64,000 nucleotides of DNA, taken from positions 32,001-96,000 of IMG/VR virus record IMGVR_UViG_3300037851_000542; one strand, written 5' to 3'. Within the stretch, counting starts at the first letter, position 1, and each line of letters begins with the position of its first letter. Shown in pieces: positions 1 through 64,000 of this stretch. The notes below the pieces were generated by a model. The model worked only from the letters and a program-made list of their open reading frames with translations, ran no database searches and was not told the DNA's origin. Position numbers and translations under genes: made by a program. Source of the stretch: a virus. Lineage: Duplodnaviria; Caudoviricetes.

Positions 1-38
1 ATTGCTATTATCAATGTGCTTATTATGGTAGGTTAGAT

Positions 39-767
39 ATGCTTAAGCATTTAATAGCTTACCATAACACTTCGAGTAAATCTTATATAAATTTTGCAGC
101 TAATTCAGCTTTGTTTAGTGGGCAACTAAACATTATTAAATACCTAGATAAATTAGGGGCAGAATACAGTTGGGATGCCTTTAAGGACGCTTGTGAGAAT
201 GGACATTTTGAAGTTATAAAGTATATAATAAATGGAGAATGTTATAGTACAGGAACTATAATTAAAGGTTTAAAAGGCTCTGTTTTAGGAAATCAATTAG
301 AAATAACCAAGTTTCTGTTAAATATTCTTTTAAACTTGCCCCCAGAAAGCTTTTATTGTGACCCTTATGATGTTATTAGTGACTGTGCTCATACAAGCAT
401 TGTCAGTCATAATGGGGATATTTTAAACTTATTGTGGAAAACTACATCTTTAAATCCGTCTACTGAGTTATTAGAGTCAGCAGTTAATTCAAGAAACCTA
501 TATGCTTTAAAACTTCTAACAAAACATAAAGCGTGGTTAACTCCAGAGCTATTAATATTCAGTATTATGTTAGATATAGCTGAACCATACCCTAATAGCC
601 CTATAACGGCGTATATTCTCAAAAATATAAATGTAAGTACTATTAAATTTGTGCACCTTACTCGTTTACTGAGAATTAAACAGCACCAACTAGTAAAAGA
701 ACTTACCGTGAATAGAGGGTGTAAAGTTAATAAACGAATAATGAAAAGATTATATTATGTTATTTAA
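39..767 (+). CDS. Ankyrin-repeat-like protein
   Basis: Ank-like segments (AFKDACENGHFEVIKYII; LLESAVNSRNLYALKLL); ends ...LYYVI. Confidence 0.6.
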   Translation: MLKHLIAYHNTSSKSYINFAANSALFSGQLNIIKYLDKLGAEYSWDAFKDACENGHFEVIKYIINGECYSTGTIIKGLKGSVLGNQLEITKFLLNILLNLPPESFYCDPYDVISDCAHTSIVSHNGDILNLLWKTTSLNPSTELLESAVNSRNLYALKLLTKHKAWLTPELLIFSIMLDIAEPYPNSPITAYILKNINVSTIKFVHLTRLLRIKQHQLVKELTVNRGCKVNKRIMKRLYYVI

Positions 768-774
768 ATTCAGC

Positions 775-801
775 TAAAGTTTATTTTAATGTGCGCCGAT
801 A
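775..801 (+). promoter_or_regulatory. sigma28-like promoter
   Basis: cTAAAgt, 16 nt, GCCGATA; upstream of ORF 845. Confidence 0.8.
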
Positions 802-844
802 GTAATATTATAGGGAAAAAGATTAACTGTTAAAAAGGACTACA

Positions 845-1027
845 ATGAGTCAAAATTTAAATAAAGAAAGCGAGCAGGCGAAAAAAGAACAAATTATTGA
901 CGATATTAATAATAGTCTGTTAGAAATTAAACAAGTAACAGGAGCAGGAATATTAAACCTTTCCCAGTTAGGATATCTTCAAGGTATTCTCAAAAGCCTT
1001 ATAACCCCTGTCGTAATTGAGGAATAA
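845..1027 (+). CDS. hypothetical protein
   Basis: ORF with AAGGA SD; overlaps next ORF. Confidence 0.6.
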   Translation: MSQNLNKESEQAKKEQIIDDINNSLLEIKQVTGAGILNLSQLGYLQGILKSLITPVVIEE

Positions 1028-1415
1028 GATGAATCAAGACTTAAACAGAGAAGAGTATTTAAAAAAGATTTCAGAGTTAGTTTTAGGAGAGCTAGTTGTA
1101 GTTAGCACTTGGGACTACTCGACTCAGCATTTTGAGGTTAGAAAAGTAGAAAAATTAACCAATAAACTAATAGTTTTAGATAATAATTTGAGATTCAACA
1201 AAGAGAATGGTAGAGTTTGGGGAGGTAACCACGGAAGAACTCCTTACTTATTGATCCTAACACCAGAGGTGGGTAATGCAGTAAGGAAATACAAGTTAAT
1301 TAGATCTGTAAAAACTAACTTGGACAAAGTAAAAAGTTTAAAACTAGATGAGCTAAGCACTGATACCCTGAGTATTTTAAAAGAAGTGCTAGAAAAGACT
1401 CTTGAGAAAAAATAA
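1017..1415 (+). CDS. hypothetical protein
   Basis: 132-aa ORF in operon-like run. Confidence 0.6.
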   Translation: MRNKMNQDLNREEYLKKISELVLGELVVVSTWDYSTQHFEVRKVEKLTNKLIVLDNNLRFNKENGRVWGGNHGRTPYLLILTPEVGNAVRKYKLIRSVKTNLDKVKSLKLDELSTDTLSILKEVLEKTLEKK

Positions 1416-1437
1416 CAATTAGTTTAAAACTTTATAT

Positions 1438-1806
1438 ATGTCTGCAGAATTAAAGAAAAAAGAAAAAGACTTTTGGACACTAGAAAAAGTCATTAGTAGT
1501 GCCCAAAATGCCCGCAACCTAGGTCACGGAATTGCTTGGTGGCACGCTAACGGTGAAGGTGCTTGTGCTTGGGCAATAAGACACGGGTACTATACCGAAA
1601 TTACTAAGATTATCTTTAAAACTAAAAAACGGCATACAAAAGCTTCGGCTTTTAAAAGTGCCAAAATTGCAGCAGATGCAGGTCTTAGAATTAGCGATTG
1701 GCGCAGAAAAGATGCTGTAGCTTATAATTGGGTAATTAATAAAGGGTATTTACCTGAAGTCAGACAAAGTATTTTTAAACTAAGTCCAGTTTATAGAAGC
1801 AAGTAG
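1438..1806 (+). CDS. Two-repeat small protein resembling homing-endonuclease-associated WT.E...AY.WA...G.L repeats
   Basis: FWTLEKV..ACAWAIRHGYY and HTKASAF..AYNWVINKGYL. Confidence 0.4.
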   Translation: MSAELKKKEKDFWTLEKVISSAQNARNLGHGIAWWHANGEGACAWAIRHGYYTEITKIIFKTKKRHTKASAFKSAKIAADAGLRISDWRRKDAVAYNWVINKGYLPEVRQSIFKLSPVYRSK

Positions 1807-1826
1807 TTTTTGAAAATTATTAATTA

Positions 1827-2612
1827 TTAATTATTAGTATCTGTATCTACCCATTCAAAACTGTACCCTTTGTAAGTTTTAGTTGTAGTTTTATTATATA
1901 ATATGCTACTCAAATAACTGAGGTTAATTTTTAATTCTCTAGCGCAGGCTGCTTTAGATTTATAGATGCGTTCTTTTTTAGTTTGTGTATGAATTGCTTT
2001 TACAGGTTTAGATATAGCAGAAACTACAGTTCTTTTATCATATAACCTTTGTTGAGAGCCTCCAGAGAATACAATATTTTTATTTTTTATATCTTTAATT
2101 TTGGAATCTATGGTTTTTTTAATTTCGGTCTCTGGGTAATCATTAGCAAAACTAAATGTTAAAAAATGCTTAAATGATTTTTGAGAACCGTACCTAACTC
2201 TTTCACATATCTTCTGAGCTTTTTCTTTTGATATTTTTAAATCTTTACTTAAAGTGGCGTAATCTTTATAAAATTTAACCTCTAATGTTCTGACATTAAG
2301 CGTAACATTTGTAAACCTTTGTAGGCGATTTTCATTATCAAACAAGGGTACAAACTGTCTTTTTACTTCTAGTTCTACTATAAACCTATCACTCTCCTTT
2401 AACACTGAGCAAATAGGCTCTAATTTAAAATTGTTTTTATTTGGGATATATTTCCTTATATATTTATATTGAGGTATAACACTTCTATGCATGTAGCATA
2501 AGTCTCTATGTTTTCTTGTTCTTGCTCTTAAGTTTGTAGTTGACCCTATATATGCTGGGGTTTCTATATTGGGTAAGAAAATTCCGTAGATGATCGCATG
2601 TTTTTTACTCAT
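1827..2612 (-). CDS. GIY-YIG homing endonuclease with C-terminal NUMOD1-like domain
   Basis: IIYGI..AYIGST..R; KPVKAIH..IYKSKAACARELKIN..YKGYSFEW. Confidence 0.75.
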   Translation of the reverse strand: MSKKHAIIYGIFLPNIETPAYIGSTTNLRARTRKHRDLCYMHRSVIPQYKYIRKYIPNKNNFKLEPICSVLKESDRFIVELEVKRQFVPLFDNENRLQRFTNVTLNVRTLEVKFYKDYATLSKDLKISKEKAQKICERVRYGSQKSFKHFLTFSFANDYPETEIKKTIDSKIKDIKNKNIVFSGGSQQRLYDKRTVVSAISKPVKAIHTQTKKERIYKSKAACARELKINLSYLSSILYNKTTTKTYKGYSFEWVDTDTNN

Positions 2613-2697
2613 TATGTTAAAATAGCATACGCCTTTTAACTAGACAAGTTTATTTAAAACCTGAAAATTAAATTTTACATTTTGCGCCCGAAAAAAC

Positions 2698-2724
2698 TTA
2701 AGTTTCTAAAGAGAAGTGCCGATA
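2698..2724 (+). promoter_or_regulatory. sigma28-like promoter (TTAA -35 variant)
   Basis: cTTAAgt, 16 nt, GCCGATA. Confidence 0.7.
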
Positions 2725-2754
2725 GAGTAATATGGAATTAACTTTTAATATGAA

Positions 2755-3087
2755 TTGGCACATATGGATTGGGATCAAATATTCTCAGAAGCTTGTGAAA
2801 CAGGAGATTTAGCCACAGTTAAAAAACTTTCAAAGGTGGTTACAAAAAGAGCACTAAAAGAGGGTTTGTGGATAAGCGCCCAAAATTACGAAGGCAACGC
2901 ACCGGAAGATCAAGAAGATCAGTTCGAAATAATTAAGTATTTAGTAGAAAAGAAAAAAATAAATGTTAAAGAGTTTGATGATGGTTTAATTAGCGGGATT
3001 GACAGTATAAAAATAGGTAGATATTTAATTGAAAAAGGTTTAAAATGTAGTTCTGCGTATCTTCTTGGGTTTTTTCACTTTATTTAA
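2755..3087 (+). CDS. Ankyrin-repeat-like protein
   Basis: FSEACETGDLATVKKL; FEIIKYLVEKKKINV; ends ...FHFI. Confidence 0.6.
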   Translation: MAHMDWDQIFSEACETGDLATVKKLSKVVTKRALKEGLWISAQNYEGNAPEDQEDQFEIIKYLVEKKKINVKEFDDGLISGIDSIKIGRYLIEKGLKCSSAYLLGFFHFI

Positions 3088-3255
3088 TTTTATGTTTTTT
3101 GGGACAACAATGAAATTAGTCAGTATCGATCTAGATGTAATGTTTCTAGAAGTAGTTCTAGAGAGAAGTAATGGAGAAATTGTAAGTATTAAGGTATTCA
3201 CAATGTTTGTTGTATTTATTATTTGTATTGTTGCGCACTTGCTGGGGTTAATGTA

Positions 3256-3702
3256 ATGAGTAGTTCTAATACTATATTTCTAGATCCTTTAGAACCTCTT
3301 GTATTCTCCAGTAACAATTATATTGTACCTAATAATGCCGAGTTTAAATTTAGAGAATACGATAAATCTGTAAAAATACTAGGAACTATAACTAAAACAT
3401 TAGTAGACTTCCGTGAAGATCGTATGAGTTTAAAAATACCTAGAGGCTGGACAACAAGAGCATCTGCAAAAGACATACATGATGCTATGGTAAAAAGTCT
3501 TATAAGTTTCGGAACATCTACCTTAACAATAAGAGCTGGTAATAAAATAGTATTCGAATGTAGTATGAAAAAACCTGGTCTTATCCATAGTTATAAGAAA
3601 CTCAAACCAACAGACAAGCAATTTCTTAAACACTTGGCAGAAGAGATAAGGAAAACTATGTTGGCTGAAGCTATAGTTACTAAAAAACTACATTTTATCT
3701 AA
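3256..3702 (+). CDS. hypothetical protein
   Basis: ATG at 3256 overlaps previous stop; ends ...LHFI. Confidence 0.55.
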   Translation: MSSSNTIFLDPLEPLVFSSNNYIVPNNAEFKFREYDKSVKILGTITKTLVDFREDRMSLKIPRGWTTRASAKDIHDAMVKSLISFGTSTLTIRAGNKIVFECSMKKPGLIHSYKKLKPTDKQFLKHLAEEIRKTMLAEAIVTKKLHFI

Positions 3703-3726
3703 AGTTATTTTAAATAGCTGTCGATA
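3700..3726 (+). promoter_or_regulatory. sigma28-like promoter
   Basis: cTAAAgt, 16 nt, GTCGATA; -35 overlaps the upstream TAA stop. Confidence 0.75.
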
Positions 3727-3769
3727 CAAGCTATAGTAGATAAACTTTATTTTAAAAAGGATTAGTATT

Positions 3770-3880
3770 ATGGTTAATTTTATAAAAGGCGTGACATTTA
3801 TTTGGATTTTTGCAGTATCTGTATACCTACTGATAACTATCTTAAATCACCTTCCATTATTTTGCTTTAAGGTAGGATAG
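3770..3880 (+). CDS. 36-aa hydrophobic peptide not in ORF track (MVNFIKGVTFIWIFAVSVYLLITILNHLPLFCFKVG)
   Basis: AAAGGA SD; follows the promoter at 3700; one TM-like stretch. Confidence 0.5.
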   Translation: MVNFIKGVTFIWIFAVSVYLLITILNHLPLFCFKVG

Positions 3881-4147
3881 TCAAATCAGGTAAAGTAAAA
3901 AACTCATATTGCTATGCCCTTTCTTCATTGCTGATGGAAAGGCATAGAATACTTGTTTTTTAGATTTACTAAATGTTATTTTAGCAATCTTGCTTTCGTT
4001 ATCCCATCGTTCTATTTTAGAAATACTATAAGAGGAAATACACAACGGACTAGAGAGATCAAAATATAAAAATTTATACTCTATAACAGTTTTGTCTTTT
4101 AAAAGACCTTCTGGGTCTATGCTTTTAAGTGCGTTTAAATAGTCCAT
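3881..4147 (-). CDS. hypothetical protein, ends LLYLI
   Basis: tightly packed minus-strand trio. Confidence 0.55.
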   Translation of the reverse strand: MDYLNALKSIDPEGLLKDKTVIEYKFLYFDLSSPLCISSYSISKIERWDNESKIAKITFSKSKKQVFYAFPSAMKKGHSNMSFLLYLI

Positions 4148-4148
4148 A

Positions 4149-4445
4149 TTAGATTAGATATAGTAATCTGTGAGGTGGGCTATTTCTTTCATTCCTAGGA
4201 TTAAATACATCCAAGTTTAATTCTGAAGGAAACATACGGTTTCTAATTGGAGAAGTATATTCAAAACTAAGTGTTTGTAGTCTGCTGCCTCCGGCATTAT
4301 AAGGTCTAATAACTATTTTTACATTCTTTATAGAAGAGTAAAGGTAGCCATCATTACCACTGCTCACGGGGGTGACTAATATATATCTACTTTTTGCATC
4401 TATTAAAGGAAAGGACTTTAAAAACGAACCGTATTGAAAAATCAT
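4149..4445 (-). CDS. hypothetical protein, ends LLYLI
   Basis: tightly packed minus-strand trio. Confidence 0.55.
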   Translation of the reverse strand: MIFQYGSFLKSFPLIDAKSRYILVTPVSSGNDGYLYSSIKNVKIVIRPYNAGGSRLQTLSFEYTSPIRNRMFPSELNLDVFNPRNERNSPPHRLLYLI

Positions 4446-4449
4446 GTGT

Positions 4450-4689
4450 TTAAATTAAATAAAAAACTTGCCAGTTCATTCCATAATTAGGTATATAAAA
4501 TATGGTTTTGTCTACGTCCTCAAACTTTTCAATAGGTACAATATCAATGTGGTTGCGATCCATTTTATAGTAAACCCTATCAAATATGTAAGCCCACTGA
4601 TCCTCCATCTTGGCTACCAGTAAAAAATGAGTACCAAGGTACCTTTCGTTAAAGGTTTTTAGAAACATATGAATTTGAATTTCTTTCAT
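4450..4689 (-). CDS. hypothetical protein, ends VFYLI
   Basis: tightly packed minus-strand trio. Confidence 0.55.
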   Translation of the reverse strand: MKEIQIHMFLKTFNERYLGTHFLLVAKMEDQWAYIFDRVYYKMDRNHIDIVPIEKFEDVDKTIFYIPNYGMNWQVFYLI

Positions 4690-4759
4690 CTATTGATCTT
4701 AACATTTAATTGTTGTAAAATCAAATCATAACAAGTCTGCACTAATTGTTCTATAATTT

Positions 4760-5254
4760 ATGACAAATTTAACACCTCAGCCCCAAAAAATACAACTACA
4801 ACAAGTATCTAAAGACGAATTAATATCCTATGTCAAATTTAACAATTTAGCTGTACTAAAAAAGGTACTAACAAGGTATAATGTTTCAGCTATAGTACCT
4901 TACCTGCATACAAGTACTTTAGCTATTTTAAAGCATTGTACTTCTAACAAACTTCTCAGTAAACCTCAGATACAAAATATACTTACTGCTGCTCTTTTTT
5001 CCAGAAATAAAAAGACTGTTTCGTATCTAAAAAGTCTAGGGTATAAGGTTGAAATTAAACACCTTCTTAATGTGATAGGTAAACTGGAGGAGTTAGATGA
5101 GAAAATTAAATCAGCCAAACTAAAATTACATCTTTACTACTCTGCAGAAGATACAATAAAATATAATAAGCAGCTAGATAAAGTTATTAACCTTAAAAAA
5201 GAATATAAAAAAACCTATTACGCTTGTTTATATACACTTTCTGAGATTTTTTAA
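4760..5254 (+). CDS. hypothetical helical protein
   Basis: 164-aa ORF. Confidence 0.55.
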   Translation: MTNLTPQPQKIQLQQVSKDELISYVKFNNLAVLKKVLTRYNVSAIVPYLHTSTLAILKHCTSNKLLSKPQIQNILTAALFSRNKKTVSYLKSLGYKVEIKHLLNVIGKLEELDEKIKSAKLKLHLYYSAEDTIKYNKQLDKVINLKKEYKKTYYACLYTLSEIF

Positions 5255-5263
5255 TAAACTAAA

Positions 5264-5731
5264 ATGTATCATACAAATTTAAAATTACTCACAGGCAAGC
5301 TACAAAAAATAAAAACAGATCATTTAAACAATACTACTGTAGACTTACCTGATGCTTGGAAACAGTACCCAGTTTTTAGAAATAAGTTTAAAAATGTAGT
5401 AGATGCTGCTATAGAAGAAATGTTATATTTAAACTCTAATATTGTTAATTCGGGCTGTAAATTAAACATGTTTGGCTATGATTCTATTAAAAGTAAACTA
5501 CTAGATCATCACTACTTGGTGTACTTTAAAATACTAAAAGACACAACCAGCATAGGGTTCCCTACACTATACTTGGAAGGTAATTCACTTACCAATGAAG
5601 TATATACCAGAATAGTGAGTAACAGCACAGAAGATGTATTACAAATGAATATAAACGATTGGGATAAAGACTCCGTAATGTTTGTATTTGAAAAGTTTGC
5701 AGAAGAGTGTTTAAATGGGTACTTGTTGTAG
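5264..5731 (+). CDS. hypothetical protein
   Basis: 155-aa ORF, TAG stop. Confidence 0.55.
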   Translation: MYHTNLKLLTGKLQKIKTDHLNNTTVDLPDAWKQYPVFRNKFKNVVDAAIEEMLYLNSNIVNSGCKLNMFGYDSIKSKLLDHHYLVYFKILKDTTSIGFPTLYLEGNSLTNEVYTRIVSNSTEDVLQMNINDWDKDSVMFVFEKFAEECLNGYLL

Positions 5732-5742
5732 GATCTAATAGA

Positions 5743-6294
5743 ATGTTTGATGCCACAGCCTGTTTTGTAATAAACCCAGATAGAGAAAAGGCTCATATTG
5801 ATAGTTTGGTTAGAGATAATAAAAGAACAGCTCTAAAATTTTATATTAAAATAAGAGCTAGTTTCGCAGTTTCGTATTGCGATAAAAGAAAAGAGGTAAT
5901 CAGGTATGGTCTTTCTGAGCTGGAAAAAACCTATAAAGCAGGCAAGAAAGTTTTTTATTATAAATTTATAACAAAATTAATAGATCATTTGATTAGGAAA
6001 GGTCTGTATAAGCCTGATATTTTTTTGTTTGATTTACTAGGTGATTTTATCTATGAATTTAAGAATAAACATTTGATGTTAAAGTTACTTGATTGCCTTG
6101 TATACTTTACACCAGATATTTCTTACATTAAAAGTCTTATGAGGACTTTAAAACTCACTTACATACCATTGCACACTGCTTGTATCTTTTGTATAAAATT
6201 TTCTATAAAAGACATTTTAGATATGCACGAGTTGTATGGTTTAAGTCTGCATATCACTAAAGGAGATTTAAGCCGTAAAGTAATTTTAGTCTAA
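5743..6294 (+). CDS. hypothetical protein, ends VILV
   Basis: ATG at 5743 after preceding stop. Confidence 0.55.
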   Translation: MFDATACFVINPDREKAHIDSLVRDNKRTALKFYIKIRASFAVSYCDKRKEVIRYGLSELEKTYKAGKKVFYYKFITKLIDHLIRKGLYKPDIFLFDLLGDFIYEFKNKHLMLKLLDCLVYFTPDISYIKSLMRTLKLTYIPLHTACIFCIKFSIKDILDMHELYGLSLHITKGDLSRKVILV

Positions 6295-6318
6295 AGTTTT
6301 ATTATACCTCTGCCGATA
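6292..6318 (+). promoter_or_regulatory. sigma28-like promoter
   Basis: cTAAAgt, 16 nt, GCCGATA; overlaps upstream TAA. Confidence 0.8.
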
Positions 6319-6349
6319 TAATATTTAGGCTAACTTTAATAGAACTAAA

Positions 6350-6568
6350 ATGGATTTAATTGTAATAGAGTATACAACCCTTGCTTCTTACTTCTGTTCA
6401 GTGGTATTATTTGGACTAGGGTTTATTGGCTTAGGTATTTATAAGCTCTTAGAGTCTAATAGTATAGCTCCTATAGTGGTACCTGTTTATTATTGTGTAG
6501 TTGCTTCTTTTGTATTTATAGAAATGTTTAGTTTTTTATTATTATTGGCAGTAAAATGGCAACTTTAG
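6350..6568 (+). CDS. small two-TM membrane protein
   Basis: two hydrophobic stretches. Confidence 0.55.
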   Translation: MDLIVIEYTTLASYFCSVVLFGLGFIGLGIYKLLESNSIAPIVVPVYYCVVASFVFIEMFSFLLLLAVKWQL

Positions 6569-6729
6569 CCCCGAAAAAAAATAAACAATCAGGTGATTCA
6601 GACATTGGAAGTATGTTTATGATACTTGTAATCATATTTATGTTTATTATTTGGTTTAGTTGGTACTTGGATGTTAGAAGAAAAAGTTGGCATAATAATG
6701 ATCAAAACAAGTTAATTATAGAAGGTTGA
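6556..6729 (+). CDS. small membrane protein truncated by IS607 insertion (…KLIIEG*; empty site would read …IIEGSKYVQS*)
   Basis: 57-aa ORF with TM segment; its stop is supplied by the IS left end. Confidence 0.5.
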   Translation: MATLAPKKNKQSGDSDIGSMFMILVIIFMFIIWFSWYLDVRRKSWHNNDQNKLIIEG

Positions 6730-6754
6730 CAAGCAGTAGTGTTTTTGCTACTAT
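6726..6754 (+). promoter_or_regulatory. sigma70 promoter at the IS left end
   Basis: TTGACA-17-TACTAT, followed by a perfect 12-bp inverted repeat (ctataccttaac/gttaaggtatag, 6751-6780). Confidence 0.7.
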
Positions 6755-6780
6755 ACCTTAACTCTAAAGTTAAGGTATAG

Positions 6781-7380
6781 TTAACTAGGCGATACTATAA
6801 GAGGAAGGAAGCAAGTCAGATTCTTGGATTGCACCCGAATACAATTAGAAGATATGAGAAAGAGGGAATTATCAACGGGATTAGGAATTCAGCAGGACAG
6901 AGGCTGCTTGATCTCGACTCCTATCTTGGCAGATCTAAAAGAAACAGAACAATCTGTTACTGCCGAGTCTCGTCGTCGAAGTAAAAAGACGATCTTGTCA
7001 GACAAATCCTCTACATGCAAGAGCAATTCCCAAACGCAGAGATTATCTCGGATGTCGGAAGTGGGATCAACTTTAAAAGAAAGGGACTTAAAGCCATTTT
7101 GGAATCAGCAATGTGCGGAGATAAGTGCACAGTTATTGTTGCCCACAGAGATCGTCTTGCGAGATTTGGCTTCGAACTCATTGAGTTTGTCCTTGAACAA
7201 AACGGTGGGAGGATCTTGGTTCTCGACAAAAGTTTACACTCACCTCAATCCGAGCTTACCAACGATCTGCTCGCAATACTTACCGTCTTTAGCTGCAGGA
7301 TGCACTGGCTCCGTAATTACCGTACAAAAATCAAAGAAGATAAAGCTCTTTCTAACAGCGGACCAAAGAAGAAAGATTAG
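6781..7380 (+). pseudogene. tnpA: IS607 TnpA (MerR-HTH + serine recombinase) with in-frame TAA at 6982-6984 and no clear start codon
   Basis: KEASQILGLHPNTIRRYEKEG HTH; ICYCRVSSSK*KDDLVRQ; VAHRDRLARFGFELI. Confidence 0.85.
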
Positions 7381-8449
7381 ACATTGGGAAGGGGTGTCCC
7401 GACTTCTTTTTAATAAAACCGTAGCTCTTTTAAAGGATGGTACGGTTAAGTCCTCTTGGAGGTCTATAAAGACCGATCTTATTACTTCCCTACCAGACTG
7501 GTCGCATACAGCGCCCTACCAAGTTAGATCTATAGCTATACGAGATGCTTGCTTAGCAGTATCTGCAGCAAAGAAAAAATTCCTGAAAACAGGGGAGTTT
7601 CAAGAAGTAAGCTTTCGAAGAAAGCATACAGCCCTGAAAAGCATCTATATCCCTAGCTCTGCGGTAAAACCAAGTAAAGTCAGAGCTAAAAGCGCCAAAA
7701 TCTATTTCCGCCTTTTAGGTGATGTTAGATTAGCTGAAAAATTACCAGAATCGCACGGAGACTGTCGGTTAGTAATCTCGAACGGAGAATACTTTCTGAA
7801 TGTATCTTACAAAGCAACCTTCTTACCTAACTCTAGCGAAAACCAAACGAAAGTTAGGCAGAGAGTAGTTGCTTTGGATCCTGGTATTCGTTCGTTTGTT
7901 ACTTTTTTCGCTGAGAACTCTTTTGGTAAGATCGGGCAAGGAGATATTGGGAGGATAGGGAGGCTTTGCTATTACCTAGACTCTCTTTATTCTAAAATTG
8001 CCAAAGCAACGTCTAAATCAAAATATCGAATGCGGAAAGCTGCTGCTAGAATTAGAAAGAAAGTCAGAAACTTAATCGACGAACTTCATCATAAGTCCGC
8101 TGCCTTTCTAACTTCAAATTACGATTTAATCCTTCTTCCTAAATTCGAAACATCTAAAATGGTTCAAAGAAGTTACAGAAAGATTAGATCCAAAACCGCC
8201 AGAGCTATGTTGACTTTCGCGCATTATAAATTTAAGATGTTCTTAAATCATAAAGCGAACGAAAATAATGCAAAAGTCTTAGAAGTTTGCGAAGCTTACA
8301 CTTCGAAAACTAAATCTTGGTCGGGCGAAATAGTAAAAAATCTCGGCGGCAATAAGTATATAAAAGAAAAAGATCTAATTTTAGATCGAGATTTTAACGG
8401 CGCTAGAAATATCCTCGTTAAAACTTTAAGCGGGTTTAACAAAAGTTAA
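7052..8449 (+). CDS. tnpB: IS607-type TnpB RNA-guided endonuclease (frame open back to 6824; start uncertain)
   Basis: VVALDPG (RuvC-I), VCEAYTSKT, LDRDFNGARNI (RuvC-III). Confidence 0.85.
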   Translation: MSEVGSTLKERDLKPFWNQQCAEISAQLLLPTEIVLRDLASNSLSLSLNKTVGGSWFSTKVYTHLNPSLPTICSQYLPSLAAGCTGSVITVQKSKKIKLFLTADQRRKIRHWEGVSRLLFNKTVALLKDGTVKSSWRSIKTDLITSLPDWSHTAPYQVRSIAIRDACLAVSAAKKKFLKTGEFQEVSFRRKHTALKSIYIPSSAVKPSKVRAKSAKIYFRLLGDVRLAEKLPESHGDCRLVISNGEYFLNVSYKATFLPNSSENQTKVRQRVVALDPGIRSFVTFFAENSFGKIGQGDIGRIGRLCYYLDSLYSKIAKATSKSKYRMRKAAARIRKKVRNLIDELHHKSAAFLTSNYDLILLPKFETSKMVQRSYRKIRSKTARAMLTFAHYKFKMFLNHKANENNAKVLEVCEAYTSKTKSWSGEIVKNLGGNKYIKEKDLILDRDFNGARNILVKTLSGFNKS

Positions 8450-8545
8450 ACCCTTTGGGAGATTCCCCCTGTTTTTATCCGGCGCAATCCGAATAAAAAT
8501 TGCAGTGTTTTCGAATGGTAACATTAGTTAACATAATTGAATCGG
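8440..8545 (+). ncRNA. probable omegaRNA scaffold at IS607 right end
   Basis: non-coding segment between tnpB end and terminal ATCGG; position expected from TnpB biology; folding not computed. Confidence 0.5.
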
Positions 8546-8553
8546 TAGTAAGT

Positions 8554-8694
8554 ATGTTCAGAGTTAAAAAAGTAGATAGACTTCTTAATCCCTCAAATGT
8601 TAAACTGAGTAAGGAAGCACAAGAAGTAGCTTTACAAAGATTTAAGGTGTTAGAAAAAAGTATTAAAGATTACGTAAAAAGATATAAGAAATGA
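8554..8694 (+). CDS. hypothetical protein
   Basis: ATG at 8554 just outside the IS; upstream part of the track ORF lies inside the IS end. Confidence 0.45.
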   Translation: MFRVKKVDRLLNPSNVKLSKEAQEVALQRFKVLEKSIKDYVKRYKK

Positions 8695-8901
8695 GAAAAG
8701 TACCCTATACAGAAAAAAGAGAAAATGAGGAATATTTTATCAAAGGTAGTGCAATAAAATACAATGACCCTTTGGAAGATAAAGAAAGTTTAAAACAAAT
8801 TGTAAAAAATATTATAATTACTTTTGCAGTGTTTACAGCATTTATGATTATAATAGGTCTACTTATTTCTGTAATGAAATAAATATCTTAAAAAGATAAA
8901 C

Positions 8902-9237
8902 ATGAAATTACAAGTTAAATACCACTCTAATTACGACTATAAAGACTTAACGAAGCCTTTTCAATCTGTTAGCCTTGTAACTGATTCTGTAGCTCTTTTT
9001 ACTGAAAACTACGATGAAGAGGTCCTTATAAGACTTTTCTTTGGCGTATGTCCTGAGATTACAATATCCTTAACAAAAAAAGACAAGCATTTTACTAAGG
9101 ATTTAGAAATATTAAAGGGACTACGAGGAGACATAGATCATAGTTGGTTGCGTAATCCAGCAGGAGGAAAACCATATTTAGGCAACTCTTGCTGTTGTTT
9201 CTCAGTATGTTTTTTAAACATTGAAAGGTTAGAATAG
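8902..9237 (+). CDS. hypothetical protein (possible paralog of 9257..9571)
   Basis: both start MKLxVxY, contain FQSxSx and end xIERxx. Confidence 0.55.
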   Translation: MKLQVKYHSNYDYKDLTKPFQSVSLVTDSVALFTENYDEEVLIRLFFGVCPEITISLTKKDKHFTKDLEILKGLRGDIDHSWLRNPAGGKPYLGNSCCCFSVCFLNIERLE

Positions 9238-9256
9238 CCCTTAAAATTAATAAATT

Positions 9257-9571
9257 ATGAAATTAAAAGTTATCTATAAACAGAATACTGCTAACTTCAG
9301 GAACTTTGAGTATTTTAATTTTACTGGAGAGTTTCAAAGTATTTCTGTGGATAATTGTAGCAAAGGTACTGGCATAAAGATAATTTTTAAAGAAGCGCCT
9401 GTAGTTAAAATTATTATAGGCGATACTACTCAAGAAGATGAAATATATTTAGAAAGGTTAAGGCAAAACCTAGAAAATGAGTATAAAGTCTGTCTAAGTG
9501 ATTCCGGTTACTTCAGCGCGATAAGCTATAAATTTTCAGCAGGTACTTTAAGAATTGAAAGAGTAAATTAG
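9257..9571 (+). CDS. hypothetical protein (possible paralog of 8902..9237)
   Basis: see previous. Confidence 0.55.
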   Translation: MKLKVIYKQNTANFRNFEYFNFTGEFQSISVDNCSKGTGIKIIFKEAPVVKIIIGDTTQEDEIYLERLRQNLENEYKVCLSDSGYFSAISYKFSAGTLRIERVN

Positions 9572-9576
9572 GATAT

Positions 9577-9969
9577 ATGAAAAGTAAATTAGATTTTTCA
9601 GATCTTGTAGGAGGTGTTATAATTGAAATTAAGGGTTTGCAGAGCGGATCCGATGAAATAATATTTGTCTTAAAAGACGGACGTAAACTCACAATGTACC
9701 ACGATCAAGATTGTTGTGAGAATGTTGCTGTAGAGGATTTTGAAGGCGATATATTAGATATGCTAAATACACCTATACTCAAAGCAGAAATGTCAACTAA
9801 TCAAAACGATCCTGAAGAGGACGCCGGTGATAGTTTTACTTGGACTTTCTATAAACTAGCAACAATTAAAGGATCTTTAGATATAAGATGGTATGGGACA
9901 TCAAATGGTTACTATTCTGAAGAGGTCTATTTAAAGTGGGAAATTCCTGAGTTTAAATATATTATTTAA
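9577..9969 (+). CDS. conserved phage protein (HDQDCCE..WTFY..RWYGxSNGYYSE family)
   Basis: recognisable motif string common in phages. Confidence 0.7.
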   Translation: MKSKLDFSDLVGGVIIEIKGLQSGSDEIIFVLKDGRKLTMYHDQDCCENVAVEDFEGDILDMLNTPILKAEMSTNQNDPEEDAGDSFTWTFYKLATIKGSLDIRWYGTSNGYYSEEVYLKWEIPEFKYII

Positions 9970-9992
9970 TTTAAAAATAGGAAATTTTATAC

Positions 9993-10019
9993 TCAAGTAT
10001 TTTACCATTAGTACCGATA
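9993..10019 (+). promoter_or_regulatory. sigma28-like promoter (TCAA/ACCGATA variant)
   Basis: cTCAAgt, 16 nt, ACCGATA. Confidence 0.65.
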
Positions 10020-10821
10020 TATTCTATGGAAATAGTAATTTTATAAAAGGGAAGATATGGAATACCAAATTGTAAATCAAGATAATAAAAGAAGTTATAT
10101 AATTGTAACTGTAGGTAATAGTCAAGTAAAAATTACCAAAGATATAGGCGACTGGTTTACAGTAGAAAAACTAAATCCAGAAGTAACTAGTTACAATGAT
10201 TATATTTTTCTGCGTAGTGTTCCAGCAACCAGTTTTAATGAAGCTATTGAAAAAGTAAAAGAACTTCAAGAAAAATTTAGTTTGTAAACTACTAAAGGAT
10301 TAATGGAACTATACAAAGACATTGACTTTGAAGAGCTTGAAAAAAAGATTAAAAGTATAGTAAAATTAAAAGATATACACATGTTTGATCTACTGGATCA
10401 TAAGGATCTAGCCAAAGAAAATGAAGACGGTATTAGAATAGCTGTTTCACGTCTCCTACAGAAAGGAGAAATCGTATTTAAGAATGAACTGCTGTCGTCA
10501 ATTAGTAAATTTTCTCATCTTATTTAAATTAAGGGATTAAAAATATGTTACAACAACCAAAACCTGTAGTACCTATAAATGAATATTTTGGTGGATCAGA
10601 TTATATGTACGTTATTTACGTCTCAGTCGGATTTGGTCTAGTTTTAGGCTTTCTTCCTTTAATTTGTGACGGCGCAAGAAAAGAAGAAGAAGAAAGAAAA
10701 CGAAAAGTATGTTTAGACCACGGGGGCATCTTGAGTATATAGCATTATCTGATGGTACCTTTTATTGTACAGACGTAGAGTCAGAGGTTATTATTAATAT
10801 AGAAAACTTAAAACAACTAAG

Positions 10822-11907
10822 ATGAGAGATCAATTAGAAGAGGTCACTGAGAGGTACGAGCAGGTTGGGCAGATGTTGTCAGATCCGTCTACTATCCACG
10901 ACCGTGAGAAGTTTTCGAGATTGTCCCGTGAGCATAAAGACCTAAAGGAAATTGTTGCCACCTTTACTGCCTTTAAGCGGGTAGCTGAAGAGATTGAGGG
11001 AAATCAAGCGATTATTAAGGAGGGTAGTGATAATGAGTTGGCAGAAATGGCTCAGCTTGAGCTTAAGGAGCTTCAAGATAAAAGTGAAGCATTGGAGGAG
11101 CAGTTGCATGTTCTACTGCTGCCAAAAGATCCTCTTGACGAAAAAAACGTAATTTTGGAAATACGGGCAGGTACTGGTGGAAATGAGGCATCTCTGTTCG
11201 CTGGGGAATTGCTCCGCATGTATCTTCGATATGCTGAGCACCGTGGTTGGAAAAGTGAGCTGATGGACAGTAACTCATCTGAAGCTAGGGGTTTCAAGGA
11301 GGTGTCAGTGCTGTTATCCGGTGAAAAGGTCTATAGTAGGTTAAAGTTTGAGGCGGGAGTACATCGAGTACAAAGAGTGCCGGTAACCGAATCGCAGGGC
11401 AGAATCCATACTTCTACGGTAACAGTTGCAGTGATGCCGGAGGCTGAGGATATAGAAGTAGACGTTTATGATAAAGACATTCGGGTTGATGTTTATCGTG
11501 CGGGCGGACCCGGAGGGCAGTGTGTAAATACAACTGATTCAGCAGTTCGCCTTACCCATCTTCCCACGGGAATAGTTGTAGCGATGCAGGACGAAAAATC
11601 GCAACACAAGAACAAAGAGAAGGCGATGCGAGTTCTGAAGGCTCGGATCCTAGCAAAAAAAGAGGAGGAGCAGGCTGCTGAACGACGGGATGAAAGGCGG
11701 AGTCAAGTGGGGACCGGAGAACGTTCGGAGAAGATCAGGACATATAACTTTCCACAGTCAAGAGTTACTGATCATAGAATTCATTTGACGGTACACGCTT
11801 TGGATCAAGTGCTTAATGGAAGCCTTGATCTTTTGCTTGAGCCTATTATTGTGGAGTCTAGGGCTCAAAGTATTTCGCAGCAGAAGCAGGGAATTACCAA
11901 TATCTAA
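10822..11907 (+). CDS. prfA: Peptide chain release factor 1
   Basis: EIRAGTGGNEA, RVQRVPVTESQGRIHTS (PxT = RF1), GGPGGQ, SEKIRTYNFPQSRVTDHRI. Confidence 0.95.
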   Translation: MRDQLEEVTERYEQVGQMLSDPSTIHDREKFSRLSREHKDLKEIVATFTAFKRVAEEIEGNQAIIKEGSDNELAEMAQLELKELQDKSEALEEQLHVLLLPKDPLDEKNVILEIRAGTGGNEASLFAGELLRMYLRYAEHRGWKSELMDSNSSEARGFKEVSVLLSGEKVYSRLKFEAGVHRVQRVPVTESQGRIHTSTVTVAVMPEAEDIEVDVYDKDIRVDVYRAGGPGGQCVNTTDSAVRLTHLPTGIVVAMQDEKSQHKNKEKAMRVLKARILAKKEEEQAAERRDERRSQVGTGERSEKIRTYNFPQSRVTDHRIHLTVHALDQVLNGSLDLLLEPIIVESRAQSISQQKQGITNI

Positions 11908-12069
11908 AACTTAAAATAAATTATTTAATTTAAAAATACGGGGAGTTAATGAGAATAGTAAACAACTTAGATCCATTACTTTTATTGAGCAATGTTAAAG
12001 GTGAGCTTAGATGTACAAAAGGAGGAGAAAAAGTTGGACGTTTATATAGTGATGACTAAATTTTTAGCC

Positions 12070-12096
12070 TAAAGTTTTGTTATATTGTTGCCGATA
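12070..12096 (+). promoter_or_regulatory. sigma28-like promoter
   Basis: cTAAAgt, 16 nt, GCCGATA. Confidence 0.8.
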
Positions 12097-12134
12097 ATAT
12101 ATACATAAGAGTTATTTATTGGAGATATTTATAT

Positions 12135-13247
12135 ATGTGTGACAATATAACAAAGTTTGAGATGTCTATCGCAGGGTGTAACAAGAATAACCAGTTATTA
12201 GCTAAATTACATGAAAAATACGGTACTACTAAGGCTTTACCTCCTGAGACTGCATTCGTAGTAGGTCATACTCTACTATACGGTCCTGCAGGCTGTGGCA
12301 AAACTTCCTCAGCTTTAAAATGTGTAGAATTAGCAGGAGCGTCTGAAGAAAATAAAACTTTTTTTAAACTGTCTGCAGACAGTATTAATACAACTATAGA
12401 ATTTGTCAGAATACTAGAAGCAATATTAAACTGGGAAGGGTATCTTTGCAACTATGGTAAAATAGACCATAAGCATTGCGGTAAAAGGTGTTGTATTAAG
12501 GATCCAGTTCACCCTAGAGGACCAATTAAGCCTATTTACTTATTTATTGATGAAATTCACAACCTCAAAAAAGAAGTCCAAGAAGGGCTATTACTAATAT
12601 TAGAAGATTTCAGGTATCAGTATCGTGACGGAAATATAAACTATGATGTTCGATTTCCAAAGTTTACATTGCTTGCAGCTACAACTGATCCTGGGTTGCT
12701 TTTAAAGCCACTTATTAGCAGGTTTAAAATCAAATTAAAGGTTGATAGAAAAACTGATCAAGATATGGAATCAGTAGTTACTAGATTAGCAACAGAAAGA
12801 GGGCTAATACTAGAGCAAAAATCAGTTGAAGTTTTAAGTAGGATTTCGCAGGGGATTCCAAGAGAAGCACGTAACCACGTAGAGGGTTTATATAATTGCT
12901 GGGCTTATTTATTACATAATAATTCATCCATAGAAGGGCTTAGGGAGGATATTATTACTGGTAATGTAGCTGCCTACTATGCTAAAATTAATAATTTTAT
13001 ACAAGACGGTACTTCCCAAGAGCAATTAAATGTATTACTATATTTGAGCGGTAAGAGTGATAACGGTAAGTATATTACTGCCGGGGTCAAAAAATTATGT
13101 AATTCTTTAAGCTTTGATGAAAATTATTATTTATCCTTTATAGAGCCTAGGTTAATATTGAACGGATTGATTGATACGGCGCAATCAAGAAAGATTACTA
13201 ATAAAGGGCTAGAGTACTTAAACAGTATAAATAACAACTTGGATTAA
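12135..13247 (+). CDS. ruvB: RuvB-like AAA+ Holliday junction branch-migration ATPase
   Basis: HTLLYGPAGCGKT, LFIDEIHNL, FTLLAATT, GIPR, IEPRLI. Confidence 0.75.
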   Translation: MCDNITKFEMSIAGCNKNNQLLAKLHEKYGTTKALPPETAFVVGHTLLYGPAGCGKTSSALKCVELAGASEENKTFFKLSADSINTTIEFVRILEAILNWEGYLCNYGKIDHKHCGKRCCIKDPVHPRGPIKPIYLFIDEIHNLKKEVQEGLLLILEDFRYQYRDGNINYDVRFPKFTLLAATTDPGLLLKPLISRFKIKLKVDRKTDQDMESVVTRLATERGLILEQKSVEVLSRISQGIPREARNHVEGLYNCWAYLLHNNSSIEGLREDIITGNVAAYYAKINNFIQDGTSQEQLNVLLYLSGKSDNGKYITAGVKKLCNSLSFDENYYLSFIEPRLILNGLIDTAQSRKITNKGLEYLNSINNNLD

Positions 13248-13248
13248 A

Positions 13249-13449
13249 ATGAGAGACCCTAAACGTATACCAAAATTACTAGATCTTATTAAAAAATTAT
13301 GGGAAAAAAATCCAGATTTAAGGTTACTTCAAATGTTGGGCAATCTATTTAATAGTGGTTTTGATCCTTATTACACGGAAGATGATATTTTATATAAAAA
13401 GTTAATTCAAATGTATGGCGATCCTGATTTAAAGGATAAAAACAACTAA
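13249..13449 (+). CDS. small conserved phage protein (MRDPKRI..PDLRLxQ type)
   Basis: characteristic N-terminus. Confidence 0.65.
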   Translation: MRDPKRIPKLLDLIKKLWEKNPDLRLLQMLGNLFNSGFDPYYTEDDILYKKLIQMYGDPDLKDKNN

Positions 13450-13473
13450 AGTTATTTTTAACTTATACCAATA
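13447..13473 (+). promoter_or_regulatory. sigma28-like promoter (ACCAATA variant)
   Basis: cTAAAgt, 16 nt, ACCAATA; overlaps upstream TAA. Confidence 0.55.
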
Positions 13474-13504
13474 TATAAATATCAACTTAAATTATAGGAA
13501 CAGT

Positions 13505-13864
13505 ATGGGAAGAACAATTATTAAACTGGCAGATAGATACTTAGAGTGGTCTTCTATAGTTGACGCTCCTGCCACTTATGGTATGACTCTTGAGGAATTT
13601 AAAAATTACTACGAACAGTCCTACGGTACCAGTTCTATGGCTGAATTAGAGGAAAGACTTAAAAGGGTAGAAAAAACAGGCACAAGCTCTATGTCAGAGG
13701 AAACTGTAGACGAGTTGATATCTTTTAATAGAGCCGGATTTGAGGAAAGTTGTTTAAGCAAGGAAGAACTTATTGATCATTATGTAATAATTCCGGAACA
13801 GTTTTCAGTTAAGTTGGGTAAGAAGTTATCCTTAAGTAAAGATTTAGAAAACCTAAAAAAGTGA
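13505..13864 (+). CDS. hypothetical phage protein
   Basis: 119-aa ORF after promoter, SD present. Confidence 0.6.
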   Translation: MGRTIIKLADRYLEWSSIVDAPATYGMTLEEFKNYYEQSYGTSSMAELEERLKRVEKTGTSSMSEETVDELISFNRAGFEESCLSKEELIDHYVIIPEQFSVKLGKKLSLSKDLENLKK

Positions 13865-14168
13865 AATAATTTAAGCACTCTGTATAATTAATCATAAAAC
13901 TCTTGAGGATATTATCCTTAACACTGGTAATTTAAAAATTAAAAATTATTACTTATAGCCAAGATGTTTAATAACCCTTTAATTAAAACCATTAAAGTTC
14001 CGGCAAACTTTAATGGAACTGTTATAGTGAAATATGATATAACCTATGAGAAATTTAGGAGAATAAATCTTTTAGCTAATGGACATACTTACCCTAAAAT
14101 TTCAACAGCTAATACTTGCTCTAAATACCCTACTAGTCATTTTGATAAGAATTAAATTAATTTTTAAT

Positions 14169-14195
14169 TAAAGTTTTTTATAATCTGCGCCGATA
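14169..14195 (+). promoter_or_regulatory. sigma28-like promoter
   Basis: tTAAAgt, 16 nt, GCCGATA. Confidence 0.8.
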
Positions 14196-14223
14196 TAAAT
14201 ATTGTTAATAACATTTAAAACCA

Positions 14224-14487
14224 ATGGAAAATACGGCTACAATAAACATCTCATTACCAGACCAGCTATCAGACTATGTTAAATCTAGAATAGATATAGA
14301 AGGCTATCAAACTGTAAGTGAGTATTTTAGACATTTAGTTAGAGAAGATCAGAAAAGTAAAACTGTGTCTACAATTAACAATCTTATTGAGGAAGCTTTA
14401 AATTCTCCAAGTACTCCTTTAACTGATGAGGACTGGTCCTTACTTAGAAATAAACTAGAGCAACATAGAGCTAAAAAAATAGATTAA
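14224..14487 (+). CDS. ParD-family ribbon-helix-helix antitoxin (orphan)
   Basis: TINISLPDQLSDYVKSRI..GYQTVSEYFRHLVREDQ..LIEEALNS..PLTDEDW. Confidence 0.75.
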   Translation: MENTATINISLPDQLSDYVKSRIDIEGYQTVSEYFRHLVREDQKSKTVSTINNLIEEALNSPSTPLTDEDWSLLRNKLEQHRAKKID

Positions 14488-15286
14488 ATTATATGGCGTT
14501 AAAGGTTAAACAAGATTTTATTAATATACCTTATAGAGATATTGGGGCAGGACAATTTACAACTGAAAGGGTAATTTCTGTAAATGGTAATACAGTCATA
14601 GTCCACAGCTCAAATTTAGAAAACGGTAATATTAAATGTGAAATTACCAACCGTATTAAAAATGAAGTATGTTTTATTATACCTTGCACTGATGTTTTAG
14701 ATGGATATAGATTCTCTAGTATAATTTTAGTATAGTTAAAAATATGTTTGATAAATTTATTTCTATAAAACTGCCCTGTAAGTGTCTAAGTAATCCTGTT
14801 ATAGATTTTCTTACTGATACACGCACTGTTTCAGTTTTTGGTCATAAGTTTATAGTAGATAGAAGTTCATACTGGAATGGTGCTATTTTCTGCACTGCTT
14901 ATAAAAATCCTTCTAATAGTACCATTAGAGTGAAAATACCTTATAATAAAATTGTGACTAAAGTCAGTAGTGGAACTTTCATTTTAAATTTGATATAATT
15001 AAAAATATGTTTGAACAAAGAATAGAAGATATAGCTGAAATGATTTATTTTCTGGGGCACCAAGGCAAAGGTGTAACAGATATAACTGTAGCAATCAGTA
15101 ATAAATATAACCTAAATGAAACCAGTTCTATCTCTAGAATATTAGAGGAGTACTTTGATCCTAGTACTAAGCTGGGTTTACAAAAATCAGCAGAATTAAT
15201 AAATAGTGAAATAATGCTAAAGGAGTTAGAACAACATTCCGATATAATCTATGACAGTTTTAGATAGATTAAAATAGGATTATAGT

Positions 15287-16336
15287 ATGAGTAAGTTTGA
15301 AGCACCTTTAACAACCTTTACTTTATCACCCCATGAGAATGCAGATTCATTATCTATAGCTCAAGTAGGCGGATGGACTTGTGTTGTAAAAACAGAAGAT
15401 TTTATTAATGAAACTCTAGGTGTATACTTACCTTTAGATTCTATTGCTGATGAAAATCATCCATTACTTTTTTTTCTTGGCGGCAAAAGAGTTAAAACTG
15501 TTAAACTAAGAGGAGTTATATCACAAGGTTTATTATTACCTTTTTCAAAAGTAATAGAATATATGAAAACTACTTTGGGAATGTCTGAAGCTTCTATAGA
15601 AAAAGTTAGTATATTAGGTAAAGACTTCGTAGGCATACTAAGGGTTAGAAGATGGGAAGACTCTACTAAACTATCTTTAGGCGGTGATGCTGAAACCCCT
15701 AATCCTTTATTTAATAAGTATACAGATATTGAGAATATTAAAAACTTTACAAATGTTATAGTTAAAGGGGAACATATAAATCTCCAAGAGAAGCTTCACG
15801 GTTCTAGTAGTCGGTTCTCCCTAATCAATAATGAACTTATGATCGGTTCTAGAAATATCCAATTAAAAATTGAGGCTGAAAAAGAACCTAACTCTATATG
15901 GCATTATGTTTACAGAAGCAATAACCTAAAAGATAAACTTGAGCTGCTAGCTAAAATAACTGGCTCTTCTCATGTAGGTATATATGGTGAAATAGTGGGT
16001 AAAGGTATTCAGGATCTTCACTATAATCATAATACCCCTTATCTTTATGTTTATGATATAGTAGTAGATGGTAATTATGTTAGCCCCGATCTTTGTGAGC
16101 ATTATTGCAAAGAACTATCTTTAACTCATATTCCTATTCTTTTTAAAGGTCAATACACAGAAAACTTATTGCAATTAAGGTTAGGAAAAAGTACACTTGC
16201 TGATCATGTGAGAGAGGGTATTATTATAAAACCTATGATACCTAGGACTGATCCAGCTTTAGGTAGAGTAGTTTTAAAAGTAATTAGTGAAGACTACTTG
16301 ATGAGAAAGAATCCAAAAGATGCTAAGGATATTTAA
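15287..16336 (+). CDS. ATP-dependent RNA ligase (DRB0094/Rnl2-like) with N-terminal OB-like domain
   Basis: HENADSLSIAQVGGWTCVV; EKLHGSS (motif I); YGEIVG; REGIIIKP; LKVISEDYL. Confidence 0.85.
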   Translation: MSKFEAPLTTFTLSPHENADSLSIAQVGGWTCVVKTEDFINETLGVYLPLDSIADENHPLLFFLGGKRVKTVKLRGVISQGLLLPFSKVIEYMKTTLGMSEASIEKVSILGKDFVGILRVRRWEDSTKLSLGGDAETPNPLFNKYTDIENIKNFTNVIVKGEHINLQEKLHGSSSRFSLINNELMIGSRNIQLKIEAEKEPNSIWHYVYRSNNLKDKLELLAKITGSSHVGIYGEIVGKGIQDLHYNHNTPYLYVYDIVVDGNYVSPDLCEHYCKELSLTHIPILFKGQYTENLLQLRLGKSTLADHVREGIIIKPMIPRTDPALGRVVLKVISEDYLMRKNPKDAKDI

Positions 16337-18700
16337 AGGAACTCTATGGCTTACTACTTCATTGTTAAGAGCAGCACTGATTCTAGGTATGGAGTACTTT
16401 CTATTGAAAAGACTACCTCTAAAAAAAGAATAAAGAGTTTTCTCCTGCAACATGAGAAAACTAAAGATAATTATGAGTTTACTTTTCCTGATTTAGCAAA
16501 AGAAAATACTTATGGTTCTAATTTTCATAGGAATATAGTTAGAGTTTATGGATTAGAGAAAGCTTTACCTTTACGGGAACTAAAAAAAGAAGCATCTAAA
16601 GCACAAAAAGCTAATTATGGATCAATCTATTCTAAATCTTACTCTCTAGACAATATTATAGAGAATTATCTTTATAAGCACGCATACAGGATTGATCAAG
16701 TTGAGGATCTTTAAGTGAGCAAATTTAAAAAAGTTACATCTGGTTTTTATTATAAAAATAATGATATAATATCCAATAGTCTTTCTCCTTTAACTTTCTC
16801 TATAAGTAATTGCCCTAGACTTAAAGAAAAAATATTAGCACTGGCTAAACAGGTTTACAAGTTGAACAATAAATATGATGACGGGGTGAATAATATTTCT
16901 TTTTATGATTATAGAAATTTTCAAATTCACAGTAAAACAGGTAAAAGTTTAGGGATTAATTTTGCTATTTTTCACGTAGAGGTAGATGGATTTATTGTTA
17001 CTGGTGAACTAGGCGACGAGAAAACAGAATTTAAAACAGGCTGGATACAACTAAAGTGAAAAGAAGAAGAATAAAAAAACTCGCGCCGCCATTAAAAAAA
17101 CAGTGGAAAACTACAGATATTATGTTAGACTTAGTTTATTATACTAAAGAAATACCTTATCCTGTATATAAACATCCAGACGGTGGGTACGTAATAGCTG
17201 ATAATACACCTAGAACTTTAATCTGGTGGCAGGATTATATAGGGGATTTTTTAAGGATAATAAGAGCATCTAATCCAGAAGAATTAGCAGTAAAGTATTT
17301 AGTATTCTTTCTAAACCCAGAGGTTATACAAATACAGCTCGAAGAGGATGCCGAAGTTTATGAAGATGATGAATTTAATAATTGAATAAACATATGAGAT
17401 CTGAAATTAGAATAGAAGTAGAAGAAGTAAAAAATTTAACTGAAGAACAGTTTGAGTATTTACTATTAAACTTTAGATGCATCTTTACAGAAAACAAAGT
17501 AGACAAAGGGGTGAGTTTACCCTATGAAGATGCTAAAATTCTATTTGAGGTAGAAGAAAAGTACAATCAAACTTTAGAAGAGCTAAAAGAAAAACTGTTA
17601 TAATCTGAGTAAAAGTATGAACATAAAACTACAAGACTTTAAAGATCACATTGATAGTGCTATTGTATTAGGTGATATTAAAAAAGATACTGAGTATAGA
17701 TTATTTTATAATTACCCTAGGATCTCAGAGTCTGATATAACAGTGGATAATGACATATGCACTTTAAATGGTATAGTCTTAGACACGTATTATATCTTTA
17801 AATCTGAGCACAAACTAATTAAATTGTTAGCTTTTGAAAATAAAGATTATCTAAAAAACTGGTACTTAAAAGAAGTTTAAAATGAGAGGACTATCAACCT
17901 GTTTCTTTTTATTTATAGTCTTAATATATCTTTATGGGTTTTACTGGGTCGCCGCGCTCAACCGTAATAATTACTTAGATAGAAGCAAGATCTGGTATGA
18001 TATTGATCCTAACAGTGAAGAGTACCTTGAGTCTAAAAGTCCGTACCAATCTTTTAAAATTATAGCTAGAGTTCTTCTATTTATGATCTGTATAATAGTC
18101 ATAACTATTATTAGGATTGCATTTAATTTACCTTAAATAATGCTAAAAGTTATTTTTTAATATCAATTAAAGGAATAAAATGACAAAAAATGTTGAGATA
18201 AAGAATTATAAAAATAAGGAAGTCTCTTGGGGTCGAGGATTGAGAGATGGTCTATTGGGGCTTAAAAATTTAGATGAAAATACTGCATATTTTGAAGGCT
18301 ATAAAAAAGTGCCCATCCAAAGGAAAGCACTTGGACCTGTTTATGTTGAAGTACCTAAAACTGTTATAGAAATGTTATCGTTTGAGGAGAACACAGAAAA
18401 GAAACTAGGAGTAAACAAGCAATATGGCAGACGATAAACTTCCAGACGAAAGTATGTGTACATCCTTTGCAAGGCTAGTCAGTGCTATTCAACACGCCGA
18501 GGAAACCGGCGCTCTCGATAATATCGAATTCTTGGCAGAGGCATTAGAAATCTACCAAACCAACTTTGAGTATAACCACTCTTTTATGCGTAAGGGACCT
18601 GCATATATGCTAAAAGCGAGGGAATTACTTCGTTTATGGGCAGAGAAAAAGTATTCGGAGGATTCGAACGACGTAGCTAAGGTAAATACTAAGGTAGTCA

Positions 18701-19024
18701 ATTAATGAAATAGAAAGAACATGTCTTTATTAATTTCCTGAGAGTAACCAGTGGGAAGCAGAAGTTTGGACTTTATTCGTTCACTTAACCAAACCCTAAG
18801 CAGATAAAATTAGATCTAAAATAAAGAAAGCTTCTGGTTCTTATTTAAACCTGTCTACTAGGGTCTCCTGCTCTCAACCTTATAGCTTTAAACTTTGTAA
18901 GCGTTCAGCTGAGGAAGTTGAAAGTCTGGTGAAGAGAAGCTCCGGTGGGTATCACCCAAGATACTCTGTAGCTAAGAAGGTAGATCTTAAAAAGGATTTA
19001 TACAAGCTGGGTATATTCAGATAG
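18701..19024 (+). pseudogene. possible decayed gene with two in-frame TAA (18731, 18797)
   Basis: 400-bp gap in an otherwise dense region; one frame reads protein-like across the stops. Confidence 0.35.
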
Positions 19025-19031
19025 AATTAAC

Positions 19032-19058
19032 TAAAGTTTTGTAGCATATTGACCGATA
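19032..19058 (+). promoter_or_regulatory. sigma28-like promoter
   Basis: cTAAAgt, 16 nt, ACCGATA. Confidence 0.75.
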
Positions 19059-19083
19059 AGTAATAAGTAATAAGTAATAAGTA
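19056..19083 (+). repeat. 4 x ATAAGTA tandem repeat
   Basis: exact copies at 19056, 19063, 19070, 19077. Confidence 0.9.
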
Positions 19084-19108
19084 AACATTAACTTATATAA
19101 GGTAAAAT

Positions 19109-19882
19109 ATGATAATTAAAATAAAAATACTTCTATTAATTTTAGTAACTATTTGTACTACAGCAACTGCTCAAGAAGTTGTTCCGGAAACAATAGTAGT
19201 TAACATACATACCAAATACTTAAAGGAGGTGATATTTGCTTACGCTGATTACGATCCTAATGAAAGTGGTACCTTAAATAAAAGTTCTTCCATTCGTACC
19301 GTAGTTGTCACAAAAGATTCTAAAGTTTATTTCAGTGAGCCTTTTGATTCTGAAGATACAGAATTAACCAGATTTCTTGGAAACTGGATGAAGCCCTACT
19401 CTGGAGAGTATAGAATGGTTACAGATGGTTTTGGTAGAATTTTTGTTAAACCGTCTCTTTGGTGGTATGAGGATGATCAAGTAAAAGAGCACCAATTACT
19501 ATATGAGGATGAGTTTGGAAAGCAGTATAAACGTGTTAGTCCAAAAGATGCTCCAAGTTCATTAAAAAACTCTTGTAAGTGTATAGATATTACTCATCAA
19601 ATGTTTCACGCGCAAAAGCATAATTTAGAAATTGTGACTTATGATTTAGAAAATAATGATTGGGATAAATTAGTTAGAACTCTAGACCGAGAAGAACTTA
19701 GTCTTGCAACTGATGAAGTAAGATTACAAAAGTATATAGATAATGGTTACTCAGATACTAGCATTTTTTACCAAGTATTTCCAACTTTAATAACAGCCTT
19801 TTTACTGAGCTTTATCCCAGTAATTGTAATTGTACTTATCGTGATAATTCTCCTCTATCTTCGCGCTGCTACCTGGAGGTAA
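19109..19882 (+). CDS. membrane-anchored exported protein
   Basis: N-terminal signal peptide, C-terminal TM helix. Confidence 0.65.
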   Translation: MIIKIKILLLILVTICTTATAQEVVPETIVVNIHTKYLKEVIFAYADYDPNESGTLNKSSSIRTVVVTKDSKVYFSEPFDSEDTELTRFLGNWMKPYSGEYRMVTDGFGRIFVKPSLWWYEDDQVKEHQLLYEDEFGKQYKRVSPKDAPSSLKNSCKCIDITHQMFHAQKHNLEIVTYDLENNDWDKLVRTLDREELSLATDEVRLQKYIDNGYSDTSIFYQVFPTLITAFLLSFIPVIVIVLIVIILLYLRAATWR

Positions 19883-19887
19883 ATAAC

Positions 19888-19914
19888 TAAAGTTTATTTT
19901 AATTTGCTCCGATA
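19888..19914 (+). promoter_or_regulatory. sigma28-like promoter
   Basis: cTAAAgt, 16 nt, TCCGATA. Confidence 0.75.
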
Positions 19915-20393
19915 TAATTAATTAGAAGAAGATTTGTTATAAACTTAAATAAGGATATATAAAATGTCGCTTGAACATGTAAAAGACTACCTAGAAACTT
20001 TACCTCAAATTAAAGGAATTGAATTAGTACTTCATAGTTATGCTAGCATCTGCGATGCTTACGGCAATATCATTGTTGGAGCAAATGGTTATATTACTAG
20101 AAAAGACTATTTTTCTATCCACGAGCGTATGCAAATCTTAAAAGAGCTAGACCGACCGGAAGAAAAGATGAGAGTTAGTGAGTTTTTACTGGCTCATCCA
20201 GAGATATCACGTAGAGCAGACGATGAGTACTGTATAGCAGTAAAAGGCATCGCTACTATTTATGCTGTGGTGCGCCCAGAAGAGGAAGGAGATAAACCGG
20301 GACTCTGGTGGGGCTCTTCTTGGTGGGATGACTTGTCCCCTTCTGTTTTACGCCGTATAGCAGAAGCTAAAGAGTTATTAGAAGAAGGAGAGC

Positions 20394-20780
20394 TTGTACA
20401 TGGTTAAAGTTGAACCTGAAAAAAACAATACTGAACATTTAGATAGGAAAATTCAAGAAAGATTAGAACATTTAAAGTCTCTAGAAAAAGGTTGGTACTG
20501 GGATGGAGAAGGAGAGCCTGTATCTGAAATAGCAATTAATGAAGCTAATAAATTAATAAGTGCAAGACCAGACCTGAAATCGTATTACCGATTGTATCCT
20601 GTACCAGAGGGTGGCATTTCTATAGAGTTTGAAAAATCAAATTTATTAATATCAATTTATATTAATAATGATGGTATTGTTATAGCAGATCAAAGTGGTA
20701 TAGCTTCAGAAAGAGAATTTGAAGGTGAGTTTACTGGGGTTAATGCAGAGTTTTTAGCGTTATTTAATAAATATGTCTAA
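20394..20780 (+). CDS. hypothetical protein (LKSLEKGW..DGE..P family)
   Basis: similar fold pattern to 40278..40640. Confidence 0.55.
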   Translation: MYMVKVEPEKNNTEHLDRKIQERLEHLKSLEKGWYWDGEGEPVSEIAINEANKLISARPDLKSYYRLYPVPEGGISIEFEKSNLLISIYINNDGIVIADQSGIASEREFEGEFTGVNAEFLALFNKYV

Positions 20781-20804
20781 AGTTATTCTCTATTAGCGCC
20801 GATA
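20778..20804 (+). promoter_or_regulatory. sigma28-like promoter
   Basis: cTAAAgt, 16 nt, GCCGATA; overlaps upstream TAA. Confidence 0.8.
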
Positions 20805-21155
20805 TAAATAATATAAGATTTATGGAGTAATAAATGAAATTGCCAGAACTTACCTGTCCAAAAATTGATTATATTGCAGAAGCTATTAAATCTAGTTTAA
20901 AAAATTGTGATAAAATTGAGTTTTATGAATCTTGGGCAGAAACTCCTGAGCAGTATTCAAAAGAAATACAAGAACTTAAAGATCGAGCCCGTGAAATTTC
21001 TTGGAAACTAAGTGATTTAGAAAGTACCTTAGAAGAAGTTAGGTCAGCTAATAAAGAATTAAGGGAAAAAGCTTTAGAGTATATGGATTTATATTTAGAA
21101 CTTTTTAAAGAAAAAAGTAAGGAAAAACAAGTAGCAGGAATAACTATTTATTGTT

Positions 21156-21629
21156 ATGATAAGGATTAATATGGGATTTTTTAGTTGGAAAACAGCAGAT
21201 ACAAATCTTAGTATTCCTAATATACACTCGTGTCGTAAAACTTTTACGGTTTATATGATTACAGAAGATAAAATTTGGGAAGAAACCAGCTATAACGGCT
21301 ATGGAATCTTCGGAGGTAAGGATATTTATGCCCTTATAGTTGAAATGAATGGTTTAGTACCAGAAGGGTTAAGCACAGAAGATGAGAATTATGAAGAGGT
21401 AATTAGGGACAAGGGTATAGGTTTAATATTTAATAATAACCCCTCCGGAGATTTTGAAGTTGCCGCAAATAACGGTATTAAAGTACCTAAATTAGTTGAG
21501 AATAAAGGGGTTAGATATGATGAAGTAGGTCATAGTGCCCCTTGTCTAGATCAAGGCTTTTTCTATGACAACGATGATTCAGCTATTGACGCAGATTGGG
21601 ATACTGATTATGACGGCTGTGGTGGATAA
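21156..21629 (+). CDS. conserved phage hypothetical (MGFFSWKT..YxGYGxFGGKDxY)
   Basis: motif pattern. Confidence 0.6.
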   Translation: MIRINMGFFSWKTADTNLSIPNIHSCRKTFTVYMITEDKIWEETSYNGYGIFGGKDIYALIVEMNGLVPEGLSTEDENYEEVIRDKGIGLIFNNNPSGDFEVAANNGIKVPKLVENKGVRYDEVGHSAPCLDQGFFYDNDDSAIDADWDTDYDGCGG

Positions 21630-21673
21630 AGGATAAAATTAAGCATATAATTAATTTAAAAATAAAAGGAAAA

Positions 21674-22156
21674 ATGAAAAATAAAATAGTACTAGCACTT
21701 TTAATTACAGCAGTAGGTTGCACCCCTATGGCTAAAAGGACAAACTCTATTGAAGGTGGGTGGGTCTCTAAACCTTTAAATAAGCGAACATTTTACATAA
21801 GCTACCAGGGTAATTATTTAACTAGCAACACTACAGCAGAACAATTAGCTCTTGACCAGGCGCACAATACTTGTTTAAAAGCAGGAAATTCAGGAGAATT
21901 TAAAATAGTAAACGGCAGTACAACATCGTCGCATCTCCAAATTGGAGCATTTATGGCTTCGGTGTCACTGGATAAACCGACTGCTTCATACATTATAGAG
22001 TGTGAATCTACTCAAAGGTTAAATAACCTTGTAAATTATAGATTTAATACGCCTAAGACTATAGTGTCATATCCTGAAAATAATACTGGGACTATTAATA
22101 GGCAGAGATTCAACAAAGCTTGGGAAAAATATCTTAAAAATAACAGTAAGGAATAG
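21674..22156 (+). CDS. lipoprotein (CC0125/CC1285-like)
   Basis: lipobox LLITAVG|C; FYISYQGN..TS..A.Q.AL..A...C...G. Confidence 0.6.
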   Translation: MKNKIVLALLITAVGCTPMAKRTNSIEGGWVSKPLNKRTFYISYQGNYLTSNTTAEQLALDQAHNTCLKAGNSGEFKIVNGSTTSSHLQIGAFMASVSLDKPTASYIIECESTQRLNNLVNYRFNTPKTIVSYPENNTGTINRQRFNKAWEKYLKNNSKE

Positions 22157-22710
22157 TATTATGATTTACCTTTTAATAATTATATTTCATCATACTGGTA
22201 GAGCTGTTGCTATAGACCATATAGAATTCAATAGTAGTGCCAGCTGTGAGATCACAGCAAGCTCTGTGAGAAAGTTAGACCCAAGGATAGAAACATTTTG
22301 TGTATTTAAAGGTTAAATGAAATGAAGTGGTTTAAATATTTCTTATTAGGTCACAGCGATATAAATACTGTAATAGGCGATATTGCAGTAGCTGTATTAG
22401 AGTTAGAGGATTTGCTTAATATAAAAGAAAGACTTAAAACGTCTACTAAAGGCGTAACCTACGGTATTCTAGTAGATCATAATAAGTTAATTGTAGAATC
22501 TACTAAAAAACTTGTAGGTCTTATTGGAATAGTAAAAGCATTAGAAGATATAGACGGTAAAGATTATAGTAGTAGTTTTTCTAGAGTTGCACTTTTAAAT
22601 GCTGTATTAAAAAATGAACTACCTGCTTTTTTAAAGGAGCTAAGGGAGGTTACAACTATTAAACCAGATGTTACTAAGAGACAAATAATTACATTTAACC
22701 CAAATTAAAT

Positions 22711-24141
22711 TTAAATATAGTTCACATTATTATATAAAGCTTTTAATGTATTTTCTCTTTCAATGCTCCAATTAGTGAGCATTGAATGTGGGTTTGATTT
22801 ATCTTGATAATCTAGTACTACAGCTACTGCTTTTTCAGGTAAATATCTTAGTATTCTACCAGTACTTTGAATCATAGTTGTAGTATTCTTTCCTGTAAAA
22901 GGACCTACTAATTGAATAGCACTCAGTTGTGGAACATTAAAACCTGTATCAAATAACTTATAGGTACCCACAATAACATCTATAAGATTATCTTTAACTG
23001 CTTCTACATCTAAGTCTAATTGTTTGTGGTCTACTGAGAATCCACCTTTATTGTCTGATTTATATGGAAAGGATACACTTAGTCCTTGCTCCCTTAATAA
23101 ATTAGCTAATGTTTTACCGTGGTCTACTCTATTAACACACATTATAACTTTATGGTTTAAGGTTTTAACTAGGTTATATGTGTCTGTAATAATCATTAGG
23201 TTGCGCGGAATGCTATTACTGATATCTTCTTCTAAGGAGTGTTTAGCTTTGAACTTAGCCCACTGGGGCATACTGTTACTAAAGTTATAGTAAAAGTTTA
23301 AGTTTGTTTTTCTAATCATACAGACTGGTGTTAGTCTCTTGGGTATTGATGTTTCTGGTATATGGACTTGTATTGGACCAAAAAGGGCTTCCATTAATTT
23401 ATTTTTCTGTTCATCTCTATAATGTTCTGGTGTGGCAGAAAACCCATATAATCTTTCTGCGCCCAGATTTAAAATAGCATTTCTACTTGTTAAGGCACTA
23501 CTAAAATGAACCTCATCATAGAGAACCATATAGAACTGATTCCTGAGCCTCTCAATATCAAAAGAGGACTTTCCAATAGTTCTTAAAGATCCTACTGTAA
23601 TAGGTTTTATACTAAATTGCTTTTGTTTTATTAGTCCAATATCTTCTTTTGGTATGCCTAATACTTTTTCTACTTCTCTAGTAAATTGTCTAAGTAGTAT
23701 GTCTTTGTCTGCTAAGAATAAAATAGGACCTTTATTCTGGAGCCCTATTATTAGATTCATACAAATAGTTTTACCTGAGCCTGCAGCGCTTTGAAATCTG
23801 CCTACTTTATGCTTTAATAAGCTTTTTACAGCATCTCCTTGGTAAGCAAAAGGACCTGTAGTATAATTTATATTAGGACTTATTCTAAAACTTTGATCAG
23901 TATATTTATGTTCCTGATCTTCTAATTTATAACTTAGGTTAGCTTGTTCCAGGTATTTAATAAGATTATATAAAAGACCCCTTGGTATTTTTACATAATC
24001 TTTGTCTTCACTGTAAAGATTAACGTATTCTACTTGTTCATCTGACTCTAAAGTAAAATAACAATCTGATTGTAATCTTTGTCTTATAATAAGAGGAAGG
24101 TTATAAACATATAACCCATCCTCGATTTTTATGGTGACCAT
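22711..24141 (-). CDS. SF2 DEAD/H-box helicase
   Basis: SAAGSGKT, DEVH, SAT, FDTGFNVP, QSTGRILR. Confidence 0.9.
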   Translation of the reverse strand: MVTIKIEDGLYVYNLPLIIRQRLQSDCYFTLESDEQVEYVNLYSEDKDYVKIPRGLLYNLIKYLEQANLSYKLEDQEHKYTDQSFRISPNINYTTGPFAYQGDAVKSLLKHKVGRFQSAAGSGKTICMNLIIGLQNKGPILFLADKDILLRQFTREVEKVLGIPKEDIGLIKQKQFSIKPITVGSLRTIGKSSFDIERLRNQFYMVLYDEVHFSSALTSRNAILNLGAERLYGFSATPEHYRDEQKNKLMEALFGPIQVHIPETSIPKRLTPVCMIRKTNLNFYYNFSNSMPQWAKFKAKHSLEEDISNSIPRNLMIITDTYNLVKTLNHKVIMCVNRVDHGKTLANLLREQGLSVSFPYKSDNKGGFSVDHKQLDLDVEAVKDNLIDVIVGTYKLFDTGFNVPQLSAIQLVGPFTGKNTTTMIQSTGRILRYLPEKAVAVVLDYQDKSNPHSMLTNWSIERENTLKALYNNVNYI

Positions 24142-24150
24142 TTAAGGATA

Positions 24151-25032
24151 TCACATAGTAGGCATAACAGCACTAGGTAAACTGTTACCTAACGCATTCT
24201 GAATATTATTTACATCCTGTTGATTTGCCGGTTGAACTTGAGGCACTGGATTATGAATAATCACTTGCTCTTGTTGCTGCGGAACAACCTGCTGCTGTTG
24301 CACATACTGTGGCTGCTGAACAGCTTGAGTAGGCTGTACGTATTGTGGCTGCTGAGGTTGATGCGGCACAAACTGTGACTCTACAGGAGTCTGCACGTAC
24401 TGTGGCTGTTGCTGAAGCGCTGTGGATGGTGCCTGAACATACTGCTGCGTCTGAGGCTGTTGTACATACTGTTGCTGCTGTTGCTGTTGCTGTTGAGGAA
24501 CAAATTGCTGAGGTGCTGCCATAACTTGTGGAGGAGGTTGCATCCCAGGAGCATACACAGGCTGTTGCTGCTGCGGTTGTTGCATCTGCTGTTGTTGTGG
24601 GGCTTGACCTTGATTATCATTACTAGGTTTAGCAAAGATGTTTTTTAGCATAGCGTTAACTTTATCATCTATAACCATACCCTTAACGTAGGTAAGATTT
24701 ACATAGACTCCGCCACCTTCTCCACCTACTTCTTTTAAACTGAGCTGTCCGTTAACTGCTACCTTAACAGATTTATACATTTCACCTAAGTATGCATTTG
24801 GATTAGCTTTATCGTGATAAACATTGGCAATTGCAAGAGCAAATCTGTCTTGAGCTGGGTCTTTACAGAAGTATGAACAGTTAATTTTTCCGGCGGTAAA
24901 CTTATTTTCAACATCTTTCCCTAGACCATCTACATATACGGTGAATCCCATTATAGTACCGTTTTGATCTTGCTTAACTATCTTGGCAGGGTATATAACT
25001 TTACCAATAAATCCGTGACTAAATATATCCAT
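24151..25032 (-). CDS. putative SSB-like OB-fold protein with long Gln/Pro-rich tail
   Basis: N-terminal beta-rich 135 aa; C-terminal polyQ and QYVQ repeats; adjacent to helicase. Confidence 0.45.
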   Translation of the reverse strand: MDIFSHGFIGKVIYPAKIVKQDQNGTIMGFTVYVDGLGKDVENKFTAGKINCSYFCKDPAQDRFALAIANVYHDKANPNAYLGEMYKSVKVAVNGQLSLKEVGGEGGGVYVNLTYVKGMVIDDKVNAMLKNIFAKPSNDNQGQAPQQQQMQQPQQQQPVYAPGMQPPPQVMAAPQQFVPQQQQQQQQQYVQQPQTQQYVQAPSTALQQQPQYVQTPVESQFVPHQPQQPQYVQPTQAVQQPQYVQQQQVVPQQQEQVIIHNPVPQVQPANQQDVNNIQNALGNSLPSAVMPTM

Positions 25033-25061
25033 TTTTCTTTTCCTATCTGTAAAAATATACC

Positions 25062-25088
25062 TAAAGTTTTATCTTAATTGTTCCGATA
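25062..25088 (+). promoter_or_regulatory. sigma28-like promoter
   Basis: cTAAAgt, 16 nt, TCCGATA. Confidence 0.75.
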
Positions 25089-25487
25089 GAACATATGTGA
25101 TTAGAGTATATTAAAGCACAAGGGTAGAATATGCAAGTTAAAAACCAAGAAATTATTAAAAACTTAGTAACTTTATTAACAATCAGTGAAGAAATGTCTA
25201 ACTCTAAGGACAGTTCCTGTAAGTTTAATGCCTTTTTTTCTACGGTGCAATCAGAATTAGAAACTATTGGTAATCTCCTAGATCAAGTAAGAAATGACTA
25301 CATTGAACAAGTAAAGGACGGTACTATACAAAATGTATGCCAAAGTTTACTTGAAATATCAAATGTAAATTTAAATATAAATTACTCTCAGGAAAATGTT
25401 GCTTTATCGGATGAGTTTAATGTAAACTATAATACTGAAACAGTAGATTCAAGTTTATTCCTAACAGACCTGTCGGAACTAAATTAA

Positions 25488-26228
25488 ATGGAAAAAAGTA
25501 ATATACGTTATATTCTAACAATTGATTTAGAACTGACTTGTGATGATCACCCTAATTGGTCTCCAGAATTTCAAGAAATTATAGAAATAGGATGGGTTCT
25601 ATCTGATCTAGAATATAATATTATAAAAGAAGGTCAGTTCTTTGTAAAACCTCTAAGAAATAGGATAATATCTGATTATTGCACTAAACTTACAGGGATA
25701 ACACAAGAAGACGTAAAATATGAAAAAAAACTATCAGTTGCTGTACACAACTGGTATAATGAATTAGAGTGCCCTTCAAATGAGATAATGTTAGCTGGTT
25801 GGGGAAATGACGCTGAGTGGCTAAAAAAGGAATTAAAAGAGCAGGGTTATGATCTTGCATTTGATTATAATTATATTAATATAAAATTAGCTGACCAACT
25901 TTTATATAAGAGACCACAAGGTAGACGGGGCTTAAAAGCTGTTTGCGAAAGTTTAAACCTAAGTATGGAGTCTCCCCAACATAGGGCGCTTCCTGATGCT
26001 AAAACAGCGTTTAAAGTATTAAAAACTCATAAACTAGGTGTATTAGATTACGCTATTAGTAAGGATAGGACTTACAAACAAGCTCTCACTAGAAAATATA
26101 GTAATATGGTAGATAAACTAGTTAAAAGATCCAACCTGACACAAGAAAAATCATTAAAATTGCTACAATATACCGATTATGATTTTACTAAAGCTTTAAA
26201 CATTTTTAAACTTTTAAAAGAAGATTAA
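25488..26228 (+). CDS. DEDDh 3'-5' exonuclease
   Basis: IDLELTC, EIIEIG, WGNDAEWL, HRALPDA. Confidence 0.85.
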   Translation: MEKSNIRYILTIDLELTCDDHPNWSPEFQEIIEIGWVLSDLEYNIIKEGQFFVKPLRNRIISDYCTKLTGITQEDVKYEKKLSVAVHNWYNELECPSNEIMLAGWGNDAEWLKKELKEQGYDLAFDYNYINIKLADQLLYKRPQGRRGLKAVCESLNLSMESPQHRALPDAKTAFKVLKTHKLGVLDYAISKDRTYKQALTRKYSNMVDKLVKRSNLTQEKSLKLLQYTDYDFTKALNIFKLLKED

Positions 26229-27634
26229 TTTTAATGTACAGTGATCAATTAGACCTTTGTGTAAAAAACATTCTTTTTTTAGAAGACCAGCTACTAAAAT
26301 TAGCTGCCAGAAAGGATCTTCCATCTTTTGTTTATGGTAGACTAGAACAACATTTAGAAATAGTTAAAGTTCAGAAAAAAAATGTAATTAGAATGAATAC
26401 TTTAATTAAACAAAACTATGAATCTGATGAGATCTTTCAATGTTCGGCTAGAATTAAAGCACTTGCTGAGATGATCAATAGAGACTGTCTAGATATAATT
26501 AACACTTTAAAAAACAAACAAAATCCTAAGGAAAGCGAAAACAATGAAAATTAAACTAACAGTAACAGATACAAAAAAACCTATGAAGTTTCAAACCAGA
26601 CAAGGGAATTTAACCTCTTTTGATAGCGACCCTGCTACTGACTACTCGCATGTTACATTTGGGTTTGAAGATGCAACACCAGTCTCAATAATTTTTAGTA
26701 TACCTGATATGCCAGTTATTTTACAGCTAAAAGATGACTTCCTTAAAGGTAAAATTGGAGGCACTTATAAAATTAATACTTCTGAAATCACAATTGTTAA
26801 AGTTAACTAGTAGAAATTTAATGGACTATACTGAAAAGAAAATATATAAAATAACTGCATCTATAAAAGCCCTTTACTCTGGAGTAGAAATATCTTACCC
26901 TCCTTATGGACACATAGTTATGTTCAAGGAAGGGGAGCCTATTACTACAAACGGTAAGACTTTTGTACTGCACGAAGATACTTTGTTTGTAAAATATATA
27001 AACAAAGAAGGGGAGATTACTTTTTCTAATTTTTATTTATTAAATATAAGTGGGTTCTTTAATTTCTTGGCAGAACTATCAGATCACGAGTTAGCTATTT
27101 ATACGGGACAAGCTATATTAAATACAAACAACTTTAAATAACTTTAACTAACCACCAAGTATTGCTATAATCTTTAAAGTTACGTATTATTTTAACCTGT
27201 TTGTTGTTTTTAAGACACATTATATAAAAATCAGCTAAAGGGTTATCTATTTTTTGGTATAACTTCTTTATGTTATATAAAGTCCCATTGCTATAGAGTT
27301 GATAATATTTATATTTTCTTACTATATCTTTATAGTCCCTTATACCTACTTCTAGGTCCCTAAAGGCGGTTTTTATATTTGGTTTTTTTAAAAGCCCCCA
27401 AATTACTTTATACTGACCGGTCGTTCTTAACTGTCTGTGCTTTGATTGGGTCTGTAAATCAAAGTACTCTACTATAACCATATAATTTTTAACATAGATA
27501 CTAATAATATCGTATATTCTGCCACCACTTAAAAAGTAATAATGTTCTGGATCAATGTTATTAAACTGAGATAGATCTCTGGGGTTTAGGTCTGGAGACC
27601 TGCTTAATAATAGATTAAAGTCCATTGTTTTACT

Positions 27635-27668
27635 ACAATTTTCACAATTTTCACAATTTTCACAATTT
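27635..27668 (+). repeat. tandem 9-mer ACAATTTTC x3 plus partial copy, followed by AATTTACA/TGTAAATT inverted repeat
   Basis: copies at 27635, 27644, 27653, partial 27662. Confidence 0.85.
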
Positions 27669-27926
27669 GTGAGCTGTGAATTTACAGTTTGTAAATTGTA
27701 AATTTACTCAACGTTCTCATCTGATAAATCGCTTTCCAACATCACAGGTTGAGCGCTTTTAATTTTCCACATTGAATAAACATCAAATAACATACTGCCT
27801 ATAAGAAACATAAACAACAAAAAGAATAATACAAAAAAATCTCTGGCTATTACAAATAAGAACTTCACTTTTGTCTCCTGAAAAGGTATAATAAATAGAT
27901 ACATCTTCTTCAATTATATATAAAAA

Positions 27927-28505
27927 TTGGAACAATTTCAAATGGTTAATCCAAATAATTCTAAAATTTTAGTTATTGCAGGTCCTACTGGGTCAGGTAA
28001 AACCACAATTCAGGCTGAATTACTTAAAAGAAATCCTGAATCGCTGTGTAAAATTGTAACTTGCACCAGTAGACCCTTAAGATCCAATGAAAAACAAGGG
28101 GATCCTTATTGTTTTCTTAGCCAATCAGAGTTTGAGGATAAGATAAATAATGGTGAATTTTTAGAATGGGTTAAGTATGATAATAGCTACTATGGTACCC
28201 CTAAAGATGCTTTTTTGGGCTTAATAGCTACTCCAGTAGCTATTATGGACTTAAGAGGTGTTATAGAATTAATTGAATTATACCCTGATCGTACTGAAGG
28301 AATTTTAATTTATGCTGGCTTTGAAACCCTTAAATCTAGGTTAAGTAAAAGAACAGATTCTAGTTATGATAGAGCTTCTTTACTTTTAGCAAACGAGTTA
28401 GAAGAGTTTAAGGAAGTTGAAAATATATTTACTTTGGCTTTTGATAATGATATTTATGATTTAGATCATATTTGCACTTCTATAGAGAAGAAATTTCTTC
28501 TATGA
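27927..28505 (+). CDS. gmk: Guanylate kinase
   Basis: GPTGSGKTT, TCTSRPLRSNE..G..YCF, FLEW, YYGTP. Confidence 0.9.
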   Translation: MEQFQMVNPNNSKILVIAGPTGSGKTTIQAELLKRNPESLCKIVTCTSRPLRSNEKQGDPYCFLSQSEFEDKINNGEFLEWVKYDNSYYGTPKDAFLGLIATPVAIMDLRGVIELIELYPDRTEGILIYAGFETLKSRLSKRTDSSYDRASLLLANELEEFKEVENIFTLAFDNDIYDLDHICTSIEKKFLL

Positions 28506-29218
28506 CCCGATTTAATAACACAAAGTCTTTAACCTATAAAGAATTAGAATACTTATTACAGACTCAGAAATTCTTTAGGGTACTAAACGACAAGAATAAT
28601 AAGACCTATTTTTGTGAAGTAGAGGTAATTGATAATAATATTTGTTGCTTTAATACTGTTTCAAATAGGCTCATTTATAGGTTCCCCAAGGAGGAGCTGG
28701 GTATAAAGTATAAAATAATACCAGACTCTCATTATTTAAATTTTAAAAAAATACAATCTATAGGTGCAAAGGAGCTTACTGAGTTTTTACTAGGAGCAAA
28801 AAGAAAAGGTATTATTCACATCCCTGTAACAATTTATTTTGAGTGCAAGCCAAAGATTTATAACAAATGTGCTTTTCTAGACGTTACATATAGTAGCCTT
28901 ACTGATATAACAGAAGGGGACATTGAGTTAGGATACTTAAGTCCCGATATGACAACTAGACATAATTTAAAATTAGGAGATCTAGGGACAGCTTTTAAAT
29001 TACAAATACCTAAGGATTTTGTATTCTTTTCTACTCTGGCTAGCCGTAATAGTTTGAGAACCGTGAATACATTTTCCTCTGAGGAAAGCAGAAATATACT
29101 TAAGGTTATGTATGATTTAAAGTTCGGATTAAGAGGTTACGTACTAAGTAATATACACAGTGTAAAGTTACCATACTCCTCTAGTAACTATCCTGTAAAA
29201 TTTCTCTATCTGGTTTAG
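28472..29218 (+). CDS. hypothetical protein, ends FLYLV
   Basis: long ORF. Confidence 0.55.
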   Translation: MHFYREEISSMTRFNNTKSLTYKELEYLLQTQKFFRVLNDKNNKTYFCEVEVIDNNICCFNTVSNRLIYRFPKEELGIKYKIIPDSHYLNFKKIQSIGAKELTEFLLGAKRKGIIHIPVTIYFECKPKIYNKCAFLDVTYSSLTDITEGDIELGYLSPDMTTRHNLKLGDLGTAFKLQIPKDFVFFSTLASRNSLRTVNTFSSEESRNILKVMYDLKFGLRGYVLSNIHSVKLPYSSSNYPVKFLYLV

Positions 29219-29219
29219 A

Positions 29220-29552
29220 ATGCTTACCATAGATCAATTATATAACTACTGGGCGAAGTATCAACACACTACTTTTATAACTTTAAACAATGAAAATAGA
29301 CCTTACAAAGTAAGTTCTAACCCGCTTAGAGCGCCCTGGAAATTTAAATTAAAAGGGCATTGTATTTATATTGAAGAAAGATGTTTTGTTTTTAATAAAA
29401 TAAGGCACAATATGATAGGAAATGCCCTTATAATATTAGATCATAAAACTGAAACAGACTCTATAGAAACAGTGGTTATAAAACTGCCTAGGTTTTATAA
29501 CCAAGATGCTTTAATCACTGATCCTAGGATTAAAAAAATACATTTAATTTAA
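29220..29552 (+). CDS. hypothetical protein, ends IHLI
   Basis: coupled to previous ORF. Confidence 0.55.
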   Translation: MLTIDQLYNYWAKYQHTTFITLNNENRPYKVSSNPLRAPWKFKLKGHCIYIEERCFVFNKIRHNMIGNALIILDHKTETDSIETVVIKLPRFYNQDALITDPRIKKIHLI

Positions 29553-29857
29553 AGCAAATTGTAACCATTAGGATAAAGAGAATTATACTGAGCAATAAAC
29601 TGACGCTCTTTAATTCTTACCTCTGATAAAGTTAAACCTTCTTCTAAAACTTCCATAACAAAAGATTCTTTTCCCAGAAGTCTTATGGCTGAATATAAAG
29701 GTTTATTATAATACTTATGGTGATGTGATCCATAAGCAATTGAAAAATGTGTTAATCTTCTTCTATTAGCATCATTAGTAATGCCTATATAAACTCTGTC
29801 TGGTTTATTTGTTGACCAGAGTTTGTATAGTAGATATTGTTTACCTTGACATTCCAA
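29549..29857 (-). CDS. stand-alone GIY-YIG nuclease domain
   Basis: LLYKL..VYIGIT..RR..H..E..FI..YNS..PNGYN. Confidence 0.8.
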   Translation of the reverse strand: MECQGKQYLLYKLWSTNKPDRVYIGITNDANRRRLTHFSIAYGSHHHKYYNKPLYSAIRLLGKESFVMEVLEEGLTLSEVRIKERQFIAQYNSLYPNGYNLL

Positions 29858-30276
29858 TAGTTAGTTTTCTTTATTAAGTGTGCTTTTTAATTTCTTGTAC
29901 TCTGCAAGAGAATCTCTTTTCTTAATTTCTGGAGCGGCTTTAATTTCAACATTACTAGTCTGAACTTCAATATCAAAAATATCGTTTACTTTATTCAACT
30001 CAGAAAGTACACTTCTACTGACACTTAAGGTATTCACATTAGGTTCTTCCGTGAATTCAGGTGTATGAATAGGCTCATCAGAAAAGTATAGGTTTAGTTC
30101 AAAAATTAAAGCATCTTCTGAACTATCAAACCCGATAACTTTATAGCTTTCTATACCTATGTTTTTAGACCTTAATCCTGTGGGTAAGCTGGGCGTAACT
30201 TCTGAGACCAGAAACCGCCTAAAAACGGGGGTTTCTGGTATGAATACTTTTGAAATAGGCACTGTTATAGTTTTTT

Positions 30277-31119
30277 TCATTTTAAAAAATCCTGTGCTAG
30301 GTTCCACATATCTACATTAAAGTCTATAACAAAATTTATACCTGTTGGCGTTTTAGGTTTTCTGTATTTTGTCTCATTGTTTTTAACTGTGCCTACTTCA
30401 TAATGAGGTACTAGTAAGTTCTCATGTACCCTATTATACACTTTCCAAAGTCTGTTTCCTTCATCAGCTTCTCTATGTACTTTAAGTACATCTTTTACAT
30501 TTACTACTTTATCAAGAAATCTGAGTTTTATAGCTTTTTCAGCAAACTCTCTTGTTTCAGCACTAGTAAGTATTTTACTATACATTTTATTAATTTGCAA
30601 CTTTAACAGAGGCAAATGTTCAACTAATTCTTGCATAACTTTAGGAAGATACTCGGGTTGATCTGAGTAATGTTTCATTGACCATTTAAAAATACCCCCA
30701 GCAATTACATTATGCAAACTAACTGTTCTAAAAAATCCTAGTTGTAGTGTTTGCTTAGTGGTACCGTCGTGAGCACCTGTCTGAACTATTGTAAGCTTTC
30801 CTTCTCCTTCTAGGTCAAAGCTAGTAGATCCGTGATGATATGTTGCCCTGTATTTTTGAAACCCTACCCTGTGCTGGTTTCTTTTTTGGCGGCGCTGTTC
30901 TTGGTACTGTTGAATCTTCCATCCTCTTGTATTTAGATTTTCAATAACTGAGATATCGTCAGTTTTTCTAAACTTAGAAGTAGTACTTTGTGGATCTCTT
31001 TCAGTAATTATTATGGCGCTTTTTGGTAACAAAATTTCATTGTTTAAGAGGGCTTTAAGTTGTCTTTCAGACAATCTAGATTCTTTTTTTACTGGGACAG
31101 TTGCTATAGAAGGTTGCAT
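30277..31119 (-). CDS. DUF932/DUF945-like protein
   Basis: GAHDGT..LQLGFFRTVSLHNVIAG; R..D.GN.LWKVYNRVHENL; start placed at 31119 because the promoter lies at 31171-31197. Confidence 0.7.
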   Translation of the reverse strand: MQPSIATVPVKKESRLSERQLKALLNNEILLPKSAIIITERDPQSTTSKFRKTDDISVIENLNTRGWKIQQYQEQRRQKRNQHRVGFQKYRATYHHGSTSFDLEGEGKLTIVQTGAHDGTTKQTLQLGFFRTVSLHNVIAGGIFKWSMKHYSDQPEYLPKVMQELVEHLPLLKLQINKMYSKILTSAETREFAEKAIKLRFLDKVVNVKDVLKVHREADEGNRLWKVYNRVHENLLVPHYEVGTVKNNETKYRKPKTPTGINFVIDFNVDMWNLAQDFLK

Positions 31120-31170
31120 AGAAGTTTCCAATATGTTAAAATTAAAAAGTAAAATATCTTCTATTAAGTA

Positions 31171-31197
31171 TATCGACACCGAATACAAATAACTTTA
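31171..31197 (-). promoter_or_regulatory. sigma28-like promoter
   Basis: minus strand cTAAAgt, 16 nt, GTCGATA. Confidence 0.75.
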
Positions 31198-31632
31198 GAC
31201 TATAATTAACTCCATGTCATATTTTTTTATTTATTTACTAGGTTGCTTTGCTTCTGGTCTGTTAGTACCTTGCACGACAAAGATACTAGAATCTCCACCA
31301 TCGGTACTAGAGTTCATTATTACTATAGTAGCCTCTTGGATAGGTGTTGTGTTACAGATAGGGCTTATTATAGTTTTTATACTGCTTTATTTTTTGACCT
31401 AATCTACTATTCTAATATAATTTCAAATACTAGATTATCCTTTACAATAGAGGATTTTATAGATTTCAGGTTATAGTACCTTTTATAATTTAAAAAAGAC
31501 TTTCCTGCTAAAAATTCTTCTAGTACTTCTTGAGGATCAGTCTTTTTATAATTACAAGGTAGATGCATAAACTCCAACTTAGAGTTTATGTAGAACTTAT
31601 AGTGAATGTCTGAGTCAAAGTTTGTCATATAG

Positions 31633-32175
31633 TTAAATTAAAAATACTCTATCGGGAGCAGTCCATAATCTCTGTTCCTGTGTTAAGGTATAATCCTCAA
31701 ACTTCTCATCGCCTTTAAATAAAAATAGATACTTAAAATCCTTACTGGGGCTGTAAGTGTAAACTTTATTAGTGTCTAAATCGAGGTAATAGGCAAAACG
31801 TTTATTGCTAAACAAATACACATAATTTTCTAATCTAATTTGCCCTACTGCTAAGCGTGGATTCCTATTACTGGTATGGTTTGAATAGGGAATAGGCTGC
31901 CATTTACCTTCTTCAATGTATCTTAAAACCTGTTTAAAAGATAGTGGACCAAAGCTTGACCTTGACCCCCAATAAGAAGTATTTGAACTATAAGTGTGTA
32001 ACATTGCATAAGAAGAATTTTCGAACTTTTTACTAGTATACCAGACAAGATCTATATTACTATCGGCAAAGTAAAATGTTTTATCCTTAGCAATAAATAA
32101 CATAAAACATTCAAACAAAAGTTTTAATAATGAAATAAGCATTATAGTTATGTATGACGCTATAACGAATTTCAA
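31633..32175 (-). CDS. hypothetical membrane-anchored protein, ends RVFLI
   Basis: N-terminal TM. Confidence 0.55.
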   Translation of the reverse strand: MKFVIASYITIMLISLLKLLFECFMLFIAKDKTFYFADSNIDLVWYTSKKFENSSYAMLHTYSSNTSYWGSRSSFGPLSFKQVLRYIEEGKWQPIPYSNHTSNRNPRLAVGQIRLENYVYLFSNKRFAYYLDLDTNKVYTYSPSKDFKYLFLFKGDEKFEDYTLTQEQRLWTAPDRVFLI

Positions 32176-32862
32176 ATTAAAAACCTTTGATGAATATTAA
32201 AGCTTCATTGATTTTACTTAGCAGTTCTTTTTTGCCCTCAATAAGAATACCGGAATCTCGATTAGCACTCTCCCCTTTTAAAGTTATTAATAAATAAGTA
32301 GCTTTAAAAGATATGGTTTTTATGTCCCCTGTATTAAAGAGTTCAGATCTTATTGCGAAAGCTTGTCTCCCCTCAGGGTACTCCTCTAACTGAATAAAAC
32401 CTCTTTGTAGTTTTTTTAATGACCAAAAAGCTGGTAAATCGGAGTAAGTATTGTGATAAAATCCTGCTGAATCAGAAATATAAAGCGTTTTTGCATCATA
32501 CCAGCAATTATATTGAATATAATAAGTAGGTTCTTCTTGTGCCATATTAACTAACTCTAAATCTTTTTCAAACTATTCAAGGATTGCCTGTCCAAGCTGA
32601 CTCTAACTCTAAGTCTTGTTCAAGCTCTTCTAACCTAGCCTCTAGTAATAATATTTTGTTAGCAGTTTCTACTCTCTTATCATTAAGAAGATCTAATACA
32701 TTATTTAATCTATCTATGTAACCTTGTAATAAAGATTCTACTACTTGATTATCACTTTCCATTTGCCTGATTACATATTTTAACTGTCCTTCAATTTCCC
32801 TAAATGATGCCATAATTTATCCTTTTTAATTATTTAATTATTTAATTAACCGATAATTATAT

Positions 32863-32889
32863 TATCGACAGGATAATGTTTTTTCTTTA
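32863..32889 (-). promoter_or_regulatory. sigma28-like promoter
   Basis: minus strand cTAAAga, 16 nt, GTCGATA. Confidence 0.7.
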
Positions 32890-33303
32890 GGTATTTATTT
32901 AACTATGAGGCAAAGTGGATGAATAGATGTCTTTTAGTGCTGTAGCTTCTTGTAGAGTAAAATCAAGCAGTAACATAAAATATGCCAATCCTAGTACCGC
33001 CATAGTTGCTAACACAGTTACTACTGTATATTTTGCAGACTTAATAAAACAACAATCAAGAGATGTTAGTTCAATAATAGCACTAAACAAGGCAACTAAC
33101 CCACCACAAGCGCTAATAACCATCGCTGTCAATATAAAAACTCTAATAATTAAATAAATCACAAATTGTGTAAAAGCGTCCATATTTTTATGCGTCCTTT
33201 AGTTTTTAAAATTACTACATACCTATCCCATAGTACTTGTTGAGAAATTAGTTATTCAACTAAATTACCACATTTTACGGTAGATTCACAATAGTACCAG
33301 ATA

Positions 33304-33343
33304 CAAAAAAACCTAGGTAGGTCCGATTGGACCTACCTAGGTT
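33304..33343 (-). terminator. Rho-independent terminator
   Basis: perfect stem acctaggtaggtcc/ggacctacctaggt with 4-nt loop, followed by a T-run on the minus strand, downstream of 33371..34612. Confidence 0.85.
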
Positions 33344-33370
33344 AAAGGATTAACTAATGCGATTTAAGTA

Positions 33371-34612
33371 TTATTTATCAGCACATACCTTATTTTTACA
33401 CTTTTGGATCTCTTTTTGAAGTCTTTCTAGGTCTGATTTAGTCGCAGCAATTCCTGGTCCTTGTGTGTTGCAGTACTTGCGTGCTGCTCTTTGAGCTGGT
33501 GCGGCAAAGTCTACATATAACTTTACTGACAACTTTTTAAGTTTTCTAATTAAAGTCTTATTTTCTGTTACTACACATTCTCCTGGGCACAAGTACACTT
33601 CTGTGATTAAGGAATCTACTAGATTTTTAAATGCGTCCCATACTTGTTTAGACTTTTTAGTGTAATCTAGCTTTGGTGCCCCGCAACTTTCTGCTTTACT
33701 GCTGTAAATTTCAGTTTTGGTAACTAAAATTTTAGATTTTGAAAGTAGCGCACTTACGTCAGTTTTTGTATAGTAAGGTTCTGGTATACAACCTGCAACG
33801 GTAGGCTCTACAACTGGAATCTCTGTGGGCACTTCAGTAGGTACTTCAGTCTGTACGATTATTACTGTAGGCGCAATCGTAGGTTCAGATGTGGGTACAG
33901 TAGTAGGCGTTTCAGAGGGTATTGCGGTTGGTGTATTTGTAATCGCTACGGTTGGCGTTTTCGATGGAGTGCTAGACGGAGTACTTGTAACCACCTTAGT
34001 CGGAGTACGAGACGGCACTGTTGTAGGAGTACTTGTCGATACTTTAGTAGGTGTCTTAGACGGAGTGCTTGTTGGCGTACTTGTAACCACCTTAGTAGGA
34101 GTATTAGACGGTACTTTTGTTGGAGTGCTTGTAGGCACTTTTGTAGGCGTGGCGCTTGGAGCACAGACAGTAGGGGTATTTGTTGAAACCGCTGTAGGAG
34201 TGCTTGTTGGCGACTTAGTAGGAGTTTTTGAAGGTGTTCTAGTAGGAGTAGGAGTAGGAGTAGCACATACATTTGAGTTAGGGTTTGTAAACTGCTGCCC
34301 TAGTCCGTTTACAGTGCTGTTGCACCCGCTCTTAATAAAAACTGTAGTTATAGGTTTTTGAGTACTGTAAGTTTTAGTATAACCTGACAAGTTATCATAT
34401 TTAATTTCAGTGTCGTCGCAAAACCTAATAATAACATTGGACAATTCCTTATTAGAGCTAACCGTTACTGAGGTATTACTATTAAATATAGCCGAAGGGG
34501 TTGATAAGCAACTACTGTCTTCAAAAGTCTCCTGTGTTTGAGCCTGTAGAACAGGTTGCTCTATAATAAGAAGTAAAAGTAAACATAAGTATAAGATTCT
34601 ATTATTCATCAC
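33371..34612 (-). CDS. secreted Pro/Thr-rich mucin-like protein with Cys-containing N- and C-terminal domains
   Basis: signal peptide; repeated PTSTPSKTPTKV-like units; paired Cys. Confidence 0.8.
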   Translation of the reverse strand: MMNNRILYLCLLLLLIIEQPVLQAQTQETFEDSSCLSTPSAIFNSNTSVTVSSNKELSNVIIRFCDDTEIKYDNLSGYTKTYSTQKPITTVFIKSGCNSTVNGLGQQFTNPNSNVCATPTPTPTRTPSKTPTKSPTSTPTAVSTNTPTVCAPSATPTKVPTSTPTKVPSNTPTKVVTSTPTSTPSKTPTKVSTSTPTTVPSRTPTKVVTSTPSSTPSKTPTVAITNTPTAIPSETPTTVPTSEPTIAPTVIIVQTEVPTEVPTEIPVVEPTVAGCIPEPYYTKTDVSALLSKSKILVTKTEIYSSKAESCGAPKLDYTKKSKQVWDAFKNLVDSLITEVYLCPGECVVTENKTLIRKLKKLSVKLYVDFAAPAQRAARKYCNTQGPGIAATKSDLERLQKEIQKCKNKVCADK

Positions 34613-34781
34613 TGTGCCTTAAAATATTTAATTAAACAAAAAGTCCGATTTAAAGGTATTACGGCATATATTTAAATAAACTTGAGTGAAAAATTAAAAA
34701 AATGCCTTGTTGAGTTGTTAGTTTTAACACTAAAATGGGCAAATAGCAACCTATTTGAGGAAAACAGACTATATCTTTTAA

Positions 34782-35162
34782 ATGGGAAAATTAAAATTAA
34801 AACACCTTACGCCAGAACAATATGAATTCTATAAGAAAAATATCTTTAACGGTGTGGGTACTAGTTTTGCTGGTATAAATCCTCCCGATTTTAAATTTGA
34901 AGAAGCAGCATTATATCACGATTTAGCCTATTGGGTTGGAGGTAATGAACTAGACAGGTTACAGGCTGACTTTATATTTTTTTATATAGGTGTAAAATGC
35001 ATTTTTAAATCACCTTGGTATATGTGGTTAGGGCTTTCAATAATTTTACCTATTTATAGTCTTTTTGTGTTATTATTCGGTTGGATCTCTTTTGAGTATG
35101 GTAAACCTTCTAAAAACTGGGAAGAACTTCTAGATAAATATAATAAATCTAAAACAAATTAA
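34782..35162 (+). CDS. phage membrane protein with HD motif (DUF1353/PLA2-like)
   Basis: NGVG..FEEAALYHDLAY..G..DRLQAD. Confidence 0.45.
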   Translation: MGKLKLKHLTPEQYEFYKKNIFNGVGTSFAGINPPDFKFEEAALYHDLAYWVGGNELDRLQADFIFFYIGVKCIFKSPWYMWLGLSIILPIYSLFVLLFGWISFEYGKPSKNWEELLDKYNKSKTN

Positions 35163-35169
35163 AGCACTT

Positions 35170-35198
35170 GTAACTTAAAAAAACTTAGTATATACTGT
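35170..35198 (+). promoter_or_regulatory. sigma70-like promoter upstream of the S2 gene
   Basis: TTGTAA-17-TATACT. Confidence 0.5.
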
Positions 35199-35266
35199 TG
35201 TATATAAGCAAGAATTGCTTTACCATACTATCTAAATGTATAATTTTTAACTTGGATATCTAAAAT

Positions 35267-35368
35267 ATGATGTATTTTGTTATAGGATTTGTTACAGGAC
35301 TTGTTTTTCATAAATATAAAGATAAGCTATTAACTAAAGCTATATCCTTTTTAAAAAAGGATGAATAA
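35267..35368 (+). CDS. 33-aa membrane peptide coupled to S2 (TAATG overlap)
   Basis: MMYFVIGFVTGLVFHKYKDKLLTKAISFLKKDE. Confidence 0.45.
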   Translation: MMYFVIGFVTGLVFHKYKDKLLTKAISFLKKDE

Positions 35369-36297
35369 TGGAACTTAGCAATAGTAACGAAAACGAGAAT
35401 AAAATTAGTAATTTATCTGAAATACCAGTATTTGAGGTAGGATTTCAATCCCTATTGGACGCTAAAGCCTTTTATGGTACCTCGTGTGATGACTGGAATC
35501 CTAAAAGTGCCCCTTTTATCCTGTGTACAAAAACCAATAGACAGCCTAAAAGAAAGGGAAGATCAAAACATACTTATTTAATTGATTTAAGTATAACATT
35601 AAAGTCTTGGAACCGCGCCAAACAGTTTATTGAAAATACCGCATCTGCGGGTGGCAATTTTATGTTTGTAGGTACCCAACCAGAAGCAGGCAAGCTAATA
35701 CGAAGATGCGCTGAACAAGTGGAGGCGCTTCATGTGACAAAAAAGTGGAAGGGAGGAACTCTAACTAATTTAAAAATAACTCTAAACTCTATAAAAAGAT
35801 TAGCTAATCTAGAAAAACTTATTAAAAAACTAGACGATGCCGAAGCAGAAGGTACTTCAATCAATAAGAAAGAATTAAATTTATTAAAAAAAGAACAAAT
35901 TAAACTAGATGAACAGTATGGTGGAATAAGAAAGTTAAAAAAACTACCTAGTGCTTTAATAGTTTTTAACATGCTAGAACATAAAACAGCAATATATGAA
36001 GCTAAAAAATTAGGAATACCTGTTATTTGCGTATCTGATACTTTGGGTAATCCTGAACTCTCTGAATATTTTATAGCCTGTAATACTTCCTCTACCTCAG
36101 CTTTAAGACTCTTTATTATAAATATGTTTTCTGCTATTGAAACGGGATACAGAAAAAGAGACTTTAAACTATCCCAAGAAAATTTAATTAAAGAATTTGA
36201 TACCTTAGAAGAAGATACTAATATGGTAGTGAGTATTACAGCTACTGATATTCCAGTGGTGTACAAAAATAACAAAAACAGCTTGACTGTTAAGTAA
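35368..36297 (+). CDS. rpsB: divergent 30S ribosomal protein S2 (uS2)
   Basis: WNPK, YLIDL, FVGTQ, KKWKGGTLTN, GGIRKLKKLP, AIYEAKKLGIPVI..DT..NP. Confidence 0.85.
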   Translation: MELSNSNENENKISNLSEIPVFEVGFQSLLDAKAFYGTSCDDWNPKSAPFILCTKTNRQPKRKGRSKHTYLIDLSITLKSWNRAKQFIENTASAGGNFMFVGTQPEAGKLIRRCAEQVEALHVTKKWKGGTLTNLKITLNSIKRLANLEKLIKKLDDAEAEGTSINKKELNLLKKEQIKLDEQYGGIRKLKKLPSALIVFNMLEHKTAIYEAKKLGIPVICVSDTLGNPELSEYFIACNTSSTSALRLFIINMFSAIETGYRKRDFKLSQENLIKEFDTLEEDTNMVVSITATDIPVVYKNNKNSLTVK

Positions 36298-36315
36298 TTA
36301 CTTTATATAATTAAA
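36287..36315 (+). promoter_or_regulatory. sigma70 promoter
   Basis: TTGACT-17-TATAAT, upstream of 36364..36585 (coordinates approximate). Confidence 0.65.
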
Positions 36316-36681
36316 TAAACAATTAGTGTTTAATTAATGTAAATTAAAATTTTAAGGTAAATTATGCAACAAGAAGAACTCCAAATGCAACTAAGAACGT
36401 TTGTTGAATCGCAATCAGAGCCTGTAACTAAGTCTATGTTTAGCAGAGAATTACGAAGGTTAACAAAAAACCCTAGAGTAGATTCTGGGGCTATTTTGCT
36501 TGAACTGGCTGACATTTTTGAAGTTGAAAAAGTAAGAAATACACCTAAAGGTAGACCTACTGAAGTAGTTAGACTAAGGTCTTAATACTACCAACAAGGC
36601 TACATTAGCCCAATCCTCTTGATACTATTTATACTATAGGAAGATTGACCTATAGTATAAAATATTTAAGGGGATTTTTTT

Positions 36682-38943
36682 ATGATTACATTACCTAGTG
36701 GATCAATTCTAGTACAAAGGGTTATAAACAATGATTTTATTGATACTAAACTAGAATCTGATTTAATTCCAGTTTCTGTAACAGGAATTAATTATATCAC
36801 TGCTGGTATTTCAGGTTCAAACTTGCAGGAACTTCTAGACGACATTGTAATCACTTTAGCAACCAGCGGAAATCTAACAGCATACTCCGGTTATGCTGAA
36901 ACCAATTTTGTTACAGTAACTGGAACTCAAAACGTAACAGGTGCAAAAACATTTACCAACACACTAACATTTAGTGGCAATGTGCTTCCCGCCACTTCCG
37001 GAACTTTAAATATAGGATCTGATACTCTTGCAACTGCTAGTGTATTTACAAGAAATGTTTCAAGTGATGTAGGACAAAGTTTAACCCTTAAGACCGGCAG
37101 TGCTGGTGCTTTATGGGTTATATCCACAGATTCTATTGGAGTAAAATCATCCTTAAGTAGCTCTAACCAGGTTGGAGTAATAGGTCTAAATACTACTGAC
37201 GGTTCTGATAATGGCAGGTTAGAGTTAAGAGGTTATAGTGCTGATGGTTTTCCTAGCCCTTCTACAAGAGGAGGGGCTATATATTTAAACGGTAATGAAA
37301 ATAGCGGTACTGTCGGTATACTAGCAGGATCGTCTGGAAATATAGAATTTAGCACAGATAATACTGAAAGATGGAGAATTGCTACTAACGGGACACTGAT
37401 CAACCCGCAATCTGGTATATCAGCAATTCAATGGAGCGCTGCTAGTTCAGTTGGTAGAATTTTAGGGGCAACAAACAACACTGGACGGTTACAAATTGCC
37501 TCTGCTTCTTTGCCTGATAATACTTTGGGACCTTATATTGATATGAATGCAGCCACAGGGGACTGTAGTATTGTTGGTAAGACTGGGTTTGGAGTTGTGC
37601 TAAACACAGCAGGTGGAAACACGCTTACCGCGAACAGCAATGGGACTGTTAGTATAAACACTACTAATAACTCTGACGTGTTAAACGTACAAACCAATTC
37701 GCCCGATCAAGGAATAACAATAGACGGTTTTGGTAGTGGTACAAGAGCCCAACTTACTTTAAAATCTACAGGTACTACACAGGCTTGGATATCTTGTGAC
37801 AATGGGGCTTTTGCAACCGGGTATAATGGGGCTCTGATTTGTGCATCGACATCAGCAATAGTCTTATTTTCGAACGGTGCAAGTAGGTGGGTTGTTGATC
37901 CTTCTGGAAACGTTCTGCCATACGCCAATACTACTTATGATATCGGTAGTGGTAGTAATGCTTGCCGAATAGTACATACAAGAAATTTAATTAGTGATAC
38001 CGGACAAAACTTGGGTATCGAAGGAAAAAGTGAAATTTACTTTTACACAGGAGGAAGCTCTTCTATTAGGTGGGCATTTTCATCAGCTGGTCATTTTGTG
38101 CCTATCCTAAACCAAGGTTATAATATAGGAGTAGGCGGATCAAACGCTGTGGGATCTATTTTTGCTGTAAACTATTTTGGACCATCAGATATAAACAGAA
38201 AGAGAGATATATCTTCTTCTGATTATGGACTAAATGTTTTAAAACAAATTACACCTATAAAATACAAATATAAGAAGTTTAAATTAAAAACAGTTGACAA
38301 CAAACAGGTAGAAGACTTAGAAGATGAAGATACTCAAGGGGTCTCTAATAAACCACTACAGTTGGGGCTGAGTGCACAAGAAGTAAAAAATTTAATACCT
38401 GAGGCTGTAGTAGGAGATGAAGAAGATTTTAGCCTTTCTATCGACTATACTAAATTAATACCTGTATTAATTAAAGCAATTCAAGAGTTGGACTGTGAAC
38501 ATAAGCCAGTATTTCCTTGTCATTCTGGTTATAGTCCTGTTTTAAATGATATTGTTACTTTGAACTCTGAACTTAAAATTATTGCAAGTACTGAAGCACA
38601 ATCAACTACATCCTTGGGGCTTGTAGGAGAAATTTTAGGTGTAATGCCTTCAGGTACTACTATTGTAGATGCGTTTAATAATAGTTATATATACAACGGG
38701 GTAGTATCTTATAACCTCTGCTCATTAAACTTAAATGGTATTGTTAATAATATCAAAGTATCATCAGAGGGAGGTAACATTGTAGAAGGAGACCTTTTGT
38801 GTACCTCTAGTGTTAGCGGATGTCTTATGAGACAGTCTACAGATTCAGTAAAATCATATTCAATTGCACGGGCTCTAGTTCCAGTTACTTTTAGCGGTGG
38901 GGTCACAGTAATTTCAGGAGTAACAGCTAAAATGTTTAATTAA
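36682..38943 (+). CDS. tail fibre/spike with peptidase S74 intramolecular chaperone and extra C-terminal domain
   Basis: G/S/T/N-rich shaft; SDINRKRDI, GLSAQEV, IDYTKLIPVLIKAIQEL; later GDLLCTS..G. Confidence 0.8.
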   Translation: MITLPSGSILVQRVINNDFIDTKLESDLIPVSVTGINYITAGISGSNLQELLDDIVITLATSGNLTAYSGYAETNFVTVTGTQNVTGAKTFTNTLTFSGNVLPATSGTLNIGSDTLATASVFTRNVSSDVGQSLTLKTGSAGALWVISTDSIGVKSSLSSSNQVGVIGLNTTDGSDNGRLELRGYSADGFPSPSTRGGAIYLNGNENSGTVGILAGSSGNIEFSTDNTERWRIATNGTLINPQSGISAIQWSAASSVGRILGATNNTGRLQIASASLPDNTLGPYIDMNAATGDCSIVGKTGFGVVLNTAGGNTLTANSNGTVSINTTNNSDVLNVQTNSPDQGITIDGFGSGTRAQLTLKSTGTTQAWISCDNGAFATGYNGALICASTSAIVLFSNGASRWVVDPSGNVLPYANTTYDIGSGSNACRIVHTRNLISDTGQNLGIEGKSEIYFYTGGSSSIRWAFSSAGHFVPILNQGYNIGVGGSNAVGSIFAVNYFGPSDINRKRDISSSDYGLNVLKQITPIKYKYKKFKLKTVDNKQVEDLEDEDTQGVSNKPLQLGLSAQEVKNLIPEAVVGDEEDFSLSIDYTKLIPVLIKAIQELDCEHKPVFPCHSGYSPVLNDIVTLNSELKIIASTEAQSTTSLGLVGEILGVMPSGTTIVDAFNNSYIYNGVVSYNLCSLNLNGIVNNIKVSSEGGNIVEGDLLCTSSVSGCLMRQSTDSVKSYSIARALVPVTFSGGVTVISGVTAKMFN

Positions 38944-38946
38944 GTT

Positions 38947-38978
38947 AAAATAGCATAGCCCAAAGGCTATGCTATTTT
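38947..38978. terminator. bidirectional terminator between convergent genes
   Basis: perfect 14-bp stem aaaatagcatagcc/ggctatgctatttt with CAAA loop. Confidence 0.85.
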
Positions 38979-38982
38979 ACAC

Positions 38983-39465
38983 CTAAAATGGGGCATCCAC
39001 TTCCCAATGCTCATTATTAGATTCTGTATGATTTATTGGACCTTTTACAGTAGCAGTTCGATTCTCAAAAGGATTAATCTGCTGTGTGTCTGAATTACTA
39101 TTAACCTTCTTTTTTAAACTTTTAACTTCAAAATCAATATCAAAAGCTACAATCTCTACTCTTCTAATACTAGTTTCTTCTATTGCTCCGGTTTTAGTGT
39201 TTAGTGCATTAATTTTATAATTATAAGAGCTAAGTTTCCCTCTTAGTGTAATTTGATCACCTTTTGATAACAAGTTAGAAACTCTATCTGCTTGACTACC
39301 ATATACTACAATATTATGCCACTCAGTAGATTCTTGTTTAGAATCACTATTATATTCATTAGTTGCTAGTGTAAATGCTGCATAAGAAGTACCTTTAGCA
39401 GTTTCTTTGCGTACAGGATCTTTTCCTATACGTCCTGATAGTATTACAAAATTCATATTTCCCAT
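38983..39465 (-). CDS. ssb: Single-stranded DNA-binding protein
   Basis: MNFVILSGRIGKDP, FTLAT, TEWHNIVVYG, acidic ..APF tail. Confidence 0.9.
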   Translation of the reverse strand: MGNMNFVILSGRIGKDPVRKETAKGTSYAAFTLATNEYNSDSKQESTEWHNIVVYGSQADRVSNLLSKGDQITLRGKLSSYNYKINALNTKTGAIEETSIRRVEIVAFDIDFEVKSLKKKVNSNSDTQQINPFENRTATVKGPINHTESNNEHWEVDAPF

Positions 39466-39555
39466 TTTGCTGCCTATAAAAAAACAAGTTAATATAGGAA
39501 TTATATACGGATGTTTAGTTAACAGCAAGTGCTAATTTTGAATTAAATATACTAT

Positions 39556-40230
39556 ATGATTAACATGTCTATATTATTACAAAAAATTATTCAATTATTT
39601 AAAACAGTTTTTAGTATTACCACTGCTGCTGATCAGGAAGATACTGTAGGAACTGAGCAAGTTGGCATAGATATGCAACTAATTTATGCTCAATTTCCTT
39701 ATGCTAAAAAAGAAGATATAGACTTAAACTACCCTCTTTTAGTTAAAGCATTAAATAAACATGGAATTTTTAGTAGAGAAATGCTTATTTATGCGTTAGC
39801 TACTGTATCTGTTGAAGTTCCTAAATTTAAACCAGTAAAAGAAATACCTTCAAAATACTCTACTAAAAATAAACTAAAACCGTATGATTTTTCAGGATAC
39901 GTTGGAAGAATGGGAAATAAGGATCTTGAAATGGCTACAAAATACTCAGGAAAAGGACTTATTCAACTTACCGGCTATAATAACTACTGTGATCTTGATA
40001 AAAAACTTTTATTAAATGGTGAGTTAGTACAAAATCCAGATTTAGCCTTGGACGCTAAAATCTCAGCAGAGGTGTTAGCTATATACTTTAAAGACAGAAT
40101 TGACAGGGTAAAACAGGCGCTAATTAATAAAGATTTTGCTGAGTTAAGAAAAATAGTAAATGGTGGTTTTCACGGTCTTGATAAATTTGTAGCAAAATTT
40201 AAAGAATTAGATCAAGTTTTTCCTAAATAG
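39556..40230 (+). CDS. GH19 chitinase-like endolysin
   Basis: YALAT..VE, GKGLIQLTGYNNY, NPDL, RKIVNGG..GL. Confidence 0.85.
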   Translation: MINMSILLQKIIQLFKTVFSITTAADQEDTVGTEQVGIDMQLIYAQFPYAKKEDIDLNYPLLVKALNKHGIFSREMLIYALATVSVEVPKFKPVKEIPSKYSTKNKLKPYDFSGYVGRMGNKDLEMATKYSGKGLIQLTGYNNYCDLDKKLLLNGELVQNPDLALDAKISAEVLAIYFKDRIDRVKQALINKDFAELRKIVNGGFHGLDKFVAKFKELDQVFPK

Positions 40231-40685
40231 CCTTTAGTATATCTTTCTAGTTTTAAAAATGCTATCATACTTATATTATGAGCTTTGACCAAATTCCTTA
40301 CAAATTTATTAAAGAATTAAACTCTTTAGAGGATTGTTTTACCAAGCAATGGGTCATTAATTTCTATAACCATATAAAAAAATTAAACCTTTTATGGGTC
40401 TCACCTCATATAACTTTCGACGAGGATAATAATTCTTGTTTAGAATGGTGGTACAATAATAGAAAAGTTACAATATACTTAGAGTTAGAAAATAAACAAA
40501 TTACTGTGTTATTTTATGAAGAACCTGACCAAGATGCTATTTTAAAGTTGGATAAAATTACTGATTTAGTTTTACCTTTAAGCAATTTACAAGAAGTTAC
40601 TAGGATATGGTGTTGGTTTACATGTAAGTATAGGATTTAAATATACTATATACTATTAAGTATATAATTATAATGGGGTTTTTAT

Positions 40686-41363
40686 TTGATGTCTGTAGAC
40701 GACCGTGTAAATCTTCAAAAAGCTCTTTACACTATATCACATGAGTTTAAAAATGACATTATAACCCTGCAAGGTTTAATAACTATTCTTGCCCAAAAAT
40801 ATGAAAAAACCTGGGACGAAGACGATAAGGAAAATATAGACTTGTTATTTGAGTCTATTAAACACCAAGAATCATATATTCAAAGTTTGCTAGATTATTC
40901 TAGAGTCAATACTAGAGGCAGACCAAGCTCTATAAAGTCCATACAAGAGCTTATAGCCATAGCGTTAAAGTCTATAAACAACGAACAAGTTAAAATTGAA
41001 TGTAACTGTAATACTAAATTAAAGCTGGACAATGCTCAATTTACAAAAGCTCTAAGTTGTATAATTATTAACTCTATTCAGTACTCTAACTGTAACCCCG
41101 TTATTATTAACTTTAATTGTGATTCTAAAGAAAATGACTATATATTAAAAATTAAAGATAACGGTACTGGTATAGATGATAAGTTTAAAGATCAGATATT
41201 CTCTGTGTTCTCTCCTGGTAAGAATTCGGTATCAGGAATAGGTATGGGACTTGCCACGGTAAAAAAGATAGTAGAGAGGCAAGGAGGTTCTATTTCTTAT
41301 GATTTTAGTACCAAAGAGTTTATAATAATTTTACCAATTGCATTGTGTTACCAAGATGTCTAA
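40686..41363 (+). CDS. sensor-less histidine kinase (HisKA + HATPase)
   Basis: ISHEFKN, INSIQYS, IKDNGTGI, GIGMGLATVKKIVERQGG. Confidence 0.85.
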   Translation: MMSVDDRVNLQKALYTISHEFKNDIITLQGLITILAQKYEKTWDEDDKENIDLLFESIKHQESYIQSLLDYSRVNTRGRPSSIKSIQELIAIALKSINNEQVKIECNCNTKLKLDNAQFTKALSCIIINSIQYSNCNPVIINFNCDSKENDYILKIKDNGTGIDDKFKDQIFSVFSPGKNSVSGIGMGLATVKKIVERQGGSISYDFSTKEFIIILPIALCYQDV

Positions 41364-41796
41364 TGATTTAATAAATATCTTAATGGTAGAAGACAGCAAA
41401 GCACATGTAAAGCTTACTCAAGAAGCTTTAAAAAGGGCTAAACTTATAGCTAATTTTTACTATGCTAAAGACGGAGAGGAAGCATTAAATTTTATTTATA
41501 AAAAAGGCAATTATTCAAATGCCCCTACACCAAATTTAATACTACTTGATTTAAAGTTACCTAAGTACAGTGGTAAAGAAATATTAAAAATACTAAAAGA
41601 GGATGAAGATTTAAAGTCTATACCTGTAATTATTTTAACTACTTCATCGGCTATACTAGACATAGACGAGTCTTATAAAAGCCACGCTAATAGTTATATT
41701 ATAAAACCTATATCTTTTGAAGGATTGATTCAAACCTTAATGGGTCTAAATAATTTCTGGTTTGTTTTATCTACAAAACCACCAGTTAATGATTAA
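41356..41796 (+). CDS. single-domain response regulator (Rcp1/CheY-like)
   Basis: VEDS, LILLDLKLP, IPVIILTTS, ANSYIIKP. Confidence 0.9.
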   Translation: MSNDLINILMVEDSKAHVKLTQEALKRAKLIANFYYAKDGEEALNFIYKKGNYSNAPTPNLILLDLKLPKYSGKEILKILKEDEDLKSIPVIILTTSSAILDIDESYKSHANSYIIKPISFEGLIQTLMGLNNFWFVLSTKPPVND

Positions 41797-42982
41797 TTAC
41801 ATAATATTTGTATCTTTACTATTATGCTTGCTGTCATACAGGTCAGGTTATAAAAAAGGACTAGACTTAAAAAATAAAACACTAAGTGAGAATCGTCTCT
41901 TAATAGAGGAATTGAATTTTAGGTTAAATTTAATCTTAAATGTTTCTAAAGTAGGTATATGGGTACTAGACATAAAAACCAGAGAATTAAATTGGAACAA
42001 GGAAATGTTTGCAATTTATGAACTAGACCCTAATGAATCCGCTTGTCAAAGTAGATGGTCAGCATCTCTTCTTCCTGATGATTTAGTATTAACATTAGCT
42101 CAGTTAGAAGACAGCATAGCTAATACAAAAGAATTCAATACTTCTTTTAGAATTGTTACAAAAACTGAAGGAATCAGGCATATAAAAGCAATTGGAAATT
42201 TTCTCATAGACGATGATGGACTAGCTTATAAAATGGTAGGTATCAACTACGACAATACAAGTGAAGAAGTATTTAAAAGTAATATTTTATCTTTAAACAG
42301 GGAACTTTTAGATTTTACCTCGATTTTGAGCCACGATCTTCAACAACCTACAACAATAGCTTCTATGTACTTGGATCTTTTGGGCGCTAAAAACCCATAT
42401 TTAGACCCAGACAGTCAGGAGTATTTTAATTATGTTAAAACTTCTTTGAACGAGATAAGTTGCATTTTAAAGGATCTAATAGATCTTATACGTGTAGATA
42501 ACTTAGAAAAAAACCAAGAAGTTAACAAGTCAGAATTATTAAATTTAATAAATTTTAAAGAGATCTTAGAATCTTTAAATTACAACAAGAATTTGATTGA
42601 AATAGTTCTACCCAAAGAAGATTGTTACTTAAGTATGTGCAATAGAGATATTAAATCTCTTTTTACTAACTTAATATCTAACGCTATAAAGTTTTCTGAC
42701 CATAATAGAAAAAACACAATAACAATTACCTCTGATTGTTTAGATAATGGTAAAGTTTTTACAGTATCAGATAAAGGCATAGGTATAGACTCTAGGCATT
42801 TAAATGAGGTAATTAAGCCTTTTTTTAGAGTATACAGTTCTGAGGACTATCCAGGTACAGGGTTAGGTTTAGCTTTATGTGATAAAATAGCAAAAAAATA
42901 CGGAGGTACCTTAAGAATTGAATCTAAATTAGGAGTAGGTACAGATATAATTATAAAATTTCCTTGTCAAGGTACTATATAG
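41789..42982 (+). CDS. membrane-anchored PAS-domain histidine kinase
   Basis: N-terminal TM; PAS (GIWVLDI..WNKEMFAIY..FRIV..MVGINYD); LSHDLQQP; NLISNAIKF; PGTGLGLA. Confidence 0.9.
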   Translation: MINYIIFVSLLLCLLSYRSGYKKGLDLKNKTLSENRLLIEELNFRLNLILNVSKVGIWVLDIKTRELNWNKEMFAIYELDPNESACQSRWSASLLPDDLVLTLAQLEDSIANTKEFNTSFRIVTKTEGIRHIKAIGNFLIDDDGLAYKMVGINYDNTSEEVFKSNILSLNRELLDFTSILSHDLQQPTTIASMYLDLLGAKNPYLDPDSQEYFNYVKTSLNEISCILKDLIDLIRVDNLEKNQEVNKSELLNLINFKEILESLNYNKNLIEIVLPKEDCYLSMCNRDIKSLFTNLISNAIKFSDHNRKNTITITSDCLDNGKVFTVSDKGIGIDSRHLNEVIKPFFRVYSSEDYPGTGLGLALCDKIAKKYGGTLRIESKLGVGTDIIIKFPCQGTI

Positions 42983-42987
42983 AGATA

Positions 42988-43407
42988 ATGCCTAACTCTG
43001 ATTTAAACTCTAAAGATAAGATAGCACTAGCTCGATTAGAAGAGAAGTTTAAAAACCTATCTGAATCTCATAAAGATTTAAAAGAGAGGTATAAACTAAC
43101 TCAAGAAGATCTTATTAAGAAATCAGAAGAAATATCTGAGGCTCATATACAAAATAAACTTTTAGAAAAAGAATTAAAAAGAAATGTAGAGCTGCTGTAC
43201 AAAGATTTTGATGCATTTCTAGATAATATGCAGAAAATAGAGTTAAGTCATAACCTGTTTGAAAAAAAAGTAACAGAAGAACTAAAAACAATAAAAGAAA
43301 AGGGATCTGAAACATTTCTCCTATATGGAAAAATGGCTATGTATTTTATAGGCGGGGTTTTTGCAACAGTGTCTACATTTATAGGTATAGGTATTCTTAA
43401 ATTCTAG
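42988..43407 (+). CDS. coiled-coil protein with C-terminal TM (holin/XhlA-like architecture)
   Basis: heptad-rich body; terminal hydrophobic helix; lies between endolysin cluster and tail fibre. Confidence 0.45.
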   Translation: MPNSDLNSKDKIALARLEEKFKNLSESHKDLKERYKLTQEDLIKKSEEISEAHIQNKLLEKELKRNVELLYKDFDAFLDNMQKIELSHNLFEKKVTEELKTIKEKGSETFLLYGKMAMYFIGGVFATVSTFIGIGILKF

Positions 43408-43482
43408 AGTGGTTTTGGTGAGATTAAATACTATAGAAACGGTATCTATTCACACTTTTAACCACTTTTAGAGGTCTTTATA

Positions 43483-45519
43483 ATGATTCAATTAAACCCT
43501 GTTTTAACCTCCCAGAATGGAAAGCTTTTAGTTGGGGATACCAATAGTACTGGAAAATTTACAAATTTAAGTTATTCAGAATCAGGTAGTAATTCTAACT
43601 TAATATCTTCTGGAACTTTTTTATTAGGTACCACAGGATCTAATGAGTTCAGAATACAAACTAATGGATCTTTAAAATGGTCTGTTGGGTCAAATGGTGC
43701 GCTTAGTGCTGCGGTCGCTGCCAATATAACGACTGGAGGTAGCGTTCAAAGTCCTACTTTAGAAAACATTGGATTCACAGACTTAAACTTAAACTCTAAT
43801 AATGCTGGTATAAAATTCTATACGTCCAACACTAGCCGTTGGGAAATGAGTAGCGCTGGTAATTTACTCCCTGCTACTTCTGGGACTTTAAATATTGGAT
43901 CTTCGTCTAATCCTATTCAAGTTATTACGGGTAACAATTTAAGTTCTTCTCCAGCACAGCAATTAAATCTTCAAATTGGTGGATCTACAAGGTGGATAGT
44001 AGAACCTAATAGCGGAAATCTTCAGCCCAATGGTGCTAATACTTACGGTATTGGAGGAGGATCAAGACCTTGTAATCAGGTGTGGACAAGAGTACTAACC
44101 TCTGATGCTGGGCAGAATCTAGTTTTAGCTGAAAACGGTGCTGCTAGGTGGACACTAGAGGCAGGTGGAAACAACTTAACTGCTGTCGGAGGGGCTGTAA
44201 TTAAATCTAGCAATAGTAATTTATCTTTACAAGGAAACTACTCATTTGGTTCTACAGGGGCTGCTATAGAACTTTTAAATAATGGACCTTTAAATTTAGT
44301 AGCTCAAGATGTAATCAGCATTTATAATGCGGGCGGGCTTAGATGGACTTTTAATACCTCTGGTGATATTGTACCTGCTAGTGGTTCTCAAAGTATTGGT
44401 ACAAATTCTTCTGCAATACTTTCAACTTATACTAGAAATGTATCCTCCGACGGCACTAATAATTTAAATTTACAAGTAGGAGGGAGCACAAAAGTATACA
44501 TAACTAATGCTGGAGATCTCATTGCAGGTGGAATTAGCACTACTTATTTAAATATAGATAACACTTTAACCTTAAACGATAATAATTTAACCTCAACTGG
44601 AGATTTAATTTTTAATAATGGGCAGTGGTTAAGATTATACGCTAGCGGTACAGAACGCTGGAGAATGTTTGGTAATGGAGAACTTTTAGCAGTACAAGAA
44701 TCTGTGAATCATTTTTTTGGTACTTTTAGCAATACGTCCTTATTCTTTAGAACAAACAATCAAAACAGGCTTTATTTAGAAGCAAACGCTAGTAACTTAG
44801 TAGGGGTAGGTTCTGTAGGTTTAGCTAGTAATGGTGGGGTAGTTACACTAGGATCAACAAATGATGGTAATCAGGATCCAAATAGCGCTACTATTATTAT
44901 AACTGGATTTGGAGGACCTTCTCCTAAAACTTTAGCTAGATTTACAAAAAATTCAATCAATCTTCAATGTCCTGATCGGGCTGGATTTAGCGGAGATCGC
45001 TTTTGGCTTAAAATTTATCACGGTGCTCAAGAGATGTGGGCATTTTATAACGCTATTGATGATTCATTAGCTGATGGAATGTTTGCCCCTCCGGTAACAA
45101 ACGCTTTTAATATTGGTCACCCTTCTCACAGAGTTAGAGATATACATACACAAGCAATAACAATATACTCTGACGAAAGAGGTAAAAATACAATACAACC
45201 TTCTACATTAGGGTTAGACTTTATTAATTCATTAAATCCAGTATCATATAAAATGAATGTTGGTAGGAATCAAACACTTGAAGAAGAAGATGGTACTCCT
45301 ATAATAGTGCCAATATCTGGAGTAAGAACACACTGGGGATTACTAGCCCAAGAAGTTAAAGCTGTAATTCCAAGTGGTGTAGATTTTGCGGGATGGGTAC
45401 TAGCAGATCTTGAAGACCCGGATAGTCAACAGTCTTTACGGTATTATCAATTTATTTGTCCTTTAATTAAAGCAATTCAGGAGCTGACCGCAAGAGTAGA
45501 GTCTTTAGAAAATCCTTAA
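43483..45519 (+). CDS. tail fibre with C-terminal peptidase S74 chaperone
   Basis: YSDERGKNTI..LGLDFINSLNPVSY..HWGLLAQEV..PLIKAIQEL. Confidence 0.85.
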   Translation: MIQLNPVLTSQNGKLLVGDTNSTGKFTNLSYSESGSNSNLISSGTFLLGTTGSNEFRIQTNGSLKWSVGSNGALSAAVAANITTGGSVQSPTLENIGFTDLNLNSNNAGIKFYTSNTSRWEMSSAGNLLPATSGTLNIGSSSNPIQVITGNNLSSSPAQQLNLQIGGSTRWIVEPNSGNLQPNGANTYGIGGGSRPCNQVWTRVLTSDAGQNLVLAENGAARWTLEAGGNNLTAVGGAVIKSSNSNLSLQGNYSFGSTGAAIELLNNGPLNLVAQDVISIYNAGGLRWTFNTSGDIVPASGSQSIGTNSSAILSTYTRNVSSDGTNNLNLQVGGSTKVYITNAGDLIAGGISTTYLNIDNTLTLNDNNLTSTGDLIFNNGQWLRLYASGTERWRMFGNGELLAVQESVNHFFGTFSNTSLFFRTNNQNRLYLEANASNLVGVGSVGLASNGGVVTLGSTNDGNQDPNSATIIITGFGGPSPKTLARFTKNSINLQCPDRAGFSGDRFWLKIYHGAQEMWAFYNAIDDSLADGMFAPPVTNAFNIGHPSHRVRDIHTQAITIYSDERGKNTIQPSTLGLDFINSLNPVSYKMNVGRNQTLEEEDGTPIIVPISGVRTHWGLLAQEVKAVIPSGVDFAGWVLADLEDPDSQQSLRYYQFICPLIKAIQELTARVESLENP

Positions 45520-45522
45520 CTT

Positions 45523-45903
45523 TTACCAAATCCCAGTATAGATTATTTTATACTGGGATTTAATAGAAGTTAGTGCAAAAGTTAAAACCTCAAATTCTTC
45601 TGATACAATATCGTCCGGCTCTATTTTAAATTTTGCTTTTACTTTAGTAATTTCAGTTAATCCCTCATCTACTCTACAAAAGCTTTTTAAATCGGAGTAA
45701 TTATTATAGTTATCTGGTATCCACAGTTGACCTTTTACAGTAGATATACCTAACCTTGTATAGCCGCTGTCATTACCTATATCCCACAAGGTTCCATCAA
45801 CTTCAGCATTCCAAGTTAGCACTCTAAATCCTGGAATTGCAGCCTCAGCAAGAGGATTTAAAGGTTTTGCTTTTAAGTTGTTATAAATAAAAAACAGATC
45901 CAT
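45523..45903 (-). CDS. gamma-glutamylcyclotransferase-like protein
   Basis: LFFIYNNLK, GTLWDIG, TVKGQLW. Confidence 0.5.
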   Translation of the reverse strand: MDLFFIYNNLKAKPLNPLAEAAIPGFRVLTWNAEVDGTLWDIGNDSGYTRLGISTVKGQLWIPDNYNNYSDLKSFCRVDEGLTEITKVKAKFKIEPDDIVSEEFEVLTFALTSIKSQYKIIYTGIW

Positions 45904-46287
45904 ATGCTATGTCAACATTTCTAGAGCAATACCACATATAACTTTATCCTCTGCATCAAATTTGGTAATTAGTTGCTTATTGTTAGTTAGATAAGCAGAT
46001 ATAAAGTTTATTAAATGATCTAATACTATCCTAGCTAATGCTTTTGTACTGGCTTTTAAATTAGCATTATTACCAAACTCAGAAATCCACAGCAAGACCA
46101 TATCTCGACGGGTTTCGAGTTCCTTTAACTTATCAAATCTAGCGGTCGTTAGAATCAATTCCATACTTATAATATAGTATGCCATTTGATTAAATTAATC
46201 TATATAAATTACATAGTTGCATTAAAAATAAAAATATGTTAATATTATTAAATAGTTATCTATTATAAAAAATAACGAGGAACATGA

Positions 46288-47259
46288 GTGACAAAAGAAT
46301 ACAAATTTAAAAACTACTATGAATCTGAACCTCAAGTAGATAAAATACTTTATGACGAATCTAAAGAAAAAGTATTAAAAGCTTTTGCTAACATTAGTCA
46401 AACCTATGCAAGAAAACACGTTAGACCAGGTATTGACTATGAAGATCTGTATAATGAAGCCCAACTTGGAGTTTTAGAAGCTATTGAGTACTTTTCTGAT
46501 CCAAGTAAGGTAGAAAAAAAATATCCATTCAAGCAATATGTTCTTTACAAAATTAGGGAAAGAACTTATCAGTACTGCTTGCGTAATGCTATAAAAATAA
46601 AAACTCCTTATTATATTCAGCGCGGTTCAAAACATGTAGCTCAGATTACAACTTTATTAAAAAATGCTCCGGTTGCTTTTCAAATTCTTGGTAAAGAGGA
46701 CGTTAGTGATAGTGATATTAGAGAGTTTTTATATAATGAGAATGAAAGGTTACCTTTAAAATCTGATGAGTTTATTCGTGCTCAAATAAATAAAAATCTA
46801 ACTACAGATCAGTTTAATCAGGTTTATGATAACGTAGTAAATCATAAAAGAGGAAGTGCTCATTCTTTTGTAAAGAAAAACTTAACTGATGTTGGTAAAA
46901 TATTACATATAAAAGAAAAGATCTGGTATAATGCTACAAGTAACAATATGCCATTTAGTAGAGTAATATCTTTAATATTAGAGGCTCGTAGTGCCAGATC
47001 CAGCCACGATTCTGTTTTTTGTGGGACTATAAATGGGCTCTCAGAAAAAAATATTATTTTTGCAGAAATGGTAAAACGGGGCAGGGAAGTTTGTGGGACT
47101 AAAAATTTTGATATATTTTTATCAAATAAATACTTAAATAAAACCTATAAAGAAATCTCAGTACTTTATAACGTCCCTAAGAATGATATAACTGAAATTA
47201 TAAAAAGGTGTATAAAAAGTCTAAAAGAAGACGACATAATAAACGAATTTAACGATTAA
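46288..47259 (+). CDS. sigma70-family RNA polymerase sigma factor
   Basis: region 2: YEDLYNEAQLGVLEAIEYF..FKQYVLYKIR; region 4: KTYKEISVLYNVPKNDITEIIKRCIKSLK. Confidence 0.8.
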   Translation: MTKEYKFKNYYESEPQVDKILYDESKEKVLKAFANISQTYARKHVRPGIDYEDLYNEAQLGVLEAIEYFSDPSKVEKKYPFKQYVLYKIRERTYQYCLRNAIKIKTPYYIQRGSKHVAQITTLLKNAPVAFQILGKEDVSDSDIREFLYNENERLPLKSDEFIRAQINKNLTTDQFNQVYDNVVNHKRGSAHSFVKKNLTDVGKILHIKEKIWYNATSNNMPFSRVISLILEARSARSSHDSVFCGTINGLSEKNIIFAEMVKRGREVCGTKNFDIFLSNKYLNKTYKEISVLYNVPKNDITEIIKRCIKSLKEDDIINEFND

Positions 47260-47263
47260 TGCT

Positions 47264-48061
47264 ATGGCACTGGAAATAGGAGATAAAGCAGTACCCAAGT
47301 CTGATGTACAGGTTTTAAACGCTACATATAGAACAGGCGGGATAGAAGGTTTAGTACTAAATAGAAAACTAATAACTATTAACTCAGAAAATCAGGACAT
47401 TTTTACCTATCAAGTAAGTTTTCCTTCACCTATTACTGGGACTACGACTAGTGGTACTGAAGCAGATGTTCAAAGTTTGTTTTGGTTTTCCTCTGAGGAG
47501 CTTGGACAAGAGGGTATTCTAATAGAAGAATACGATTATAATAAAATTAACTCTGATCTAAACAATGCTAGATCTACATCGGCGCAAGCACTAAGTATTG
47601 TAGGATCTATAGAAAACGAGGTAGTACCTACTGATTTATTTTCAGAGTCTATTTATACAATTGCAAAGTCTGTACAAGAAAATAATAACACATTGGCTGA
47701 AGCGTCTTTTAACAGTAATGATTCTAAAGTAAGAGAACAAGAAGCAAGTAAAGTAGGATTTGACTCCCTTGGATTAGAGGTTAATCAGGCAGTTTTACAG
47801 GAAATAGCTGAAAATATGTCTAATTTTAATAGCTTACAGTCACAAACACAAGCAGAGATTGACAGGCAAGGTCAACAGACAGCAGAACAAGTCAAACTTT
47901 ACAATACCTCAAAGGAAGAGGACCACTTGGCGTATACAGAAGCTTTAGTAGAAACTGGACAGAGGCTCCCTCAGGGTTCTATTTATAAATTAAGAACAAC
48001 TGACTGGGAGACTGCTCTAACCCCACCTCTGACTGTAAATATTACGCCAGAAGTGGAGTAG
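47264..48061 (+). CDS. hypothetical protein
   Basis: 265-aa ORF coupled to the sigma gene. Confidence 0.6.
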   Translation: MALEIGDKAVPKSDVQVLNATYRTGGIEGLVLNRKLITINSENQDIFTYQVSFPSPITGTTTSGTEADVQSLFWFSSEELGQEGILIEEYDYNKINSDLNNARSTSAQALSIVGSIENEVVPTDLFSESIYTIAKSVQENNNTLAEASFNSNDSKVREQEASKVGFDSLGLEVNQAVLQEIAENMSNFNSLQSQTQAEIDRQGQQTAEQVKLYNTSKEEDHLAYTEALVETGQRLPQGSIYKLRTTDWETALTPPLTVNITPEVE

Positions 48062-48077
48062 AAGCTTTAAACTAAGA

Positions 48078-48974
48078 TTACCAAGTGGATAAAGAAAATC
48101 TCTTCCAGCTGTTAGTATTTACTGCATAGTAACCATAATCATCAGCAAATATAAAAGTACCTTTAACCCCTGATGTAGTTGTTGTAGGAGGCTCAGAAGC
48201 TGAGCTTAAAAGCAATAAGTTTCCAGAAACTGTAAGGTTATTTAAAACACTAAGGTTTCCTGTTACTTCTAAATTTCCTCCAACATAACCTGCAGTATTA
48301 CCCTGTACTCCTCCTGGAACATTGTCCACGTAAAGACCTACTAACGAAATATCGTTGTTTAATGAGTCCGACAGCCCACTTCTGCTTATATTAAACGATC
48401 CAATAAAAGGAGCAGACCCCGATGAAAAGTTACTAGCAGGTATGCTAAAGTTAACCAATTTTAGCTGCTCTAAAGAGTTTGTACTTATTGTGAGGGTTTG
48501 AGGTGTGCTATAAGAAAAAGCACCGGGCGTTAAATCTGCATTGGTATTTTGGTTAAATAAGTTATAACTCATGTTAAAATCGGCATCACCTGTGCCACTA
48601 CCTCTGACAGTGCAAAGCATTCTAACTACTACTGGAGACACAGGTTGTGCCCCTAAAGTTAGCTGAAATCCTGCTGTAGACACAATACCATCTGGAAATG
48701 AAACTACTGCTAAATCTCCAACATTGTCAGAAGTTAGCCCTGACACATTTATTATATCATATATTTCTACAACACCACTTGCCGCCGAAAATTGTAAACC
48801 CGAAAATACATTATCTACTGTTTTAAAAACATCCTGTGAATTGTCGCCGGATATTACTACAAACGTGGAGTCATCTATTGTTATCATAGATCCGTCTAAT
48901 TTAGATTGCACGAACCCACCAGAAGCACTATAAAACCGATCTACTGAAACTTCACCGTCATCAAATGTTATCAT
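48078..48974 (-). CDS. probable virion structural (tail-associated) protein
   Basis: SG-rich; C-terminal PPTTTTSGVKG..DDYGYYAV.TNSWKR.SLSTW motif seen in phage fibre-related proteins. Confidence 0.55.
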   Translation of the reverse strand: MITFDDGEVSVDRFYSASGGFVQSKLDGSMITIDDSTFVVISGDNSQDVFKTVDNVFSGLQFSAASGVVEIYDIINVSGLTSDNVGDLAVVSFPDGIVSTAGFQLTLGAQPVSPVVVRMLCTVRGSGTGDADFNMSYNLFNQNTNADLTPGAFSYSTPQTLTISTNSLEQLKLVNFSIPASNFSSGSAPFIGSFNISRSGLSDSLNNDISLVGLYVDNVPGGVQGNTAGYVGGNLEVTGNLSVLNNLTVSGNLLLLSSASEPPTTTTSGVKGTFIFADDYGYYAVNTNSWKRFSLSTW

Positions 48975-49047
48975 TTTTTAATTACTCCAAAGGTCTGTAT
49001 TTTATATAAGTGTGTTACTGTAGCACATTCTTATTTAAAAATTTACT

Positions 49048-49076
49048 TGACAATACCTTAACAATAGTATATATTT
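49048..49076 (+). promoter_or_regulatory. sigma70 promoter
   Basis: TTGACA-17-TATATT (coordinates approximate). Confidence 0.6.
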
Positions 49077-49997
49077 ATTATTTTAATTTAAAAATTACCA
49101 ACATAAATTACCAACATTTGAAAGAATGGTAGGCACTTATATACCACCTGAGCTATCTTTACTTCTAAGATCTGACCTAGAAGAAATAATAACTGAAAAG
49201 TTTGCGGAGCACTACTCAGTAAATATTAATAACTGGATTATACCGGATTTATATTATAATCAGTCTCTTAAAAAACTAATTTATAATAAAAAACCTGCTA
49301 ATGGTATGTACTGCTTATTAGGTAAAATAAACTACGGTAGTCCTGATAAAAGAAGTAAACATACTGTCTTTCAATTTAATCTTGCTAGCATAAATCTTGC
49401 TGAAACAGTTTGGGCAGATTCATTTTTACCCTATCCAAATATAACAGGTGAGGTCAAAGAAAACTTATACTTTCCTCTATTTAAAGTAGGACCATATTCA
49501 AAATATAAAAGGTACTTTGATATTTATCACTCTGAGTTAAATGCTTCTTTTACTCTAGATGCTTTAAAAGATAAAATCAATTATATGCAGTTTAGAGACC
49601 CAGATAAAGATGTAGTAAAAATAAGGATATATAAACTGAGACTAGCGCTCCAGAGGATGATAGATTTAGAAAAAGTTTAATTACTGTTGATTTTACCTAA
49701 AGCTGCCTGTATACTAATTAAACATATTTAACTTAAACTTATTAACTGCAGAACTATGGCTAGTAAATTAAAAATATTCACTGTAAAACAACTTGGTCAG
49801 AAGGATGACTATTCAGATCCGAAAAACCCTACAATCATCCCTGCTGAGACGGAAGAAGACCTGATGTTAAAAATTCAAGCAGTTATAGATGACGCTGGTA
49901 TTGCGCCTGGCGCTTTGACTAACTGGAGCATTGTGAAGTTAGAGCGTATTATAAAAGGCTCTGGGGATGCTAGTTATTGGGTAGTAGTTGAGGGCGA

Positions 49998-50639
49998 CTA
50001 ACCTTCGGAAGTATTAGCAGCTGCTTCGGACAAAGAGTTAAAATAATCTTGGACTGTAATAATTCTTATAGGATAGGTTATTTTTGACCTTTTTGCCCAG
50101 CTCTTTAGCTTATCCTCGTCCTCAATGCCTTTTTTCGAGCAATTAATCTTTCTACACACAGGTATTAGGGTCGGAGTATTTAAGTCTGAGAGATTATACT
50201 CTAACTGAAAAGCATCGCTAGCCTTGTAATTATGACATTGCAGAGGTATCTTGGAGTAGGCACATCTCCACCCATACCTATCTAAAAGGGTCTCAATATC
50301 AAGATCGTCAAACTCTATACTATTTAGGGTTTTATAGCCCTTTTTTCCAACAGGATGCCTTTTTTCCCCTACCAATAGGTTGAATTTATTCCATTGATCA
50401 TTATATAACCTATGTGTTATTGATAGTCTTCTGTAACATGATCTGCACAACCCTTTAGCCCAGTGAGATTTATTACCTTCTGGGTTCTTAGTCTTACATA
50501 ACTTGCAGCATACGTAGCTGCTTGTATCCCAAGGACCTTTATGGTAAGATGAGCCGTGGAAGTAAACTTCGCCTGGCAGGAATTGCTGTAAACTATTTAA
50601 ATTATCAAAATGTCCCATACTCAAAATATAGTACGGCAT
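49998..50639 (-). CDS. Zn-finger/HNH-like protein
   Basis: CKLC..H.AKGLCRSCY; WRCAYS..L..LE...PVC..IN.SK. Confidence 0.5.
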   Translation of the reverse strand: MPYYILSMGHFDNLNSLQQFLPGEVYFHGSSYHKGPWDTSSYVCCKLCKTKNPEGNKSHWAKGLCRSCYRRLSITHRLYNDQWNKFNLLVGEKRHPVGKKGYKTLNSIEFDDLDIETLLDRYGWRCAYSKIPLQCHNYKASDAFQLEYNLSDLNTPTLIPVCRKINCSKKGIEDEDKLKSWAKRSKITYPIRIITVQDYFNSLSEAAANTSEG

Positions 50640-50651
50640 CCATTATTTATT

Positions 50652-51722
50652 TTAGTAAATAATTTCCCCTGATGGGCTCTCATGCCCGAGAGCGAAAATA
50701 AGAATATTCTTTGCCGCGTTTACATCTCTTTGATGCTGACTTCCACAAGAGGAACACTCCCATTCTCTTACCCCTAACGCACTTAGTCCACTCGGTCCTG
50801 TTTTTTGAAGACAATGCGAGCAAGTTACGGTAGAGTATTTTTCGTTGGTTACTCGGAAGTCAATACCAAGCTTTAGAGCTTTATATGCAAGCATTGATTT
50901 AAATCGCCCCCAACTGGCGTCTAAAACGGACTTTGCCATTTTAGTTTTTACAAGTTTAAGGGCATTTACGTCTCCAACGAAAATTTGTTTATTCTCCTGC
51001 GCTAATTTAGTGGTAGCTTTATGCAGGAAATCTTTACGCACGTTCTTAATTTTGGCGTAGATTTTAGTGACTTGTTTTTTCTTTCTAGCTCTTTGGGCTT
51101 TAGCGAGTTTTTCTGCGTATTTTGACAAAACTTTGGGATTTTCTATTGTACTACCATCCGAGCATGTTGCTAAGGTCTTAAGACCTAGATCAATCCCTAT
51201 GACTCCTTGCCCTAAATGCTTAGCCTGAGGTTCAACTTCACAGTTTAGGTTTATGTACCATTTTCCCTCGGAGTCCTAATTAAAAGAGGCTGTCTTAAGT
51301 TTTCCTTGAACCTCTCTGGACTTCCAGAATTTAAATTTACGTTTAAGGTAAACTACCGAGTCACCTTTAAGTTGAATACCTTTTGAGTTAACAGGTATCC
51401 ATCCTAAGTTTCTTTTGTGACTTCTCCATCTTAACTTAGGCTTCTTTAAATTGTTTCTCTTAGCTATAAATTCTCTAGCTATCTCATTGATAGTAGTGGA
51501 GCTAAGTCCTAATTCTTTAGAAGATCCTACTGTTAGATAATTTAAATCGTATTCCGATATCCATCTTTTATTTCCACCTGCAGATCTTCGATCAGCGGAT
51601 TTTTTAGATACCTCATTGCAGTAATTCCATACAAAGTTCACTGATTTTGCCTTACAATTGAGCAGGTTTAAATGCGTAGAATCTTTTATTCGGAATTTGT
51701 AAGTAATCATTGCTTTCGCCAT
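50652..51722 (-). pseudogene. tnpB: IS200/IS605-type TnpB split by one in-frame TAG (51276-51278)
   Basis: read-through gives TASFN*DSEGKWYINL..GIDLGLKTL..FVGDV..TCSHC..CSSCG..RDVNAAKN in one frame. Confidence 0.9.
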
Positions 51723-51805
51723 TCGGTTAGTTTATACTTTTTAAATGAAACTTTCAAGTTTAAAAACATTATCAGAATCAAACAGCGGGTTTTGAGCTTA
51801 ATTTT

Positions 51806-52639
51806 ATGAATAATTATAAACTAAAGCCCTTCTTTAAATGTCCTGGTGGTAAAACTAAATTGCTAGCAGAGCTGCACAGTAATTTGCCCAAAGACTACCA
51901 AGATCATAAATATGTTGAATTATTCCTTGGAGGTGGGGCTTTATTTTTAAGCCTTTTACAAAGCGAGATGTCAGAATTTTATATAAATGATTATAATTTT
52001 GATACTTTTAACTTATGGAGTACTTTAATAAATGATCCTAGTAAACTTAACTATACAGAAGAACAGGATTATTATAAAAACAGATTAAAATTAAATACAG
52101 TCACCTTGTCGCCAGAGGAAAGAGCAAGTACCTTTTTATATTTAAATAAAAATTGCTTTAACGGTCTTATAAGGTATAACTCCTCTGGAAAATTTAATTC
52201 CCCAGCAGGTAAGTACGCCCGAATTCAAATGCCTAATATGCAACTTATTAACGATTTGAGCCAAGCTATCAACTCTAAATTAGTCCATTTATCAAACTCG
52301 GACTTTAAGGGATATTTTGATACACATTTTAGTTCTAAATCTTGCTTAAACGGGTGGTTTTTTTACTTTGACCCTCCTTATATTCCTATTTCTTCTACTT
52401 CTAATTTTACCGATTATACTCAACAAGGATTTAATATAGAAGGTCAACTTAAACTTGTAGAATGTATGAATAAAATTAATGAACTAGGAGGTAAGTTCTT
52501 ATTATCTAACTCATCTTCCCCTATTGCTTTAGACCTGTATAAAGATTACAATATAGTTAATATAAAAGCCTTAAGAACTATAAACAGTAAGGTTCAGAAT
52601 AGAGGACCTATATTAGAAATTTTAGTAAAAAATTATTAA
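51806..52639 (+). CDS. dam: Dam-family DNA adenine methyltransferase
   Basis: GGKTKL, ELFLGGGA, LNKNCFNGL.RYN..G.FN.P.G, DPPY. Confidence 0.9.
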   Translation: MNNYKLKPFFKCPGGKTKLLAELHSNLPKDYQDHKYVELFLGGGALFLSLLQSEMSEFYINDYNFDTFNLWSTLINDPSKLNYTEEQDYYKNRLKLNTVTLSPEERASTFLYLNKNCFNGLIRYNSSGKFNSPAGKYARIQMPNMQLINDLSQAINSKLVHLSNSDFKGYFDTHFSSKSCLNGWFFYFDPPYIPISSTSNFTDYTQQGFNIEGQLKLVECMNKINELGGKFLLSNSSSPIALDLYKDYNIVNIKALRTINSKVQNRGPILEILVKNY

Positions 52640-52854
52640 AGGGGAAGAAAACTAAAAATGTTATCAGAGTTTATAAACTACATCTTATCTTTGATTTCTA
52701 GTGTTTCGGGTGAAAATTTACAGAATTTAGCCCTGCTGGTACTGGCTATATCTGTCTGGATTTTAGCACTGCGAGTAAAAGCTATAAGTAAATTAAATGG
52801 TATACGGGATCTTTTGGCTGCGAAGAAGTTAAACCGTAAAAACAAAAAACAATA

Positions 52855-54240
52855 GTGACTAAGTGTAGTAATAATATTCTAGGAAAAGTTGGATTTAGTA
52901 TAACTCAGCAAACTATAAAAGAACTGTGTTATAACCTATCAGCTTATTCTGTAATTAATCTATACCCCAGTGTTGTATTAGGTTACAATGGATCTTACTG
53001 GTCTAAAGAATTTTATAATGAACTTATTAGGCAATTTACTGAGCTTAATATTGATTTAGTATTAATCGACCGCCCGACTACCTTGTATGAGACCTGTTGG
53101 CTCTCTAAAGAGTTAAAAACGCAACCACTGGTTGTTTATCTTACTGAGACAATGCAAGGTCCAGAATACATAAGTATCTCTCTTTTTAAAAGAGATTTAG
53201 AACCTTTAACTACTGATGAGTTAAAAGATTTAAAACTTGAATCTAACAGTACCTCTAAAGGTAACATAGATACGGTAAATATAAAGGGCTTAGTTAAATA
53301 CCTACAGGACTCTAAAGTTTCAGATTTAAGCGGGCTGTCCGAATTTAAACTGTATATCGACTCTATGTTTGGTGCAGGTGAGTACATCTTTAGGGACTTA
53401 AATCAGCAGAAGCTTATAGATGTTTCTTTCTTTAACCCTCAATCTTCACCTACAAGAATAGTAAATTATACCTCTAACCCTACTGGACAATTTCTTAGCA
53501 ATTACGCAAAGGTATGTTTAAATCCTGACTTTAAGACTTTATTTTTTGGTCTAGGTCCTGATGGCGAGAAAATAGGTCTTTATGACTTAAAACAAGATAC
53601 CGAAATTAGCTCTTCTAGTGTTATAGCGTTACTGGCATATTATTATGCTAAAATACGTAAAAAAAAGGGAACTGTTATTCTAACACCTCTTACTGGAAGT
53701 AAAACTTTAGAAGTCATAAACAAATTAGATTTAAGTTATGAAATCGTTGATTGTGGGGCTCAGGCTTTTTATGAAAGCATACATAAAAAACGAAGAAGAC
53801 CTGCATTATTTTATGCGAATGAGTATGGTAATATATGGTTTAAAGGGGATATAAATGCTTGTAATAATGTATTAGCTGTATTGGCTATAACTAATTTATG
53901 TAAAGAAATGTCCAGGTCCCCCGGAGAAATATTAGATATAATTCATACTTCGTTTTTACAAAATAATTATTTACATTTTAATTATGCTGTTATCAAAGAT
54001 GTAATAAGTGTAGAAGAATTTGAATTTATAATGAAAGATTATATAAATGATAAGAAAAATTATAATAATAGTTCCGTATACTTATTAAATAACTCATCTA
54101 GGCTTGCACTAAAAGATAATTTAAATTATAATAGATTAGAGATAAGTGTAGAATCCACTAATCAAGAAGATTTAAAGAATATTGCTATATTTTTACAAGA
54201 GGAAATAGGTAAAAAATGTTTAGAGGTATATGCTCCTTAG
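52855..54240 (+). CDS. phosphomannomutase/phosphoglucomutase-fold protein with catalytic motifs lost
   Basis: VVLGYNGSYWSKEF, LIDRPTT, PEY, LGPDGEKIG, TPLTGS, VDCGAQ, ANEYGN map to PMM blocks; TASHNP absent. Confidence 0.65.
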   Translation: MTKCSNNILGKVGFSITQQTIKELCYNLSAYSVINLYPSVVLGYNGSYWSKEFYNELIRQFTELNIDLVLIDRPTTLYETCWLSKELKTQPLVVYLTETMQGPEYISISLFKRDLEPLTTDELKDLKLESNSTSKGNIDTVNIKGLVKYLQDSKVSDLSGLSEFKLYIDSMFGAGEYIFRDLNQQKLIDVSFFNPQSSPTRIVNYTSNPTGQFLSNYAKVCLNPDFKTLFFGLGPDGEKIGLYDLKQDTEISSSSVIALLAYYYAKIRKKKGTVILTPLTGSKTLEVINKLDLSYEIVDCGAQAFYESIHKKRRRPALFYANEYGNIWFKGDINACNNVLAVLAITNLCKEMSRSPGEILDIIHTSFLQNNYLHFNYAVIKDVISVEEFEFIMKDYINDKKNYNNSSVYLLNNSSRLALKDNLNYNRLEISVESTNQEDLKNIAIFLQEEIGKKCLEVYAP

Positions 54241-54709
54241 TATTGTTATTACTTACTTTCACTCCTACTGCCGATACGGAATGTAGAGAGAATTATAACA
54301 TAAAGGAGCATTTTAGAGGATCCCAATTATTTATAGCATCATCTGTTGATACTTTACCTTCTGCTACAGATATTACTTGTATATTGTTAGAAACTATCAG
54401 CCTTAAGTCTAAAAATCTCCCTACGGATTTTATTATAGCAATCTCTGATTTAAATAATATAGGTGGGGCTATTTTGAGAGTCTCTGTAAAAGATAATCTT
54501 TTTATATTAATGGATTTTGCTAAATCTGATAGTAATAATTATACAATTACAGCTATTACATATCCAGACCCTTTAAAGAGGATTCAAGAGGTATTAAGTA
54601 AAAAAAGATTACCTACTACTTCCGATTTAACTACTTATGAGCTTTTAAAGTATAAAGCTTTAAAGTCTTCAATTACAAGTACTGAGCTACTAGAGGTAAT
54701 AGGAAAACA

Positions 54710-55387
54710 ATGATAAAATATAATTCCGATAACGAAGTTTTAGAAGCTTTAAAAAAAGAATTTAGTAGAGACTCCGAAAAGGTTTTATCTATTGGGTATG
54801 GCAAAGGTAAGAAAGATTTAGTTTACTTGTCCGTTGAAAGTGTAAGAGCACGTTTAGATGACGTTCTTGGTTTAAACTGGAATTGGGAAACTATTGAAAC
54901 TGTTTATTCTCAGTTTATAAAAGCCCCATCTAAACAGAAGCTGGACGACGGTTCCTACGGTGTTCCTGCCGGAGCAGGTCCTGTCTCGATACCTACAGTA
55001 TCTGTTACAGGCAGACTCACCTTACACTTACCTTCAGGGATTGCTGTATTTAGAGACGGTAACGGTGGAAGCTCTTTAGACAAAGGTACTGGACCTGGTG
55101 ACCCTGAGAAAATTGCAGCTAGTGATGCTTTTAAGAGAGCTGCCTGGTTTTTTGGTATAGGGGCATACTTAAGAAACGGTACTGCTTCTATAGATAATAC
55201 TTCAGTTATGGACTCAAGCAGACAGGGTTTTATTCCTCAGGTGCCAAACCAGCAGCAGCAGAATTGGAACCGAAATACAACAGTAGGAGGAGTTGTTCCC
55301 CACAATAACACTTTTACTGGACCTACGAATCATCAACAAGAACCTATAATTCACCAGACAGGTGGGTTAAAACCGGGCAGACCATAA
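54710..55387 (+). CDS. Rad52/Sak-like single-strand annealing protein
   Basis: YLSVESVRARLDDVLG..W, KIAASDAFKRAAWFFGIGAYL. Confidence 0.8.
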   Translation: MIKYNSDNEVLEALKKEFSRDSEKVLSIGYGKGKKDLVYLSVESVRARLDDVLGLNWNWETIETVYSQFIKAPSKQKLDDGSYGVPAGAGPVSIPTVSVTGRLTLHLPSGIAVFRDGNGGSSLDKGTGPGDPEKIAASDAFKRAAWFFGIGAYLRNGTASIDNTSVMDSSRQGFIPQVPNQQQQNWNRNTTVGGVVPHNNTFTGPTNHQQEPIIHQTGGLKPGRP

Positions 55388-57228
55388 TGGAAATAAAACC
55401 TGTTTATATTAAAGATCTTTATAGTAAGATAAATATAATTGTTTTAAATAAAAGAGAAAGCGTAAATGAGTTAAAAAAGGTTAGTGTAAAGATAACAGAA
55501 GAGGACTACAAGCTGTGGGTATTAAATACCTGTGTTATAGGTATAAATAATATATCCTCTTATTTAAAGGACGGGACTGCTTCTTTAATATCCCAACTAC
55601 AGGAAGCTAATGAGGATATTTATAAAAGAGTAATAGCACTAAATGAATTTTTAGATCCTAAAAACTTGTTTATTAGCAACAAACGTGAACTTACGCACAA
55701 CAATACCAAACACCTTTTAACAAAGACTAAAAACTGGTCAAAAGAAGGTACATATAAAGAGATAACTACTGTAGATTTTCAGAACTTTTTAGATATATGC
55801 TCTGCATCTAGTTTGATGGAGTACACTCAAGTACCTGAAACCTTTAAAGATTTAAATTTAATTGTAAATATAAGATCTTTTTCTGAGAATGATCTCACTG
55901 CTCTTGTAAACTTAATGGATCTGGAAACAGACAGTCATTTAAAGTACTCAGTACTAGCAGAATGTATAGATAACTTCTCAGAAATTATTACGTTAATTAT
56001 AGACGAGGTAAATAAAAGTAGACTGGATATGGTTAAAACTGTATCCAGTCTTTACAGTTTATGCATCAAGCATAACTCTTTTCTTTATTTAAATTTAAAT
56101 GAAGCAAAGTATTTAAAGAAAGAACAGATAACTTCGTCATTTTCACAGACTAGTTCTGCTTTTAATAGCTTGTTTGAAAAATTAGAAGCTGACGAAGAAG
56201 AGGAAGAATTAAAAACTAAACCACTTAAAAGTGTACCACTAGCGCAGGTAACTGAACTAGAAGATAAACTAAAAAGTAGCATTTATGGGCAGGATGATGC
56301 AATTAAAGCTATTTACAATTCCGTAAAGCGTGCGCATATGGGTTTAAAACCTCAAAACAGACCTATAGCTGCGTTTTTATTCTATGGTCCTACTTCTACT
56401 GGTAAAACGGAGCTAGCTAAGGTTCTAGCCGAGTGTTTAAGGGGTTCTGCGTCAGAAGGTCTTGTAAAAATACCTTGTGGTACTGTCTTGAATGAATCTC
56501 ATACTATACAAACTTTAATTGGTGCGCCCCCTAGCTACGTAGGGCACGAATCTAAAAGTCTATTTGGAGCGCATTTTTCTAAGGATCCTAATTTAAAAAT
56601 TATATTATTTGATGAGATAGACAAAGCACATCCTAAAGTTTTTGATTTCTTGTTAGAAGCAATGGATGAAGGTAATATGATGGATAGTAAAGGTAACTGT
56701 TTAAACTTAAGAGATTCCATATTAATCTTTACTTGTAATACTGGACAAAAAGAGGCTATAAAAGCATCTAAAGCCGCAGGTTTTACATTAAATACTAGCA
56801 ATGAGAGCCATCAACATACAGTAGAAGAAATATATAAAACCACTATAGACAATAAATTAGTAGCTGAATTTAGAGCTAGACTTAACGGGCAATTCTTCTT
56901 CCGGAGGTTAAGTGAGAGTGAACTAATACTCACAGGTAAAAAATACCTTAATGACTTTTTTAAGGTCTGGGAAAAAGAAAATAAATCTATAGTGAATGTT
57001 TCTGAAGAAGTTTATAACTTTATGCTAAAAAAATGTATAAGCAGTCAGAAAGATTGTCACGCTAGACATTTAAATCACTTTATTGACGATCAGATTATAG
57101 ATAAGTTAGGAGATTTGCTAATAGATAAAAATATTACCCCATCTTCTATAAAGTCAATAGACATTACTATAGAAAATGATTTAATTGACTTTCATATAAT
57201 AGAAAAAAAGAAAAAGCTAAAAAAGTAG
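55387..57228 (+). CDS. ClpA/ClpB-type AAA+ ATPase (D2 module only, unrecognised N-terminus)
   Basis: IYGQDDAI, FLFYGPTSTGKTELAK, LIGAPPSYVGH, FDEIDKAHP. Confidence 0.85.
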   Translation: MEIKPVYIKDLYSKINIIVLNKRESVNELKKVSVKITEEDYKLWVLNTCVIGINNISSYLKDGTASLISQLQEANEDIYKRVIALNEFLDPKNLFISNKRELTHNNTKHLLTKTKNWSKEGTYKEITTVDFQNFLDICSASSLMEYTQVPETFKDLNLIVNIRSFSENDLTALVNLMDLETDSHLKYSVLAECIDNFSEIITLIIDEVNKSRLDMVKTVSSLYSLCIKHNSFLYLNLNEAKYLKKEQITSSFSQTSSAFNSLFEKLEADEEEEELKTKPLKSVPLAQVTELEDKLKSSIYGQDDAIKAIYNSVKRAHMGLKPQNRPIAAFLFYGPTSTGKTELAKVLAECLRGSASEGLVKIPCGTVLNESHTIQTLIGAPPSYVGHESKSLFGAHFSKDPNLKIILFDEIDKAHPKVFDFLLEAMDEGNMMDSKGNCLNLRDSILIFTCNTGQKEAIKASKAAGFTLNTSNESHQHTVEEIYKTTIDNKLVAEFRARLNGQFFFRRLSESELILTGKKYLNDFFKVWEKENKSIVNVSEEVYNFMLKKCISSQKDCHARHLNHFIDDQIIDKLGDLLIDKNITPSSIKSIDITIENDLIDFHIIEKKKKLKK

Positions 57229-58122
57229 TCAGTGTTTTCTAGTTCTAAGTCTTCTTTTCCTCTGTCCTAAAGCTATAACTGAAGTTGAGTTATCTGTTTT
57301 TCTAGTCTTTAAAACAGACTTAACTCCTTGAAAAAATCTGCAATAAGGTATATCTAAGTGCTCACATATGCTTCTGTAAGCATACAGATAACTATCGTTA
57401 TCACTTTCAAACCAACCTTTAGCCTCCTCGTGTCTTGTAATATCTTCGGATAAAAAATCATTAACTGCCGAAATTAAAACGTGCTGCATCAAGTCCTTTT
57501 CGTGGTAAGCAGGATCTGTTACATCAAGAAAGTCAGCATCTAATACTGGTCTATTTTGAGACATTACTTGTCTCCGAGTTTATTAAAGTAATCTTTAATT
57601 ACAACTCCGCTTGAAGTTTCTTTCTTTAAAACCAAGTCTCCATTATAGACGTAAAACTCCCATCCATCGTTAAACAACTCATCTAGCGTCTGCTCTTGTG
57701 CAGGCTTAAATATAAGACTACAAGATGATAAAAATAAAGTTATAAGTACGAATATTAGTTTATTGATCTGCATTGGTCCTCTTTCCAAATATAACTGTAG
57801 AACACTCTATAACTAGCTCGTCGTCTGTTTTGCTCCTGACTGTTCCTACGAAAATTCCAGGTTCTAGTGATCTTTGTTTAAGAACATTAACCTTATCTTG
57901 CTCATAAACATTTAACTTGGCTTTAATTTTAAAATTAAGTTCTACTTCTACTTTACCAGGTGTATCATTTATAAACTTGGTAATCATACCGTATATTGGA
58001 TACGACTTGCCTACCTCTACCTCGCCCTCTTGAACTTCTAGTCCAAACTTTTCAAAAAAGTTCTCTGCTTTGCTATCTTCCATTTATCTCCTGAAGTTAT
58101 TAAAAGTTTACTCACAATTGTA

Positions 58123-58149
58123 TATCGGCAAGGTAGGTTCAATACTTTA
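58123..58149 (-). promoter_or_regulatory. sigma28-like promoter
   Basis: minus strand cTAAAgt, 16 nt, GCCGATA; upstream of 57760..58083. Confidence 0.8.
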
Positions 58150-58246
58150 GTAGTTATTTGAATAAAATTAAAGCTTGAAGTCTTTAAACAGATATAGTAA
58201 CATTATATCATTAAATTTAATATAATATCTATAGATTTTTTACAGT

Positions 58247-58909
58247 ATGAAAGTTTTAGCACTAAGTGATACTCACGAAAAAGAACATCTGTTACTTAAC
58301 GATCCTATATATTTAGATTATTATGATCTAGTACTTGTTGGAGGGGATGTTACAGGAGACGGGTGCCTATTTAAATATGAGCAGTTCCTAAAGTGGTTAA
58401 ATACTATCTGTGCTACCCATAAAATAATTATAGCGGGTAACCACGATTTTCAATTTTACCTACCTTCTAAAAGAAAGGAAGCATTAGAATTAACAAAACA
58501 ATATAACTGCATTTATCTTGAAGATCAATTAATTGAAATTGATGGTAAAAGAATATATGGATTCCCTTGGACTCCTGTATTTTTTAACTGGGCTTTTATG
58601 TTAGAGAGAAAAGGGGAACAAATGCAAAGAAATGTTAATTTTATACCAGAAAACTTAGATATATTACTAACACACGGTCCTTGTTATAGCATACTAGACT
58701 CTAATAAAGCGGGGCACCTTTGTGGTTGTGAAACTTTAAAAGAGCGTGTAGAACTGATAAAGCCTAAATATCATCTTTTTGGGCACATACATAGTTATAA
58801 TAAGGAGGTCCCAAGAGAGTATATAACTGCCTCTACTACTTATTATAACATCTCTATATGTGATGAGAGAAATAAGCCAATAAGCCAGCCTAGGGTTTTT
58901 GATATCTAG
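58247..58909 (+). CDS. calcineurin-like metallophosphoesterase
   Basis: SDTH, GGD, AGNHD, THGP, FGHIH. Confidence 0.9.
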   Translation: MKVLALSDTHEKEHLLLNDPIYLDYYDLVLVGGDVTGDGCLFKYEQFLKWLNTICATHKIIIAGNHDFQFYLPSKRKEALELTKQYNCIYLEDQLIEIDGKRIYGFPWTPVFFNWAFMLERKGEQMQRNVNFIPENLDILLTHGPCYSILDSNKAGHLCGCETLKERVELIKPKYHLFGHIHSYNKEVPREYITASTTYYNISICDERNKPISQPRVFDI

Positions 58910-59297
58910 AAATACCCTTCTATACTATTTACTTGGTATGGAAGATAAATTGTACTTTTACAAAGCTTTTTGCTATAACTGTGTAGACGGCGACACTATA
59001 GATGTTAATATAGACCTAGGTTTTAATTTATCTAGTCAAAATACAAGAATTCGGCTTCTACACATTAATACACCAGAAAAGAATAGAAAATCAAGTAAAA
59101 AAGCAGGGTTAGAAGCAAAGGCTTTTTTAGAAGAACAAATTTTAAATAAAGAAATATATGTACACTCCACAAAGTGGGACCACTTTGGTAGAGTGTTAGC
59201 AGACGTTTGGACTTTAGAAGGTCAAAGTATAAACACCCTATTAATAGAAAAGGGTTATGCTGTTGCGTTGGACCCTAATGATAAGAAATCCAAGTAA
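58899..59297 (+). CDS. thermonuclease (SNase) family protein
   Basis: VDGDTIDV, IRLLHINTPE, FGRVLADV, INTLLIEKGYA. Confidence 0.85.
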   Translation: MISRNTLLYYLLGMEDKLYFYKAFCYNCVDGDTIDVNIDLGFNLSSQNTRIRLLHINTPEKNRKSSKKAGLEAKAFLEEQILNKEIYVHSTKWDHFGRVLADVWTLEGQSINTLLIEKGYAVALDPNDKKSK

Positions 59298-60043
59298 TCC
59301 CTAACAGTATTTCTTGAAATACCTAGCTCCTCAGAAATTTGATAAACGCTCAAACCATCTTCATCTAGGTCGTTTACAGCAATCTTTAGAAATTCAACCC
59401 TAGAAAGTCTTCTATCTGCCTTTATTTTGTTTCTTTGAGATAGATTTTGTAAGTTAGTCTTTCGTCTATGGTTACGAGCAATGCCTTTATAGAGCCAGCT
59501 GTATAGGCTAGGAGCTTGTGAACTAGATACCCATACTCTGTGTACTACGGTACCAAAATCTCGCTCCTCTGCCCCATAGGTAGCCTCTATACCGTTAGCT
59601 TTAAGCAGTTTAATTAAACTTTCGGCAAATACCTTAGAAGGTACTGTAAATCTTGGTCTGTCGCTTGGTGTTACATAACCGTGTCTCTCATAGAATCCCC
59701 TAACAAAAGAAGATTGCAGCTCTTTCTTAATTACGGGCAAAACTTTAGCACTCTCTTTAGCAAAGTACCATTTTTCTAGGGTCTCTGAAAGACCTTCAGA
59801 AGATGCTACTAGTCTAAAGCTTAAGGTCTGAGTATTAGTATTGATCTTAGGAGAAATCTTAGTATTGACCCTAAAAAGGTTTTTAATAGTGTTTAAATCT
59901 GACTTTTCTGTAGCAAGGACTTGAATCGCAAACTTATCAAATGTAGTATCTCTTCCACCCGCCCAAGCTAGATACCCTAATACGTAAGCAGTCTCTGCAT
60001 CTTTTATGTTCGATAACTTATCTAGATTAATATGCTTATTCAT
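59255..60043 (-). CDS. degenerate LAGLIDADG protein with C-terminal HTH
   Basis: AYVLGYLAWAGG and FVRGFYERHG; GLSVYQISEELGISRNTVRDYL. Confidence 0.65.
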   Translation of the reverse strand: MNKHINLDKLSNIKDAETAYVLGYLAWAGGRDTTFDKFAIQVLATEKSDLNTIKNLFRVNTKISPKINTNTQTLSFRLVASSEGLSETLEKWYFAKESAKVLPVIKKELQSSFVRGFYERHGYVTPSDRPRFTVPSKVFAESLIKLLKANGIEATYGAEERDFGTVVHRVWVSSSQAPSLYSWLYKGIARNHRRKTNLQNLSQRNKIKADRRLSRVEFLKIAVNDLDEDGLSVYQISEELGISRNTVRDYLDFLSLGSNATA

Positions 60044-60059
60044 TTTTTCCTATCTAAAT

Positions 60060-62033
60060 TTAAATACTAGTTTGAGTCATTTTTAAAGATTCCATTTCTA
60101 AATCATAATCTACCATTTCTTTAACTAAACTGTCAAATGAAATTTTAGGTTCCCAACCTAATACTGTTTTAGCTTTAGTTGGATCTCCTATAAGTAAATC
60201 TACCTCTGCTGGTCTAAAAAAGGCAGGATCTACAACTACATACTCTTCCCAATTAAGCCCAACATGTTCAAACGCAATCTTTACAAATTCCCTAACGGAA
60301 TGGGTTTCGCCAGTGGCGACTACATAATCGTCTGCTTGTGGTTGTTGCATCATTAAATACATAGCTTCACAATTACCAATCACATTTATAGTACCAGAAT
60401 CTCTAGTAATCATGGTGCCGTTCTTTGTAGTTATACACCATGTTTCACTTACACCGTCGTTATAAACTTTACTTTCCGTAATATAATTATATCTTTTTCT
60501 AGCAGATATAACATAAACAATCCACATATTGTTTGAATTTTCCACTAACTGAGTTGTATTATATCCTGAAAGATGAGCTATAGATTGAAAATCGGCGGCA
60601 AGTTCCGATTTCTTGGAGTGGTAAGAAAGAGAACCCCATGACCCATCCCCATCCATCATTGCCTCAAAGACAATATGAGCTTGTCTTCTACTTAAAGAGT
60701 AGAAGTATTTTGGAACTCTATGTACATTTGGAGTATCAAACCAAGTTAAAATTTTTCTACTATCTTCAGCGTTAAAAATCCACTCACAAAGTCCGTCATT
60801 TCGCACCCGTTCTCTTGGAGAAAATGATAAAAGTTCTAGTGTAGAAAGTATTTTATTATAAACTTTTTTATTCTGAATTTTAGATTGTGATAGGGATACA
60901 CTTACTCCGTTTCCAGGTCTTTCAGAATTACCTGAATCCAAGCAACCTTCTGCCAATAACATGCCTATTAAATATAATTGAGGATCTATCACACCTTCTA
61001 AATCTGGCTGTTGATACCCAAAAAAATCTGGTAAAGCACAGCTATACTTAACACTATGGGATTTATTATGAACCATTTGATGAAACTCTAAAGCTGTACA
61101 AAATCTCCACTCAGAGTAATTTTTCTTGTGTCTGTAAACCTTTTTATACAGAATTCTATGGTCCGGTGTAACATTTATGTAAGAGTTTCTACCTTTTAAT
61201 AATACTTTTTCCCCATTGGTACGGTTTTCAATTTTATTGATTACAATATCTCTTTCTATGTTACCAGTATGTGTATTAAAATTAATTACCTCATCTCCTA
61301 TATTTAGGTCAGAATAAAACTTCCAACCATTGGGGGTAAGTACAGGAACATCTTTATTTATACAATAATCTTTCGCATGTCCCCAATCTCGCTGTGCATC
61401 TAAATTACCTAGTCTTAACTCTGATTGTAATCCTAATTTTATTCTAGCTACAGCATTACTTATTTTTCTTGTAACAAATTCTAGACCCCTCCTCGGACCC
61501 TCGTGGTTAAAAAGTATACCCGAAGTACAGAACATACCATAGCTTTCTCTATAATTGATCGTCATGTAGTGAGCAAACACTTTAGCTACTCCGTATGGTG
61601 ACCTGGGATGTAGAACAGTATCTTCTTTTTGTGGTACCTCATGTACTTTACCAAACATTTCAGAAGAAGAAGCTTGATAAAACTTAGCGGTAGGCTTTAC
61701 TTCTTTAAGTGCTTGTAGAAAGTTTAAACAACCTATACCTGTTATTTGGCTCGTTAATTCTGGCTGTTTCCAAGATAATCCAACAAAAGACTGCGCTGCT
61801 AAATTATAAACCTCATCTGGATCTGATACTCTTATGGCTTCCCTCAAAGAGGAAGGATCAGTAAGATCGGCTTCTAAAATAGTAACCTTATCTAGGACGT
61901 GTTTAATCCTAGAGAAGTTAGGATTAGCTGAGTGCCTTACAATACAGAAAACTTTATAGTTTTTTTCTAATAACAGTTCTATTAAATAACTACCGTCTTG
62001 TCCTGTAGCGCCACTTATTAATGCGGTTTTCAT
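60060..62033 (-). CDS. gmd: GDP-mannose 4,6-dehydratase interrupted by an intein
   Basis: ALISGATGQDGSYL, YNLAAQSFV, QASSSEMFG, SPYGVAK, LGNLDAQRDWGHAKDY|intein|CEAMYLMMQQ. Confidence 0.95.
   Translation of the reverse strand: MKTALISGATGQDGSYLIELLLEKNYKVFCIVRHSANPNFSRIKHVLDKVTILEADLTDPSSLREAIRVSDPDEVYNLAAQSFVGLSWKQPELTSQITGIGCLNFLQALKEVKPTAKFYQASSSEMFGKVHEVPQKEDTVLHPRSPYGVAKVFAHYMTINYRESYGMFCTSGILFNHEGPRRGLEFVTRKISNAVARIKLGLQSELRLGNLDAQRDWGHAKDYCINKDVPVLTPNGWKFYSDLNIGDEVINFNTHTGNIERDIVINKIENRTNGEKVLLKGRNSYINVTPDHRILYKKVYRHKKNYSEWRFCTALEFHQMVHNKSHSVKYSCALPDFFGYQQPDLEGVIDPQLYLIGMLLAEGCLDSGNSERPGNGVSVSLSQSKIQNKKVYNKILSTLELLSFSPRERVRNDGLCEWIFNAEDSRKILTWFDTPNVHRVPKYFYSLSRRQAHIVFEAMMDGDGSWGSLSYHSKKSELAADFQSIAHLSGYNTTQLVENSNNMWIVYVISARKRYNYITESKVYNDGVSETWCITTKNGTMITRDSGTINVIGNCEAMYLMMQQPQADDYVVATGETHSVREFVKIAFEHVGLNWEEYVVVDPAFFRPAEVDLLIGDPTKAKTVLGWEPKISFDSLVKEMVDYDLEMESLKMTQTSI
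60372..61364 (-). mobile_element. 331-aa intein with LAGLIDADG endonuclease
   Basis: starts CINKDVPVLTPNGWK; LIGMLLAEG and AMMDGDGS; ends WCITTKNGT..GN, then Cys+1. Confidence 0.9.
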
Positions 62034-62037
62034 ACTT

Positions 62038-62532
62038 TTAAACTCCTGTACTTCCAAAGCCTTTATCTTCTCTTTGAGTTTGATTTAACTCTTCAACTTC
62101 CTCTAGCGCAAAATCATTATTAAAGCTTCTTAAAATAATAGCTTGTGCTATTTTTTCACCTTTCTTTATAAAATAACCTGATATACCTGTACCTACTAAT
62201 CTGGAATTAGGATCTTGTTTGTAGATATCGGAAGTATTAAACTGGCTCCCATTTGTTACACGTAATGAAACTAGAATTTCACCTGTGTAACCTTGATCTA
62301 CTATACCTGCATTGGTCTCATAGAACAAGGCTTTTGATGACCTATCTTTTATCATTAACCAAAATCCTTTTGGGGGCTGTAGAGCTATACCAGTACTTAT
62401 TCTTGCTGAGTACCCGTTACAAATAAAAACAGACTCTGCTGCATAAAGATCTATACCTACATCCTCACTAGGTATAGACATTTCAACATTTTCTGGAAAG
62501 TTACTGAACTTTTTTATCTTTAAAGTATTCAC
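62038..62532 (-). CDS. dut: trimeric dUTPase
   Basis: GIDLY, ISTGIA, DRSS, GIVDQGYTGEI, GEKIAQ, R..KGFGSTG. Confidence 0.9.
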   Translation of the reverse strand: MNTLKIKKFSNFPENVEMSIPSEDVGIDLYAAESVFICNGYSARISTGIALQPPKGFWLMIKDRSSKALFYETNAGIVDQGYTGEILVSLRVTNGSQFNTSDIYKQDPNSRLVGTGISGYFIKKGEKIAQAIILRSFNNDFALEEVEELNQTQREDKGFGSTGV

Positions 62533-62906
62533 AGACTGTCTCTCAAAATTAAAATTGAACCAATACCAATAAGTGAATTGTCAAATAAATCTTTTGATAC
62601 CTCTAAAGCGTATCTATACCACGAATTACCTGCACACACCTTCGACTTATCGCCTGCCCTCAGATGAATAAAATCTGAAACTGCACCTACTTTTCCATAC
62701 ATATCTTCTATAAGAAGGACTGTAATATTTTCATTAACCCCTGTATTATGAAACGATAATGGCATTTTAGTTTTAAAGTCAAATAAAATAGAATGAGTAT
62801 TACCTAAAGGGGGTACTAATTTAGCGCCCCCCTTATACTCAGAGATTGTATTAGGTACATAAGCTACTAATGAAATATTATTTAATGTTATAAGTATTTC
62901 ATTCAT
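62529..62906 (-). CDS. DUF192-like protein
   Basis: ILFDF..SFHNTGV..ITVLLI..YALEV. Confidence 0.55.
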   Translation of the reverse strand: MNEILITLNNISLVAYVPNTISEYKGGAKLVPPLGNTHSILFDFKTKMPLSFHNTGVNENITVLLIEDMYGKVGAVSDFIHLRAGDKSKVCAGNSWYRYALEVSKDLFDNSLIGIGSILILRDSL

Positions 62907-64000
62907 ACTAACGTATTGAAACCCTAGGTAATGCTCTAGTTATTTGATCTAGTACTTTTACAATTTCATCATTTTTAGCGTTAACTGCATCGCCAACTGC
63001 TATAAGCTGAGTTAATCTAGTTTGACCTAATTTAATTGTAGTTAATAGAAACTCTAAATCAGTATAGCTTATGTTAACATCTTTAAAGTCTGCTGATTCA
63101 CTAGAATTCCTTAAGTTCTCTACTATACTTAGAGCTTTAGAAAATCTAACATTCTCTTTTTCAAATAAACTCTTCTCTTGCACAACTGGGGAAACGCTTT
63201 GAGCTTCGTTTAGTGCTTCTTCTACTTCTGGGTTTATTTTTTGTAACATAGTATTCATTATTTTCTCCTAACTTTTTTATTACGTCTCTTTCCTATTTTT
63301 AAACTCTCTCTAACTTTTAAAACCTTTTCTTGTCTTTCAGTATTAAGTCTCTGAGAAAATTCATTAGCTATATCTGGGAACTTTTTTAGAAAAAACTCAA
63401 ACCTTGTGCCGTCCAAGATGTAGTCCTCTAAAGACATATTATGATTGCCTGGTTTTTGACATAGCTTTAAAACTCTATTAATTAAGGTTTCATCTTGAGC
63501 TATCCTTAGCGATATTTCAACTAATGCCCATTTTTTAGCGCTAGGTTTTTCTGTAATGTTACCATCTAAGTCCATCACAGTTTCTGTTTTAATATTACTT
63601 ATTTCAAAACTTGACTGCTCTCCTGTTGCTGTTGCAACCCTAGTAAGAGCTTCAGCCATCTCACTTTCCATTGATCCAGTTAATCCAGAAACATCTGAAG
63701 GACTTGTTGTATCCATTATTTTCCTTATGAGTAGTTTTAATAATCAAAACACAGTTCTTTTAAATCTTTTAACTCTAAGTATCCTATCATAGATCCTTTA
63801 CTATATCTAGATATTTTATAACTAATTGGTTCATTATTTTTATTAACAAAGACGCTAAGCAGTAATCCAGTTTTTAGATTAATTTTAGGCAACCTGTGTG
63901 GCATCTTTTCAGATTTGGTAGTATGTACAGAAAGCATAATACTTTCAAAAGTATCCCTATTAATTAACCTGAAAACGTCCCCCTTAAGTCTTAAGACAGT

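What the first reader, a model, noticed from the sequence alone, without database searches (positions are those of the whole stretch)
39..32175. Shared hydrophobic C-terminal tag ([YH]-[LFIV]-[IV]-stop) on about 15 unrelated proteins
Seen C-termini: YYVI (39), FHFI (2755), LHFI (3256), LYLI (3881), LYLI (4149), FYLI (4450), VILV (5743), KYII (9577), SHLI (10303), IILV (14493), LNLI (14744), VKVI (27134), LYLV (28472), IHLI (29220), VFLI (31633), plus near-misses GYLL (5264) and NYI (22711). Ten of the 15 have Y or H at position -3. The proteins are otherwise dissimilar, lie on both strands, and use different codons (tac-ctg-att-tga, tat-cta-atc-taa, tat-tta-att-taa), so the conservation appears to be at the protein level. 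Inference: a common terminal signal such as a degron, a PDZ-protease ligand, a capsid-packaging/ejection tag or a translocation signal. I do not recognise this as described.
Basis: partly seen in the sequence, partly recalled or inferred. Interest (0 to 1): 0.8.

Follow-up and report, generated by a model that had tools for sequence, protein, structure and literature searches.

The report
Shared hydrophobic C-terminal tail, huge phage
About one protein in six of this uncultured 260-kb freshwater phage, mostly tiny unrelated accessory proteins but also members of known folds, ends in the same five hydrophobic residues (typically F/Y-Y-L/F-I-stop); this ending is selected at the protein level, I found no published description of it, and it most likely gives all these proteins one common handle or fate.

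Summary
All 17 listed endings are present (the coordinates are the ORFs' low ends). Eleven window proteins carry a statistically robust tail; VILV, IILV, VKVI, VFLI, GYLL and NYI do not stand out individually.

Genome-wide (259,994 bp, one contig):
- 50 of 377 ORFs end in [YH][LFIVM][IV], against about 1 expected from internal peptide frequency and 2.3 from non-gene stop triplets.
- A leave-one-out PSSM flags 66 ORFs (1.9 expected).

Conservation has codon periodicity, stops at the stop codon, and uses synonymous codons and all three stops, so the peptide is what is selected. Carriers fall into 63 sequence clusters and include ankyrin, DUF7448 and cupin folds. Of 120 DUF7448 homologues, only this phage and a 78%-identical relative have the tail. 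Two diverged relatives also carry it.

Carriers are soluble, small, and packed in operon-like arrays at the genome ends.

Function is unproven. My best reading (0.45) is a portable docking or degron-like strand read by one cytoplasmic partner, possibly the phage's own ClpP plus ClpC-like unfoldase. The main rival (0.3) is a purely structural terminal strand of fast-evolving mini-proteins.

This scan has noted analogous shared tails, with different sequences, in other large phages.

The parts
39..767 (+). Ankyrin-family protein ending ...RLYYVI-stop. The ORF may start upstream of the window.
   Evidence: Tail seen. PSSM 10.4 bits. Weak Ank/DUF3447 hits. Member of a 9-member paralogue cluster in which 4 carry the tail.
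2755..3087 (+). 110-aa paralogue of the ankyrin cluster ending ...GFFHFI-stop
   Evidence: PSSM 11.2.
3223..3702 (+). 159-aa ORFan (148 aa from the ATG at 3256) ending ...KKLHFI-stop
   Evidence: PSSM 9.2.
3881..4147 (-). 88-aa ORFan ending ...FLLYLI-stop (TGA). First of three tandem carriers.
   Evidence: PSSM 7.3.
4149..4445 (-). 98-aa ORFan ending ...RLLYLI-stop (TAA)
   Evidence: PSSM 11.6.
4450..4689 (-). 79-aa ORFan ending ...QVFYLI-stop
   Evidence: PSSM 11.9.
9577..9969 (+). DUF7448 protein with a lineage-specific 10-residue extension ending ...EFKYII-stop
   Evidence: Pfam E 3.6e-29. Of 120 homologues only this protein and P0002 (78% identical) carry the extension. In the AF2 model the fold ends at strand 118-122 and residues 123-130 are coil. 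PSSM 6.8.
10303..10527 (+). 74-aa ORFan ending ...KFSHLI-stop
   Evidence: PSSM 6.9.
14744..14998 (+). 84-aa ORFan ending ...FILNLI-stop. Marginal carrier.
   Evidence: PSSM 2.3, just above the 99.5% null quantile.
28472..29218 (+). 248-aa ORFan ending ...KFLYLV-stop (TAG)
   Evidence: PSSM 9.9. No homologue among 5.8 billion proteins.
29220..29552 (+). 110-aa protein ending ...KKIHLI-stop. Its orthologue in a relative ends ...RKIYLI-stop.
   Evidence: The two are 26% identical over the first 61 residues and the rest is unalignable. The K-I-[HY]-L-I ending is kept, with two synonymous codon changes and a different stop.
5707..6294 (+). Not supported as a carrier on its own.
   Evidence: PSSM -5.1.
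14493..14735 (+). Not supported individually.
   Evidence: PSSM -8.6.
27134..27625 (-). Not supported individually.
   Evidence: PSSM -3.1.
31633..32175 (-). Not supported individually.
   Evidence: PSSM -4.8.
55387..57228 (+). Single-ring ClpC/ClpB-D2-like AAA+ unfoldase with a novel 285-residue N-terminal region. Candidate reader of the tail, by inference only.
   Evidence: AAA_2 E 9e-31. Best PDB match is ClpC D2, E 4e-46, with the pore loop GAPPSYVG and an AGF tripeptide aligned to the ClpP-docking loop of ClpC. The AGF loop is invariant in two relatives. Its likely partner is a canonical ClpP at genome 135445-135987, minus strand, outside the window.

Best explanation
The ending [I/L/F]-[F/Y/L/W]-[Y/H]-[L/F]-[I/V]-COOH is a portable C-terminal peptide module maintained by selection in this phage lineage. 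It usually follows a polar D/K. It sits on about 55-66 soluble, mostly 46-110-residue accessory proteins that lie in long co-directional operons at the genome ends. It has also been added to unrelated folds: DUF7448, ankyrin-repeat proteins and two larger ORFan lineages.

I think it most likely acts as a common handle. It would be a short hydrophobic beta-strand with a free carboxylate that docks on one shared cytoplasmic partner, so that the whole accessory proteome is treated as one group.

The most concrete candidate partner is the phage's own Clp machine, a canonical ClpP plus a single-ring ClpC-like unfoldase with a novel N-domain. The tail would then be either a degron that limits the lifetime of these proteins, or an adaptor-docking tail like the C-terminal ClpX-binding peptide of SspB.

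Shown: existence, enrichment, peptide-level selection, modularity, conservation in relatives, cytoplasmic character and clustering.
Inferred: that a reader exists at all, its identity, and the outcome of the interaction.
For: - Enrichment is 51-fold over internal frequency and 22-fold over non-gene stop contexts. The PSSM flags 66 of 377 against 1.9 expected.
- Nucleotide information in the last five codons is 0.74 / 0.99 / 0.37 bits at codon positions 1 / 2 / 3 and falls to 0.08 after the stop. Synonymous codons follow genome usage and all three stops are used.
- Carriers form 63 clusters after the tail is trimmed. Pfam finds ankyrin, DUF7448 and cupin among them.
- The DUF7448 tail is a lineage-specific add-on: 2 of 120 homologues have it. 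It is modelled outside the fold.
- 6 of 219 proteins of at least 108 aa have tails above the 99.9% null quantile (0.22 expected, p 1e-7).
- Relatives with 39-58% identical core proteins carry the tail on an orthologue whose body has diverged to 26% identity, and on a gene absent here.
- Position rules are strict. The last residue is I (58) or V (8) and never L, although L is the commonest residue. Position -3 is Y (43), I (11) or H (7), and F only 4 times. This looks like a pocket rather than generic hydrophobicity.
- Carriers lack TM or signal segments: 1 of 66 against 24 of 139, p 5e-4.
- The phage encodes ClpP (E 3e-68) and an unfoldase with an intact Walker A/B, pore loop and AGF loop.
- Established knowledge: SspB tethers to the ClpX N-domain through a short C-terminal segment (bioRxiv 10.1101/2022.11.06.515074). 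Lon degrons such as those of SulA and Y2853 are hydrophobic/aromatic C-terminal peptides (PMC8138137).
Against: - No reader has been identified, and nothing links the Clp genes to the tail beyond their being in the same genome.
- In the one carrier family that could be modelled (8 mini-proteins), the tail is the third strand of a beta-beta-alpha-beta fold (mean pLDDT 81). It may therefore be buried rather than free.
- 16 of 66 carriers also share an N-terminal M-(x)-Y-[LF] motif. This fits a structural clasp as well as it fits a tag.
- The tail does not resemble known ClpX, ClpA or ClpC degrons such as LAA.
- Only three fragmentary relatives were found, so co-occurrence with any candidate reader cannot be tested.
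Confidence: 0.45

Rival explanations
1. The tail is purely structural. The array genes would be one very fast-evolving superfamily of beta-rich mini-proteins in which only the terminal strands stay recognisable, because they close the fold or mediate self-association. These are N-terminal M-x-Y-L-hydrophobic and C-terminal hydrophobic-Y-L-I. No common reader exists, and tails on larger proteins come from occasional fusions with array genes.
For: - The AF2 model of the 8-member mini-protein family places residues 42-47 (the tail) as strand 3 next to an N-terminal hairpin.
- The N-terminal motif occurs in 16 of 66 carriers against 4 of 139 small non-carriers (p 5e-6).
- 45 of 50 strict carriers are at most 130 aa.
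- Carriers sit in tandem arrays typical of duplication and divergence. One run of 29 consecutive genes all end in the tail or a near variant.
Against: - Profile searches with tails trimmed do not connect the carriers: 63 clusters.
- The tail is an add-on outside the conserved DUF7448 fold and is kept identical in a 78%-identical relative.
- 6 of 219 larger proteins carry it, from four independent lineages.
- All five positions are hydrophobic, on both faces of a strand. In a single-sheet mini-protein this would leave an exposed hydrophobic face.
- The last residue is strictly I/V at the free carboxylate.
Confidence: 0.3
2. The tail is a capsid-packaging or ejection tag. It would dock small anti-host proteins inside the prohead so that they are injected with the DNA, as the capsid targeting sequence of the T4 internal proteins does.
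For: - Many carriers are small, basic (median pI 8.7) accessory proteins of the kind phages co-inject.
- The phage ClpP gene lies in the large minus-strand block that holds very large proteins. ClpP-family enzymes serve as prohead proteases in some phages (own knowledge).
Against: - The T4 signal is N-terminal and is cleaved off.
- Sixty different cargo species would be unprecedented.
- Carriers sit with enzymes typical of early or accessory regions (RtcB, DNA methylase, pyrimidine-dimer glycosylase, GMP reductase), not in the structural block. Only 5 carriers lie between 50 and 240 kb.
- There are no proteomic data.
Confidence: 0.1
3. The tail is a peripheral membrane anchor. The aromatic and aliphatic residues (W/F/Y/L/I) would partition into the membrane interface and concentrate the carriers at the inner membrane.
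For: Tails such as WWWYFI, DWWYFI and YWLYFI consist of the residues with the highest interfacial hydrophobicity (own knowledge of the Wimley-White scale).
Against: - Five residues with a charged carboxylate make a weak anchor.
- Generic partitioning does not explain Y/H at -3 with F and W nearly excluded, or I/V but never L at the last position.
- Known bacterial membrane-targeting sequences are amphipathic helices of 8-12 residues (own knowledge).
Confidence: 0.05
4. The pattern is an artefact of AT-rich codon use before stop codons, or a nucleic-acid signal (terminator, ribosome-binding or recombination site) that happens to be translated.
For: - The genome is 33% G+C.
- The commonest tail codons are AT-rich.
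- Carrier genes are tightly packed in operons.
Against: - Only 2.3 tails are expected from 26,479 non-gene stop contexts, against 50 seen.
- Conservation has 3-nt periodicity, is lowest at wobble positions and vanishes right after the stop.
- Five of the six Leu codons, both Tyr codons, all three Ile codons and all three stops are used in genome-like proportions.
- Tails also occur on genes that end an operon or face a gene on the other strand.
Confidence: 0.01

Closest known systems
C-terminal degrons and adaptor tails of bacterial AAA+ proteases (ssrA tag ...YALAA; Lon degrons of SulA ...SNLYH and Y2853 ...YPIIH; SspB C-terminal ClpX-binding peptide)
   Same: A short peptide at the extreme C-terminus, rich in hydrophobic or aromatic residues, portable between unrelated proteins and read in the cytoplasm. 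The phage has its own ClpP and unfoldase.
   Different: The sequence differs: there is no LAA-type ending. It is encoded in 50-66 genes rather than added by tmRNA or present on a few substrates. No evidence of degradation or of binding.
Class II PDZ ligands (hydrophobic-x-hydrophobic-COOH, e.g. neurexin EYYV, syndecan EFYA; PMC2133028)
   Same: Strongly similar at the sequence level: aromatic residues at -2/-3 and an aliphatic residue bearing the free carboxylate (YYVI, FYLI, YYFI). Recognition by beta-strand addition would suit this tail.
   Different: No PDZ domain is detectable in the phage. Bacterial PDZ proteases are mostly extracytoplasmic (own knowledge), whereas carriers have no export signal.
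Capsid targeting sequence of T4 internal proteins (IPI-III, Alt)
   Same: One short shared peptide directs several unrelated small phage proteins to one destination.
   Different: The T4 signal is N-terminal, is removed by the prohead protease and marks a handful of proteins (own knowledge). Here the peptide is C-terminal and marks dozens.
Sliding-clamp-binding C-terminal tails (T4 gp43/gp33/gp55 ...LDFL[FY]x; bacterial QL[SD]LF)
   Same: A hydrophobic C-terminal tail, preceded by an acidic residue, shared by proteins that dock on one hub.
   Different: No conserved Gln and a different register. No clamp gene was detected in the phage with DNA_pol3_beta_3 or DNA_PPF. The number of carriers is far beyond any replisome.
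HbYX motif of proteasomal ATPases and the HslU C-terminal tail (...SRFIL), which insert into pockets of the protease
   Same: A hydrophobic-Tyr-containing extreme C-terminus that plugs into a pocket of a self-compartmentalised protease (own knowledge).
   Different: In HbYX the Tyr is penultimate, whereas here it is at -3. Those tails belong to the ATPase itself, not to dozens of small proteins.
Poxvirus ankyrin-repeat proteins with a C-terminal PRANC/F-box-like domain
   Same: A viral multigene set with variable target-binding bodies, some of them ankyrin repeats, and one shared C-terminal element that plugs them into a degradation machine.
   Different: PRANC is a folded domain of about 50 residues that binds eukaryotic Skp1. 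Here the element is a pentapeptide in a bacterial virus.

Membership tests
ssrA-like / non-polar C-terminal degron of AAA+ proteases | Located at the extreme C-terminus with a free carboxylate | tested here: met
   The motif is 51- to 377-fold enriched at the last positions relative to internal positions. Conservation ends at the stop codon.
ssrA-like / non-polar C-terminal degron of AAA+ proteases | Sequence of the known classes (e.g. ...LAA for ClpX/ClpA) | tested here: not met
   The last three residues are [YH][LF][IV]. No carrier ends in an Ala-rich tail.
ssrA-like / non-polar C-terminal degron of AAA+ proteases | Transferable destabilisation that depends on a AAA+ protease | not testable with these tools
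   Needs reporter half-life measurements with and without ClpP/unfoldase.
Adaptor docking tail (SspB XB type) | The C-terminal peptide binds the N-domain of the unfoldase | tested here: inconclusive
   One structure-prediction job of the unfoldase N-region with a carrier gave no verdict, because both chains folded with low confidence. This counts neither for nor against.
PDZ class II ligand | Hydrophobic-x-hydrophobic-COOH consensus | tested here: met
   Position -1 is I/V in 66 of 66 carriers. Position -3 is Y/H/I in 61 of 68.
PDZ class II ligand | A PDZ-domain reader in the same compartment | tested here: not met
   The phage has no PDZ, PDZ_2 or PDZ_6 match. Carriers lack export signals. 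The host is unknown, so host PDZ proteins could not be examined.
T4-type capsid targeting sequence | N-terminal position and removal by the prohead protease | tested here: not met
   The shared element is C-terminal. Cleavage could not be assessed.
Sliding-clamp-binding tail | Consensus QL[SD]LF or T4-type LDFL[FY], and a clamp partner | tested here: not met
   There is no conserved Q, and Tyr at -3 is not part of these motifs. The phage has no DNA_pol3_beta_3 or DNA_PPF match.
HbYX motif | Hydrophobic-Tyr-X at the last three positions (Tyr penultimate) | tested here: not met
   Tyr is at -3 in 43 of 68 carriers. The penultimate residue is L/F.
Single paralogous protein family | Detectable homology outside the shared tail | tested here: not met
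   BLASTP and iterative HMM searches with tails trimmed give 63 clusters. Small subfamilies do exist: 8 mini-proteins, a 9-member ankyrin cluster and two pairs.

The most novel reading that the evidence does not exclude
Large phages may run a proteome-addressing system. A lineage-specific C-terminal peptide (here hydrophobic-Y-L/F-I) would mark the fast-evolving accessory and host-takeover proteins as one class. A dedicated reader, here possibly the phage's own ClpP/ClpC-like protease, would then either clear them on schedule or use them as interchangeable adaptors that deliver host targets for destruction. A variant reading is that the C-terminal strand and the matching N-terminal M-x-Y-L strand let carriers co-assemble by strand exchange.
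Probability: 0.3. Interest if true: 0.85.

Novelty: new variant of a known kind. Interest (0 to 1): 0.72.

Why it matters
Most genes of huge phages are small ORFans with no handle for experiments. A peptide shared by one sixth of the proteome is such a handle. One pull-down with the tail peptide could identify the machine that deals with the whole accessory gene set. The tail itself also predicts which unknown genes belong to that set.

It would also yield a compact five-residue tag for controlling protein fate.

Other first-stage and follow-up notes of this scan describe different shared tails in other large phages. This may therefore be one instance of a general, undescribed organising principle.

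Tried and rejected
- Megablast of the window against GenBank phages: no match.
- The search for related loci in IMG/VR with the 248-aa carrier and with the unfoldase: no relatives.
- The 248-aa carrier has no homologue in the 5.8-billion-protein set.
All were chance matches in AT-rich DNA with no carrier arrays, so more relatives may exist beyond the limit.
- A GH19-endolysin alignment as an anchor found only unrelated phages without tails.
- RtcB as an anchor inside a carrier array: the nearest homologues are a 60%-GC bacterium and unrelated contigs.
- Complex prediction of the unfoldase N-region (1-285) with an 84-aa carrier: no verdict, both chains poorly folded.
- Fold searches of the mini-protein model against PDB and BFVD: nothing at E <= 0.001.
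- ESM Atlas look-up of the unfoldase N-region: no usable hit.
- Sequencing runs: two freshwater DNA runs, which may be the source sample, and no RNA holder listed.
- tRNA/tmRNA scan of the whole genome: none, so there is no phage tmRNA that could add such a tag.
- Phage MoxR, PDZ, S41, Lon and clamp readers: not found.
- A sigma-70 promoter scan of array 1 gave no more hits than shuffles.
- Stop-codon recoding to explain the ORF ends was considered and rejected. All three stops terminate carriers, and table 11 gives 92% coding density.

Full report
**Context**

The window is bases 32001-96000 of a single 259,994-bp contig (32.9% G+C). It is an IMG/VR virus record rated 95% complete. Near-identical DNA occurs in two freshwater metagenome runs, which may be the source sample.

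The window encodes:
- an RF1-type release factor, a TnpB, a RuvB-like ATPase and an RNA ligase;
- ribosomal protein uS2, histidine kinases, a Dam methylase and tail fibres with S74 chaperone domains;
- a Clp-family ATPase.

Elsewhere the genome has a Pol I-type polymerase, primase, DnaB, a UvsX-like recombinase, ribonucleotide reductase, RtcB and a canonical ClpP. Structural proteins have no PHROG match and no GenBank phage is similar. This is a deeply divergent jumbo phage of unknown host.

**Checking the observation**

Read that way, every quoted C-terminus is present.

I extended the count to the whole genome with a greedy longest-ORF gene call (377 ORFs, 92% of the DNA). This gives 50 ORFs ending in [YH][LFIVM][IV] and 68 with a looser hydrophobic version. 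Three nulls were used:
- The same tripeptide at internal positions predicts 0.98 C-terminal cases (51-fold enrichment, p 1e-67). The four-residue core predicts 0.11 against 40 seen.
- The 26,479 stop triplets that are not gene ends, on both strands and in all frames, predict 2.3.
- 1,033 ORFs from 125 unrelated, mostly AT-rich loci fetched by chance DNA matches show 1.5%.

A six-residue PSSM scored leave-one-out gives a bimodal distribution. 66 C-termini lie above the 99.5% quantile of internal hexamers (1.9 expected) and 53 above 99.9% (0.4 expected).

In the window itself 11 ORFs pass.

**Peptide or nucleotide signal?**

In the 53 best carriers the information content of the last five codons is 0.74, 0.99 and 0.37 bits at codon positions 1, 2 and 3. 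It drops to 0.08 bits immediately after the stop. Non-carriers show about 0.03-0.09 throughout.

Leu is written with five of its six codons, Tyr with both and Ile with all three, in roughly genome-wide proportions. TAA, TGA and TAG all terminate carriers. The signal is therefore in the peptide.

**The motif**

The consensus is a polar residue (D/K) followed by five hydrophobic or aromatic residues:

| Position | Residues (counts) |
|---|---|
| -5 | I/L/F |
| -4 | Y/F/L/W |
| -3 | Y (43), I (11), H (7), F (4) |
| -2 | L (40), F (20) |
| -1 | I (58), V (8) |

The last residue is never Leu, although Leu is the most frequent residue in the proteome. Upstream of -6 there is no general conservation. 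The first array has an extra aromatic residue at -8.

**Who carries it**

- Carriers are short (median 88 aa, against 150 for the rest), basic (median pI 8.7) and soluble. One of 66 has a TM-like segment, against 24 of 139 small non-carriers (p 5e-4).
- They are concentrated at the contig ends: 24 of 31 genes in 0-10 kb, 19 of 29 in 250-260 kb, 15 of 62 in 20-50 kb, and only 5 between 50 and 240 kb.
- One run of 29 consecutive minus-strand genes (224-8830) all end in the tail or a near variant.
- The arrays are long operon-like units. They are headed by a promoter-like motif, TAAAG-N16-xCCGATA, that also precedes many non-carrier genes individually. I could not assign carriers to a separate temporal class.
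- Non-carrier genes inside the arrays are enzymes typical of accessory regions: RtcB, GMP reductase, a DNA methylase and a pyrimidine-dimer glycosylase.

**Are the carriers one family?**

BLASTP at 1e-3, and iterative HMM searches with the last six residues removed at 1e-3 or 0.02, both leave 63 clusters among 68 carriers.

Pfam recognises only two strong ankyrin-repeat proteins, one DUF7448 and one cupin.

The DUF7448 case is the cleanest test of modularity. The family is widespread in phages. In 118 of 120 homologues the protein stops a few variable residues after the conserved ...SNGYYSE.V.F strand. Only this phage and a 78%-identical metagenomic relative continue with the same ten residues ending EFKYII. 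An AlphaFold model built from 73 sequences (mean pLDDT 84) ends the fold at strand 118-122 and leaves residues 123-130 as coil.

Among the 219 proteins of at least 108 aa, six have tails above the 99.9% null quantile (0.22 expected, p 1e-7). They come from four independent lineages.

**Relatives**

The lineage is rare. The unfoldase N-region retrieved two relatives. One is a 21.6-kb contig syntenic with window 15-57 kb, with core proteins 39-58% identical. The other is a 4.6-kb contig.
- The first contig holds a 119-aa orthologue of window ORF 29220-29552. The pair is 26% identical over the first 61 residues and unalignable afterwards. Both end K-I-[H/Y]-L-I, with two synonymous changes and a different stop codon.
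- The second contig has a 95-aa ORF ending KYIYLI next to the unfoldase gene. This ORF has no counterpart here.

The tail is thus conserved across the clade while bodies turn over.

**A complication**

Sixteen of 66 carriers also begin with M-(x)-Y-[LF], against 4 of 139 small non-carriers (p 5e-6). Eight 46-71-residue proteins at 253.9-255.5 kb align as one family, with M-x-Y-L-I-K at the start and WYYFI at the end.

Their AlphaFold model (mean pLDDT 81 from only eight sequences) is beta-beta-alpha-beta with the tail as the third strand. I could not inspect strand pairing.

In at least this family the tail may therefore be part of the fold. This is the basis of the main rival explanation. All five tail positions are hydrophobic, which in a single-sheet mini-protein would still leave a hydrophobic face exposed.

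**Candidate readers**

The phage has no PDZ, S41, Lon, MoxR or clamp domain detectable with the Pfam models tried, and no tmRNA.

It does encode two relevant proteins:
- A canonical ClpP (E 3e-68, full length) next to a PIN-PhoH gene.
- A 613-residue unfoldase in the window. Residues 286-600 match the D2 ring of ClpC, ClpB and ClpA (E 4e-46). It has Walker A and B motifs, the GAPPSYVG pore loop, and an AGF tripeptide aligned with the loop that docks ClpC on ClpP. That loop is invariant in both relatives.

Residues 1-285 have no recognisable relatives outside the clade. This makes a phage-owned protease with an unexplored substrate-recognition domain.

It is a natural candidate reader, but nothing ties it to the tail. 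One complex prediction gave no verdict.

**Comparison with known systems**

- The tail looks most like class II PDZ ligands (EYYV, EFYA; PMC2133028), but no PDZ reader is in sight and carriers are cytoplasmic.
- Functionally it is closest to C-terminal degrons and adaptor tails of AAA+ proteases (PMC8138137; bioRxiv 10.1101/2022.11.06.515074), but its sequence fits none of the known classes.
- It fails the defining features of the T4 capsid targeting sequence, clamp-binding tails and the HbYX motif (see the membership table).
- Full-text searches for shared C-terminal motifs on phage small proteins and for phage Clp systems found no description.
- A 2025 paper on large freshwater 'moraphages' lists a ClpA-like ATPase, PhoH and Pol I among its core genes (PMC12619734). 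This phage may belong near that group. I did not test this.

**Verdict**

The interpretation as a common terminal signal is partly supported.

I put 0.45 on a docking or degron-like tag read by one cytoplasmic partner; the phage Clp system as that partner is about 0.2 of this. I put 0.3 on a purely structural terminal strand, 0.1 on a packaging tag, 0.05 on a membrane anchor and 0.01 on an artefact.

Earlier notes of this scan report analogous but different shared tails in other large phages. I treat those as leads, not as evidence.

Noticed in passing
genome-wide; in the window e.g. 775-801, 6292-6318, 12070-12096, 14169-14195, 15218-15244, 19032-19058, 19888-19914, 20778-20804, 25062-25088 (+), 58123-58149 (-): A promoter-like motif, TAAAG-N16-xCCGATA (sigma-28/FliA-like), occurs 40 times exactly, mostly 28-53 nt upstream of start codons. 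It is dense at genome 9-25 kb (minus strand) and 28-57 kb (plus strand). Carrier arrays have it only at operon heads: 4 of 66 carriers against 29 of 139 small non-carriers have one directly upstream.
   Followed up: partly
window 10822-11907 (+): Phage-encoded class-I release factor of RF1 type (PVT anticodon-like motif at residue 187, GGQ at 231). All three stop codons nevertheless end ORFs under table 11.
   Followed up: partly
window 55387-57228 (+) and genome 135445-135987 (-): The phage has its own Clp system: a canonical ClpP plus a single-ring ClpC-D2-like unfoldase with an AGF loop and a novel 285-residue N-region. The N-region contains an invariant internal SFLYLN segment that resembles the tail.
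   Followed up: partly
genome 253946-255514 (-), loci L010:17949-19514: A family of eight 46-71-residue mini-proteins with conserved M-x-Y-L-I-K starts and WYYFI ends, modelled as beta-beta-alpha-beta (mean pLDDT 81). More widely, a quarter of all carriers share the N-terminal M-(x)-Y-[LF] motif.
   Followed up: partly
L016 (IMGVR_UViG_3300035183_000373), 494-6412: An unrelated AT-rich phage contig, hit by chance, has a run of small co-directional ORFs. Several end in ...GNK, ...GNKQ or ...NGNK. This may be another shared C-terminal tail.
   Followed up: no
window 6824-8449 (+); genome 82652-83128 (-) and 239176-240312 (+): Three TnpB/Cas12f-like (OrfB_IS605) copies or fragments lie in the phage genome. 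One sits among carrier genes.
   Followed up: no
genome 251411-252763 (-), L010:15414-16763: An RtcB RNA ligase sits inside a carrier array. Its closest homologue (54% identity) is in a 60%-GC bacterial chromosome next to rplU-rpmA-obg, so it gives no clue to the host of this 33%-GC phage.
   Followed up: partly
window 35368-36297 (+) and L141:7006-7962: The phage uS2 gene is conserved (47% identity) and syntenic in the 21.6-kb relative. The two-kinase/response-regulator cassette and the S74 tail fibre are conserved there too.
   Followed up: no

Follow-up and report, generated by a model that had tools for sequence, protein, structure and literature searches.

Sequence evidence strongly supports a genome-wide regulon of promoters with a FliA/SigD-type consensus in an uncultured freshwater jumbo phage (~260 kb; 259,994 bp). 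The best explanation for the underlying motif, referred to herein as class i, is that it would act as the promoter of phage early and middle genes and be used by the host core polymerase together with a sigma-70-family factor. As to the identity of that factor, we tentatively favour the flagellar-type sigma-28 (FliA/SigD) of the host, with a probability of roughly 0.45.

Across the genome, the class-i consensus is cTAAAGTT-N-gCCGATA, in which exactly 15 nt separate TAAAGT from CCGATA. The motif was found 53–55 times in the whole genome and 16–17 times in the window, i.e. the entire 64-kb stretch of DNA analysed here, versus 0–1 times in shuffled sequence. Genome-wide, TAAAGT-N15-CCGATA gave 29 exact and 24 one-mismatch matches; the other spacers (11–14 and 16–19 nt) gave no exact and 1–5 one-mismatch matches, and the spacing is fixed across the ~55 copies. 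A matrix scan returned 55 matches; 53 of these fall in intergenic DNA, which makes up 8% of the genome. The regulon is larger than first noted. The loose pattern TAAA-N18-20-CGATA was matched 15 times in the window (2.58 expected; maximum of 8 in 100 shuffles); matches at 22333 and 57393 differ from class i in spacing and were set aside as chance. Among 51 class-i sites, C directly precedes TAAAG (position -1) in 46 and G directly precedes CCGATA in 30, while A at -8 is not favoured (9/51). T occupies the two positions after TAAAG in 75–78% of sites, and an A/T-rich tract lies upstream of the boxes.

All 15 sites of the original prediction were recovered in the window at the same coordinates and on the same strands (Table 1). 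All but one match TAAAGT-N15-CCGATA with no more than one mismatch; the exception, 32863(-), has two (TAAAGA, TCGATA) but still scores 16 bits in the weight matrix. Each site faces a gene start 25–55 nt away genome-wide; the predicted orientation holds for every site in the window, where the start codon lies 29–55 nt downstream. For the ORF ending at 30277, the likely start is the in-frame ATG at 31119, 52 nt downstream of its promoter. Two sites were absent from the first list: a clear one at 15218(+), overlapping the 3' end of the preceding ORF, and a weak one at 34659(-). The genes behind class i comprise two divergent arms of small genes along with clamp-loader and RNA-ligase genes, and two replication-block genes outside the window are also preceded by class i. 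The earlier description of an accessory gene block therefore needs correcting, as the set also includes the clamp-loader, RNA-ligase and replication-block genes.

Table 1. Candidate promoters and sigma-related genes in the window.
Feature	Position	Strand	Details	Downstream gene
Class i	775..801	+	exact, 34 bits	ORF 845..1027, 44 nt
Class i, -35 variant TTAAGT	2698..2724	+	one mismatch, 22 bits	ORF 2755..3087, 31 nt
Class i (GTCGATA)	3700..3726	+	30 bits	36-aa ORF 3770..3880, 44 nt
Class i	6292..6318	+	exact, 32 bits	ORF 6350..6568, 32 nt
Class i, -35 variant TCAAGT	9993..10019	+	one mismatch, 27 bits	ORF 10057..10287
Class i	12070..12096	+	exact, 30 bits	clamp-loader-like gene 12135..13247 (PHROG clamp loader)
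Class i, -10 variant CCAATA	13447..13473	+	one mismatch, 24.5 bits	ORF 13505..13864
Class i	14169..14195	+	exact, 31 bits	ORF 14224..14487
Class i, weaker (TAAAGG...TCCGATA)	15218..15244	+	one mismatch, 16 bits	RNA ligase gene 15287..16336
Class i	19032..19058	+	exact, 22 bits	ORF 19109..19882
Class i	19888..19914	+	exact, 34.5 bits	ORF 19964..20407
Class i	20778..20804	+	exact, 34 bits	ORF 20834..21169
Class i	25062..25088	+	exact, 32 bits	ORF 25131..25487
Class i (GTCGATA)	31171..31197	-	28 bits	ORF ending 30277
Class i, weaker (TAAAGA...GTCGATA)	32863..32889	-	two mismatches, 16 bits, intergenic	ORF 32577..32813
Class-i-like, doubtful (CTCAAG...GCCGTA)	34659..34685	-	14.5 bits, intergenic	ORF 33371..34612
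Class i	58123..58149	-	exact, 23 bits	ORF 57760..58083, 40 nt
Class-ii boxes, two overlapping (ATACTAT)	36622..36637	+		tail-fibre-like gene 36682..38943 (Peptidase_S74)
Class-ii box (aATACTATAg)	43428..43434	+		tail-fibre-like gene 43483..45519
Class-ii box	49064..49070	-		tail-protein-like gene 48078..48974
Best canonical sigma-A-type promoter in window, TTGACA-17-TATATT	49047..49075	+	11/12 matches, intergenic	ORF 49126..49680
Sigma-A-like hexamer pair TTGCAT-17-TAATAT	46218..46246	+	read from sequence	sigma gene
Sole sigma-70-family gene of the phage	46288..47259	+	323 aa; sigma2, sigma3, sigma4 domains	
Conserved acidic partner gene	47264..48061	+	265 aa, directly after sigma gene, no family	

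The motif is kept in 13 related metagenomic phages (GC 29 to 42%). Its core is constant across this range of GC content, and the sigma proteins of these relatives are only 43–68% identical. In one relative, G001, the spacing is mostly that of E. coli (n11), and the -35 variants TTAAG and TCAAG occur both in the phage itself and in the relatives L140 and L184. In several relatives an ATG follows CGATA by exactly 8 nt (19 of 26 leaderless cases). Genes with an ATG at this position are leaderless, which puts +1 precisely at the ninth nucleotide past the final A of CGATA and fits C-13 G-12 A-11 T-10 A-9, as sigma-28 geometry predicts. Taken together, the paired -35 and -10 boxes, the strictness of their orientation and position, the persistence of the motif in the 13 relatives and the leaderless +1 argue for a promoter regulon.

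The match to published sigma-28 promoters supports the proposed FliA/SigD-type assignment. The E. coli sigma-28 promoter is TAAAGTTT-n11-GCCGATAA (PMC2859248), that of P. aeruginosa combines a TCTAAAG -35 with a GCCGATAA -10 (PMC12784957), and sigma-28 needs a C-13 G-12 A T A core (bioRxiv 10.1101/2020.01.02.893370). Class i shares with the class-3 flagellar promoters of E. coli, Salmonella and P. aeruginosa the -35 (T)CTAAAGTTT, the -10 GCCGATA, this core, a separation of one to two helical turns between the boxes, and a +1 ~9 nt beyond the final A of CGATA. It differs in residing on a phage, in ~55 copies before non-flagellar genes, in having a spacer longer by one base in every copy within the phage genome, and in showing no preference for A at -8. 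In attack-phase Bdellovibrio bacteriovorus, TTAAG-N16-CCGATA accounts for 92 of the 140 mapped promoters (PMC3627812). The N16 from the -35 G to CCGATA is identical in the phage, and this FliA regulon is likewise a sigma-28-type global programme, with ~100 promoters, non-flagellar genes and a free-swimming state; however, it is cellular, its 5' ends are mapped, and its usual -35 is TTAAG rather than TAAAG. We found no evidence tying the phage to Bdellovibrio-like hosts.

The phage sigma protein matches Pfam r2 and r4 and is a PHROG sigma factor, and its AF2 model (pLDDT 83.8) aligns over ~300 residues to sigmaS, SigA, sigma28 and sigma32. Membership of the FliA/WhiG family was rejected (TIGR02479, 19 bits versus a cut-off of 189.6). 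Against the E. coli sigmas, the family profile scored 37 bits for RpoD, 24 for RpoS, 19 for RpoH and 10 for FliA, and of the 23 family members 8 match FliA_WhiG and 20 match RpoD_Cterm. The counterparts of the sigma-28 reader residues R58, Q63, T69, Q73 and R94 differ, and the phage protein lacks most of the residues that let sigma-28 recognise C-13/G-12 and the -35 element. All four E. coli sigmas share R586 and Q589 of the sigma4 recognition helix; across the family, ten different residues stand at the first of these positions and D or E at the second. Positions 585 and 588 are small and polar, as they are in FliA. The family is invariant in region 3.0 and at the beginning of region 2.4 (TPYYIQRG, LY.IR). 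The sigma gene has clamp-loader-like and helicase genes as neighbours, followed by the acidic protein gene, which by alignment is conserved after the sigma gene in 11 of 13 relatives and has no Pfam or PHROG match. In six relatives the sigma gene lies behind a class-i promoter, 20–50 nt after the AAA gene. Closer relatives carry TTGTTA-17-TATACT and TTGTAA-17-TATAAT where the phage has its sigma-A-like pair, and every relative inspected has such a pair ahead of the sigma gene or the operon containing it, although pairs of this quality are equally common in shuffled DNA.

A second class, wTATACTATAg without a -35 box (class ii), precedes structural and lysis genes. Canonical TTGACA/TATAAT promoters are scarce (8 intergenic); those noted earlier at 6726, 36283 and 49047 are present, but as a class sigma-A hexamer pairs do not exceed their shuffled frequency (75 versus 77.8 expected). 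No phage RNA polymerase was found: DxDGD is absent from every ORF, Pfam gave no evidence of one, and no phage ORF matched a single-subunit polymerase. The phage also encodes large proteins without known function (2411, 1790 and 798 aa). T4 late transcription employs the gp55 sigma, the gp33 co-activator and TATAAATA promoters. Class ii is likewise a single 8–9 nt A/T-rich -10-type box before structural genes, without a -35, and the likeness extends to the location of the sigma gene beside clamp-loader-like and helicase genes and a conserved acidic protein. Unlike in T4, sigma4 is complete in the phage sigma, and the acidic partner has no detectable similarity to gp33. Class ii may be assigned to the phage sigma.

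If host sigma-28 transcribes class i, early phage transcription would proceed without any phage protein and would depend on active sigma-28, and hence on a motile, flagellated cell. The phage sigma, here under its own sigma-A-like promoter, would then be a late factor acting, perhaps with the adjoining acidic protein, at the -35-less boxes of the structural and lysis genes. This reading draws on the match to experimentally defined sigma-28 promoters, on the invariant CGATA core with the leaderless +1 at its predicted place, and on the failure to find a phage RNA polymerase. It also draws on a phage sigma that is not FliA-like and whose family diverges at the usual -35-reading positions while the motif core stays constant, on the cascade in which early-type genes have class i and structural genes a separate class, and on the class-i promoter upstream of AAA-sigma in six relatives. 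Several observations weigh against it. Every member of the family, from several habitats and GC contents, would need motile hosts; the phage sigma retains sigma4, but class ii has no -35 box in the phage genome, where class i alone among the abundant classes has both boxes; a sigma-A-like hexamer pair always gives access to the sigma gene; and the A at -8, part of the octamer in both E. coli and P. aeruginosa, is not favoured. We know of no phage whose early genes are run by host sigma-28, and literature searches found no precedent.

It is quite possible, if somewhat less probable, that the phage sigma itself reads class i. Host sigma-A would begin by transcribing the sigma gene, from TTGCAT-17-TAATAT here and from the start of the helicase-AAA-sigma operon in relatives; the phage sigma would then seize core and fire the ~55 class-i promoters, the internal one at AAA-sigma providing positive feedback. 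The sigma-A-like pairs fit this order of events, but the frequency of such pairs in shuffled DNA lessens their weight. Phage-encoded sigmas usually own a rigid many-copy promoter class (SPO1 gp28, phiEco32 gp36), as class i is, and the retained sigma2 and sigma4 domains match only this abundant two-box class. The invariant region 3.0/2.4 start would be expected of a protein reading a conserved extended -10, the small polar residues at 585/588 make a sigma-28-like reading mode possible, and host motility would not be required. Its sigma-28 specificity would be either an ancient inheritance from a captured fliA or the product of convergence; a non-FliA protein, for which FliA is the least similar of four E. 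coli sigmas by profile and which has lost most sigma-28 base-reading residues, must then share the sigma-28 consensus at ~14 of 16 positions, and the canonical -35-reading positions vary in the family while the CTAAAG box is constant. Late genes would be left without a phage-specific factor, and host sigma-A, alone or aided by a phage cofactor, would read class ii. The TTGACA-17-TACTAT promoter of an IS element and the TTGACw-17-TATAGT promoters before tRNA clusters in G001 show that such -10 boxes can pair with a sigma-A-type -35, so class ii may be host sigma-A work. In SPO1 and phiEco32, early genes use the primary sigma and phage-specific promoters are unlike any host alternative-sigma consensus; here, it is the sigma-28 consensus that marks the abundant early-type class, and with only 8 intergenic canonical sigma-A promoters ~100 early-type small genes would wait for the phage sigma. 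The phage otherwise resembles SPO1 (gp28, gp33/34; sigma cascade summarised in PMC13401047) and phiEco32 (gp36) as a lytic phage with a sigma-70-family gene, no polymerase of its own and function-linked promoter classes.

A division of labour, in which host sigma-28 drives a first round in motile cells, including the AAA-sigma operon of most relatives, and an overlapping phage sigma amplifies it independently of FlgM control, would reconcile the exact sigma-28 consensus with the class-i promoter at the sigma operon of six relatives and fits the retained sigma4 domain. It is improbable, as it finds no specific support, demands convergence of the phage sigma and host dependence together, and leaves the late class unassigned. 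Very improbable is a motif that serves as a phage regulator site, an RNA-level or packaging signal, or the promoter of an unrecognised phage RNA polymerase. The large proteins of no known function leave some room for it, but the box spacing is sigma-70-family-like with an A/T-rich tract upstream, the sites show strict orientation and a strict distance to gene starts, in relatives the ATG of leaderless genes comes at a fixed distance of 8 nt, and neither DxDGD nor a single-subunit polymerase match was found. Known virion polymerases, moreover, use short single-block or hairpin promoters.

Whichever sigma factor reads class i, either the start-up of this phage would be tied to swimming hosts, or an unrelated phage sigma would have acquired sigma-28 specificity.

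All 15 sites of the original prediction, which had described promoters of the sigma-28 (FliA/SigD) type in the window, were present. In the whole genome, a spacer of exactly 15 nt between TAAAGT and CCGATA was found in 29 exact and 24 one-mismatch copies; each of the eight neighbouring spacings gave 0 exact and 1-5 one-mismatch matches. We refer to this motif, cTAAAGTT-N-gCCGATA, as class i. A position matrix derived from 51 sites and applied with a cut-off of 12 bits or more found 55 places in the genome, 53 of them in the intergenic DNA that makes up 8% of it, and the same matrix matched shuffled sequence 0-1 times. Nearly every class-i site in the genome is followed by a start codon 25-55 nt downstream; two seeming exceptions in the window are explained by a 36-aa ORF and by an internal ATG, respectively. 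The sites precede small genes of both genome arms, as well as two clamp-loader-like genes, an RNA ligase gene and an HNH-domain gene, and between 11 and 22 kb, 17 of 23 genes have a copy of their own. The logo of the 51 sites consists of an A/T-rich tract, C, TAAAG, TT, a T-rich spacer, G and CCGATA, and a purine is enriched 9 nt beyond CCGATA (41/51 sites), the position matching the expected start. Class i is thus real, a promoter-like signal with rigid geometry and very many copies, and almost certainly a sigma-70-family promoter class.

The E. coli sigma-28 consensus is TAAAGTTT-n11-GCCGATAA (PMC2859248), where n11 between the octamers is equivalent to TAAAG-N14-GCCGATA, and sigma-28 of P. 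aeruginosa uses a -35 TCTAAAG and a -10 GCCGATAA with a spacer conserved in neither sequence nor length (PMC12784957). At the -35 box, for which the core TAAA extends to (C)TAAAGTTT, TAAAG is invariant in class i, the C before it is found at 46/51 sites, and the next two positions are T in 40/51 and 38/51. At the -10 box GCCGATAA, with its essential C-13 and G-12, we found G in 30/51, C in 45/51 and CGATA in 50-51/51, and CGATA is preserved throughout the relatives. The phage motif agrees at ~14 of 16 octamer positions as well as in the C that precedes TAAAG, and its sole departure from the published octamer is that A at -8 is not favoured (9/51 sites). The spacing between octamers is n12 in all copies, equal to the N16 of Bdellovibrio FliA promoters; in that bacterium TTAAG-N16-CCGATA occurs in 92 of 140 mapped attack-phase promoters and FliA is a global regulator (PMC3627812).

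The record is a single virus sequence of 259,994 bp, of which the window covers bases 32001-96000; it is 95% complete by CheckV, with a GC content of ~32% and no tRNA genes in the genome, and a simple ORF map gave 379 genes at a coding density of 92%. Among the sequencing runs searched, only two freshwater DNA metagenomes, possibly its source, contained the stretch, and no RNA run did. Among GenBank phages there was no match to the sigma region by megablast or to the sigma by tblastn, and no cultured relative is known, the large terminase (TerL) sharing at most 27.5% identity with that of any isolate. Several other genes were noted. An IS605/TnpB-like gene inside the early arm encodes 541 aa with Cas12f1-like TNB, OrfB_IS605 and HTH domains, and has its own TTGACA-17-TACTAT promoter at 6726 and a raised local GC. 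The window also encodes a full-length protein like release factor 1 (RF1; 488 bits to PHROG 19918, Atlas TM 0.96 to RF1) and a divergent form of the ribosomal protein uS2, which is found in related loci L182 and L184 and in the P0033 contig as well; all frames are open under code 11. Neither TnpB, whose nearest cellular copies (Endozoicomonas) are only ~30% identical, nor the RF1-like and uS2-like proteins, whose Atlas matches are of mixed phyla, gave a clue to the host. Another protein combines a GDP-mannose 4,6-dehydratase domain with a C-terminal extension of ~300 aa that weakly matches glycosyl hydrolase 62, and related epimerase/dehydratase genes lie near the sigma gene in loci L142 and L175.

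Features of the phage genome (coordinates in kb refer to the whole record, those in bases to the window)
Feature	Coordinates	Strand	Basis
Small-gene arm	246 kb across record ends to 27 kb	minus	ORF map
Small-gene arm	28 to 57 kb	plus	ORF map
Structural block with TerL, major head protein and 2542-aa tape measure	91 to 198 kb	minus	ORF map
Replication and nucleotide-metabolism block	207 to 236 kb		ORF map
Class-ii sites	36622-36637, 39549, 40643-40656, 43428-43434	+	motif alignment
Class-ii site	49064-49070	-	motif alignment
IS605/TnpB-like gene	6350-8500		
RF1-like protein	10822-11907	+	
uS2-like protein	35368-36297	+	
Phage sigma	46288-47259	+	
Acidic partner	47264-48061	+	
GDP-mannose 4,6-dehydratase fusion	60060-62057	-	

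Upstream regions that lack class i are enriched in ATACTAT (23 regions versus 2.3 expected). This heptamer occurs 113 times in the genome, 41 of them intergenic, and an alignment of the 32 oriented intergenic copies gives wtATACTATa(g), lacking a -35 box. We refer to this box, found 25-60 nt upstream of tail-fibre, lysis, head and other structural operons, as class ii. Few good pairs of the type TTGACA-17-TATAAT occur, with eight intergenic examples, one of them in the IS605/TnpB element, and as a class they are not above the shuffled expectation. Since class i, class ii and a few canonical pairs were seen, the genome has three promoter types: judging by the genes that follow them, class i would be that of early/middle-type genes and class ii that of late-type genes, with few canonical sigma-A promoters. 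A full class-ii box also follows class i after 0-3 nt (CCGATA..TACTATAGG) at genome positions 13826(-), 16058(-) and 11957(-), outside the window; such pairs could be tandem promoters for early and late expression. The counterpart of class ii in the related contig G001 is tgTACTATAg, which before three tRNA clusters is paired with a TTGACw lying 17 nt from TATAGT. The DxDGD motif of two-barrel polymerases is absent from every ORF, and the large proteins, the largest being the tape measure, a Kelch-repeat protein and unknowns, have no polymerase Pfam matches; a PF00940 search for a single-subunit polymerase gave no match, as did its positive controls. As no polymerase was found in the phage, it very probably transcribes with the host core polymerase.

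We compared 13 relatives with GC contents of 29 to 42%, namely the whole 153-kb contig G001 and twelve loci around sigma homologues, among them L140, L013 and L141 on contigs of 243, 255 and 221 kb. All but L142 have cTAAAG-N16/17-CGATA before gene starts. G001 has 38 class-i sites with a -10 box of tg[ACT]CGATA, 27 at n11, the E. coli spacing, and 11 at n12; it mixes both spacings, whereas the present genome uses the longer one only. Of ~66 sites in the relatives, 26 are followed, 6-11 nt past CGATA, by the ATG of an ORF with 40 codons or more, 19 of them at exactly 8 nt, and several of these ATGs had been called as the start of the AAA gene. Transcripts from sigma-28 promoters are expected to begin ~7-9 nt past the -10 box. 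By the published numbering C-13 G-12 A-11 T-10 A-9 (bioRxiv 10.1101/2020.01.02.893370), the A of the leaderless ATG would be +1. This spacing lends independent, if indirect, in-silico support to the promoter function of class i and to the start site predicted earlier. Leaderless class-i genes, found in G001, L013, L140, L141, L177, L183 and L184, have no Shine-Dalgarno sequence; the present genome has none of them and instead has leaders of 20-45 nt with AGGAG-like sites, so leaderless and leadered usage differs inside one phage family. In G001, an identical class-i promoter, followed by identical first ~45 nt of a leaderless gene, recurs at 13746, 53225 and 153176 (+), with one copy 200 nt from the contig end; the three copies may form a repeated gene family or else belong to a terminal repeat. 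An IMG/VR scan with a 14-base core gave, among the matches listed, a single match per contig except in G001, and five large contigs from it had no regulon. Four relatives found through TerL (fragments, 4-36% complete) have few class-i sites and no sigma gene, and as fragments are uninformative on co-occurrence.

Only one sigma-70-family protein is encoded in the genome, a 323-aa product matched by Pfam r2 (20.9-24.6 bits), Pfam r4 (16.7 bits) and TIGR02937 (E-value 1.6e-9). Its 41 homologues, at 43-68% identity, come exclusively from metagenomic contigs, the longest of 255 kb. The AF2 model (pLDDT 83.8) could be aligned along its full length, ~300 columns, with sigmaS, SigA, sigma28 and sigma32 chains, and the fold search preferred no sigma class. 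Membership of FliA/WhiG was rejected, as TIGR02479 scored 19.1 bits (17.1 in a genome search) against a cut-off of 189.6. Among 23 family members, RpoD-type models matched most often (20/23) and FliA_WhiG least (8/23), and the family profile scored 37 bits against E. coli RpoD, 24 against RpoS, 19 against RpoH and 10 against FliA. The residues taken as readers of C-13/G-12 and the -35 box were R58, Q73 and R74 of E. coli and S224 and Q228 of P. aeruginosa. In sigma2, the counterparts of R58, Q73 and R74 are Y/E, Y and K, in a profile alignment that is uncertain at such distance and in which R84 and R95 are kept and R94 is replaced by Q. In sigma4, again by uncertain distant alignment, the counterparts of S224 and Q228 are N/S and D/E and the universal R586 is lost. 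Along the recognition helix, position 584 is an invariant K, 585 is N or S, 586 is any of ten different residues, 588 varies among T, S, I and V, and 589 is either D or E; all four E. coli sigmas share R586 and Q589, and the Q equivalent to Q589 is the key -35 reader of P. aeruginosa sigma-28 (PMC12784957). The sole FliA-like trait is the presence of small polar residues at these two positions, 585 and 588. By these tests, the phage sigma does not appear to be a hidden FliA. A 1-5 residue insertion in the sigma3-4 linker, considered as tracking the shorter spacer in G001 and L175, was discarded, since L182 has the insertion with both spacings and L183 has the short spacing without it.

In six related loci (L140, L175, L176, L177, L183 and L184), the gene order is a ~260-aa gene, a helicase, a RuvB-like AAA, the sigma and a ~270-aa partner, with a class-i promoter just before AAA, the sigma only 20-50 nt after it, and a sigma-A-like hexamer pair, read by eye, at the operon start. 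The whole sigma operon of G001 begins with a class-i promoter. In the present genome and its two closest relatives the sigma is relocated, and the hexamer pair in front of it reads TTGCAT-17-TAATAT in this genome, and TTGTTA-17-TATACT and TTGTAA-17-TATAAT in the two relatives; such hexamer pairs upstream of the sigma gene or operon are indistinguishable from chance. An acidic protein of no known family (265 aa here) follows the sigma in 11 of the 13 relatives. Conservation covers its ~80 N-terminal residues, the motif QEL.EN and an acidic PE.E tail at the C terminus, and the protein may be a candidate cofactor or anti-sigma; a search for a FlgM-like anti-sigma found none.

The two contenders for reading class i are host sigma-28 and the phage sigma. 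We favour host sigma-28, with a probability of roughly 0.45, as it accounts for the detailed consensus without further assumptions, for the constancy of the motif across phages whose sigmas vary at DNA-facing positions, for the non-FliA nature of the phage sigma, and for an orderly cascade of early and late classes. The weakness of this assignment is that it needs motile hosts family-wide; a literature search gave no precedent for phage early genes on host sigma-28, and we know of none for phage early transcription by it. Recognition by the phage sigma, which we rate only a little less probable than that by host sigma-28, would follow the usual habit of phage sigmas; sigma4 is present, the operon looks autoregulatory, and the gene is reachable from the sigma-A-like promoters, themselves indistinguishable from chance. 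An unrelated sigma must then, however, share the specificity of sigma-28, and the late genes are left to host sigma-A at -10-only promoters. The latter arrangement has a known parallel in Thermus phage P23-45, and the TTGACw-17-TATAGT promoters of G001 also speak for the phage sigma. Use of class i by both sigmas is improbable, and any other explanation of the motif is more improbable still.

If host sigma-28 is the reader, class-i promoters would be early, the sigma gene included, and the phage sigma would then act at the -35-less late class, so that the proposed cascade would resemble that of T4 in ending with a phage sigma at -35-less late promoters. Permissive cells could be those reached via flagellum-dependent adsorption, or the hosts could be Bdellovibrio-like with a FliA-run free-living stage. 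Taken whole, this uncultured jumbo-phage lineage may have keyed its start-up to the host motility sigma, with ~50 early promoters per genome read by sigma-28 holoenzyme, productive infection only in flagellated swimming cells, and its own divergent sigma and acidic partner forming a T4-like late system at -35-less TATACTATA; we propose this scenario tentatively, at somewhat short of even odds.

The usual view is that phages relying on the RNA polymerase of their host begin at primary-sigma promoters, and a 260-kb phage family whose commonest promoter class is the sigma-28 consensus breaks this pattern under either reading. The sigma-28 signal as such and phage promoter classes as such are already known; what we have not found described is a phage-wide sigma-28-consensus regulon, conserved in huge uncultured phages with a non-FliA sigma. 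With the class-i motif, transcription units and leaderless genes of this lineage can be annotated directly. Were the phage sigma the reader of class i, sigma-28 specificity would reside in a protein without the FliA signature, a natural experiment in DNA recognition by sigma factors. Were it host sigma-28, infection would be coupled to host motility and cell state; this would be a new form of host sensing, and would hint, from sequence alone, at how the hosts live.

Follow-up and report, generated by a model that had tools for sequence, protein, structure and literature searches.

The virus genome encodes a bacterial-type ribosomal protein uS2 with the fold and core motifs retained, and alignment indicates that its bS1/Zn2+ face, as that face is defined in E. 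coli, is rebuilt. The gene lies within the window, the whole 64,000-nucleotide stretch of viral DNA that was analyzed, and it is neither an assembly chimera nor a recent capture. These data suggest that the phage may re-tool host ribosomes through its own long-inherited uS2. The explanation we favor, to which we give about an even chance, is a vertically inherited, selectively maintained phage uS2 paralogue that most likely sits at the uS2 position of the host 30S subunit with S1 docking changed. As part of it, we infer entry into the ribosome, a loss or change of S1 docking, and a benefit to the phage. The sequence-only reading of this stretch had described a phage-encoded, strongly diverged uS2; the observation is confirmed, and the interpretation attached to it is partly supported.

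The ORF is a bacterial-type uS2

The domain layout of the protein is as follows.
35368-36297, + strand: uS2 gene, 309 aa (Pfam, TIGR01011, AF2 model, and Foldseek)
Residues 1-22: N-terminal lead, followed by the α/β globular domain
Residues 135-158 and 167-187: helices of the coiled-coil hairpin
Residues 243-284: long C-terminal helix, followed by the tail

The ORF matches Pfam Ribosomal_S2 (PF00318) over profile positions 1-216 of 216 at 3.6e-51, with 173.9 bits against a cut-off of 26.1. It scores 169.8 bits against the NCBIfam equivalog TIGR01011 (rpsB_bact; cut-off 76.3), less than half of the 360 bits scored by Salmonella uS2, and phmmer against the PDB matched S. aureus uS2 at 2.5e-32. 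The AF2 model has a pLDDT of 91.8 and a pTM of 0.84, and Foldseek aligned it with solved ribosome-bound bacterial uS2 at target-normalized TM scores of 0.91-0.93 and rmsd values of 2.2-2.8 Å. The predicted fold has the two domains of bacterial uS2, an α/β globular domain and a protruding coiled coil. The fold signature first read from the letters is borne out by both profiles and the model, and the concern that structure prediction might not give the uS2 fold is answered by a high-confidence uS2 prediction.

Of the 58 columns with conservation of 85% or more in cellular uS2, the phage protein keeps 40, among them those of WxGGxLTN, KKE, and EAxKLGIP. The 18 changed columns include the near-invariant residues His18 (reported to be 100% conserved), Lys73, Asp165, Asp204, and Asp205. 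All of the motif changes listed earlier are present (GHQT to GTSC at residues 37-40, RWLGG to KWKGG at 126-130, and NDD to NTS at 239-241), along with the basic insert TNRQPKRKGRSK (residues 56-67) ahead of YLIDL and the extended C terminus. The protein resembles bacterial uS2 (PF00318/TIGR01011) in its full-length profile match, α/β plus coiled-coil fold, and core motifs, whereas it differs in its identity of at most 39% to cellular copies, longer basic hairpin, long C-terminal helix, and conserved tail. The gene differs from bacterial rpsB in being phage-borne and in having no tsf partner. Comparison with the closest relative (L007, 90% identical) gives a pN of 0.074 and a pS of 0.64, with dS saturated, values that point to strong purifying selection on uS2.

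The bS1- and Zn2+-binding face is rebuilt

The uS2 residues that contact bS1 and Zn2+ have been defined from structures (PMC4288201, PMC10123108). The Zn2+ ligands of E. coli uS2 are His18, Asp188, Asp204, and Asp205 (PMC4288201), and His18 (E. coli numbering) is also a bS1-stacking residue (PMC4288201, PMC10123108). The uS2 β-hairpin contacts the S1 N-terminal helix (Byrgazov et al., PMC4288201). Residue equivalences were taken from an alignment to Salmonella uS2, whose numbering is that of E. coli; these roles were established on E. coli structures and might not hold for the phage protein. The altered features are listed below.
35476-35487, + strand: GTSC replacing GHQT, with His18 becoming Thr38 in the alignment to Salmonella uS2
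35524-35574, + strand: extended β-hairpin loop of residues 53-69 with a net charge of +7, immediately following Leu52 (E. coli Phe32)
36082-36090, + strand: NTS replacing NDD, with Asp204 becoming Thr240 and Asp205 becoming Ser241
36097-36099, + strand: Arg208 becoming Ser244, just past the NTS site
36232-36267, + strand: clade-specific tail motif S-I-T-A-T-D-I-P-V-x-Y-K, residues 289-300

The four Zn2+ ligand positions (His18, Asp188, Asp204, and Asp205) read Thr, Asp, Thr, and Ser, and one of the four ligands is kept. The bS1 anchor consists of Arg208 and a short hairpin with an aromatic side chain at position 32, the Phe that stacks on the S1 N-terminal helix in E. coli; the phage protein has Ser244, a 17-residue loop, and Leu52 instead. 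His15 and Phe16 (E. coli numbering) correspond to Phe35 and Tyr36. The hairpin loop has 6 residues in 137 of 152 uS2 sequences compared to 17 in the phage protein, an 11-residue basic extension, and its strands (residues 51-56 and 68-72) have pLDDT values of 92-95 in the AF2 model. Judging from the published descriptions of E. coli uS2, the insert would lie in the hairpin in contact with the N-terminal helix of S1. Substitutions fall at 5 of the 7 named S1/Zn contacts compared to 13 of the 51 other conserved columns (Fisher p = 0.025). The proposal that this protein displaces S1 or builds specialized ribosomes gains support at the level of sequence, where the S1/Zn contacts are exactly those replaced.

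The tail motif is invariant in relatives at 50-90% identity, and its core, [AS][TS]D[IV]PV, is confined to six clade lineages among the 268 homologues fetched. The tail has a pLDDT of 57-75 in the AF2 model, which suggests that it is probably ordered on a partner only. Conservation of the basic hairpin and of the tail extends over relatives at 33-90% identity.

Phage uS2 on and off the ribosome

uS2 is an essential 30S protein and forms the platform that anchors bS1, which in many bacteria is the chief recruiter of mRNA. It assembles late and is exchangeable. In the explanation we favor, phage uS2 would occupy the uS2 site of host 30S subunits in infected cells and present its rebuilt surface where uS2 anchors bS1, near the mRNA exit. 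Ribosomes carrying phage uS2 would have weak docking of host bS1, or none; alternatively, they might dock something else, or the basic loop might contact mRNA directly. The choice of initiated mRNAs would then shift in favor of the phage. S1 is described as dispensable for leaderless mRNAs, and uS2-deficient rpsB mutants are described as translating leaderless lambda cI mRNA better (PMC4288201; PMC10491246). E. coli ribosomes without S1 or S2 (rpsB ts; S1-depleted, leaderless-selective) are reported to have the outcome proposed here, in which the set of initiated mRNAs changes once the link between uS2 and S1 is altered or removed (PMC4288201, PMC10491246). Those ribosomes are loss-of-function or stress states, whereas the phage would use a dedicated uS2 variant. 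Against the favored explanation, the 5' regions of the phage genes do not look plainly leaderless, and a core Shine-Dalgarno 4-mer precedes only some 27% of the starts in a crude call over the genome, a weak use of such sites that is not host-diagnostic. A broader proposal, possible but doubtful, is that a lineage of AT-rich jumbo phages converts host ribosomes to a phage-specific form by exchanging in a uS2 with a basic hairpin and a conserved tail in place of the bS1/Zn2+ docking site, a form in which bS1-dependent initiation would be excluded and phage mRNAs, or a phage factor docked on the tail, would take over the mRNA-exit platform.

The protein could instead have left the ribosome and become an RNA-binding regulator (one that imitates autogenous uS2 repression at the host rpsB-tsf leader, for example, as the sequence-only reading had proposed), a decoy for a host factor that recognizes uS2, or a scaffold on which phage proteins assemble by way of the tail. 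Cellular uS2 has an extraribosomal regulatory role that would be a precedent, and the loss of the five near-invariant residues fits a new function, as does the gain of a basic loop and a conserved tail. We nevertheless consider this outcome unlikely, given that strong purifying selection on the whole two-domain architecture, with its coiled coil and its WxGGxLTN, KKE, and EAxKLGIP motifs, is hard to explain without a ribosomal binding site. At E ≤ 1, Rfam had no match around the gene (34500-36800) and hence no t44/rpsB-type leader, a result that bears on self-regulation and not on host targets. The change at 18 of 58 conserved positions counts against the favored explanation in that it could equally mean that the protein has left the ribosome.

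Somewhat less probable again is a plain spare part, a phage uS2 that sustains 30S assembly or repair after host transcription is shut off and leaves ribosome behavior unchanged. Such a role would suit an essential protein that assembles late, and for ribosomal proteins of other phages a substitution of the host copies has been presumed (PMC6375957). uS2 copies with canonical residues also exist in other phage-like contigs (L022, L023, L025, L032, L041, and L011). These have no tsf downstream and neighbor a clamp loader, RNase T, many small unknown ORFs, or a lysozyme and TerL; they form separate lineages in the tree, with L011 inside the cellular clade. L022, L025, L032, L041, and L011 keep His18, Phe/Tyr32, Asp188, Asp204, Asp205, and the 6-residue loop and lack the tail motif. 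The canonical residues of these copies indicate that the remodeling is specific to the clade described here. A spare part should retain the Zn2+/bS1 site, yet the changes concentrate there, and the conservation of the new hairpin and tail among relatives also argues against it.

A phage-only uS2 family

More than 15 billion predicted proteins yielded six lineages of this uS2, which make up a small, old family confined to phages. uS2 relatives at 90% (L007), 63% (L002), and 47-50% (L016) identity sit in phage-like contigs. The L007 phage comes from other samples, is 81% identical in DNA, and has the same left and right junctions, with blastn collinearity over window positions 35114-36482. L016 is collinear over about 9 kb that include uS2, the fiber, the endolysin, and a kinase cassette at 30-62% identity; its uS2, at 47%, falls in the range of the neighboring genes. 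Four lineages form a clade in the tree (100/99) and are joined by two more (100/97). This six-lineage clade is apart from a 54-row clade (94/96) in which all tsf-linked sequences fall, and all six lineages, whose context is known, have phage-like neighbors and no tsf. The comparison with bacterial uS2 that had been called for thus gives a phage-only clade separate from all tsf-linked sequences.

The claim of strong divergence also stands, as no cellular uS2 more than 39% identical was found. The nearest is from a Rhabdochlamydia MAG at 39%, together with rpsB-tsf contigs at 47-49% GC, and none of these groups with the phage clade. Neither the protein nor the clade alignment returned further close members in pattern scans of IMG/VR, and a wider alignment returned five viral contigs that are 28-33% identical. 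Of these, L012, L013, and L015 have tsf adjoining uS2 and look like host DNA. INPHARED tblastn gave matches of about 30% identity only, in host-like or unannotated records, and a JGI metagenome scan gave relatives at 27-38% identity only, mostly tsf-linked.

Several basal tree rows have unknown context and would be compatible with recent capture from an unsampled host lineage that already had such a uS2, the odd features being those of the host. This is quite improbable. The signature motifs are absent from 185,579 GTDB species genomes, the clade lineages are tsf-free among phage-like genes, the uS2 identity to L016 matches that of its collinear neighbors, and the composition is fully ameliorated. 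The long residence proposed from the sequence agrees with this ameliorated composition, the phage-only clade, and the collinear synteny with a 50%-identical relative.

The uS2 gene in the phage genome

The record that carries the gene is the 259,994-bp genome of a freshwater jumbo phage, a virus that is about 95% complete, with uS2 at about 67 kb. The genome encodes TerL, DNA polymerase, RNR, tail fibers, and endolysin, and uS2 is flanked by phage genes including a tail fiber, SSB, and endolysin. The assignment of uS2 to the phage is upheld by this gene content, and TerL, the polymerase, RNR, the spanning contig, and synteny identify a bona fide viral genome, not a host flank. The tsf gene is absent downstream, as claimed, and tblastn found no tsf, pyrH, or frr in the whole 260-kb genome; the gene is outside an rpsB-tsf operon context. 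The genome has no match to the S1, S21, and L12 Pfam families and no tRNA genes. No cultured relative of TerL or the DNA polymerase exceeds 27.5% identity. The uS2 gene has 32.4% GC and 23.5% GC3, compared to genome means of 33.9% and 24.6%, and in codon usage it has a cosine of 0.94 to the genome, which places it at the 65th percentile among genes of similar length. The AT content described as phage-like therefore matches the genome in GC, GC3, and codon use.

A chimeric contig had been named as the other possible failure of the assignment. An independent 97,866-bp Logan contig (run X1) spans window positions 32500-39500, with no differences and even depth. The block at 34706-36730 is a separate 2,025-bp contig with breaks on either side in run X2; repeats were considered as the cause of the breaks and ruled out, none being found in the genome. 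An assembly chimera or host contamination is barely credible: the lone X2 block, the host rpsB-tsf stretches that viral databases do hold (L012, L013, and L015), and a reported dispute over the ribosomal proteins in PhiMa05 speak for it, and against it are the X1 contig that passes through the locus, the same junctions in the 81% identical phage from other samples, and the phage-typical GC and codon use with phage genes on either side.

Relation to other virus-encoded ribosomal proteins

Virus-encoded ribosomal proteins were reportedly also treated by Chen et al. in 2022. The known examples include bS21, bL12, bL9, bL31, bL33, bS1, S4, and others (Mizuno et al. 2019, PMC6375957; Al-Shayeb et al. 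2020, PMC7162821). The survey of Mizuno et al. included a PF00318 search, and uS2 does not appear in its main text or the supplementary files examined (PMC6375957). We found no published phage uS2, and uS2 is not among the proteins reported in these phage ribosomal-protein surveys. The phage uS2 is like other virus-encoded ribosomal proteins in being a single gene in a phage genome under purifying selection, with presumed replacement of the host copy biasing translation. Phage S21 has also been described with extra basic extensions, comparable to the basic hairpin of phage uS2. uS2 is, in contrast, a large, two-domain, essential docking platform for bS1, whereas the surveyed viral proteins are mostly small and peripheral. 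Known phage ribosomal proteins are mostly small and loosely bound, and their effect on translation is largely unproven.

Phage uS2 lengthens the list of ribosomal proteins in viruses. If the broader proposal of a phage-specific ribosome is true, this would be the first known virus to have re-engineered an essential platform protein at the core of the 30S subunit rather than a small peripheral one. The retained scaffold and the apparent loss of S1/Zn2+ contacts make virus-made specialized ribosomes a sharp, testable hypothesis, and the protein may offer a natural variant with separated functions for study of the uS2-S1 interface and of the uS2 zinc site, whose role is debated.

Translational coupling and gene neighbors

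The features around the uS2 gene are as follows.
35267-35368, + strand: conserved 33-aa ORF with a hydrophobic N terminus and a basic/acidic C terminus; its TAA overlaps the uS2 ATG
35343-35363, + strand: RNA hairpin of 9 bp in which the Shine-Dalgarno-like AAGGA of uS2 is base-paired with the 3' end of the small ORF
34782-35162, + strand: 126-aa gene with homologues directly upstream of uS2 in L016 and L002
36364-36585, + strand: 73-aa gene at the right-hand junction of the uS2 module, with a gene in the same place in L007

The 33-aa ORF had been described as a membrane peptide coupled to uS2. The junction is as described, with the stop codon overlapping the uS2 start by one base (TAATG); the membrane label rests on nothing but a hydrophobic N terminus of 13-14 residues. 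An overlapping small ORF also precedes uS2 in the relatives at 90% (L007), 63% (L002), and 33% (L018/L019) identity. A predicted complex of uS2 with the 33-aa peptide scored 0.00, which speaks neither for nor against binding.

The AAGGA lies at 35357-35361, 6 nt ahead of the uS2 ATG, and the hairpin over it is seen in both the MFE and centroid structures (z of -2.0 in the window and -2.5 in L007). L002 has a hairpin of different sequence over AAGGUGA (z of -0.6), and the relatives that lack the overlapping ORF (L016 and L017) have no such hairpin over the Shine-Dalgarno site. These predictions suggest that the hairpin hiding the Shine-Dalgarno site is the likely basis of translational coupling; translation of the 33-codon ORF would open it.

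The octamer TGTATAAT at 35237-35244, 22 nt before the small ORF, was considered as a promoter element. It is not enriched upstream of genes in the phage genome (4 of 30 copies), and a promoter consensus scan was at chance level.

The 126-aa gene is a member of a small family, mostly viral, that has an HDxxY-type motif. Its links to phospholipase-A2-like families (Atlas leads) and DUF6787 are weak, with Pfam DUF6787 below the cut-off. The L016 homologue is 29.5% identical, and L002 has a truncated 45-aa ORF that is 70.6% identical over 34 residues. The 126-aa gene travels with uS2 in this phage lineage.

Identity and fold of the phage uS2

Features of the uS2 unit (window positions)
35368-36297, + strand: uS2 gene, a 309-codon ORF
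35343-35363: 9-bp hairpin that pairs the Shine-Dalgarno-like AAGGA of uS2 (35357-35361)
Preceding uS2: 33-codon ORF whose TAA stop overlaps the uS2 ATG

The encoded protein matches Pfam Ribosomal_S2 over the complete profile (1-216/216, 3.6e-51). It scores 169.8 bits against TIGR01011, the bacterial equivalog model, which is above the cut-off of 76.3 and less than half the score of Salmonella uS2 (360 bits). In a phmmer search of PDB sequences it matches S. aureus uS2 (2.5e-32). An AlphaFold2 model computed from an alignment of 147 homologues has a mean pLDDT of 91.8 and a pTM of 0.84, and a Foldseek comparison with uS2 chains from bacterial ribosome structures gives TM 0.91-0.93 (target-normalised) and rmsd 2.2-2.8 Å. 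The uS2 fold proposed in the sequence-only reading is borne out by these values. The motif changes it listed (GHQT to GTSC, RWLGG to KWKGG, NDD to NTS) are all found in the alignment, and the basic insert ahead of YLIDL and the extended C terminus are both present. Comparison with the uS2 of the 90%-identical relative gave pN 0.074 and pS 0.64, a ratio of about 0.05 that is approximate because dS is saturated.

The 33-codon ORF with a stop overlapping the uS2 start also precedes uS2 in the 90% and 63% relatives, and a 33% relative has a different hydrophobic ORF of 37 codons in the same position. The minimum free energy and centroid structures both contain the AAGGA hairpin, in the window as well as in L007, the contig of the 90% relative (z -2.0 and -2.5). 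L002, the contig of the 63% relative, has a differently spelled hairpin over AAGGUGA with a z-score of only -0.6. We did not detect such a Shine-Dalgarno hairpin in relatives without the overlapping ORF. Judged from the sequence, the overlapping ORF and hairpin are the classical arrangement for translational coupling. The TAA/ATG overlap, its recurrence and the pairing of AAGGA all favor the earlier suggestion of coupling to the 33-aa peptide.

The bS1/Zn2+ face is replaced

The Zn2+ ligands of E. coli uS2 are His18, Asp188, Asp204, and Asp205; in the S1 N-terminal helix, Phe5 and Phe9 stack against Phe32, an interaction termed essential for ribosome binding; Arg208 forms a salt bridge with S1 Asp39, and His15 and Phe16 pack under S1 (Byrgazov et al., PMC4288201). 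D'Urso et al. (PMC10123108) confirm a pocket of Asp188, Asn203, Asp204, and Asp205 and report that His18, for which they give 100% conservation in Pfam PF00318, stacks against Phe79 of S1. Residues were mapped through Salmonella uS2, whose numbering is identical to that of E. coli. The phage protein has His15Phe, Phe16Tyr, His18Thr, Phe32Leu, Asp204Thr, Asp205Ser, and Arg208Ser substitutions, and the only contact residues kept are Asp188 and Asn203. Of the 58 columns with at least 85% conservation across the cellular clade, it retains 40, among them WxGGxLTN, KKE, EAxKLGIP, and the landmark glycines and prolines. The changed columns comprise 5/7 of the named contacts compared to 13/51 of the others (Fisher p = 0.025).

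The S1-contacting hairpin loop has 6 residues in 137 of 152 uS2 sequences and 17 in the phage protein, where it has a net charge of +7 and is modelled at pLDDT 92-95. Beyond a long C-terminal helix (residues 243-284) lies a tail; its motif S-I-T-A-T-D-I-P-V-x-Y-K does not vary among the relatives with 50-90% identity, and the form [AS][TS]D[IV]PV occurs in only the six lineages of the phage clade among 268 homologues. Common to all six are the longer hairpin, His15Phe, and substitutions at Lys73, Asp165 (the 63% relative P0003 keeps Asp), and Glu169. Zinc-ligand loss is confined to the inner four lineages and is partial in P0121, the 50% relative. These relatives show the order of events, with hairpin extension in all six lineages and zinc-ligand loss in the inner four. 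The canonical residues and short loop are kept in the uS2 genes of other phage-like contigs (L022, L025, L032, L041, and L011), indicating that the remodelling is derived in this phage lineage and is not general to phage uS2. These data show a protein with the bacterial-type uS2 fold and intact core motifs, under purifying selection in the phage lineage, in which the bS1/Zn2+ face is replaced.

Proposed function

uS2 assembles late in the 30S subunit and is exchangeable. The phage protein would occupy the uS2 site on host 30S subunits, where docking of host bS1 may be altered or abolished; alternatively, the basic hairpin and tail could offer a new docking surface at the mRNA-exit platform. 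Initiation would then be biased toward phage messages. Leaderless mRNAs do not require S1, and ribosomes depleted of S1 select for such messages (PMC4288201). Translation of leaderless lambda cI mRNA is better in uS2-deficient rpsB mutants (PMC10491246). These effects make a changed uS2-bS1 interface a plausible route to altered mRNA choice. We give the whole package, from 30S occupancy through altered or replaced bS1 docking to biased initiation, about an even chance. A role off the ribosome, weighed against the uS2 fold of the model, is fairly unlikely. It is improbable that the phage supplies an ordinary uS2 as a plain spare part; the core landmarks are those of an ordinary uS2, and most of the bS1/Zn2+ contacts are not.

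A phage-confined uS2 family

Relatives were sought in two sets of 5.8 billion and 1.84 billion proteins. Identity drops from 90%, 63%, and 50% (P0002, P0003, and P0121) directly to 39% or less, in keeping with the strong divergence noted earlier. The top-scoring cellular sequences are in canonical rpsB-tsf-pyrH-frr operons of 47-49% GC. P0003, P0121, and the two more distant lineages P0125 and P0126 lie on AT-rich contigs without tsf, next to small unknown ORFs and phage genes. The P0121 contig (L016, 21.6 kb) is collinear with window 34791-43404 in the order upstream gene, uS2, fibre C terminus, endolysin, histidine kinase, response regulator, and PAS kinase. Amino acid identity over this block is 30-62%, and the 47% of uS2 falls within this range; thus, uS2 diverged in step with its neighbours.

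A maximum-likelihood tree (80 rows, 280 columns; the gap filter removed those of the insert and tail) supports the four close lineages at 100/99 and these plus P0125 and P0126 at 100/97, from a bootstrap short of full convergence. Every tsf-linked sequence falls in a separate 54-row clade (94/96), and a quick tree agrees. Signature motifs of the inner clade were found in 0 of 185,579 GTDB species genomes. A six-lineage profile search scored only clade members above 430 bits, and the next match was 245 bits. The phylogeny, the GTDB absence, and the profile gap identify a small, old family that is confined to phages as far as sampled. Capture from an unsampled host lineage whose uS2 has the same features is very unlikely.

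Integrity of the locus and the phage genome

Base composition is uniform along the window, and the uS2 gene (GC 32.4%, GC3 23.5%, codon-usage cosine 0.94, 65th percentile) is typical of the phage. The phage DNA was found in two freshwater metagenome runs only. In one (X1), a single 97,866-bp Logan contig spans window 32500-39500 with zero differences. In the other (X2), coverage of this DNA is even but it is split into three contigs, with block 34706-36730 separate. This block is a 2,025-bp contig (126-aa gene, small ORF, uS2, 73-aa gene) with breaks at 34706-34728 and 36731-36761. No within-genome repeats account for the breaks, which possibly reflect strain variation or a cassette boundary. 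The small ORF, uS2, the downstream gene, and the upstream neighbour all recur in a second phage (L007; 81% DNA and 90% uS2 protein identity) found in several further samples. The spanning contig, the shared junctions, and the phage-typical composition leave an assembly chimera scarcely credible. Composition, the phage clade, and divergence in step with neighbours agree with the proposed long residence. The uS2 gene is neither a chimera nor a recent capture.

The 259,994-bp IMG/VR record, of which the window spans bases 32001-96000, is rated about 95% complete, with 32.9% GC and about 91% coding. Its genes include those for a large terminase, DNA polymerase, ribonucleotide reductase, and HNH endonuclease; surrounding uS2 are genes for a tail fibre bearing an S74 chaperone domain, SSB, endolysin, and tail spike. 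The reported lack of a downstream tsf extends to the whole 260-kb genome, in which we found no tsf, pyrH, or frr, no tRNA genes, and no S1, S21, or L12 domains. Identity to the nearest cultured phages is at most 27.5% for TerL and 26% for polymerase. The phage represents an uncharacterised jumbo-phage lineage.

Between endolysin and tail spike (window 40686-42982) lie a histidine kinase, a single-domain response regulator, and a PAS histidine kinase. This cassette has the same order in L016 (10566-13324, 39-62% identity), which marks it as a stable feature of the lineage. The gene just before the uS2 unit (34782-35162) encodes a 126-aa member of a virus-dominated small-protein family, with an NGVG...HDxxY-type motif and a hydrophobic C-terminal half. 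Atlas leads to prokaryotic phospholipase-A2-like families and to DUF1353 are weak, and a Pfam DUF6787 match does not reach the cut-off. The gene accompanies uS2 in L016 and, truncated, in L002. A 413-aa protein (33371-34612, - strand) has a signal-peptide-like N terminus and a long repeat region rich in Pro, Thr, and Ser (PT...TP motifs). It matches nothing in Pfam or PHROG, and the 90% relative encodes a homologue at the corresponding position.

Other viral ribosomal proteins and uS2 copies

Mizuno et al. screened viral genomes against 106 profiles, PF00318 among them (PMC6375957). uS2 is absent from the main text and from the supplementary files examined, where the ribosomal proteins given include bS21, bL12, bL9, HPF, bL31, bL33, uS9, bS6, uL11, uS15, bL19, and bS20 (PMC6375957). 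Al-Shayeb et al. list S4, S1, S21, and L7/L12 (PMC7162821), and the PhiMa05 papers list bS1, bL21, bL27, bL33, uL11, and uL1. A full-text search, with incomplete journal coverage that makes an earlier description possible, returned nothing relevant on phage uS2 or rpsB. The phage uS2 is of the same kind as known virus-encoded ribosomal proteins, but it is a core platform protein whose interface has been specifically re-engineered.

Five further AT-rich phage-like contigs (L022 at 9863-10771, L023, L025, L032, and L041 at 33-1028) encode diverged uS2 (32-36% identity) with canonical Zn/S1 residues and without tsf; neighbouring genes include a clamp-loader ATPase, an RNase T-like exonuclease, and runs of small unknown ORFs. 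Such tsf-less genes suggest that uS2 outside the rpsB-tsf operon may be commoner in phage-like contigs than the literature suggests. Three contigs filed as viral in IMG/VR (L012, L013, and L015) have rpsB directly followed by tsf and thus contain host chromosome, a caution for surveys of viral ribosomal proteins. In the 7.9-kb IMG/VR contig L011 (56% GC), a gene for an ordinary cellular-type uS2 of 270 aa (125-937) precedes genes for a phage lysozyme and a gpA-type large terminase, both on its strand; either uS2 was captured here recently and independently, or the contig holds the edge of a prophage.
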